A stretch of 35,411 nt of DNA, taken from the NCBI GenBank assembly GCA_043819795.1, contig JBDREN010000080.1, positions 1 through 35,411 on the forward strand, in the 5' to 3' direction. Both the position numbers and the translations under genes were made by a program. This document shows positions 1 through 35,411 of this stretch, piece after piece; the first letter of the stretch is position 1, and each line of letters begins with the position of its first letter. This stretch comes from Elusimicrobiota bacterium (GTDB lineage Bacteria > Elusimicrobiota > Elusimicrobia > UBA1565). The notes beneath the pieces are model-generated. The model had not been told where the DNA came from, did not search any database, and worked only from the letters and a program-made list of their open reading frames with translations.

Positions 1-1
1 C

Positions 2-250
2 TTCCGCTCCGTGTCGGGGGATGAATGCGACTTGGTGCTGGAAGCCGGCTCCAGGCTGATCCCCATCGAGATCAAAGCCACGCAGACTCCCATGAACCGG
101 GACAACAGCGGCCTCGGCGTATTCCTGAAGTTGTTCAAGAGAGAAGCGCCCTTCGGGCTTCTTCTCTACCCGGGAACCCAGGTGATCCCGATGGGCGAGA
201 GGATCATGGCCCTGCCGATGCGCGCCTTTCTGACCGGGGAGCGCGATTGA
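2..250 (+). CDS. C-terminal end of AAA ATPase/DUF4143-type protein (5'-partial)
   Basis: Frame is open from the window edge. FRSVSGDECDLVLEAGSRLIPIEIKA matches the ExD..PIEIK nuclease-like tail typical of DUF4143 proteins. Confidence 0.8.
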   Translation, partial: FRSVSGDECDLVLEAGSRLIPIEIKATQTPMNRDNSGLGVFLKLFKREAPFGLLLYPGTQVIPMGERIMALPMRAFLTGERD

Positions 251-358
251 ACCTTTCGGGCCATTCGCTGTGATGCCGTAAGACCCCAAGGTTGGTCGCT
301 TGACCGGGGTGATGAAGAGGGTTCCCTCGACGGAGAGCTTCAGGCCGAAATCCCAGAA

Positions 359-404
359 GCTCATAACCTTGAGGTCGTGGGTTCAAATCCCACCCCCGCA
401 CCCA
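359..404 (+). tRNA. tRNA-fMet(CAT) 3'-half fragment, att-like copy 1 (not a full tRNA)
   Basis: GCTCATAACCTTGAGGTCGTGGGTTCAAATCCCACCCCCGCACCCA contains the CAT anticodon loop, T-arm GTGGG/CCCAC and an initiator-type CCCCGCA end. No D-arm or 5' half upstream. Confidence 0.9.
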
Positions 405-672
405 TCTCTGTGGATAGAATCGCTGGCCAGCAAATGGTCAGCGATTCTTGCTTGTAGGTGCGGGAGCTTATAGAAGACAAAGCGGGCCTGACGGTCCCTC
501 GGATGGATTTCGACGCGGTTTATAAAGCCCCGGACTCCCATTTTCCGCTCTGTCATTGTTCCGCGAGCAAATAGCCGGGGCAGGTCATCCAGGTAGCTAG
601 TCATCTCCTCGACAGCAGAATCCACCTGCAGCATAGCCGTGGGCAGGCGCTCGCTGAGAGCCTCCTTTTGGC
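383..672 (-). pseudogene. C-terminal remnant of probable large serine recombinase/integrase
   Basis: YLDDLPRLFARGTMTERKMGVRGFINRVEI..FYKLP resembles LSR C-terminal tails. The frame ends GCGGGI* antisense across the tRNA 3' end. The 5' part is replaced by an IS5 fragment. Confidence 0.6.
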
Positions 673-927
673 CGTTGCCCACCAGGTTTCCCACTGACCG
701 GTGCCCGCCAGGCGTTCAACGCCGCATCAGTGATCCAGATGGTCAAGTCGCCACGCCGGCGTAGACCTTCCTCGTACTCTGGCCAGTTACGCACCCGACA
801 GGGCTTCTTCGTGTATTTATACTGGGTCCGCTTGGGATGATTCATGGTGATAAACTCCGGATGGGATTCCAATACCCAGACTCGAGGGTATCCAGCGTAG
901 CCCATCGAGGAGTCATGCACCAATGCC
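673..927 (-). mobile_element. IS5-family (IS903-like) left-end fragment
   Basis: Terminal GGCATTGGTGCATGA ends at 927. ATG at 845 gives ..RVRNWPEYEEGLRRRGDLTIWI..W..PGGQR, the IS903-group N-terminal motif, then the frame is truncated. Confidence 0.85.
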
Positions 928-1205
928 CCCCGGAAGCGCGCGCCACTCCAAGGCCCCGATGTTCATTCTCCTGCGCAGATACTGGGATGCGGCTTTCTCC
1001 AGCCGGGAGCGGAGCTCGGCGGGAATATCGCGACGTCCCCTTTCCGGCTGACACGATGGTATTATGATTATTTTATAGTCTCTTTCTTCATCCTCCTGTC
1101 AATAAAATGTCCGTGACAAGTCAACATCTTCCTGTTACAGTAATAGCATGCGAACACGGCGCATGGGTATGCGCCGACACGGCTTTGAGAGGAGTGCGGT
1201 GCGCC

Positions 1206-1433
1206 GTGAGACTTCCGCGATTTGTCGGGATGGGGCTGCTGGGTCGCGTCTGCGCTTTGTCGCTTTGCCACCCGTCGCAAGCGGGGGAGGAGACAATCGA
1301 TGTCCTGGTGCAAACCGTGGACCAGGACCGCAACGACGTGCCGGGAAAGCTCCTGTTCTCCACCGACAGCCTCGGCGTCCCCGCCGGCGAGTGGCTGGCC
1401 TCGCCTCATCGCCGGGCCGGGGCCGTCTCGTGA
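1206..1433 (+). pseudogene. Possible truncated N-terminus of a secreted protein
   Basis: GAGGAG upstream of GTG 1206. A signal-peptide-like stretch (..CALSLCHPSQA) is followed by a short mature region and an early stop. Confidence 0.3.
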
Positions 1434-1473
1434 GGTATGACGCTCTGAGGCAGACGGATCATCCAAGGAGGCG

Positions 1474-4400
1474 GTGATGTTCAAGAACGAAAGACATCCG
1501 TTCCCCCATTCCGCCGTGAGCGCTTCCGCGGCGGCCGCACTCACGGTCTTCCTCTTGTGGGCGACGACCGTCCACGCGGTCACGACGGGCAACTGTCCCG
1601 GCGGAACCGTGAGCTACTGGACGTTCGACGCCGGCGACGCCAGAGACGATTTCGGCGCCAACGACGGAACGGCATATGGCGCGACCCCGGTCGGAGGCAT
1701 CATCGGCCTGGCGTCGGACCTCGACGGAATCGACGATTATATCGAGGTCCCCCACGTGGCGGACCTGACCTTGAGCGGAGCCGACTCCTATACCGAGGTC
1801 CCGCATTCGGAAAGCCTGACCCTGAGCGGCCCGGAAGTATACGTCGAGGCCCCGGACTCGGCGAGCCTGGACCTGCCGGGGGACCGGTTCACCCTCGAGG
1901 CGTGGATCAACATGCGCGGCTACGCGGGCGATAACAGGACCATCTTCGGCAAGATCGGGTGGACCGACACGTCCTCATGGAGCTACGCCCTCCACGTGAC
2001 GCCGGACGGCGGCGTGCTCGCCCAGTTCGTGAACGAGACCGGCGGGTCTTTCTCCCTTTCCGCCCCGGCAGGGTCGATCCGGAGAGGCGCCTGGCAGCAT
2101 GTGGCGGCCACCTACGACGGGGCCAAGCTACGCATCTACGTCGACGGAGCCGAGGCCGCGTCGCGCGACGCCTACGGGCGTCTCAGGCAAAACGATCATC
2201 CTCTCTCCATCGGCAGATGGCACGCGGCCGATCCCAATCCCTTCATCGGGCTCATCGACGAGGCGGCGGTCTACGGCCGGGCCCTGAGCGCCGAAGAGGT
2301 CGCCGCGCACCACGCCGCCGGCCCGGACGGCTATTGCGCGCAGGGCTGCCCCGCGGGGATGGCGGGCTATTGGCGCTTCGACGAAGGGGCGGGAGCGGAC
2401 GCCTACGACTCCTCCGGCAACGGCAATCACGCGATCGTCCTTGGGGCGGCTTGGGCCGAGGGGACGGCGGGCTCCGCCCTGGACTTCGTCTCCCAGCAGT
2501 TCACCCTCGAGGCTTGGATCAACCCAAGATCATACGCGGGCGATCATCGAGCCATCATCGGAAAAATCGGCTGGGACGACAGCAGCTCGTGGAGCTACCA
2601 GCTGCGCGCCGCCTCGGACGGGGCGCTGTACGCCGGATTCGCCGCCGAAACCGGCGGCGCGTTCTCGCTGACCAGCTACGCCGGCGCGCTCAATACCGGG
2701 GTCTGGCAGCACGTGGCGGCCGTCTACGACGGCGCCAGCCTGCGCCTCTACCTCGACGGGGCCGAGATCGCGTCGCGGGACGCGTACGGAAGCCTCAGGC
2801 GCAACGAATATCCGGTCTCCATCGGAAGGTGGCACGCGGGGTATCCCAACTGGTTCGAGGGGATGATCGACGAGGCGGCGGTCTACGACCGGGCGCTGAG
2901 CGCCGATGAGGTCGCCGCGCACCACGCCGCCGGCCCGGACGGCTACTGCGCCGGAGACTGCCCCGCGGGGATGGCGGGCTATTGGCGCTTCGACGAGGGC
3001 GCGGGGGCGGACGCCTACGACTCCTCCGGGAACGGCAACGACGGGGCCGTTTACGGGGCGGATCGGGCCGCCGGGATGTCGGGCGCCGCGCTGGACCTGG
3101 TTTCCCAGCAGTTCACCCTGGAAGCCTGGATCAACCCAAGAAAGGTCGCCGGCGATCACAGAGCCGTCATCGGCAAGATCGGCTGGGACGACAGCAGCTC
3201 GTGGAGCTACCACCTGCACGCCGCTTCGGACGGCGGACTGCTCGCCGGCTTCGCCGCAGAGACCGGCGCCACGTTCTCGCTGACCAGCTACGCCGGCGCG
3301 CTCCAGACCGGCGTCTGGCAGCACGTGGCGGCCGTCTACGACGGCGGCAGCCTGCGCCTCTATCTCGACGGGGCCGAGGTCGCGTCGCGGGAGGCGCACG
3401 GGAGGATCCGACGCAACGAATATCCGGCCTCCATCGGAAGATGGTACGCGGCCGATTCGAACCGGTTCGACGGATCCATCGATGAGGCGGCGGTCTACGA
3501 CCGGGCCCTGCCGGCCGAGGAGATCGAGCGGCATTACCGCAACGGCTTCGCCCGCGAGGGCTACTGCGAGACGGCCCGGCCCGCCTGCGGAGACGGGGAT
3601 ATCTTCCCTTTCACCGAGCGGTGCGACGACGGCGACGCCTCCGGCGGCGACGGGTGCTCCGCAGCGTGCGCGGTCGAGGCGGGCTACAGCTGCGCCGCGG
3701 AGCCCAGCGCCTGCTTCCCGGATTCCGACGGCGACGGCGCGCCCGACGAAGTCGACGCCTGCGACAACGCCGGCGCTCCGGCCGGGGCGGCCGGCTATTG
3801 GCGCTTCGAGGAGGAAAGCGGGACCACGGCCTTCGATTCCGCCGGCCCGAGCCCCGGGACGATCGCGGGCGCGGCGTCCGCCGCCGGGAAGGTCGGCCGG
3901 GCTCTCCGCTTCGACGGAGCCGATGATTATGTCGAGGTCCCTTCCTCGACCAACCTGGAGCTGGCCGGCGCCGGTGCGCATGTCGCGGTACCGCCTTCCG
4001 AAAGCCTGAATCTGGGCCGCTCTCATGCGCACGTCGAGGTGCCTCATTCGCCGGCGCTGGGCTTGACCGGAGTCAGCGCATACGTCGAGGTGCCCGGCTC
4101 GCCAAGCCTGGACCTGGCCGGCGACCGCTTCTCCCTCGAGGCGTGGATCAACCCGCGGGGATACGCAGGCGATTATAGGGCCATATTCAGCAAGATCGGC
4201 TGGACCCATATCAGCTCGTGGAGCTACCACCTGCGCGTCAACCCCGACGGCGGCCTGCGCGCCTACGTCGTCAACGAGAATGGGACATCCTTCGCGCTCA
4301 ACAGCCCGCCCGGCTCGGTCCGGAGGGACGCCTGGCAGCACGTGGCGGCGGTCTACGACGGCGCCAAGCTGCGCATCTACATAGACGGAGCCGAGGCCGC

Positions 4401-7400
4401 GTCGCGCGACGCCTACGGACGCCTCAGGCACAACGACTATCCCCTCTCCATCGGCAGATGGTATTCGGGCGATCCCAGCCCCTTCATCGGCCTCATCGAC
4501 GAGGCGGCGGTCTACGACCGGGCGCTGAGCGCCGATGAGGTGGCCGCGCACCACGCCGCCGGCTCGGCCGGCTATTGCTCCGGGGGATGCCCCGCGGGGA
4601 TGGCCGGCTATTGGCGCTTCGACGAGGGCGGCGGAGCGGACGCCTACGACTCCTCGGGCAACGGCAACCTCGGGACGGTCCACGGAGCCGCTTGGGCGGA
4701 CGGAATGGCGGGCGCCGCCCTGGACTTCATCGATGAGCAATTCACCCTGGAGGCGTGGATCAATCCGCGGGGATATGCCGGCGATTACAGGGCCATCTTC
4801 AGCAAGATCGGCTGGACCCATATCAGCTCGTGGAGCTACCACCTGCGCGTCAACTCCGACGGCGGCCTGGCCGCCTACTTAGTCAACGAGGACGGCGCCT
4901 CCTTCGCGCTCAACAGCCCGCCCGGCTCGGTCCAGAGGGACGCCTGGCAGCACGTGGCCGCCGTCTACGACGGCGCCAAGCTGCGCATCTACATAGACGG
5001 AGCCGAGGCCGCGTCGCGCGACGCCTACGGACGCCTCAGGCACAACGACTATCCCCTCTCCATCGGCAGATGGTATTCGGGCGATCCCAACCCCTTCATC
5101 GGCCTCATCGACGAGGCGGCGGTCTACGACCGGGCGTTGAGCCCGGCGGAGGTCGCCGCGCACCACGCGGCCGGCGCGGACGGCTATTGCGCCGGAGGCT
5201 GCCCCGCGGGGATGGCCGGCTATTGGCGCTTCGACGAAGGCGGCGAAGCGGACGCCTACGACTCATCCGGCAACGGCAACCTCGGGACGATCCACGGAGC
5301 CGCCTGGGCGGACGGAATGGCGGGCGCCGCGCTGGACTTCGTTTCCGAGCAGTTCACCCTGGAGGCGTGGATCAATCCGCGGGGATATGCCGGCGATTAC
5401 AGGGCCATCTTCAGCAAGATCGGGTGGACCCATATGAGCGCGTGGAGCTACCTTCTGCGCGTCAACCCCGACGGCGGCCTGGGTGCCTACTTCGTCAACG
5501 AGGACGGCGCCTCCTTCGCGCTCAACAGCCCGCCGGGCTCGGTCCGGAGGGACGCCTGGCAGCACGTGGCGGCGGTCTACGACGGCGCCAAGCTGCGCAT
5601 CTACGTGGATGGGGCCGAAGCGGCGTCGCGCGACGCCTACGGACGCCTCAGGCAGAACGACTATCCCCTCTCCATCGGCAGATGGTATTCGGGCGATCCC
5701 AACCCCTTCATCGGCCTCATCGACGAGGCGGCGGTCTACGACCGGGCGTTGAGCCCGGCCGAGATCGCCGAGCACCACGCGGCCGGCGCGGACGGCTATT
5801 GCGCCGGAGGCTGCCCCGCGGGGATGGCCGGCTATTGGCGCTTCGAGGAGGGCGGCGGTTTGGTCGCCCACGACTCCTCGGGATACGGCAATCACGGCGC
5901 CGTCAGCGGGGCGGCTTGGGCCGCCGGGGTCGCGGGCGGCGCGCTGGACTTCGTCTCCCAGCAGTTCACCTTGGAGGCTTGGATCAACGCGAGGACGTAC
6001 GCCGGCGATTACAGGACGCTCCTCGGCAAAGGCGACTGGAACGCCTCGGGGGCGTGGAGCTACGCCCTGCACGTCGCTCCGGACGGCGGGCTGAGCGCGA
6101 ACTTCGTCAACGAGGCCGGCAACTCGTTCCCGCTGGCCAGTTCCCCCGGCACGATTACGCCGGGCCTCTGGCAGCATGTCGCGGCCGCCTACGACGGCGG
6201 CAGGCTGCGCTTATACGTCGACGGCGCCGAGGTCGCCTCGCGCGACGCCTACGGCGGCCTCAGACAGAACGGCTACCCGCTGAACATCGGCCGATGGCGG
6301 CTCGGGGATCCCAACTGGTTCGACGGCAGCATCGACGAAGTCGCGGTATTCGACAGGGCCTTGCCCGCGCTCGTCCTATCCGAGCACTACGCCCGCGGCT
6401 CCGAGCAAGGGGGCTATTGCGCGCCCTCCTGCGTCGATGAGGACGAGGACGGGTACGGGGCGAGCGGCGGCGCGGACTGTCTCTATCCCGAGCCGGACTG
6501 CGACGACGCCTCCGATCGCGTGCACCCCGGCGCGCCCGAGCTCTGCGACGGCCTGGACAATGACTGCGACGGCGCGGTCGACGGCGGCTTCCCAGACGCG
6601 GACGCGGACGGCGCCGCGGACTGCGTGGACCCGGACGACGACGGCGACGGCCGGGCCGACGAGACGGACAACTGTCCCCTGCTCGCCAACCCCGGCCAGG
6701 AGGACGCGGACGCCGACGGCATGGGCGACGCGTGCGACGCCTGCCCGAACGACGCGGACAACGACGCCGATGCCGACGGCGTGTGCGGCGACGTCGACAA
6801 CTGCCCGGCGATCGCCAACACGGGCCAAGCGGACGGCGACGCCGACGCCATCGGCGACGCGTGCGACGCCTGCCCGAACGACGCGGACAACGACTCCGAC
6901 GGCGATACCGTCTGCGGCGACATCGATAATTGCCCGGCGACAGCCAACACCGGCCAAGCCAACGCCGACGCCGACGCCCTGGGCGACGCCTGCGACGCCT
7001 GCCCGGCCGATCCGGACAACGACGCCGACAAGGACGGAGTCTGCGGCGACATCGATAATTGTCCAGCGACGGGCAACGCGAGCCAGGAGGACGCCGACGC
7101 CGACGGCTTGGGCGACGCCTGCGACCCGCAGACCTGCGGCAACGCCGTGCTCGAGTTCCCGGAGCAGTGCGACGACGACAACGCCGCGGCGGGCGACGGC
7201 TGCTCGGAGCTGTGCGCCGTCGAGCTGCCCCCGGAGGTGGACGCGGCCGTGGACGTCGAGCAGAACGACGACGGGACCTACGACTACAGCATCGAGCAGC
7301 AAGACGGCACCCCGCTCGTCGACGTGGACGACAGCTCGGAGCTCATCGATATGGGCGGCATCGACATAAGCCACGAGACCAGCCCCTCGGCCAACGGGGT

Positions 7401-7962
7401 CTCCATCAGCGGCCTCGAGCTGCCCGCGGGCGTGACGAAGACCATCGTCCTCCCCTACAAGACGAGCATCTGCGCCATAGACGACGCGGACTTCAGCGCC
7501 GCCAACGTCGTCGCGGCGCTCGAATGCCTGAAGGACCCGCGCCGGATCACCTGGGCCGCGAAGACGGGCAACAAATGCGACTCCGCGACGCCCGTGGCCG
7601 CGGCGGACGCGAACGGAAATTCCCTGCCGCAGTACACCTGCGAGCGGTTCGTGCAGGACGAGACGACGTACGCGCTGATGAAGGGCTTCACGCACAGCAC
7701 CGCGTTCACGATCGCGGACGAGGACAACGACGGGGTGCTGGACGAGTACGACAAGTGCCCCGGCACGGCCGATTGGCGCGCCGAGGCGCGGCTGAACCCC
7801 GGCCACTACGACTCATCGAACCTGGAACCGGCGACGACCTACGGGTGCGCCTGCGACCAGATCCTGTCCCGCAAGCCCGGCAACAACCGGGGAGAGTACA
7901 AGTTCGGCTGCTCGGAAGGCACGCTGGACGTCTGGACGAGCCAGACGGGCTGGAGCCGGTAA
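1474..7962 (+). CDS. Giant secreted Ca-binding adhesin/lectin-like protein: 7 LamG-like domains, Myxococcus Cys-rich (DUF4215-like) repeats, MopE-type motif, TSP3 repeats, Cys-rich C-terminal domain
   Basis: 2162-aa ORF with an AAGGAGG RBS and a signal peptide (..TTVHA). Repeated FTLEAWI..WQHVAAVYDG..IDEAAVYDRAL; CGDG..CDDG..DGCS; CDGLDNDCDG; DNCP..N..Q.D.D.D..GDACD. Confidence 0.92.
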   Translation: MMFKNERHPFPHSAVSASAAAALTVFLLWATTVHAVTTGNCPGGTVSYWTFDAGDARDDFGANDGTAYGATPVGGIIGLASDLDGIDDYIEVPHVADLTLSGADSYTEVPHSESLTLSGPEVYVEAPDSASLDLPGDRFTLEAWINMRGYAGDNRTIFGKIGWTDTSSWSYALHVTPDGGVLAQFVNETGGSFSLSAPAGSIRRGAWQHVAATYDGAKLRIYVDGAEAASRDAYGRLRQNDHPLSIGRWHAADPNPFIGLIDEAAVYGRALSAEEVAAHHAAGPDGYCAQGCPAGMAGYWRFDEGAGADAYDSSGNGNHAIVLGAAWAEGTAGSALDFVSQQFTLEAWINPRSYAGDHRAIIGKIGWDDSSSWSYQLRAASDGALYAGFAAETGGAFSLTSYAGALNTGVWQHVAAVYDGASLRLYLDGAEIASRDAYGSLRRNEYPVSIGRWHAGYPNWFEGMIDEAAVYDRALSADEVAAHHAAGPDGYCAGDCPAGMAGYWRFDEGAGADAYDSSGNGNDGAVYGADRAAGMSGAALDLVSQQFTLEAWINPRKVAGDHRAVIGKIGWDDSSSWSYHLHAASDGGLLAGFAAETGATFSLTSYAGALQTGVWQHVAAVYDGGSLRLYLDGAEVASREAHGRIRRNEYPASIGRWYAADSNRFDGSIDEAAVYDRALPAEEIERHYRNGFAREGYCETARPACGDGDIFPFTERCDDGDASGGDGCSAACAVEAGYSCAAEPSACFPDSDGDGAPDEVDACDNAGAPAGAAGYWRFEEESGTTAFDSAGPSPGTIAGAASAAGKVGRALRFDGADDYVEVPSSTNLELAGAGAHVAVPPSESLNLGRSHAHVEVPHSPALGLTGVSAYVEVPGSPSLDLAGDRFSLEAWINPRGYAGDYRAIFSKIGWTHISSWSYHLRVNPDGGLRAYVVNENGTSFALNSPPGSVRRDAWQHVAAVYDGAKLRIYIDGAEAASRDAYGRLRHNDYPLSIGRWYSGDPSPFIGLIDEAAVYDRALSADEVAAHHAAGSAGYCSGGCPAGMAGYWRFDEGGGADAYDSSGNGNLGTVHGAAWADGMAGAALDFIDEQFTLEAWINPRGYAGDYRAIFSKIGWTHISSWSYHLRVNSDGGLAAYLVNEDGASFALNSPPGSVQRDAWQHVAAVYDGAKLRIYIDGAEAASRDAYGRLRHNDYPLSIGRWYSGDPNPFIGLIDEAAVYDRALSPAEVAAHHAAGADGYCAGGCPAGMAGYWRFDEGGEADAYDSSGNGNLGTIHGAAWADGMAGAALDFVSEQFTLEAWINPRGYAGDYRAIFSKIGWTHMSAWSYLLRVNPDGGLGAYFVNEDGASFALNSPPGSVRRDAWQHVAAVYDGAKLRIYVDGAEAASRDAYGRLRQNDYPLSIGRWYSGDPNPFIGLIDEAAVYDRALSPAEIAEHHAAGADGYCAGGCPAGMAGYWRFEEGGGLVAHDSSGYGNHGAVSGAAWAAGVAGGALDFVSQQFTLEAWINARTYAGDYRTLLGKGDWNASGAWSYALHVAPDGGLSANFVNEAGNSFPLASSPGTITPGLWQHVAAAYDGGRLRLYVDGAEVASRDAYGGLRQNGYPLNIGRWRLGDPNWFDGSIDEVAVFDRALPALVLSEHYARGSEQGGYCAPSCVDEDEDGYGASGGADCLYPEPDCDDASDRVHPGAPELCDGLDNDCDGAVDGGFPDADADGAADCVDPDDDGDGRADETDNCPLLANPGQEDADADGMGDACDACPNDADNDADADGVCGDVDNCPAIANTGQADGDADAIGDACDACPNDADNDSDGDTVCGDIDNCPATANTGQANADADALGDACDACPADPDNDADKDGVCGDIDNCPATGNASQEDADADGLGDACDPQTCGNAVLEFPEQCDDDNAAAGDGCSELCAVELPPEVDAAVDVEQNDDGTYDYSIEQQDGTPLVDVDDSSELIDMGGIDISHETSPSANGVSISGLELPAGVTKTIVLPYKTSICAIDDADFSAANVVAALECLKDPRRITWAAKTGNKCDSATPVAAADANGNSLPQYTCERFVQDETTYALMKGFTHSTAFTIADEDNDGVLDEYDKCPGTADWRAEARLNPGHYDSSNLEPATTYGCACDQILSRKPGNNRGEYKFGCSEGTLDVWTSQTGWSR
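1888..3560 (+). repeat. Intragenic 612-bp tandem units, block 1 (3 LamG bodies)
   Basis: FTLE codons start at 1888, 2500 and 3112, an exact 612-bp period. Confidence 0.9.
4129..6420 (+). repeat. Intragenic 612-bp tandem units, block 2 (4 LamG bodies)
   Basis: F(S/T)LE codons start at 4129, 4741, 5353 and 5965. The first three units are near-identical at DNA level. Confidence 0.9.
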
Positions 7963-7976
7963 GGAGTTATTGCGTG

Positions 7977-8216
7977 GGATGCCGGCAACGATGATTGCAT
8001 GCTGCCCTCGGAGACACGCAAGGCCGCGTCAATTTTGGGATGGCGGAGGTTGCGGTAATTGGGATTTGCTGCAATCATCGAGAACCGCAAGGTCCCTGGG
8101 CGGGCGCGAGGCGCCGCCAGGGGGGTTCTCGACGGAGAGGTTCTGAGCGGGCCGTTTTCTAAGGTGCGAAGCTCATAACCTTGAGGTCGCAGGTTCAAAT
8201 CCCACCCCCTCACCCC
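7977..8216 (+). repeat. ~240-bp att-like element copy 2 (conserved arm + tRNA-fMet 3' half at 8171-8216)
   Basis: GGATGCCGG..GATGATTGCA..CAATCATC.AGAACC..GGTTCTCGACGGAGAGGTTCTGAGCGG..CGAAGCTCATAACCTTGAG..GGTTCAAATCCC is colinear with 13868-14106 and 24560-24800. It begins 14 bp after the LamG gene stop. Confidence 0.92.
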
Positions 8217-8304
8217 TATTCCAGACTATCAATTCGTCTGGCTTAGTTTCAGGGGAAAGGTCACTCCTTCTCCGTCGCAGCTTGACTGTCCAAGTCTAGT
8301 AGTC

Positions 8305-8352
8305 TTGACATGAAGCAAGCAGGAGAAGTATAATATGTGCATATTTTCATAT
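8305..8352 (+). promoter_or_regulatory. Sigma70 promoter with overlapping ArsR-type operator
   Basis: TTGACA (8305-8310), 18-bp spacer, TATAAT (8329-8334), followed by an ATATG..CATAT imperfect palindrome. Confidence 0.75.
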
Positions 8353-8700
8353 ATGGCGAACCAGTCACCCTCCACCTCGGACTTGGTTTTCAGGATCAAA
8401 GCGGACTTTTTGAAAGCCCTCGCCCATCCCGTGCGGCTCGCCATCATCGAATACTTGAAGAACCGCGAGTCGTCTGTGGGGGAAATGGTCAACAAACTGG
8501 GGGTGGAGCAATCCGGCCTCTCCAAGCACCTGGCCCTGCTGCGCCATGCGGGAATACTCAGGTTCCGGCAGGAGAAGGTCACGGTGTATTACTCGATCCG
8601 AGACCACGACATCTTCAAGGTTCTGCGGCCCATCGCCGAGATACTTAGGAAAAAACTCAAGGAAAGCCAAGGGATGCTGGAGCATTTGGGTGAAGTGTGA
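8353..8700 (+). CDS. ArsR/SmtB-family transcriptional repressor
   Basis: KADFLKALAHPVRLAII..SVGEM..QSGLSKHLALLRHAGIL..VYYSI. Start taken at ATG 8353 because the 8335 ATG abuts the -10. Confidence 0.92.
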   Translation: MANQSPSTSDLVFRIKADFLKALAHPVRLAIIEYLKNRESSVGEMVNKLGVEQSGLSKHLALLRHAGILRFRQEKVTVYYSIRDHDIFKVLRPIAEILRKKLKESQGMLEHLGEV

Positions 8701-8724
8701 TCTCTTTTTTCTCTTATATATGTC

Positions 8725-8745
8725 TATAATGGCATATTATCATAT
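8725..8745 (+). promoter_or_regulatory. Second -10 plus operator copy upstream of the PEPCK-like gene
   Basis: TATAAT followed by GCATATTATCATAT (8732-8745), a 13/14 match to GCATATTTTCATAT (8339-8352). Confidence 0.6.
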
Positions 8746-8922
8746 CTTCCATTGCATCTAGAGCCAAGGCTTGTTCGTTATGGTAAAAGAAAATATTCAT
8801 TTTGGCTTTAAGGATGGTTTGGAGGCACGTTGCTATCGATAGCGCCGATGCCGCTTTGTGCCCCCGATTCGCCTCACCTTAGCCGCTTCTTGCGCCGTGG
8901 TTCAACCCGAGGAGGGTAAGAC

Positions 8923-10554
8923 ATGTCGAGCAGTTTACTGCAGAAGAAGAACTGGCAGAAGGCCTTTGCCCATCTGAAGATTCTGTCGAATCCATCCGAT
9001 TCCGAGTTGAGAACTATGGCGCGCCCCGATGAGCAGACCATGGAATCCGGAGCCCCTGCCTATTACACCAGGATGGCGACGGTCTGCGACGAGGGGAATA
9101 CGGTCGTCGCCGCTGAAGAAGGCGTCACTCTCGGCCGGTTTCAGACGCTGATCGATCCTCGTTTGGCCCGGGCAATAGTAGAACACGTCAAGTCTCGGAT
9201 GCCGGGCTTCGAGTGGCTCAGCCTGGACAGGATGCTTGGCGACAATCCCGACGCCACGTTCCGCTGTCGCCTACTGATTCCCAAAGGGAATGCCAGCATC
9301 GCATGCATTTGGTCGAGGACGCTGTTCCCGGCGCCAAATCCTGCCTGGAATTCGGCGGCGGACCCCGATTTCCTGACGATTTGTCTTCCCGAGTGGCCGG
9401 GTATCGAAGGCAATCAGGCGAATCGCCTCCCCCGGCAGTTGGCCCTTACGTATCCGGAGACCGGCGTCACTTTCGTGCTCGGATTCGACGCCGCAGATGC
9501 GGTCAGGATGTCATTCATCAGGCAGGCCCTGCACCGGGCAAAGTGTATGGGCGGGCTCGGCCTGTGCGCGGGCTCCAAACTCCTGCGTTTCATGCAGGGA
9601 GACGGCACCCGCGACTGCGGCATTCTCTTGTTCGGCGGGCCCAGCGCGATGAAATCCATGCTCCTCATGGACGGCCATAGGTTGGCCGGACCGGAGTGCG
9701 CGTCCGTTTTCCAGAAGGACTTCGTGATCCTGAGCCCTCGGGGACGGTGTTTCGGCACAGAAAACGATTTCTTCGTCCCGACATGCGGCATAACCCTCGA
9801 TGACCAACCCGCCCTCTACAACGCCCTCATGAGCCCCGAAGCGATCTTTGAGAATGTGGCCCGGTCCAAGGGAGGCCGGCCGCCGTTCGATCAACCCGGA
9901 AACCCGGGCCGCGCGGTCATGCCTCGATCGCGCATCGCCCACACCGCCGAAACCGTGGACATGGGACGTGTCGACAAGATCGTCTTCCTCACCCGCGGCC
10001 GAGCCATCACACCGCCGCTCACAAGGCCGTTGTCCGCCGAGCAAGCAGCTGCGTTCTTCATGCTCGGCGAAAATGCGGGCGAAACGACAAATGATCCTTC
10101 TCGCGTTCCTGCTATTGAGCGCATGGTGGGTTTCAATCCCGCCATTATCGGCCTGGAGGATGCGGAGGGGAACAGATTTTTGGACCTGATGAAAGCCCAT
10201 CCGAGCATAGAAACCTATATCTTCAACGTCGGGACTGTCGGGCACGGGGCGGACGCGCCCGGAAGGGACCCGAACGGAATCCGCATCACCTCCGATATCG
10301 CCTGCAGGATGCTGGAGTTTATCGCCCGCCAAGAGGCAGGCAGTCAGGAGGGATGGGTGCAGGACCGGAATCTGAATCCAGTCCCCAAGAACATCCCCGC
10401 TATCCGCATCTGGGATGAGCTTAGACCGGAGAAGCACTACAAACCCTCGACGCTTCGCGCGCTGACTCTGGAACTGCGCACGAAACGCGCACGCTGGATC
10501 GAACAGTTTCACGACTTGAATCCCGCCATCGTGCAATCGGTCCCGGGATTTTGA
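8923..10554 (+). CDS. ATP-type phosphoenolpyruvate carboxykinase homolog with degenerate active site
   Basis: Scaffold motifs GLGL(C)AGSK, GTENDFF, IFENV, GRAV, EQAAAFFMLGE and EGNRF are present, with a GGAGG RBS. The catalytic motifs are altered. Confidence 0.8.
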   Translation: MSSSLLQKKNWQKAFAHLKILSNPSDSELRTMARPDEQTMESGAPAYYTRMATVCDEGNTVVAAEEGVTLGRFQTLIDPRLARAIVEHVKSRMPGFEWLSLDRMLGDNPDATFRCRLLIPKGNASIACIWSRTLFPAPNPAWNSAADPDFLTICLPEWPGIEGNQANRLPRQLALTYPETGVTFVLGFDAADAVRMSFIRQALHRAKCMGGLGLCAGSKLLRFMQGDGTRDCGILLFGGPSAMKSMLLMDGHRLAGPECASVFQKDFVILSPRGRCFGTENDFFVPTCGITLDDQPALYNALMSPEAIFENVARSKGGRPPFDQPGNPGRAVMPRSRIAHTAETVDMGRVDKIVFLTRGRAITPPLTRPLSAEQAAAFFMLGENAGETTNDPSRVPAIERMVGFNPAIIGLEDAEGNRFLDLMKAHPSIETYIFNVGTVGHGADAPGRDPNGIRITSDIACRMLEFIARQEAGSQEGWVQDRNLNPVPKNIPAIRIWDELRPEKHYKPSTLRALTLELRTKRARWIEQFHDLNPAIVQSVPGF

Positions 10555-10800
10555 TCCTTAGCGGAGGTCTTCAGTGGCGATTTCGAGAGATCGGGTCCAC
10601 AAACTCCCGGGGGTCATAGAAGGCTCTCTTCGATTCCTTGAAAGAGTGGCAGGCATACATGGGCGGCCCGGGCGGGAGGCCTTCACAAAGGGGGAGATGA
10701 AGCGGCTCTCATCAACCATACACAAGGCCTTCGCTCCGGAAGCGGGCGCCTAGGCCGCTAGACGATAGAGAAACGGATGCGAGAAGCACAGGAGACGTCA

Positions 10801-11092
10801 ATGGTCAAGGAAACGATCTGGCAACCGGAGATCCTGGGGGCCGGGGATCGCGGATGTGCAACGGCTCAGCGCCCGGCTCTTCGGGATTCGTGTCGAGCGC
10901 GCTCTTGTCCTCAAACTCAAGGAGCCTGGAGGCCTCCATCATTCCGACCCATCGGACAACCTCTTTTGCATCGAGATGAACGGCGCGGGAAGCTCGCCGC
11001 AACAGGCGCTGATGCGCTTCAAGGAAATCGTCGAGAAATCGGGGTTGGGCACGCTTTTTCAGACGCGGGAAAGACCATGGCCCCCGGCATGA
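10801..11092 (+). pseudogene. Small hypothetical gene, probable frameshift in a G-run
   Basis: GGAG RBS + ATG 10801 (MVKETIWQPEILG). Removing one G from GGGGG (~10836-10840) joins it to the 10856-11092 frame, whose stop overlaps the next ATG. Confidence 0.35.
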
Positions 11093-11379
11093 GCAATCAG
11101 ACGGTGCATCGACAGGCTCCCAGGATCGGGATCACCCGCATCTTGGCGGCATGCGAAGAACGTCTTCGGTCCCGCCCCGAGGACGTCAGAGCATGCATCG
11201 AGATCGGGAGAGCCCTCTGGGAGATGGGACAGCGGGCAAGGGCCTTGAGTTGCTGGAAGAGGTCGTTGGCGCACCATCCCGGACATCCCGAGTTGCGCGG
11301 TCTCATCCAGCGCTGTTCTCCTGGATTGAACGCCGCTCGGACGACGACCTCGCATAAAATGAGCGCACGAACCGCATGA
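11089..11379 (+). CDS. Small TPR protein
   Basis: PEDVRACIEIGRALWEMGQRARALSCWKRSLAHHPGHPE fits a TPR pattern. ATGA overlaps at both ends. Confidence 0.6.
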   Translation: MSNQTVHRQAPRIGITRILAACEERLRSRPEDVRACIEIGRALWEMGQRARALSCWKRSLAHHPGHPELRGLIQRCSPGLNAARTTTSHKMSARTA

Positions 11380-11558
11380 AGCCCTCGAAGAGCATCATCG
11401 TTACGAAGGGCGAGGCGCTTCAACTCTTCGGCATCAAGCCCGGCACCCTGGACCTGCTCGAGCAGGAAGCAGGAGTGGCATACAAACGGAAGCGGATTGG
11501 ATACACCAGCGCGGAGCTTGGGCGTCTCCATGCGGCGCTGGACCGCATCATGGAGTAG
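11376..11558 (+). CDS. Small MerR-like/excisionase-like HTH protein
   Basis: VTKGEALQLFGIKPGTL..KRIGYTSAELGRL fits a MerR-type wHTH pattern. ATGA coupling to the upstream gene. Confidence 0.55.
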   Translation: MKPSKSIIVTKGEALQLFGIKPGTLDLLEQEAGVAYKRKRIGYTSAELGRLHAALDRIME

Positions 11559-11775
11559 CTCAGATTCAAGGAGCCCACGAATAGACACCCGAACGGTGCC
11601 GTATTCAGGCCCGACATTTGACGCGCGGATCGATGCGGCCGAAGTCGAGAGAATATGCAAGGGGACTATGACTCACCAAGCCGGACTTCGACGGGCTCAA
11701 TAGCACGGGTGCCGAAGGATCGCCTGTCATCTCGTCAAACAGCTCGCCGGATGTCCGACAACATGAGGGCCAAGC

Positions 11776-12237
11776 ATGAATACTGCTGAGGATATGTTGC
11801 GCGAGAAGGGCGGAGGCGTCATCTCAATGCCGCAGGATGCGATGATCCTAGAGGCTCTGCGTGTGATGGTAGACAATAAAATCAGCGCCATTGCCGTCAA
11901 AAACGCAGAGCGGATTGTCGGCATCTGGACCGGACGCGACCTCATGCGCGATACACTGACCTCCGGCTTCGACCCGAGCAGCACGCGCCTGGGCGATAAA
12001 ATGGACACGCGGCCCAGATCTTATCCTCATACGCATAATATCTACGCGCTCATGGATATCTTCCTGGGTCGACGCCTGCGGCATCTCTTGATCGAGAAGG
12101 ATGGGAAGTGCCTCGGCCTCCTCTCCGTAGGCGATGTGATGCGGGCCTGCCTCCAGGAAAAGGCCGAGCAACTCAAAGAACTCCACGCCATGGCCAGCTG
12201 GGAGTACCATGAAGAATGGAAATGGGGACGCCGGTAG
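11776..12237 (+). CDS. CBS-pair domain protein
   Basis: ILEALRVMVDNKISAIAV..IVGIWTGRDL and RLRHLLIEKDGKCLGLLSVGDV. Confidence 0.92.
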   Translation: MNTAEDMLREKGGGVISMPQDAMILEALRVMVDNKISAIAVKNAERIVGIWTGRDLMRDTLTSGFDPSSTRLGDKMDTRPRSYPHTHNIYALMDIFLGRRLRHLLIEKDGKCLGLLSVGDVMRACLQEKAEQLKELHAMASWEYHEEWKWGRR

Positions 12238-12486
12238 CGGCTAGAGCCGCGGACGAAAAGCGCGCGTCTTTCGCGATCAGCAAGCACATCGACCGCGCCA
12301 GCTCTGCAGGCCGGGCGGGGAATCCCGAGGCTAAGGACCGCATGGCAGGCTCTCGGACCTTATGGCTAAGGGATTCCCCATGAGTTTATTCGGACTCAAA
12401 GAGCGGCTTTGTGCGGTGCCGGATCGCATCATGGAGAAGGCTTTTTGATGCCAAGTCGGACGCAGCCGATCATGCGAGGACGGAAT

Positions 12487-13134
12487 ATGGCCAAATCACA
12501 TGGCAAGAAATGCCCCAGCTGCGCCGCTCAGCTGGTCGCCGTCCGCTGGACATGGGCCGGGATGCGGTTTGTCTGCGGTGCCTGCGGGACCACCGCAAGA
12601 TCCGACTTTCCCAGTGGATCCGCCGCCACTGCGACAAAACCGTCTTCGGCATCTAACGCGGAGGAAGCTCGAATGAAGACACGACTTCTATGGGACATCC
12701 CGGCAAGCGCGATCGTGCTGCCTCTGCAATCGAAGAATATGTTCGATGCGATGGACGAACTGGTACCCCGAGCGCTGCACGACTCCGGAAAGATCTTCCA
12801 AAACTGCGATCACATCGCCAAGACGATCAGAGAAGCCCTTCAGTCAGGTTTCGCCGAACACTTCGATCGCGTGGCGATCATCAAACAAAGCGTGGCGGGT
12901 CTCAAGGAGACGCGCCTCGCCATCGGGATCGCGCCGGATGGCATAGCGTCCACGCGACAGTCGCAGATCCCGCCGTTTGTGCTCCTCTTGTGTCTCCTCG
13001 CGGAGGATTCACTGAGCCACCACATCTCGTCTTATGAGCGGAGAAAGTTCTGCGACGAAAGGACGGTCTACAAGCTGCGAACCGCGCTGGATGCGAAGTC
13101 CGTCCTCCGAGCGTTGAAGGAGGGGCCTGCCTAA
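12487..13134 (+). CDS. Zn-ribbon fused to PTS EIIA(Ntr/Fru)-like domain lacking the phospho-His
   Basis: GAGGA RBS. CPSC..CGAC at the N-terminus, then IVLPLQSKNMFDAMDELV..RVAIIKQSV..LAIGIAPDGI..VLLLCLLA. Confidence 0.6.
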   Translation: MAKSHGKKCPSCAAQLVAVRWTWAGMRFVCGACGTTARSDFPSGSAATATKPSSASNAEEARMKTRLLWDIPASAIVLPLQSKNMFDAMDELVPRALHDSGKIFQNCDHIAKTIREALQSGFAEHFDRVAIIKQSVAGLKETRLAIGIAPDGIASTRQSQIPPFVLLLCLLAEDSLSHHISSYERRKFCDERTVYKLRTALDAKSVLRALKEGPA

Positions 13135-13212
13135 AAACACAGCCTGCGTTGAAGATGTGCCGCATGTCTCAAAGGCGCTGGATAATCGAAGCGCCACACA
13201 AGAGGGACCAGA

Positions 13213-13452
13213 ATGCTAACAGAGTACATATGTGTCGTGAATGGTGGCCACAGATATTCCTGCGGGGAGCCGGAGACCCTGCCCCCGCAGTGTTGCAGCA
13301 AGCCAATGATACTTGCGCGGTCTGCGCGACAGCCGGCGGTTGCTGCTCAGCCGGTAGGCGCAGCAGTGGGCGAACCAAAGGGCGCGTCGGTCCGTACTTT
13401 CCCCACCCGGCAGCAATCCCGGAATGGCGGGAGGGACGAAGCGGGGGGATAA
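13213..13452 (+). CDS. Desulforedoxin-like metal-binding mini-protein 1
   Basis: YICVVNGGH..CCSKPM with a GAGGG RBS. Paralog of the next ORF. Confidence 0.6.
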   Translation: MLTEYICVVNGGHRYSCGEPETLPPQCCSKPMILARSARQPAVAAQPVGAAVGEPKGASVRTFPTRQQSRNGGRDEAGG

Positions 13453-13521
13453 CGGCACCCGTACTCAAGATGGTACCGGCTCCATCATCTTCGGACCCGG
13501 GATTGAACAAGGGGGACCCAA

Positions 13522-13716
13522 ATGCCGCAGTATGTCTGTGTCGTGAACAAAAACCACACGCAATATTTCGCGCTGCCGGTGCCTGAACCGATGAGATGTT
13601 GCGGCAAGCCGATGATCGAGCAAGGCGTTCAGCAAGCCGTCGCCTCCCGGCCGTCGGTTCTTGCCCCCGCCGGACCACTGAGGGATGCGAAGAAATGGTG
13701 GCGGGTCTGGAAATGA
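13522..13716 (+). CDS. Desulforedoxin-like metal-binding mini-protein 2
   Basis: YVCVVNKNH..CCGKPM with an AAGGGGG RBS. Confidence 0.65.
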   Translation: MPQYVCVVNKNHTQYFALPVPEPMRCCGKPMIEQGVQQAVASRPSVLAPAGPLRDAKKWWRVWK

Positions 13717-13867
13717 GTCCGATCCGCCCCGGGAAATGGACGAGTCTCGCCGCGGTCGGGGCTTCTTGGAGCATCCGTGCTGATTGAGGCCGGTTGCATA
13801 TGGAGAAGGCATTCAGCATGGGAATGATTTTCTAGAATCTCGCGTTCTCCGCCGATGTGGCGGGCGA

Positions 13868-14106
13868 GGATGCCGGCGACGATGATTGCATCCCCCCGCG
13901 GCGAACAGGCAAGACCACTCCAGCCTTTGATGGGGGATGTTACGTAAAATCGGATATGCTACAATCATCCAGAACCACAAGGTTCCTGGGCGGGCGCGAG
14001 GCGCCGCCGGCGGGGTTCTCGACGGAGAGGTTCTGAGCGGACCGGTTTTGGAGGTTCGAAGCTCATAACCTTGAGATCGCGGGTTCAAATCCCGCCCCCG
14101 CACCCA
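13868..14106 (+). repeat. att-like element copy 3 (arm + tRNA-fMet 3' half at 14061-14106)
   Basis: Colinear with copies 2 and 4. T-arm GCGGG/CCCGC; ends CCCCGCACCCA. Confidence 0.92.
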
Positions 14107-14110
14107 TCTC

Positions 14111-14148
14111 AGCGAAGAAGCCCGCGCCTTAGCGCGGGCTTCTTCGCT
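14111..14148 (+). terminator. 17-bp perfect hairpin after the tRNA fragment
   Basis: AGCGAAGAAGCCCGCGC-CTTA-GCGCGGGCTTCTTCGCT. The U-tract is weak. Confidence 0.7.
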
Positions 14149-14292
14149 CATACCGCAACTTTGTTTATTGAAGCGTCGAGTCTGTTGACTAACTGGAGGC
14201 CACATCGGGAATTACTCAACAAACTCAACTTCTGACGCCGTTAGCAATGCCCCAGGCAGGCAGGGACTTCCGCGGCCGAACTTGTACAGCCG

Positions 14293-15177
14293 CTATTTAT
14301 GCAGCGAGACCTCGAGGGTCGAGCACGCGATCTGGACTTTCCCTTCCGTCGCCGCGACTCGCGCCAATATCGATGAAAAGATGGCGCTCCGGGAGGACCT
14401 CCGCTTCTTGACATCCACCACGTACCGCACCGTACAGATGATCCAATTCTCATCGAACATCATGGAGACGGACGGCGCGACAGGCTCCTCTTCGATGCGA
14501 TACTTCTTGAGGGCATCCTTCCACACCCCCTTTGCACCTGCCGTATACTCGCCCACGACATCGGCCGCCGCGGCCAACATCAACGCCGACACCTCCTGCA
14601 AGTCGCTGCCATGACGGAAGGGCGCCTTCAACTCGTCCCACAAGAATGGGAAATCCGCCGTGTAGTTGAAAACGGGTTCCTTGAACACGGCACTGTTGGC
14701 CACCCGCACCAGCCTGCCGCTGTACAGATCTCCAGCCACCCAGCCGCCGCACTCCATGATGGTCGTCCGGAAGGTCGAGATATCTATGACATCTCCCACG
14801 ATCCCCCCCAGTTGGATGCGGTCCCCCGGCCGATAGTACCCCCCCATCGAGATAGCGACCCAGCCCGCCACGCTGGCGATGACCTCCTGGAGAGCGAAGG
14901 CGATGCCGGCGCCGGCCACGCCGAAAGCCAGCGAAAGGGAGCGCAGCCTATCGCTGAATACGAACGCCAGAAAAGCCGCCGCCAATACCCAGCTGCCGAT
15001 CCCCAACAGCTTTCGCCACCGATAGATCGCCGCATTATCACTGAGCCGGTCTCCTACCCGTCGGGCGACCCATCCGCTGATGGCGAAGATGACGACGATG
15101 CCGCAGCCTGCCAGGACAATCTTCCCGATGACCGGGTCATGCAGGATCCGCCTCAGAACCGTTTCAAAACCATCCAT
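14293..15177 (-). CDS. MscS-family mechanosensitive channel
   Basis: GVAGAGIAFALQEVI..YRPGDRIQLGGIVGDVIDI..RTT..VANS..VFNY. Confidence 0.92.
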   Translation of the reverse strand: MDGFETVLRRILHDPVIGKIVLAGCGIVVIFAISGWVARRVGDRLSDNAAIYRWRKLLGIGSWVLAAAFLAFVFSDRLRSLSLAFGVAGAGIAFALQEVIASVAGWVAISMGGYYRPGDRIQLGGIVGDVIDISTFRTTIMECGGWVAGDLYSGRLVRVANSAVFKEPVFNYTADFPFLWDELKAPFRHGSDLQEVSALMLAAAADVVGEYTAGAKGVWKDALKKYRIEEEPVAPSVSMMFDENWIICTVRYVVDVKKRRSSRSAIFSSILARVAATEGKVQIACSTLEVSLHK

Positions 15178-15592
15178 AAGCGCTCCATTAGCCGGCGCCG
15201 CTGATCCCGCTCAAAAGAATAAGCGCCTGCGTCCAATCGCGGGCAAGACTGGAAAATGCGGAAGAAGTCCTCGCCCCTGGGAAAGCCATTCTATCACTTT
15301 TGCCGGTCCTCCGCGCCGATCCACAGATCGCGACTATTCGATAGTGTCCCATAATCGCGCACGCGGTCATGAAGCCGGCAAGCAGGGCGCGGCATCTCGG
15401 ACGACACATCGACCAGGAAGGTCGAGAAGCTTCTCCCGGCGCAAGTTCCGGACGCACTTGGATTTACATTCTTGGCCCACCTTCCCTTGCAGGGTTTGGC
15501 GTGCCCTATCCCATCCGGAAGCCAAGCTCATGCACGACTTCGGGAGACTATCGACTATTCCTTCTGCCCGCTTCTATGCTAGGCTCCGATCG

Positions 15593-18049
15593 ATGGCATC
15601 TGCAGACAGGATTGCATCGTATTGGCACGGGGTTATCAGGTGGATCAATGAGCCCGTGGCCGCATTGGGCGACTTCACCTACGGCACCAAGCTCATTGGG
15701 GTAGGCGTCGGAGCACTCATCCTGTTATTTCTCATCAGCCATACGATCCGTATTGTCGCGATCTCAGCCAGGGCCCTCTGGAGCTCTATTCGGCGGTTCT
15801 GGATCACCGCCTTCCCCGCCGAAATCCCCGGCGCCGATACCGACGACCAATCGGAACAGCTCGAGCAGGACATCTCCAAGGTTCTCCGAGAAATCACTCA
15901 AGCGGCATCCTCCGCCTACTCGGAGGCGACGGAAGGCGCGAGATCCGAAGCCCAGCGCTTATCCCTCACGCTCCTTGAGGAATGCCGGCTTTCCGCGGCA
16001 AGAATCCGGAGTTCTTTCCAGAAAGAGAAGCCCTCGATTTTGATCGAGAGCCTGGAGGCCGAAGCCCGCAAGATAGGCCACCTGCTGCTGAACGCCGCCT
16101 CCGAGCATCACCTTGCCGCAGCGAGAGTCCCGCCGGGCCGGGCCGCCATGGAAAGCATGCGATCCATTCTGCAAAGGTTGACGCACGGGTCTCCCACCGG
16201 ATACCGCGTCCGGCAGATAAAGGAACAGCTCAGCTTTGAACCCGGAGACACCCTGCTTGTCACCGCCTTCAAGCTTCAGCGCCGCGTGGCGCTGTTCTTG
16301 ACAGGACTGGTTGGCAAGGCGCGGGCTCAGGGCAGAGTACGCCAAGTGCCGTTCCGTTCCATACTGACAGAAGTCCTGTTAAAAGACCTGATCGAAGAAC
16401 TCGGCCCGCCCGCCAAGACGTTCGACCAGCAGTACGAGAACCTCGCCACCCATATGCAGGAAACAGCCAAGATAGCCAGGTTCAACCTGCACTCGGCGGG
16501 AGCGCTGCTCGAGAACGACGGAGACTCCGATGAACTGGCCCGCAAGGAAGCCCTCCAGCTTGCGCTCGATGGACTCGACCGCACCGGCGCCAGGCTGGAG
16601 AGGCTCCCCAAAGAAGCCGATATCTTCTGCGGCGCGCTCATGGAATCCGTCACCTCCGTTGTGGAAAGAGCCGGCAGGCGAATCAGGAACGACTGCGACG
16701 TTGCCGACACGTTCGGCGAACGGGTGGCTGCCGCGGCAGAATCACTGCTGTCTTCCTGGCGCCTGTTCGAAGAGCGGGGACAACGCAGACTGCGTTCCAC
16801 CCGCACATGGGCAGAAGTGCTGCGGACCCGTTGGAGCAAGTTATTTGTCCGCGTCCAAGAGGGATTGGGGATCATTAAACCCCAGATCGGGCCCTCCCAG
16901 GCGACCCTTGAGGAGGCTACCGTCGAGTTCGCGATCAAGGACACGCCGCCCCTCTACCAGCGGTTGTTCCGATCCGAGCCATTGACCGATGAAGACTTCC
17001 TGACCGGAAGGGAGCCCTTCATGCCGGCCGTCCGGACGATCCGCCAGCGGCTCGATGCGGACCTTTCCGCCGCCATGGCGGTCACCGGACCGGTGGGCAC
17101 GGGAAAGACTAGTTTCCTTCGGTGCGCCCTGCAAAGATATTTCTCGGACAAAGAACCCATTTGGACGCAGCCCGACAGTCACCTAAGGTCCGAGTCCGAC
17201 TTTGTGGATTTCATATCGAAAGCCGTTGAGCTGCCCGGAGGCGATCGGCCGAGAGACGTCCAAACGCTTGCCTCCGCCATCCGCGGCCTGCCCGACAAGC
17301 CGGTGATCATCATCGAAGGCGGGAGCATGCTTCACCTTAGACGAGTCGGCGGATTCGGTGCCATGCGCGCGCTATTCTCCCTCCTTTCAGGCACAGAAGG
17401 CAAGTCCTGCTGGGTCATTACATTCTCCCAGACCGGCTGGGAGTATCTGGACCAGACGTTCGGCATCAACAGACGATTCGACGCGACCATCACCCTTAGG
17501 GGCCTGAGCCGCACGGAACTCGAAGCCGCGATCATGGCCCGGCACGAGGTCAGCGGCTACGATCTGGAGTTTACCGCAGGCCCCGGCCTTTCAACGGACA
17601 TCCGGTGGAAGCTCCGCAAGGTCAAGGACCCCGAAAGACGTCAGACTATACTGCGCGAGGAGTTCTTCGATACGCTGCACGCCACCGACGACCGTAATCT
17701 TCACGCCGCGCTTTACCATTGGCTCCGTTCCACCCGGAGCGTGGGCCGGCGCCAAGTGCGCGTCGCCCCGCTTGCGCCATTTCGCAAAGAGACGCTGGGC
17801 GAACTCACTCTGGGCGAGCTCTTCGGGATGCTTTACGCGCTGGAGCACGACCACCTGACCCCCTCTCTTTACTCTCAAATGCTTCGATCCACCCTGACCG
17901 AAAGCCGGACCCTGCTCGACTACCTGGCCCACAGGCAGATCTTTTCCGTCCGCCGAAAGGAAGGATCGGAGTCCCGATATTCTCCCAATCCCATCCTGCT
18001 CGGGCCGGTTCTGGAGGCGCTGCGAGACAGGAATTTCATCCATGATTAA
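15593..18049 (+). CDS. Membrane-anchored P-loop/AAA-like ATPase with long helical N-terminal region
   Basis: TM helix LIGVGVGALILLFLI, Walker A GPVGTGKTS, Walker-B-like VIIIEG. Start uncertain (15530 or 15593; the ORF is open from 15080). Confidence 0.75.
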   Translation: MASADRIASYWHGVIRWINEPVAALGDFTYGTKLIGVGVGALILLFLISHTIRIVAISARALWSSIRRFWITAFPAEIPGADTDDQSEQLEQDISKVLREITQAASSAYSEATEGARSEAQRLSLTLLEECRLSAARIRSSFQKEKPSILIESLEAEARKIGHLLLNAASEHHLAAARVPPGRAAMESMRSILQRLTHGSPTGYRVRQIKEQLSFEPGDTLLVTAFKLQRRVALFLTGLVGKARAQGRVRQVPFRSILTEVLLKDLIEELGPPAKTFDQQYENLATHMQETAKIARFNLHSAGALLENDGDSDELARKEALQLALDGLDRTGARLERLPKEADIFCGALMESVTSVVERAGRRIRNDCDVADTFGERVAAAAESLLSSWRLFEERGQRRLRSTRTWAEVLRTRWSKLFVRVQEGLGIIKPQIGPSQATLEEATVEFAIKDTPPLYQRLFRSEPLTDEDFLTGREPFMPAVRTIRQRLDADLSAAMAVTGPVGTGKTSFLRCALQRYFSDKEPIWTQPDSHLRSESDFVDFISKAVELPGGDRPRDVQTLASAIRGLPDKPVIIIEGGSMLHLRRVGGFGAMRALFSLLSGTEGKSCWVITFSQTGWEYLDQTFGINRRFDATITLRGLSRTELEAAIMARHEVSGYDLEFTAGPGLSTDIRWKLRKVKDPERRQTILREEFFDTLHATDDRNLHAALYHWLRSTRSVGRRQVRVAPLAPFRKETLGELTLGELFGMLYALEHDHLTPSLYSQMLRSTLTESRTLLDYLAHRQIFSVRRKEGSESRYSPNPILLGPVLEALRDRNFIHD

Positions 18050-19001
18050 GGGGCTGCCTCTCACTCTGTCGTTTCTGGTATTCGCCGCTTGCTGGACCGC
18101 GGGATTTTCGCACGCGAGTCCCGCCTCCTCGCCGCCCCCGGCCGAAGAGAACGCCGCGCCTCGGCAGGAAATGCGCGGCAACGCCCCGGGGATGTCCGCG
18201 GCGCTGGCCGCGGGGAAACAAGGGTTGGGAGAGGTCCGCCGCAGCGCTTCGAGACTGAGCGTCAAGATCGTCGCGACGGCATTCCTATTCGCTTTGGCGT
18301 GGCTGACCATCTACATCGGCATCTATATCCTCGACCTTCTCGGTGAGCGCAGCGCGCGATACCGCTTCCTCAAGAAGGGTATTCCCGTGGTCCGCGTCTT
18401 GATCTGGGCAGCCGCCGCCTACATCGTATTCCGGTGGATCTTCTCCCCGACCAGGGAATCCTTTTTCGCGGTGATGACCGCTTCCGGAGTGGCCATTGGA
18501 TTCGCCTCTCAGGACATCCTCAAAAACATCTTCGGTGGGTTGGTCATCATTCTGGATAGGCCTTTCCAAGTCGGGGACAAGATCCGGATCGGAGAACACT
18601 ACGGCGAGGTGGTCGGTATCGGGCTGCGGACGGTGCGTCTTGTCACGTCCGATGACAATCTGGTCACCGTCCCCAACGCCGAAATCGTCAACCGGACGAT
18701 CTCGAACGCCAATTCCGGAGAACTGACCTGCCAGGTCGTCACCGACATACTGCTGCCGCCCGACGCCGACCTACTGGCCGCCAAGCGGATCGCATGGGAG
18801 GCGGCCGTCACTTCCCGATACGTCAATCTCGCCAAACCGGTCGCGGTGCTGCTCCAGGATTGCCCGTCCGAAAAGCAGCTGCGCACAAAGCTGAAGATCA
18901 AAGCCTATGTGCTGGACCCGAGATTCGAGTTCGCATTCTCGAGCGACGTGACCGAGATATTCAAGCTCGCGATAACGGCGGAAGCGGCGCCGAGCACGTA
19001 A
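18042..19001 (+). CDS. MscS-family mechanosensitive channel (with signal-like N-terminus)
   Basis: GVAIGFASQDILKNIFGGLVIILDRPFQVGDKIRIG..GLRTVRL..VTVPN. Overlaps the ATPase stop by 8 nt. Confidence 0.92.
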   Translation: MIKGLPLTLSFLVFAACWTAGFSHASPASSPPPAEENAAPRQEMRGNAPGMSAALAAGKQGLGEVRRSASRLSVKIVATAFLFALAWLTIYIGIYILDLLGERSARYRFLKKGIPVVRVLIWAAAAYIVFRWIFSPTRESFFAVMTASGVAIGFASQDILKNIFGGLVIILDRPFQVGDKIRIGEHYGEVVGIGLRTVRLVTSDDNLVTVPNAEIVNRTISNANSGELTCQVVTDILLPPDADLLAAKRIAWEAAVTSRYVNLAKPVAVLLQDCPSEKQLRTKLKIKAYVLDPRFEFAFSSDVTEIFKLAITAEAAPST

Positions 19002-19082
19002 ACGCAACAGATCGGGCCAGAGAGTCGGCCATAGTCGCGACCCAAGCTTCACGCGGGAAAGGACTCGCCGGAGATACGGCGG

Positions 19083-19533
19083 GGCCCACAAAACACGCCG
19101 TCCGCCTTCAGGATGCAAGTGTGATTCTGGCCGTCACACCGCGTCCCCTCCGAGATAATCGTCCGATTCGCCTCGATAATTACGCCCATAACAATGCACA
19201 TTGCCGTTGGCTCTCAGGATGCACGTATGATAATTCCCAGCCGCCGCGCCTACCGCATCACCCCCAAGATAATCTTCCGCTTCGCCATGGCCGTTGTTTC
19301 CATAGCACGTGACATTGCCGTCCGATCTCAGGATGCAGGCATGCGTCGCGCCGACCGCCACGCCCACAGCATCTCCTCCAGTATAATCCTCCCCTTCCGG
19401 GTTCCTGACCCCACAGCAATCGACATCGCCGTCCGATTTTAGGACGCAGGCGTGAGCAGTCCCGGCTCCGATGCCGGTAAGCCCGTTCGGAATCCCCGCA
19501 CAAACACCGCCATGAGCGCTCGCCGTCCCCGCG
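19083..19533 (-). pseudogene. RCC1-like repeat secreted protein remnant
   Basis: Four repeats: HACVLKSDGDVDC, HACILRSDGNVTCYG, HTCILRANGNVHCYG and, after a frameshift near 19134, HTCILKADG. The 5' end is cut by an IS5 fragment. Confidence 0.75.
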
Positions 19534-19730
19534 CCTGGTGGGCAACGTATTTACGCGAGGATTGCCATCGAGACGGGCCTTAGCGCATGGTATATGGCCT
19601 TGCACTGAGACAGGCCGAAGGGTTCTTGGGGGCCTTGGCACAGCTTTTGGGACTGAGCATTCCGATCCCTGATCACACGACATTATAGAGGCGTGCCAAG
19701 GGGTTGGGCAAGGTGCGCTTTGCTCCGGCA
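19534..19730 (+). mobile_element. IS5/IS903-like internal transposase fragment (pseudo)
   Basis: PGGQRIYARIAIETGL, frameshift, then MVYGLALRQAEGFL..IPDHTTL*RRA, matching the LRQxEGF and PDHTTLSRR motifs. Confidence 0.8.
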
Positions 19731-19731
19731 G

Positions 19732-19837
19732 GGCATTGGTGAATGACTCTTCGATGGGCTACACTGGGTACCCTCGAGTCTGGGTATTGAAGGTCCATCC
19801 GGAGTTTATAGCCATGAATCACCCCAAGCGGACCCAG
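19732..19837 (+). mobile_element. IS5/IS903-like left end + first codons
   Basis: GGCATTGGTGAATGA..ATGAATCACCCCAAGCGGACCCAG is nearly the reverse complement of 822-927. Confidence 0.85.
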
Positions 19838-19838
19838 G

Positions 19839-19878
19839 GCCCCCGCACCCATCTCAGCGAAGAAGCCCGCGCCTTAGC
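19839..19878 (+). repeat. Scar of att element: tRNA 3' tip + left arm of hairpin
   Basis: GCCCCCGCACCCATCTCAGCGAAGAAGCCCGCGCCTTAGC is identical to 14094-14133. Confidence 0.85.
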
Positions 19879-20016
19879 CCAACTTCCGCAGTAAATTAGG
19901 AAAAGTACTGGAATTTCCAGTATCTGGGGTCGAAAGTTGGCACTACATTTTCGGCCCCAGGTCCGGGATCCGCATGCGCCTGGGCAGGGCGATCCCGAGA
20001 ATCTCCCCGGCCCCGG

Positions 20017-22095
20017 TTAATCCGGGACCGGCACCACTTCGATGCCCCCGGCCCCGTAGTGGGCGAAGGCTCCGCTCGCGATCTTGCCCTGGCCCGGCCC
20101 GGTCGTGAGCAAGGGCGCAAGCTCCCAGCCCCCGCCGGCCGATGCCGCGGAGTACCGGATCGCGCCGCTTCCGGGCAGAAGCTCGGCCGCCACCACGGCC
20201 CGGGCTCCGGGGGAAAGGAAGGGATAGAAAAGCGGCTCAAGGCCGCGGGCGATCGCGGTCGTCTCGCCTTGGGCCCAAACCGAAAGCCCGTAAGTGTCCC
20301 CCGAGCGCGCGACATAGGCCACCGCTCCGGGAACGGCGGCCAGGCCGCCGAACGCGTCGGCCGAAGCCACCAGCGTGCGCCCGCCTTCCTCAATGGCCCA
20401 CAGATCTTCCCCCCGGCCGTCCGGCGAGGGCGCCGTCACGAAGCCTTCCTCCGGCCCCGTGAAAAAAGTGCTGAGGATCCCTCCCCGCTCCCGGCGCAAG
20501 GCGTCCATGGAGAGGCCCGCCTTGAGGCCTTTGGGCGTGAAAGACCAGATGCGCTCTTCCACGATCGCCCCATCCTCGTCGAGGCTCCAGGCGGTGAACC
20601 AGAAGCCGCTCCGGTACCCGGCGACCCCCGAGGCCCGAAGGCCGATGGCCGCCAGGTCGAGCCCGCCCTCCGGCACGACCCGGCCCGAGGCGAGATCCGC
20701 CATCGCGACCCGCGACCCGCCGTTTCCCAGGACGAGGATATTGTTCCCCTCCGGGGGCGCCGCGGCCATCTGGAACACGCTCTCAAACGGCAGGGGCACG
20801 AAGTCCACTCTTTCGATCCCGCCTCGCTTGCCGAAGCGCAGAGCGGCCAGGCGCGCGCGCGCCGGGACCCCGGCCGCGTCATAGCCCAGAGCCACCCGGC
20901 CGCCACGAAGCAGAAGCGCCAGGTGGAACGCGTCGGGATCGAGCCCCTCGCTCGGCCATGTGCCGGTAGCCGCGTTGAAACCGACTTTCACCACCTCGGT
21001 CTCCAGGCCGCGGCCTCGCTCGCCGAAGAGCGAAAACACGCCGATATCCGGGTGATCCTTCCGGGATATAAAGGACGGGCCCTGCCCACCGGCCGGTTCC
21101 GGCAGGCGGTTGGCCCGGGCGTAGTTGGGCCACCAGTCCCAAACGGTCCCCCGGGAGCCGTCCTCCTTCCCGAATACGGACTTGAAGCCCTCGTGCCCGG
21201 TGGAGATCCAGCTGATGCCGAGGCCGGACACGGGCTCGACCTCGCCGTCCTGAGCGATGCCATCGCCGTTATAGTCCCGCCAAGCATAAAGGCCGTCGAT
21301 CTCCGCTCCGGAAACCAGGCCGTCTCCGTCCCGGTCGCGTCTTAGCGCGAGGCTCTGGAATCCGTCCTGCCATCCCCCCGCCGATCCGAAAAGGTCGCGT
21401 CCGCTTCGCGGTTCGGGGGAATCGGTCAAGAGCGCGTCACCGCCGGCGATCCATTCGGTCACGTCCCGGAATCCGTCGCCGTCCATGTCAAAGGCGGCGA
21501 AAGGGCCCCGGAGCCTGCTCTCATGGGGCATCCAGTCCCCGCCCGAGGCGGAGAGAACGCCGTCGCCGTCGAGGTCGAGCACCAACGGGCTGGTGAATAC
21601 GGTCCCGTTGAGCCGGTAATCCGTCGCTTGCGCCGCGCCACGGCCCGCCAACGTCACCTCGGTGGGTTGGGCGAAGTACGTGCCATAGCTCCGTCCGTTA
21701 TAAGTATGGTTTCCGCCGCCCGCGCCGAAGCTGGCGGCCAGAGATGCGGCGCTCCCGGCCTTGAAAGGCCCGGCGGCGATGTCCAGATACGCCGGATTCC
21801 CGAGGATGACGTCGAAGACCTCCCGGCTCTGCGGAAAAGCGGCGCTGAAATCCGACGCCATGGCGGCGATGGGCGCGACACGCTCGTAAGCCGCGTCGCC
21901 GGGGGTCAGGCCCAGCGTCCCCAGGGAAAAGGCGGTGGACCGGCCCGCGCCCTCGCCCAGGACGATATCGGTGCCGCCGTCCAAGACCAGGGGCCCGGCC
22001 GATGTCCCGGCCTCCCCCCACATGCTCGGCGCCGCCAGGGCCACCAGCAAAAGGATCTCCGTCAAAACCGACAATGAGCGTCGGAGATTGATCAT
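20017..22095 (-). CDS. Secreted Ca-binding protein (SPLVLDLDGDG-type domain + probable beta-propeller)
   Basis: GGAGGA RBS + ATG 22095 and a signal peptide. SPLVLDLDGDG, FDMDGDG..EW, DRDGDG, WRDYNGDG; Gly/aromatic beta-rich C-terminal half. Confidence 0.75.
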   Translation of the reverse strand: MINLRRSLSVLTEILLLVALAAPSMWGEAGTSAGPLVLDGGTDIVLGEGAGRSTAFSLGTLGLTPGDAAYERVAPIAAMASDFSAAFPQSREVFDVILGNPAYLDIAAGPFKAGSAASLAASFGAGGGNHTYNGRSYGTYFAQPTEVTLAGRGAAQATDYRLNGTVFTSPLVLDLDGDGVLSASGGDWMPHESRLRGPFAAFDMDGDGFRDVTEWIAGGDALLTDSPEPRSGRDLFGSAGGWQDGFQSLALRRDRDGDGLVSGAEIDGLYAWRDYNGDGIAQDGEVEPVSGLGISWISTGHEGFKSVFGKEDGSRGTVWDWWPNYARANRLPEPAGGQGPSFISRKDHPDIGVFSLFGERGRGLETEVVKVGFNAATGTWPSEGLDPDAFHLALLLRGGRVALGYDAAGVPARARLAALRFGKRGGIERVDFVPLPFESVFQMAAAPPEGNNILVLGNGGSRVAMADLASGRVVPEGGLDLAAIGLRASGVAGYRSGFWFTAWSLDEDGAIVEERIWSFTPKGLKAGLSMDALRRERGGILSTFFTGPEEGFVTAPSPDGRGEDLWAIEEGGRTLVASADAFGGLAAVPGAVAYVARSGDTYGLSVWAQGETTAIARGLEPLFYPFLSPGARAVVAAELLPGSGAIRYSAASAGGGWELAPLLTTGPGQGKIASGAFAHYGAGGIEVVPVPD

Positions 22096-22480
22096 GACTT
22101 CCTCCAATTGAGTCCGCGGATTGCGCACAAAAATCCTTTTACCCGCCGGTCCGGCGGACCCGGTCTTGCCCCCCAGACGCGGTGATCGGAACCGGGAATG
22201 GAGACCTGGGGAGATGACTAATAATATTAATCTGCGCACCCCCCCGCAATAGCTATACGGCAACCCGGCGGCCAAGCGGGCGCTGCGAAAAGCCTATACC
22301 TGAGTTCCACCACTCTTTTCCTCTCGAAGACCCCGAGACCCACGCGCGCGCCGTCCTTCCGGATCAGCGCTTGAAAGGATTCCAGCGACTGTTGGATAAA
22401 TGACAACGATCGTGTCACAATAGTCAACATCGCGGCCTTATGGAGCTAGCGGCCGCCCGCATCGTAAAAGATATAGCCCT

Positions 22481-22542
22481 TGAAAAATAAGGATTTATGT
22501 ATTATGATATTTCTATAGGTATATTATTATTTCTAATACGAT
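22481..22542 (+). promoter_or_regulatory. AT-rich promoter/operator of XRE gene
   Basis: TTGAAA..TATGAT. Direct repeat TATTTCTA (22508, 22528) lies inside a GTATTA..TAATAC inverted pair. Confidence 0.5.
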
Positions 22543-23328
22543 ATGGATATAAAGACACCCGCGATCTCCATTGGAGCGCGCCTGCGCGAGCTGCGCAAAG
22601 AACGGCGCTGGACGCAACAGCGTCTAGCCGCCTTGCTTGGCATTACGCAGGGCCATCTGTCTCAACTGGAGCACGGGAAGAGAGAATTCACGGCCCGGCA
22701 GCTACTGACTATTCTAAAGCACTTCAACGTGCAGATCGACTACTTCTTTCCAGAGAAAGCCCCCGCCGGGAACCAGATTCAGAATGCCCTGGCAAGACAG
22801 GGCGCCAGCCATCTCGTCGAAAGCACCGACATCCTCCCCACGGAAAGACTCAAGCGCGCGATCGATACGATTCGCGAAACGCTCGTTTCCGCCGATTCCT
22901 CCAGGCAGATTGCCGCCGTGGCCCCTGTCTTTGTCAACCACGCCGGACAATTCAATCTGACACGCCTGAGGAACGAATTCGCAGCGCTCGGCCTGGAGAA
23001 CCGATTGGGATGGGCCATCGACTGCACCCTGGAAGCGATCCGGTTGGAAAGCGCCCAAGTTTTGCCAAGGGACCGGCGCCTGAAATATCGGCGCGCCGCC
23101 GTCATCATCGAGTCCTTCTTTGCTCCCTGGCGGATTGTTCCCGGCCCCACGGCCGACTCGCGGGTCCCCCCTCAATACGATGTCCTCGATCCGGAGATCA
23201 CCAGCCAGGAGACCCTCAAAGAGGTCATCGAGAACCTTTCTCCCATAGCGCAAAGATGGAAGATCGCCACGGGGATCGAGGTTGATGATTTCGTAAGAGC
23301 ATTAAGAGGCGCCCGTGGCGCTGATTAG
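22543..23328 (+). CDS. XRE-family HTH protein with extended C-terminal domain (putative antitoxin)
   Basis: IGARLRELRKERRWTQQRLAALLGITQGHLSQLEHG. Confidence 0.88.
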   Translation: MDIKTPAISIGARLRELRKERRWTQQRLAALLGITQGHLSQLEHGKREFTARQLLTILKHFNVQIDYFFPEKAPAGNQIQNALARQGASHLVESTDILPTERLKRAIDTIRETLVSADSSRQIAAVAPVFVNHAGQFNLTRLRNEFAALGLENRLGWAIDCTLEAIRLESAQVLPRDRRLKYRRAAVIIESFFAPWRIVPGPTADSRVPPQYDVLDPEITSQETLKEVIENLSPIAQRWKIATGIEVDDFVRALRGARGAD

Positions 23329-23911
23329 AGAATTCCTGTCGGAAATCGACGCGAAGTGGAAGGCGATCGGCGGAGAACCGCTCAATCTGCGAATCATCGG
23401 ATCGGCCGCGCTGATGCTTCGATGCGACTACGAGCGCGGGACCAAAGACGCGGATGTGTTGGAGGTCAAGGACGGCCCACCGGCCATCAAAGACCAGCTG
23501 CTCACCCTGGCCGGGGAAAAGACGGACATCCACAGACAATTCCGCATCCATATCGACGTGGTGGACGGAGCGATCCTGTTCCTGCCGCAGCGGCCTGTTT
23601 TCCACCCTCTTCCGAGCTTATCCCTCAAGAACTTCAACATCGAGGTTCTCGATATTGGCGACGTCGTGCTCAGCAAGCTCAAGCGCTACAACAGCGACGA
23701 CAAGAACGACATCCGCGCGATGGCTCAGAGAGAACTGGTCGGCCATAAACGGCTCGTTGCCCGCTTCGCGGCCGCCGCGGACTGGTTCTCGATGGATGCC
23801 CGTGCTCAGGACGTGGCTCGTTATCTTCGGAATCTCCACGCGGCCGAGCGGGACATCCTCGGTTTCCCGCCTTCCAAGATCGAGCTGCCCGACTCCATGC
23901 AGGACGAATAG
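23315..23911 (+). CDS. Nucleotidyltransferase, DUF6036/AbiEii-like (putative toxin)
   Basis: IIGSAALML..RGTKDADV (GS + DxD) and DVVLSKLKRY..DD..DI. Overlaps the XRE stop by 14 nt. Confidence 0.8.
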   Translation: MALIREFLSEIDAKWKAIGGEPLNLRIIGSAALMLRCDYERGTKDADVLEVKDGPPAIKDQLLTLAGEKTDIHRQFRIHIDVVDGAILFLPQRPVFHPLPSLSLKNFNIEVLDIGDVVLSKLKRYNSDDKNDIRAMAQRELVGHKRLVARFAAAADWFSMDARAQDVARYLRNLHAAERDILGFPPSKIELPDSMQDE

Positions 23912-23928
23912 TCTCAGCGGATCTTGTG

Positions 23929-24099
23929 CAAGGGACCGGCGCCTGAAATATCGGCGCGCTGCCGCCATCATCGAGTCCTTCTTTGCTCCCTGGCGGATTT
24001 TTCTGGGCCCCACGGCCGACCCGCGGGCCCCCCCTCGATACGATGTCCTCGACCCGGAGATCACCAGCCAGGAGCCCCCAAAAAAGGTCATCGAGAACC
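23929..24099 (+). repeat. Duplicated internal fragment of XRE gene (~23066-23236)
   Basis: CAAGGGACCGGCGCCTGAAATATCGG..GGTCATCGAGAACC, with scattered substitutions. Confidence 0.9.
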
Positions 24100-24150
24100 A
24101 CAAGGTTCCGCCCTGGCGATTGCGGCCTGCTGCGACGTGGGGAGTCGGTC

Positions 24151-24465
24151 CTACCGCTTCGATTCCAGCGTGGCGAGCCTTCTGTCGTGGTCCTGGAGCT
24201 TCTCGCCGTGGGCATCCAGCGTCTTGGAAATGGTGACGGACTCGCGGGCGTAGGTTTCCAGACGGCCCAGGAAGGAGTCGATAGCGCTCGTGACCCGGTT
24301 GAACCCCCGGCCCATCTCCGTCCTCAGGGTCTCGATCTTCTGATCCGCCTTGGCGTCAGCGGTTACGACGGCCTTGGCCAATCTCTGAATATCGGCCTTG
24401 AGCGCCTTCTCAACCGCCTTCAACTGAGCCTGGGTCGCGGGGTTGTTGCCGTTCTTGGAGGGCAC
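24151..24465 (-). CDS. Small coiled-coil hypothetical protein
   Basis: ATQAQLKAVEKALKADI..LQDHDRRLATLE. GTG 24465 lies 6 nt after an extended -10 TGCTATCAT, so it may be leaderless. Confidence 0.7.
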   Translation of the reverse strand: MPSKNGNNPATQAQLKAVEKALKADIQRLAKAVVTADAKADQKIETLRTEMGRGFNRVTSAIDSFLGRLETYARESVTISKTLDAHGEKLQDHDRRLATLESKR

Positions 24466-24559
24466 GAGGGGATGATAGCAGTTTCCCCTTAGCCCCGACA
24501 GGGCCAAAGGCCCAGCCGAAGTTTCAAAAAGTAAAGCGCTCCGGGGGCTGTCCCAATCG

Positions 24560-24800
24560 GGATGCCGGAAACGATGATTGCATGCTACCCTCGGCGCACT
24601 CGTAGGGCCACTTCATTTTTGAGTGGGGGATGTTACGCAAATTGGGATTTGCCACAATCATCGAGAACCACAAGGTTCCTGGGGCGGGCGCGAGGCGCCG
24701 CCAGGGGGGTTCTCGACGGAGAGGTTCTGAGCGGGCCGTTTTGGGAGGCTCGAAGCTCATAACCTTGAGGTCGCGGGTTCAAATCCCACCCCCGCACCCA
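24560..24800 (+). repeat. att-like element copy 4 (arm + tRNA-fMet 3' half at 24755-24800)
   Basis: Colinear with copies 2 and 3. Confidence 0.92.
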
Positions 24801-24804
24801 TCTC

Positions 24805-24842
24805 AGCGACGAAGCCCGCGCCCTAGCGCGGGCTTCGTCGCT
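24805..24842 (+). terminator. 17-bp perfect hairpin after the tRNA fragment
   Basis: AGCGACGAAGCCCGCGC-CCTA-GCGCGGGCTTCGTCGCT. Compensatory A:T to C:G change versus 14111-14148. Confidence 0.7.
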
Positions 24843-25048
24843 TACACCTCTTCTTTATCGGGAACCACCGTCTCAAGAGGCGCCGTTGTTCGGCGTCCCA
24901 GACTCATCCAGGACTACAAGGCTTGCTGGTCTGGCAGGGGCGCCCGAAAGCCTCATAGGCGTGGCCTATGGAGAGCTCGTTGATCATTGAGGTTAGCCTT
25001 TTGAGCTTTCGAGCCTTGTAGCTCCCGGCCCGTCCCGGCCGGCAGCCT

Positions 25049-26179
25049 TCAAGTATCCCCAATCATGCTTGGCCCAAATTCAAACCCCTTCAAGGAATAG
25101 CTCGTGCTTCGTCCGCCGGCGGGATCCTTGACCAGGATGCCGTGCTCGATCAACTCGACGATATCCCGATGAGCCGTGTCCTGGGAGCATTTGGCCAGCT
25201 TCGCCCACTTCGACGAGGTCAGCTTCCCTTCAAAGTCCCTATCCAACAGTTTGCTCAGCATCAGGCGCTGCCGGTCGTTGAGCGCAAGGCGGGTATGCGT
25301 CTTCCAGAAACGATCCTTCTCAAAAACAGCGGCGAGCGTCGCCTCCGTCCCGGCGATGGCCCTGTCCAGACAGCCCAGGAACCAGAGCATCCAATCCGTG
25401 ATGTCGAGCGTGCCTTTCTGCGTGCTTTCCAAGACATCATAATACGCCTTGCGTTCCCGGCGAATCTGCGCCGACATGCTGTAGTAGCGCCGTGCGCTGT
25501 TTTCGGATCTCGCCAGCGCCCAGTCGGCGATCGCGCGCGCGACCCGGCCGTTGCCGTCGTCGAAAGGATGGATCGTCACGAACCAAAGATGGGCCTCAGC
25601 GGCCCTCAACACAGGGTCCATATCGCCGATATGGTTCACCCAACCGAAAAACGTCCCCATCTCGGCTTCCAGGCGCCCGGCCGGCGGAGCCTTGAAATGG
25701 ACGCGCTCGCGGCCCATCGCGCCGGACACGACCTGCATCGGACCCCTGGCATCGTCGCGCCACGCGCCGATCCGGATATTCGACGGGGCATCGGGGAATA
25801 GCGCCGCGTGCCAGCCGAGCAGGCGATCCTTGGTCAATGGCTGGGCATGGTTTTGCGTGGCCTCGATCGTCATCTGGACCACGCCATCCACGCGGCGATC
25901 CGCGGGCAGAAGGCCCGCAATCTCCATGCCGAGACGCCTCGCGATGGAGGATCTTACCTGATGGAAGTCGAGGAATTCGCCCTCGATCTCGCTGGACTTT
26001 ACGACATCCTGGGTCAGCGATTGGAGCACAGCCTCATCCTGTTGGGGAAAGCCGAGACTCTCCATCTTCCCGATGAAGCGCCCCTGCCGCAGGCGCACCT
26101 CAGCGAGCGGGACAGCCAGAGCCCTCTGATTCCAGTACAACTTGGGCCAATCGGTCAGGTGATGGATGTATGGACCCAT
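25049..26179 (-). CDS. Fic-family protein with DUF4172-type N-terminus and C-terminal HTH
   Basis: Canonical HPFDDGNGRVAR. N-terminal YIH...DWP..W..KSSEIEGE; C-terminal LTSSKWAKLAKCSQDTAHRDI..GGRSTSY. Confidence 0.95.
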   Translation of the reverse strand: MGPYIHHLTDWPKLYWNQRALAVPLAEVRLRQGRFIGKMESLGFPQQDEAVLQSLTQDVVKSSEIEGEFLDFHQVRSSIARRLGMEIAGLLPADRRVDGVVQMTIEATQNHAQPLTKDRLLGWHAALFPDAPSNIRIGAWRDDARGPMQVVSGAMGRERVHFKAPPAGRLEAEMGTFFGWVNHIGDMDPVLRAAEAHLWFVTIHPFDDGNGRVARAIADWALARSENSARRYYSMSAQIRRERKAYYDVLESTQKGTLDITDWMLWFLGCLDRAIAGTEATLAAVFEKDRFWKTHTRLALNDRQRLMLSKLLDRDFEGKLTSSKWAKLAKCSQDTAHRDIVELIEHGILVKDPAGGRSTSYSLKGFEFGPSMIGDT

Positions 26180-26290
26180 TCTCCGCTCTTGATGCGGATA
26201 TTATAGCAGCCATTCTCCGTATTTTCAAGAAAGAAATTCCGCATGGAATGCGTAGTTTGTGGGCACTATTATCCGCAGGCCGGACATGAT
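26180..26290 (-). promoter_or_regulatory. Fic promoter with repeated TCCGC/GCGGA operator-like boxes
   Basis: Extended -10 TGCTATAAT (26200-26208). TCTCCGC-N7-GCGGATA palindrome at the start codon, with related boxes at ~26212, 26236 and 26270. Confidence 0.55.
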
Positions 26291-26692
26291 AAGGAACGCG
26301 TCTACCAAGAGCTCTACCAGCACCGCCCGGAGCGGTAGACAAAAGTCATCATCATGCCCACCCGCAACGCGCGGTTGAACCCGAGGTCCAACTCGGCGCT
26401 AAGAGATCGCAATAGGCATATTCGGTTGATCGTATAGGCAGGCGGGAGTGGCATAAGCGGTCGGGATATACTCGCCGAAGTATGGTCGAGAACGCCATTT
26501 ACAGGTACAAGACGATCATCGGACGGGAAATGCGGGCCCGGAGCTTGGCTGCTCAGAGAGTGGAGATGCGTATCGGCTGCAGATCCTCAACACGATGGCC
26601 AGGCTTGGAATGCCGGAAAGTCACCTCGCAACATGATCAACCTGGGGCAGAGGCGGGCATCTTTGCTCAGTTCGGAGCCATGCACCAATGCC
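26279..26692 (+). mobile_element. IS5/IS903-like C-terminal transposase fragment + right end
   Basis: GRREWHKRSGYTRRSMVENAIYRYKTIIG..LNTMARLGMP with frameshifts and stops. Ends ATGCACCAATGCC, the complement of the left end. Confidence 0.85.
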
Positions 26693-26782
26693 GCTTGGAC
26701 TTGCCGCCATCCAGCGGAAATGACTTCCAGTTTTGGAACTTGATGCTCTCGATCTTCATATCTTCCCTTTGTGCGTCGCGAC

Positions 26783-27187
26783 TCACGGCATCCCGCCGCC
26801 CGGATTCCCCCTGCCGCGCCGCTCATTGCTGAGAGCGCCTTGGGGAGCTATTCGCCGATGGGACTCGGTGCACGACACCTCCTCGACCCTTCCCATCTTC
26901 GCGTTGAACGTGACCGTGGGAGCGGAGTCCGCGCCCGCCCAAGTCCTGTAGACCGTGACCAGCTTGTCCGCCTCGCCGTCGGCAACGCCGCGACCCGGTG
27001 TCAGCCGAATCTCCCGCGACGGCGGCCCCATTGCGCGGTCGACTTCCGCCCGGGTCATCCCCAGCCTGAGCGTCTTGCAGCGCTCGATGACTTTACCCGT
27101 CCTTCGGCTGTCGATGTTGACGAAAGCGAAGAAGCCGACGGCAACCAAGAGGAGAACGCCGGCCGACGCAGCAAAGAATCTCTTCAT
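26783..27187 (-). CDS. Small membrane-anchored protein with SmpA/BamE-like motif (putative immunity protein)
   Basis: ATG 27187 overlaps the upstream stop (ATGA). N-terminal TM helix; LRLGMTRAEVDRAMGPP. Confidence 0.65.
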   Translation of the reverse strand: MKRFFAASAGVLLLVAVGFFAFVNIDSRRTGKVIERCKTLRLGMTRAEVDRAMGPPSREIRLTPGRGVADGEADKLVTVYRTWAGADSAPTVTFNAKMGRVEEVSCTESHRRIAPQGALSNERRGRGNPGGGMP

Positions 27188-28251
27188 CGCTCCCTCCGCT
27201 GCCGGTCCAGAAAGTAATCGCGCAACTGGAGCCCGATGGGTTTCCCGTCGGCAACGTAGCGGCCGCGGAAGAACTCCTTGCCCAGCGCATTGGAATAGAA
27301 ATCTTGAGGGTCCAGCGCCGTATCTCGCGCACGCTGCCGTTGCTTCGGGTCGATTGCAGCCAACGAGTATAGGTATTGATAGACTTCGATGGCCGCACCG
27401 TACGACTCGGGCCACCGCTTGGAGCCGACAGCGACGAAGTGCCGCATATCGATGACGCGCATCGGATCGGCAGGGTCTCTCACGAACCGGTAGCCCAAAT
27501 TAGGTCCCGCCGATAACTGTCCTCGGGCGGGTTCGTCCATCTGATGGATCAATCCCTCCGAGGACATGAACCGAGTCTGCCGATAGAACTCTTTGTACGT
27601 CACCGCCTGCTCGCGGTGCTTGCCAAGCTCAGCCGAGCCCTTCCATAGCGGACCGAGCCGGGACGGAGGGTCCGCACGAGCCGCGTCGCGGGGATCCTTC
27701 ACTCCGGGAGCGGGAGGCGGACGCACACGCGCCAGCGGACTCTCCTGAGGCACAGCCGCCCGACCAGAGGGAACCGAGGACTCCGGCGCCGGCTCAGCGG
27801 GAGAATCTTCCCTCGTTTCAGCCGGCTTGGAACGCCCCCGCCCCGCCAGCTTAAGGATCGTTAAGACCGCAGCATCGTGCGGGTCCCGATCGAGGGCGGC
27901 GCGCGCCCGGCGCGCCGCTTCCTCATAATCGCCGGACATATACAGCGCCCGCGCAGCTAGACGGTAGCCTGCGGCGCGATCCGGATGCAGCTCCCTCAGT
28001 CTCGCGGAGACGCGCATCGCTTCGTCGGGGGATCCAAGCCGCAAGTACTCTCCACCGATGTCTTCCAGCTCGTCCGGCTGGGACGCCTCCGCCTCCCGAG
28101 CAGCCAAGTCGGATAGGGCCGCTGCCTTGTCGGACTCCTCCGTCAGAGAAGCAGGTTCGCGCCGCTCCCCCATCGGCGCCAGATCGGCGGAATCAGCCGT
28201 CTTTACGCACACGAAGGGCAGGCTGAGAAGAATCGCCTCTGAAAGCGACAT
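27184..28251 (-). CDS. TPR protein with Pro-rich linker and toxin-like C-terminal domain
   Basis: TPRs (YRLAARALYMSGDYEEAARRARAALDRDP). C-terminal VIDMRHF..QDFYSNALG. Start at 28251 lies downstream of the predicted promoter. Confidence 0.7.
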   Translation of the reverse strand: MSLSEAILLSLPFVCVKTADSADLAPMGERREPASLTEESDKAAALSDLAAREAEASQPDELEDIGGEYLRLGSPDEAMRVSARLRELHPDRAAGYRLAARALYMSGDYEEAARRARAALDRDPHDAAVLTILKLAGRGRSKPAETREDSPAEPAPESSVPSGRAAVPQESPLARVRPPPAPGVKDPRDAARADPPSRLGPLWKGSAELGKHREQAVTYKEFYRQTRFMSSEGLIHQMDEPARGQLSAGPNLGYRFVRDPADPMRVIDMRHFVAVGSKRWPESYGAAIEVYQYLYSLAAIDPKQRQRARDTALDPQDFYSNALGKEFFRGRYVADGKPIGLQLRDYFLDRQRRER

Positions 28252-28273
28252 ATTGCCGACATCTCCCGCGTTT

Positions 28274-28302
28274 AGCATAGCCCCGAAAACCCACCCCGTC
28301 AA
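28274..28302 (-). promoter_or_regulatory. Sigma70 promoter for the TPR gene
   Basis: TTGACG, 17-bp spacer, TATGCT on the minus strand. Confidence 0.6.
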
Positions 28303-28418
28303 CACGCCGAATCGCGCCGAATCGCGCCGCGTAAAATGTTACCGAAGCGGGGCTCGTCGCGCCATCTAAAATGTTACCGAACGAACCGGGGCTTCCCGGG
28401 CAGTTCGGGAGGATTTGG

Positions 28419-28556
28419 ATGGGTCCGTCAGCGAGGAGGGAATACGTGAGGGACGTTCAACTGAAGTACCGAGAGGCCAAGGGCCGCAAGGAAAAGAGCC
28501 GTATTTTGAGGGAACTTAGCGACAACCTGGACTGCCACCGCAAGCACGCGATCCGG
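28419..28556 (+). mobile_element. N-terminal fragment of ISNCY-type/integrase-like transposase
   Basis: GGAGG RBS. ARREYV..KYREA..KEKSRILREL..HRKHAIRL is a recognisable transposase N-terminal motif, here fused to an XRE fragment. Confidence 0.7.
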
Positions 28557-28768
28557 CTGGAAAGCGCCCAAGTTTTGCCAAGGGACCGGCGCCTGAAATA
28601 TCGGCGCGCTGCCGCCATCATCGAGTCCTTCTTTGCGCCCTGGCGGATTTTTCTGGGCCCCACGGCCGACCCGCGGGTCCCCCCTCAATACGATGTCCTC
28701 GACCCGGAGATCACCAGCCAGGAGCCCCCAAAAAAGGTCATCGAGAACCTTTCTCCCATGGCGCAAAG
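28548..28768 (+). repeat. Second duplicated fragment of XRE gene (~23035-23255)
   Basis: GCGATCCGG.TGGAAAGCGCCCAAG..GAGAACCTTTCTCCCAT.GCGCAAAG. Confidence 0.9.
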
Positions 28769-28804
28769 GCTCAGCCTGGTATAGATTCGGAGGGAAGGCC
28801 ACAG

Positions 28805-28916
28805 GATCCCTCAACACGATGGCCAGGCTCGGAATGCCGGAAAGTCACCTCGCGACATGATCAACCTGGGGTAGACGCGCATATCTTTGCTCAGTTCGGA
28901 GCCATGCACCAATGCC
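28805..28916 (+). mobile_element. IS5/IS903-like right-end fragment
   Basis: Near copy of 26582-26692 ending ATGCACCAATGCC. Confidence 0.85.
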
Positions 28917-28931
28917 TCTTTGCGGCCGAGT

Positions 28932-30803
28932 TCACTGCTGGACCCTGGTCCCGTCTTCTGCCAGAAGATAGTGCGCGAACTCGACCGCGGCCGCCGGATC
29001 CGGCGCCGGAAGCCCGATCCATTGCGGGACTCGTTGGGGCGTCGCGGACGGCTCGGGATGCCGTAGCAGGAGTACTCCCGCTTCTTCGGAGGCGATCCGG
29101 TATCCATGGAGGTTCCAGAAGGTTAGCATCCTGTCGCGGTACGGCGGCTTGGCTATATGCACCCACTCCCGGCTGATCAAAACGTAGTCCGGCTTGAAGA
29201 GCCGTTGATATCCCAGATGGTACGGCACGTCGGGACCGTTCTCGATGACGCGGATCCAGCGCCGGTCGGACAACGACGGAGAGAGGAGATCCAGGGCCCA
29301 CACCCGCGCCTCCTTCGGGATATCGGGCAGGACTTTAGGTGCCGCATCGAACCAGTCGGTCGTCCATCCTGGAATCAAGCTGGGACTTGAATAACGGTAT
29401 CCGAATCCAGCGCACAGGAGGACGACGAGCATTAGGAGGCCTCGGCGTCCCGGCGCTTTTGCCCATCCCATGACGAGCCGAACGCCGTGGGCTGTCGCCC
29501 AGAGGAGCGGGCCGAACACGTAGGAAGCATTGTTGGAGGCAAAGAGGGCGTACCCCGACGCTTCGAACGACAAGAAAGACGCCGGCGCCCCCGGGTTGGC
29601 GAGGAGCTGGGGCAATACCGCCGTCCAGAACGGCAGCTGCGCCAGAGTCAATAATGGGAGGAAACAGACCGTCAACAGGAGGCGTAGTACAGGATAATAG
29701 ACGTGGCGCGAGGAGAATAGATGCGACGCGGTCCGCAGGGGGTGTGTGAAGATGTCATGCAAGACCTCCTCTTGCGGTACGCCGTCTCCGGCAAGATGGG
29801 CGAACAAACCGGTCCTGGGGAGGGTGCCGATGGGGTTGGGTTCGAGGGATTCTAAATGCTGGATAGTCCGCAACTGGAGGAAGAATATCGCAATCGCGGC
29901 TGCCGTGATCCCCAAACCGATCGCCCAGCCCCGAGGATTCTTCCAGCGCCGCTCGGTGGCGGTGTAGAAAAACCCGAGGCCGATGAGAGGAAACGGCGCG
30001 CTTTCATGGCAAGAGACGAATAGAAGCATCGAGAACGCAAAGAGCCACCATCGCTTCATGTGGAAGAACAGCATGCCCCATAGGAATATAGGCGCCATAA
30101 CAGCGACGTGCATGTTCGCAAAGACGAGGCCCTGGAACGTCGGCATGGCCAAAGTCAACAGCATGCACGCGAAGCCCGCGAGGGACGACCTGGTGAGTCG
30201 GAAGGCGATCAGGTAGGCCGCGATGGGAGTGGATGCCATGAGCATGTGGTACGCGGCCAGGAGGGCCAGAGGGTTGTCCCACAAAAGGAGGACGGGCGAG
30301 AGGATCGGCATGAACAGCGTGAAATGGATGGAGAGCGCGTGCGCTCCGGATAGCGTGTCCGCAAGAGTGCCGTGACGAAGGAAGTTGTGGGCGAGGTGGA
30401 TGGAGAATGCCGTGTCCTGGGTGAGCTGAAAGCCGCGATATTGGCAATATCGCACGAACCCGTACCAGATGTAAATCCCCGCGTATGTTGCCAGAAGCCA
30501 CGCGGCGTGTCGCTTCCAGGGGGCGCCGGAGAGGCGGTCCAGGTGACGGACCACAACCTCCCGCCAACCCGGAAGTATCAGGATCGAGCCGGCCAGAGCC
30601 AGGCAGAGGGCGGAGGCGGCCCGGAGAGCGGCCCGGTGCACCCAGTAGGCATATCGAGTGTAATCGTGTGCCAGAAGCGACAAGCCGACCACGAATGCCG
30701 CGGCGGACAATAGCAGTAGCGCTGGAGCCCAGAGGGGAGGGGTGCGCCAGGGCGTCGCGGGGGCACACGGTTCGGCTGAAGGGACGCCCATGAACGCTTC
30801 CAT
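28932..30803 (-). CDS. Polytopic membrane protein, DUF2079/GT-C glycosyltransferase-like
   Basis: Many TM helices. QDTAF..LSIHFTLFMPILSP..LLL and SCHES patterns resemble DUF2079. Start 30803 or 30791. Confidence 0.75.
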   Translation of the reverse strand: MEAFMGVPSAEPCAPATPWRTPPLWAPALLLLSAAAFVVGLSLLAHDYTRYAYWVHRAALRAASALCLALAGSILILPGWREVVVRHLDRLSGAPWKRHAAWLLATYAGIYIWYGFVRYCQYRGFQLTQDTAFSIHLAHNFLRHGTLADTLSGAHALSIHFTLFMPILSPVLLLWDNPLALLAAYHMLMASTPIAAYLIAFRLTRSSLAGFACMLLTLAMPTFQGLVFANMHVAVMAPIFLWGMLFFHMKRWWLFAFSMLLFVSCHESAPFPLIGLGFFYTATERRWKNPRGWAIGLGITAAAIAIFFLQLRTIQHLESLEPNPIGTLPRTGLFAHLAGDGVPQEEVLHDIFTHPLRTASHLFSSRHVYYPVLRLLLTVCFLPLLTLAQLPFWTAVLPQLLANPGAPASFLSFEASGYALFASNNASYVFGPLLWATAHGVRLVMGWAKAPGRRGLLMLVVLLCAGFGYRYSSPSLIPGWTTDWFDAAPKVLPDIPKEARVWALDLLSPSLSDRRWIRVIENGPDVPYHLGYQRLFKPDYVLISREWVHIAKPPYRDRMLTFWNLHGYRIASEEAGVLLLRHPEPSATPQRVPQWIGLPAPDPAAAVEFAHYLLAEDGTRVQQ

Positions 30804-31097
30804 TATAGCGGACCGGCGCCGTCAACGCCAGGTATCGGGTGAGGAAATTTGATCGCGAAGGCGCGAGGGTCTAGCCCGAATTCCCCAGTTGGATCGCTGG
30901 ACTCTGTAGGAAGCATTAGAGTGTTTTGAGTCCGGCCGTCGCATTACCGCCCCCCTCAGATAATGTGGCCGGCGCGCGAACGTCCGTCAAGGCGTCGAAA
31001 TGTCGGGATGGTGCGCCGATGGCGGGCGGCGCGAAAGGGGCCTGGCCGGCATCCTGGGGCCGGCGGAGCCCGACGGGCATAGCAGGGACGCCGGGGC

Positions 31098-33119
31098 TCA
31101 GGCTGCAGCCCAGTCTCCCGGGGGTTCGAGGTCGATCCCGTTCCAACGCTCCACAACCGAATCGAGCCGCGAAGCTTCGTCAAGGAAGGCCCGTCCCGGC
31201 GGGGTGCCGCTTCGGCCCGGAGGCGGGCTCCGGAGGCCCGGCGGGCCCTCGCCGTCCGGCCCCGACGCTTTCTCGATACCCGGCGGGCCCTCGCCGTCAG
31301 GCCCCGGCGGCCCCTCGCCGCCCGGTCCGGCGCCGGGCGCGCAGCCGTCGTCGATGATCCCGTCGCAGTCGTCGTCCGCCCCATTGCAGGTTTCGGCGGC
31401 GCCTGGGTTGACCGCCGGGACCGAGTCGTCGCAATCGATCTCTCCCGGATGGGGGCAGCCCTCCTCGCCATCGAGGCCGTAGCCGTCCTGGTCCTCGTCC
31501 GCGCAAGCCGGCGCGCAATACCCCTTTTCAGCCAGCCCGTCTTCATAATGCGCCTGGATCTCCTCCGCGCTCAAGGCTCTGTCGTAGATCGCCACCTCGT
31601 CCAAGACCCCGTCGATAGCCCATCTGCCCCCGTACGCCCCGATCTCTATGTCGCAGATCCCTTTTACCAGAGGGCCTGTGAAAGTATTGTCCGAGCCCCA
31701 ATCCGCCCCGTTCACCCATACCTTCGCTCCATTCGCGGTGTCGAATGTGGCGACGATATGATACCACTCGTCGGGGGAGATCTTATTTCCCGTCAGGATT
31801 TGGATGTCCCACGCACCCGAGGTGCTGGCGATGAATTGCAGCTTTCCGGGGGCGGCGACAGCCAGCTGCCATATCCGCGCTTCACTGCCGCTGTCCCTTA
31901 TGACCAGCTTCCGGTTCGAGGACGGAGGGATCGCGTCCAATCTCGCCCAGAGCTCTATCGTGATGTCGTCCACATCAAGGCTCGGCGAATGCGGGATCTC
32001 GACATGATCGTTCACCCCGTCGAAACTCAGCGCGCCGCCGACCAGGCCGGTCGTCCAAACCGGCCCATTGAGCAAAGCCCCTGGATTCGCGCCGTAAGAA
32101 TCCCCCGCCGCCGCGCCCTCGCCCTCCTCGAAGGCCCAATAGCTGACCAGCCCGGGTGGAGCGTGCGGGTTGTCACAGGCATCGACGGCGTCGGCGATGC
32201 AAGCGCTCGGCTGCCCGTTGCAGTTGTAACCCGGCTCGACGGCGCAGGCCCCCGAACAGCCGTCACCCTCCGTTGTGTTCAGGTCGTCGCACTCCTCTTC
32301 GCCCTCCACGAAGCCGTCGCCGCAGACAGGAGCGGGAATGGGACCGGGAAGCTCGCAATAGCCCTTGTCAGCCAAACCATTGTAATAATGCCGCCAGATT
32401 TCTTCCACTGTCAGCGCCCTATCATAGAGCGCCACTTCATCGATGATCCCGTCCAGCGCCCATCTGCCCCCGAACGACCCGATTTCCATGTCGCAGATCC
32501 CTTTCGCGAGAGAGCCTGTGAACGTATCATCAGAACCCCAAAGCAACCTATTCACCCACAGATCCGCTCTATTTGCCGCATCGACTGTAGCGACGATATG
32601 ATACCACCGGCCAGGGGTGATCGCATTTCTCGTCAGAATATCGATATCCCACAGATTCGAAGTGGTGCTGGCGATGAATCGCAGCGTTCCGTCCGCGTTG
32701 ACGGTCAGCTGCCATAGCCGCGCTTCCCCGACGTTGTCCCTCAAGACCAGCTTCCCGTTCTCGAACGGAGGCGCGTCCAATTTCGCCCAAACCTCGATCG
32801 TGATGGCGTCCACATCCAAGCTCGGCGAATGCGGGATCCTGACATTATCATCCACGCCGTCGAACCTCAGCGCGCCGTCGACCCGGCCGGTCGTCCAGAC
32901 CGGACCATTGCCTAAAGCCCCGGGGTTCCCGTCATAACAGTCAGCCGCCGTCGTGCCGCCGCCGTCGTCGAATGTCCAGTAGCCGACCATGCCGGCCGAA
33001 CAATCTTCCGGGACCGCCGCGCCGGCACTCCCCGCCCCGACGAGGGCGACGCCCGATGCGATCGCGATAGAAGCGATCCCGGACAATATGGAAGACATCG
33101 GCTTCACACTCATAATCAT
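31098..33119 (-). CDS. Secreted protein with two LamG domains, DUF4215-like repeat, MopE-type motif and Gly/Pro tail
   Basis: AAGGAGG RBS + ATG 33119 and a signal peptide. 2x YWxF..ALxFDGVxD..IDEVAxYDRAL; CGDG..CDD..DGCS; CNGADDDCDG; 3x GP(D/G)GEGPPG (31237-31328). Confidence 0.88.
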   Translation of the reverse strand: MIMSVKPMSSILSGIASIAIASGVALVGAGSAGAAVPEDCSAGMVGYWTFDDGGGTTAADCYDGNPGALGNGPVWTTGRVDGALRFDGVDDNVRIPHSPSLDVDAITIEVWAKLDAPPFENGKLVLRDNVGEARLWQLTVNADGTLRFIASTTSNLWDIDILTRNAITPGRWYHIVATVDAANRADLWVNRLLWGSDDTFTGSLAKGICDMEIGSFGGRWALDGIIDEVALYDRALTVEEIWRHYYNGLADKGYCELPGPIPAPVCGDGFVEGEEECDDLNTTEGDGCSGACAVEPGYNCNGQPSACIADAVDACDNPHAPPGLVSYWAFEEGEGAAAGDSYGANPGALLNGPVWTTGLVGGALSFDGVNDHVEIPHSPSLDVDDITIELWARLDAIPPSSNRKLVIRDSGSEARIWQLAVAAPGKLQFIASTSGAWDIQILTGNKISPDEWYHIVATFDTANGAKVWVNGADWGSDNTFTGPLVKGICDIEIGAYGGRWAIDGVLDEVAIYDRALSAEEIQAHYEDGLAEKGYCAPACADEDQDGYGLDGEEGCPHPGEIDCDDSVPAVNPGAAETCNGADDDCDGIIDDGCAPGAGPGGEGPPGPDGEGPPGIEKASGPDGEGPPGLRSPPPGRSGTPPGRAFLDEASRLDSVVERWNGIDLEPPGDWAAA

Positions 33120-33180
33120 AACCGCCTCCTTGGCAGACGATCCGATCACTGCTCCGTTCCGAGCCATGCGACAAAGCCCC

Positions 33181-33910
33181 TCAGCGCATCGATCCCCTGC
33201 CCTGGTCGTGCGGGACGAGGACCGTCGCCGTCGCGGGCGCGCTCTCATTGCCGGAGTGGTCGGCGCACGCGACCGAGAGGCTGTAAGCCCGCCCTTCGCC
33301 CGCGCCCGAGCGAGCGGCTCGAAGCTCAGCCGACAGGTCTCCGGTGATCGCGGCGTCCGCGCCGCCGGTCTCGTCATTGGCCGCGCTTTGGATCGCGCAG
33401 GCGGGCTCCGGATCGCAGTTGTCGCTCGCCCGCACGGAGACCGACACCGGGCGCATCTTATTGTTCGGCGGCCACAGGGTGCCGGGGTCGGCCGAGGCCG
33501 ACTGGATCGCCGGAGGCGTCGCGTCGACCATGGTAAGCGTGGCCTCGCAGCTGTCCGACGCGCCCTCCGGGTCCGTCGCCGTGAGGGTCACGGTGTTGTC
33601 CCCGAGCTCCGCGCAGGTATGGCTCGTCGGGTCGGCGCTCAGCTCGATCGGGTCCCCGTCCGGGTCGGAGGAGCCGCCGTCGATCAAGGACGGATCGATC
33701 GTCGCCCGGCCGTTCGCGTCCAGGGTGACGCTCGCGTTCCTGCAGACCGCGACCGGGGCCTGGTTCTCCTGCTCGGGCGGCCGGGCGCACTCGTAGATGT
33801 CCCTGATCTCATCTTGGAACAAGACCCGGTCGTAGATCCTCAGCTCGTCGATCTTTCCGTTGTACTGGTAGGCGGGGTTGCTGTAATAGTAGGCGAGCCC
33901 TCCGATCAAA
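33181..33910 (-). pseudogene. 5'-truncated secreted protein: LamG tail + Ig/HYR-like domain + LWPPNxKM C-terminal domain
   Basis: IGG..YNGKIDELRIYDRVL; NQAPVAVC..DGGSSDPDGD; LWPPNNKM..LRAARSG.G.GRAY..D.SGN..VLVPHD. No credible start or signal peptide in the window. Confidence 0.75.
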
Positions 33911-34019
33911 TCGGCCAACGGCGTTCCTCCGCAGGACAGCCTATTCTGCGGGCTTCGATATTGTATAGCAGGGAGTTGACGACAATTCAAGGACAGAGGA
34001 TGACAAACACTATAAAAAA

Positions 34020-35410
34020 GGATCTTCTCGGAATAGAGTGGGTATCTTAAGTATGGCACCATTGGGAGTCATGTCGTAGATAAACAAAGGGCATCCCTCC
34101 TTCTTGGTACAAGGATGTTGTCGAGACACCTTGGCCAAGAGGGGGAGGGATGCCGCGTCCCCATGTTATCACTTCGTTTGTCGGTCTTCAAAGCTACGCA
34201 GTCGTACGAGCGAAACGTTTTCATAAGAGCTGGATAGAGCTGTGGCTCGAGTTTCGAGGAGGGGCATACAGGTGCGGTGGATGCGGGCGGAAGTTCTCTC
34301 AGTACTACGACTGCCCCTTGATTCGTCTGCGAGATCTGAACATCAGCCAGCATCGGGTCTTTGTCTGGGTACCGCGACATCGCGTGGCCTGTCCGCAGTG
34401 TGGTCTGAAGCGAACGCTCTCGGGCATCGCCGGCAATCGGGCGCGATGCACACGCCGCTTCGAGCGTTGGCTGTTCCGTCTGACCAAGAGCATGACGGTC
34501 AAGGACGTCTCGGAACTGACCGACGTTCACTGGACCACGGTCAAAGAGATCGAGGTTCGCTACATCCGGGCGCTGTTGCGGAAGCGAAATCTCGACGGGA
34601 TCACGGAGTTGGGGATCGACGAGGTTTCGGAGAAGAAGGGGCACCGTTACCTGACGCTGGTCACGGACCTCGGGAAACGCCGCGTTATCTGGGTGGGCCG
34701 CGGCCGGGATCGCGCCGTCCTCAAGAAGTTCTTCCGTTGGTTCGGCGAGCGGACCCGGCGTATCCGATGCGTAGTCATCGACATGCACGACCCCTACGAG
34801 CACGAACTGCGCAAACGTTGTCCGCGAGCCAAGCGGATCTACGACCACTTCCACGTGATCAAGCCGCTGAACCTCGCCATCGATCTGATCCGTCGGCGTT
34901 TGCAGAACGAAATGCCGCCCGAGGAGCGGCGCTACATCAAGGGGAGCCGGTACTTGCTGTTGCGCCCACGGGAGAAGCTCACGCTCAAGCAGGCCGTCCG
35001 GCTCAAGGAACTCTTCGCGGTCAACGAACCGCTCAATGTGGCGTACATCCTCAAGGAAGACCTTCGTTCCATCTTCCGGATCCGAGACCCGAAGGAGGCT
35101 CGCAGAGAGTTTCGGGCGTGGAAGCAGCGCGTGAAGGAGAGCGCCATTCCCGAACTGATCGCCTATCTGAAGATGCTCAACCGCCGGCGCTTTGGCATCC
35201 AGAACTTCTTCAAGTATCGCCGAACCAATGGGCTCAGCGAGGGCTTCAATAACGTCGTAAAAACCATCAAAAAGAACGCCTACGGCTTCCATGACTGGAC
35301 CTACTTCCGGCTCAAGATTCTACGCAAGTGCGGCAATCTGGAGAAGAAATCAGTTGACCGGCTTTGAACCCCATTTTCTCGACGGGACCCACTCTATTCC
35401 GAGAAGATCC
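34020..35410 (+). mobile_element. Complete ISL3-family insertion sequence (1391 bp)
   Basis: Perfect 24-bp TIR GGATCTTCTCGGAATAGAGTGGGT (34020-34043 / 35387-35410). AT-rich target ATAAAAAA on the left. Confidence 0.95.
34150..35367 (+). CDS. ISL3-family transposase
   Basis: CGGCG/CPQCG zinc finger; LGIDEVSEKKGHRYLTLV; DMHDPY; DHFHV; TNGLSEGFNNVVKTIKKNAYGF. Confidence 0.95.
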   Translation: MPRPHVITSFVGLQSYAVVRAKRFHKSWIELWLEFRGGAYRCGGCGRKFSQYYDCPLIRLRDLNISQHRVFVWVPRHRVACPQCGLKRTLSGIAGNRARCTRRFERWLFRLTKSMTVKDVSELTDVHWTTVKEIEVRYIRALLRKRNLDGITELGIDEVSEKKGHRYLTLVTDLGKRRVIWVGRGRDRAVLKKFFRWFGERTRRIRCVVIDMHDPYEHELRKRCPRAKRIYDHFHVIKPLNLAIDLIRRRLQNEMPPEERRYIKGSRYLLLRPREKLTLKQAVRLKELFAVNEPLNVAYILKEDLRSIFRIRDPKEARREFRAWKQRVKESAIPELIAYLKMLNRRRFGIQNFFKYRRTNGLSEGFNNVVKTIKKNAYGFHDWTYFRLKILRKCGNLEKKSVDRL

Positions 35411-35411
35411 A

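Follow-up and report, generated by a model that had tools for sequence, protein, structure and literature searches.

Tandem accretion and the CIMEs reportedly have their original descriptions in Pavlovic 2004 and Bellanger 2011. Integrons, which possess IntI, attI and attC, line up their cargo with a conserved recombination site between the units and a single recombinase gene alongside. Other systems, too, resemble the locus described here. The ssrA islands of Dehalococcoides are multiple and tandem, occupy the ~100 kb that follow a single RNA gene on its downstream side and are bounded by fragments of it; 15 of 31 have no integration module and are read as possible CIMEs (PMC3146451). In the survey by Islander, crossover at the anticodon is the commonest class (2083 of 3919), each member of a tandem must have an integrase (4 tandems have three or more members) and Xer-class enzymes are excluded (PMC4383910). 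Under the last two rules, arrays like the present one would be largely missed.

The window, namely the whole stretch of 35,411 nucleotides that was analysed, is the entire contig C80 of an Elusimicrobiota genome of 90% completeness, and constitutes one piece of a larger array. It has four 3' halves of tRNA-fMet, at 359, 8171, 14061 and 24755, all on one strand and spaced 7812, 5890 and 10694 nt from start to start; the match of each half to the tRNA starts at the G preceding the anticodon loop. We thus recovered the four same-orientation halves with a common first base that had been described in the original prediction, together with its fifth scar at 19839, a 40-bp piece having 100% identity to 14094-14133 and possessing neither crossover core nor arm. 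No whole tRNA was found within the window. Genome-wide there are eight displaced halves, the four in the window and four on other contigs, co-oriented within C80 and within C23, which makes for an unusually deep row of attachment-site scars. The junctions are composed of the following features.

257..358, plus strand: attR-type arm copy 1, short subtype, with the CAAGG motif 73 nt from the core
359..408, plus strand: tRNA-fMet 3' half copy 1 (crossover core and displaced 3' half), from repeat comparison
7976..8170, plus strand: ~195-bp arm copy 2, long subtype with inverted repeat, from pairwise comparison
8171..8215, plus strand: tRNA-fMet 3' half copy 2, downstream arm not retained
13868..14060, plus strand: ~195-bp arm copy 3, from pairwise comparison
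14061..14165, plus strand: tRNA-fMet 3' half copy 3, with hairpin 14111-14148 and the initial stretch of the downstream (P') arm
19839..19878, plus strand: scar of tRNA 3' end and half hairpin, adjoining the insertion-sequence end 19722-19837
24088..24109, plus strand: 22 bp of arm sequence surrounding the CAAGG motif, joined to an incomplete second copy of the HTH gene
24558..24754, plus strand: ~195-bp arm copy 4, from pairwise comparison
24755..24921, plus strand: tRNA-fMet 3' half copy 4, with hairpin 24805-24842 and the downstream (P') arm

The original prediction advised looking for an intact tRNA-fMet and a recombinase to the left of the window; the left neighbour lies outside it, and both were found on other contigs. 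The 5' half of the tRNA stands at the end of C175, which overlaps the end of C23 by 19 nt, and the two joined give a 77-nt tRNA-Met(CAT). Starting ~200 nt behind this tRNA, C23 encodes an intact XerC-like tyrosine recombinase of 322 aa with SAM_1 and Phage_integrase domains and the catalytic boxes, showing no match to an arm-binding N-domain. Its score with the TIGR02249 model is 86.8 bits against a cut-off of 265, in two stretches, at variance with the integron-like character originally proposed; with the XerC and XerD models it scores 203-207, below their equivalog cut-offs. In the recombinase tree, the enzyme falls in an open clade together with tRNA-proximal, upstream and second recombinases of relatives. 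The half of copy 1 is 100% identical over 50 nt to the C23 half completing the tRNA, and the half regions of copies 3 and 4 match the sequence 5' of the intact integrase with 81% identity over 107 nt and 79% over 171 nt, respectively. Moreover, the 13.4-kb C23 unit that carries this integrase closes with the same 195-bp arm. This fact, together with the decayed integrases found behind other junctions, speaks against the idea that the cassettes lack an integrase by design. Exact overlap among array contigs is restricted to C136-C77, and C80 directly joins none. A link between C80 and C77 via a split ATPase gene is plausible: C77 ends in the N-terminal part of such a gene and C80 starts in a C-terminal part, although the two contigs have no overlap and C22 has the same ATPase end. 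A conserved motif that in relatives trails the unoccupied tRNA-fMet, and that would mark the distal end of the array, had no counterpart in this genome.

As to what the blocks have lost, the claim that they contain no intact integrase or transfer gene agrees with the absence of Pfam integrase, relaxase and T4SS domains from the 41 window ORFs scanned, but recombinase traces do occur, at 452-649 and 24927-25000, within these features.

383..694, minus strand: remains of the C-terminus of a large serine recombinase, pointing towards the tRNA half, from tblastn
24927..25000, minus strand: piece of the array's integrase gene, from its 5' end and in inverted orientation, with 87% identity over 75 nt (E 2e-17)

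The first trace is the match of a Recombinase/Resolvase protein of a relative (L142:1302-2915; tblastn, E 3.6e-5), and the array has two such serine-recombinase tails; the second also gives a weak tblastn match to integrase residues 9-35. Remnants of the integrase occur in four places: behind the internal junction of C23 (aa 1-37), at the C77 junction (aa 3-93 and 158-194, with an AbiE module in between), at window copy 4 and at the start of C136 (aa 5-20). That of C77 is 86% identical to the integrase and has 12, 5 and 22 differences at codon positions 1, 2 and 3 over 91 codons, the third-position bias typical of divergence in a gene that once worked. Window copies 1 and 2 retain nothing of the P' arm or of integrase sequence, so that we infer a former integrase in the units behind them. 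Copy 3 has only the first ~107 nt of the P' arm, and a full P' arm is missing from the left end of all three complete window units.

In an order-wide family of tRNA-fMet integrative elements, the arm forms the right-hand attachment arm. The arms of copies 2-4 are colinear, with pairwise identity of 83-88% (tRNA half included), and that of copy 1 is divergent, having only the family motifs in common with the others, just as had been noted initially. When a profile built from 25 relatives' upstream sequences alone was run over 4.99 Mb, the eight arms of the genome were the top eight matches (E 3.9e-9 to 4.7e-3), with copy 1 the best of all (E 3.9e-9) and the next match at E 0.13; hence the resemblance among arms is not due to chance. 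The motif CAAGGTT (at most one mismatch) precedes the core by 70-86 nt in 23 of the 25 relatives' sequences and in all eight arms here. The strict pattern of a -10-like box is matched by 20 of the 25 and by two of our eight arms; since a consensus promoter/terminator scan of 13700-14400 found nothing, this box rests on the alignment. The grammar of the arm reads: -10-like box, CAAGGTT-N8-inverted half-site, second motif, core. In the six long arms the inverted repeat encloses a ~95-bp segment of constant length, an uncommon feature for which the spacer is fixed at 82-83 nt. The whole genome was compared with the arm, as originally suggested, and the long arms proved not to be scattered: all six abut a tRNA half, none is free and the 22-bp fragment is the sole stray piece; in 40 relatives, too, the long arm matched at a tRNA half only. 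The 5' extension of the arm had no match among relatives' loci from other genomes, and exact arm patterns were absent from the metagenome and viral contigs searched, whereas a looser family pattern matched six short metagenome contigs. We rejected CAAGGTT-N8 as a recurring cassette site for the second recombinase: strong scores occur at arms and cores only, the second recombinase genes inspected have no such site just 3' of them, and the long-arm copies themselves fall below threshold with the matrix.

Relatives of the integrase at E<=1e-50 are found in 37 of 201 genomes of the class, nearly all of the same order, and the orthologues occupy the same tRNA-proximal position. Among loci with >500 nt downstream, the integrase comes next at 14 of 30 intact tRNAs and at 6 of 30 hybrid junctions, a sample partly picked by integrase and thus not an unbiased rate. 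Complete elements, in the order tRNA, integrase, second recombinase, arm and 3' half, are present at four loci (L129, L137, L141, L142) and carry a Replic_Relax-like gene or a coupling protein; a further member, L148, bears VirB4, VirB6 and TrbI. The family combines a pair of XerC-like recombinases with a PF13814-like relaxase or with conjugation genes, has arrays on both sides of the tRNA, and appears undescribed: no account of it was found in literature on Elusimicrobia or Elusimicrobiota islands, tRNA cassette arrays, cis-mobilizable arrays and PF13814 elements, a body of main texts with thin coverage of subscription journals. In our genome, the integrase-bearing C23 unit gave no match to a relaxase or second recombinase, the window has no relaxase, and queries with coupling protein, VirB4, VirB6 and TrbI matched nowhere in the genome at its 90% completeness.

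The cargo between the junctions, in units of 5.9-13.4 kb with several genes each on both strands, is listed below.

2..250, plus strand: 3' end of an AAA_14/DUF4143 ATPase gene, weak DUF4143 match, cut by the contig start
673..937, minus strand: insertion-sequence end fragment, which we take to be IS5-like, 84% to C232, with an inverted copy at 19722-19837
1474..7962, plus strand: 2162-aa LamG/TSP3 repeat surface protein, cargo, from Pfam scan
8353..13819, no strand assigned: cargo with ArsR-type regulator, PEP-carboxykinase-like gene, TPR and CBS proteins, G+C 0.585
14293..19001, no strand assigned: cargo with two MscS-domain genes and a large ATPase-domain ORF, from Pfam scan
22543..23911, plus strand: HTH_3 and DUF6036 nucleotidyltransferase pair, 52% and 55% to L134:4422-5216 and 3845-4435
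24154..24507, minus strand: 118-aa ORF without Pfam match
25049..35411, no strand assigned: cargo to the contig end with Fic protein, TPR, DUF2079, second LamG gene and ISL3 transposase

The ATPase gene at 2..250 closes the cargo of the left-hand unit; positions 1-287 are copied at the end of C22 with 97% identity, and the gene that the window and C22 share runs up to the CAAGG motif of arm 1. Similarly, the final 945 bp of the LamG gene are 88% identical to a gene adjoining tRNA-Gly on C182, the part common to that tRNA-Gly array stopping 12 bp short of arm 2. A relative has the HTH_3 and DUF6036 module on the arm side of a complete element (L134), and the start region of the 118-aa ORF also precedes the arm of the integrase-bearing C23 unit (91% over 101 nt). 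The 682-aa ORF at 20020-22065 had no usable match in the Atlas search, and C80 ends in a multicopy IS. G+C is 0.585-0.633 in four of five cargo segments, against 0.668 for the genome; much of the cargo resembles gene families present elsewhere in this genome, a point that simple import leaves unexplained.

In evolutionary terms, the explanation that we consider probable, with good confidence, is that integrative elements accreted in tandem at tRNA-fMet and then decayed, leaving cis-mobilizable remnants. An incoming circle would carry an attP made of a P arm, then the anticodon-loop core with the tRNA 3' half, then a terminator, the P' arm and the integrase gene. The XerC-like integrase would recombine this circle with the intact tRNA at its 7-nt anticodon loop, so that the tRNA is made whole again and the earlier 3' half, with everything behind it, is displaced downstream; each internal junction would consequently combine the P arm of the newer unit with the tRNA half and left end of the older one. 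Older units would then lose their integrase through deletion, inversion, or insertion of an IS or a toxin-antitoxin, becoming cis-mobilizable remnants with their cargo retained. The crossover point, the order of arrival and the union of the contigs in one array are presumed, and the ancestors presumably transferred via the relaxase or conjugation genes of the family. In favour of accretion and decay stand the anatomy of the junctions with their common arm grammar, the integrase beside the split tRNA, the remnants and the architecture of the elements in relatives; against it count the scarcity of overlaps that would order the contigs, the bare copies 1 and 2, the missing transfer genes, the cargo with kin elsewhere in the genome and the contrast, not a significant one, between intact arms and a cut integrase side. 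Accordingly, the hybrids of P arm and tRNA 3' half and the present non-autonomy of the window units are as originally proposed, and mobilisation of these units in trans is possible. One DNA run (share 0.05) on 7700-25200 gave short pieces, with no joints and no spanning reads.

Could the array instead be alive as a reshufflable store of cargo? Integrase-less units with selected att arms would then be excised, singly or in blocks, and re-inserted in cis or trans by the tRNA-proximal integrase, a possibility that we regard as rather unlikely. The genome does have a cognate intact integrase and four Replic_Relax-like genes elsewhere; both arms are retained at the copy 4, C77 and C23 junctions; the motif-bearing segments of the long arms are 86-98% identical as against 61% for the spacer between the inverted repeats, with a sharp 5' boundary; and relatives, too, have integrase-poor stretches with several junctions (L138, L139, L143). 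This conservation may nevertheless date from the time when each unit was autonomous, the window units lack full P' arms on their left, and neither a duplicated unit nor an alternative order was seen. Although all six long arms are complete to one 5' boundary and the integrase side is cut at scattered points, the asymmetry is not significant (Fisher p 0.19), for which reason we discarded selection for arms after integrase loss. The bolder version, equally doubtful, makes the long arm a selected cis-element, lets the one intact integrase move integrase-less units and has cargo swapped up to the arm edge from other islands of the chromosome; it is based on the LamG end near arm 2, the ATPase end at arm 1 and the fused 22-bp piece.

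Two further readings are much less credible than these. That we face a dispersed MITE- or REP-like repeat, or an artefact chaining unrelated contigs via the tRNA repeat, is very improbable: the assembly does break at or beside the repeat on C23, C175, C211 and C235, and a segment of fixed length enclosed by inverted repeats would suit a MITE, yet no long arm occurs apart from a tRNA half, the divergence of 8-20% between copies far exceeds what k-mer collapse allows, the flanking cargo has island-like G+C and the same junction type is found inside long contigs of relatives. Least probable of all is an integron-like platform in which one recombinase captures cassettes that never had an integrase, via a folded single-strand site, at a tRNA-derived attI. 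C175 has a second, divergent recombinase gene upstream of the tRNA, resembling intI at attI, but it carries a frameshift and clusters with recombinases from islands located 5' of the tRNA, and neither this enzyme nor that of C23 (by its TIGR02249 score) is an IntI. The inverted repeat of the arm folds with z -1.1 to -4.7; however, the signal comes from the terminal repeat alone, the spacer giving a z near or above 0 in 11 of 12 folds, and in the consensus fold the covariation term is unfavourable (+2.67), with two-sided change in 5 of 72 pairs, one or more of them only in the tRNA arm. We therefore dismissed the arm as an attC or structured RNA, its spacer having no common fold; an Rfam scan of the window and five array contigs gave one marginal tRNA match only, at the C77 junction. 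Multi-gene units in both orientations, several opening with integrase remnants, complete the case, and these remnants alone largely refute this platform.

Accretion and decay is a known process, here in a little-studied lineage, and not a new integron-like machine. Our analysis extends it to tRNA-fMet elements of an order-wide family that appears to be undescribed, and a single genome provides a clean natural series that runs from the intact integrase down to the bare junction. Island finders that bar Xer-like enzymes or require an integrase per island would overlook most of the array, and the grammar of the arm is defined well enough to probe the use of accessory sites by an integrase that has no arm-binding domain. 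Were the integrase-less units mobile, they would form a compact multi-gene capture system of engineering interest; were arm-driven shuffling true, the array would be a ~80 kb tRNA-anchored capture platform with a single integrase, achieving integron-like function from double-strand att hybrids.

Compared with integrons, the array similarly presents a row of cargo units, a conserved recombination site between them and one adjoining recombinase gene. It differs in having no IntI, no attC-type site (judged by folding and covariation) and a tRNA core as crossover, and in its multi-gene units with their own integrase remnants, integron cassettes being small, mostly single-gene, promoterless and co-oriented. 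The published three-step CIME scheme, in the part used here, agrees with the accretion model (PMC5704250). With the CIMEs of ICE and IME families, as portrayed in the passages considered (PMC5704250, PMC5357655), the array shares repeated site-specific integration at a single gene, internal att sites of chimeric make-up and older elements that have lost integration and transfer genes while retaining att sites; these families have a PF13814-type relaxase and a VirD4-like coupling protein, like the relatives here. Differences lie in the target, the tRNA-fMet anticodon loop, in the short XerC-like enzyme and in the at least eight displaced halves; moreover, the PF13814 relaxase accompanies serine integrases in streptococcal IMEs and two tyrosine recombinases here. 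The Dehalococcoides ssrA islands, in the account cited (PMC3146451), are likewise tandem downstream of one RNA gene and bounded by its fragments, but with a 20-bp tmRNA repeat and mainly rdhA cargo. The tycheposons of Prochlorococcus, as far as the cited portion describes them (bioRxiv 10.1101/2020.12.28.424599), are also stacked tRNA-anchored elements with partial tRNAs between, in which arrivals push older elements outward and fragmented integrases remain. Their mobility was demonstrated by PCR and resequencing; their replication and packaging modules have no Pfam match here, where the family has relaxase or conjugation genes. The tandem tDNA islands of Islander, in the section referred to, similarly have a displaced tRNA 3' fragment at each island end (PMC4383910). 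By type, then, the array is a CIME-like one, having an intact target tRNA, a proximal cognate integrase and distal units decayed with their att sequence, while the relaxase expected of an IME or ICE is absent from the window and the C23 unit and present in the elements of relatives.

The window, an entire contig (C80) of a source genome of 4.99 Mb (66.8% G+C, 241 contigs), was on the whole accurately described by the original prediction. It contains no whole tRNA and, by Pfam over the 41 ORFs scanned, no integrase or transfer gene; the four tRNA-fMet 3' halves and the fifth scar are confirmed, the halves being spaced by 7812, 5890 and 10694 bp:

359, tRNA 3' half, copy 1, with a shorter, divergent arm
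8171, tRNA 3' half, copy 2, same strand, with the colinear upstream arm of ~195 bp
14061, tRNA 3' half, copy 3, same strand, with the ~195-bp arm
24755, tRNA 3' half, copy 4, same strand, with the ~195-bp arm
19839-19878, fifth mark, a 40-bp exact copy of 14094-14133 adjoining an IS end, without core or arm

About 107 nt of downstream arm are kept behind copy 3, and none is left behind copies 1 and 2 or the half on contig C235. The cargo includes a divergent ATP-type PEP-carboxykinase-like gene (8923-10554, below the curated NCBIfam cut-off) behind an ArsR-type regulator, and a GC-rich ORF of 682 aa (20020-22065, minus strand) with no match in Pfam, NCBIfam or the Atlas. The 3' part of an HTH gene is partially duplicated (23898-24118, also 28548-28768), the duplicate at 23898-24118 ending in a 22-bp piece of attachment arm joined via a short shared word. 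Window positions 1-287, the end of an ATPase gene plus the start of arm 1, have a 97% identical copy in the source genome (G000 C22:30403-30689) that breaks off just before the CAAGG motif and is followed by a different gene.

The intact tRNA-fMet and recombinase expected outside the window were found at the ends of two other contigs. C175 ends in a tRNA 5' half that shares a 19-nt overlap with the end of C23, and together they form a 77-nt tRNA-Met(CAT), which we would read as the initiator from its sequence and the two other CAT tRNAs of the genome, rather than from a tool's assignment. Further copies of the window's tRNA 3' half lie on C23 (two), C77, C211 and C235, and the long arm precedes three of them; since the C175 and C23 ends join into a whole tRNA, the genome has one intact gene and eight displaced halves. 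With one mismatch allowed, an 18-mer from the core region matches the source genome 10 times and none of the 400 other genomes of the phylum searched more than 3 times. A tRNA-based search of 100 genomes of the order, in which no more than 9 candidates per genome were scored, yielded a maximum of 6 matches (in G221). If all belong together, C23, C211, C136, C77 and C80 total 78 kb, the only exact overlap being C136-C77. On C235, a tRNA-Ser(CGA) 5' half (L024:446-488, opposite strand) lies ~320 bp behind the tRNA-fMet half and before purine-synthesis genes, so that two islands of different tRNAs appear to be fused or rearranged. On the minus strand of contig C232 (L025) are a core that lacks the 3' half yet has an upstream motif like that of the family (2674) and a degenerate half amid housekeeping genes (8389), either older scars or secondary sites.

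The recombinase, a tyrosine recombinase of 322 aa (domains Phage_int_SAM_1 and Phage_integrase), begins ~200 nt after the intact tRNA, on C23. It resembles XerC/XerD models, scoring below their cut-offs, and misses the integron-integrase cut-off by a wide margin. Of the overall interpretation, the tandem tRNA junction hybrids are supported and the integron-like character is not. Nor is there support for cassettes that lacked an integrase from the outset, since the long arm also closes the 13.4-kb unit headed by this integrase (ATPase, kinase, NorB, hemerythrin, PALP enzyme and methyltransferase, with no relaxase match) and integrase remnants follow other junctions and one contig start:

C23 internal junction, residues 1-37
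C77 junction, residues 3-93 and 158-194, separated by an AbiE module
Window 24927-25000, behind copy 4, inverted
Start of C136, residues 5-20

The C77 piece is 86% identical, and its differences, 12, 5 and 22 at codon positions 1, 2 and 3, indicate descent from a separate, once working integrase gene. A large serine recombinase has left its tail behind copy 1, and a similar tail follows the C235 half (judged by translation and likeness to L018/L149), so that a second type of element has used the tRNA 3' end.

By the style of its proteins, the source genome is probably of the phylum Elusimicrobiota. Integrase relatives occur in 37 of 201 genomes of the class, 35 of the 36 others being of the same order, and there the gene follows either an intact tRNA-fMet or a hybrid junction; more distant relatives (mostly 34-52% identity, mainly Chloroflexota) often lie directly behind other tRNAs. 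Complete elements have the order tRNA, integrase, cargo (restriction-modification, Thoeris and others), Replic_Relax-like gene or VirD4-like coupling protein, second tyrosine recombinase, toxin-antitoxin-type modules, arm and tRNA 3' half. The relaxase assignment is based on an Atlas match (score 0.97, with PF13814 on 16% of the matched cluster), on structure (TM 0.74 versus a PF13814 model) and on one sub-threshold Pfam match in a homologue. One locus, L148, combines VirB4-, VirB6-, TrbI- and coupling-protein-like genes, and the HTH_3 and DUF6036 pair of the window shares 52-55% identity with its counterpart at the arm end of the L134 element. In complete elements (L129, L130, L132, L134, L137, L141, L146 and L148), members of a second tyrosine recombinase clade, candidates for a role in resolution or mobilisation, come immediately after the relaxase-like or coupling-protein gene. 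There is also a mirror class, inserted on the 5' side of the tRNA and displacing its 5' half, of which L147 has three; upstream of the tRNA, C175 holds a frameshifted recombinase that shares 66% identity with one from such a 5'-side island. Upstream of the gene, L147 (G003:C66) and L144/L145 (G146:C6) carry arrays of displaced 5' halves together with a divergent recombinase that is related, which makes the tRNA a hot spot on either side. Behind tRNA-fMet 3' ends, 17 distinct loci of relatives (L005, L009-L017, L120, L129, L139, L150, L151, L153, L154) share a conserved motif of ~45 nt with a small hairpin plus terminator; it may be a small RNA or a processing signal, and no copy was found in the source genome.

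The upstream sequences of 25 hybrid junctions in relatives carry CAAGGTT 70-86 nt before the core (23/25), an inverted half-site 8 nt beyond it plus a second motif, and a -10-like box (20/25). Because their profile ranks the eight arms of the source genome ahead of all else, the arm is that of the family's right-hand attachment site, of which the arm of copy 1 represents a second subtype.

Could the units without integrase still be excised and re-inserted by the integrase of the tRNA-proximal unit? The 5' extension of the long arm, not seen in the other genomes searched, is an inverted repeat with halves starting 82-83 nt apart in six of six copies and a mean identity of 88-92% at the ends that drops to 61% in the middle. 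The copies share no fold, and the repeat would most likely serve as paired protein sites or as mirrored promoters. All six long arms are also whole and the integrase side is ragged, although this asymmetry is not significant. Furthermore, two breakpoints coincide with the CAAGG motif, and close paralogues of arm-adjacent cargo lie in other parts of the genome; these include a second array, in which a LamG gene beside the tRNA is 88% identical to window 7020-7964:

G000 C182:29248-29321, tRNA-Gly(CCC)
C182:34399, C52:17977, C52:23517, C5:6919 and C164:1454, its five displaced 3' fragments, each nearly whole

Finally, four relaxase-like genes are matched in the source genome, where coupling protein and T4SS queries gave no match. 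On these points of arm, cargo and transfer genes, we retain continued mobilisation of such units as an improbable reading.

Our verdict is that the locus is a deep, decayed tandem island array, which, judging from sequence, would work like ICE/IME accretion with cis-mobilizable elements (CIMEs) and not like an integron. From what is known of tyrosine integrases acting at anticodon-centred sites (PMC4383910), taken together with the sequence, the 7-nt anticodon loop would be the overlap and the stem halves the core sites, attP would supply the tRNA 3' half, and every new insertion into the intact gene would move older DNA outward. In both arms, copies of CAAGGTT repeat the core half-site; most simply, they would serve an enzyme lacking an arm-binding domain as accessory or autoregulatory sites. 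Integrase loss would immobilise useful cargo, leaving CIMEs as defined in PMC5704250. No description of this element family was found in the literature searched; the same picture of accretion and loss is described for ssrA islands (PMC3146451) and tycheposons (10.1101/2020.12.28.424599).
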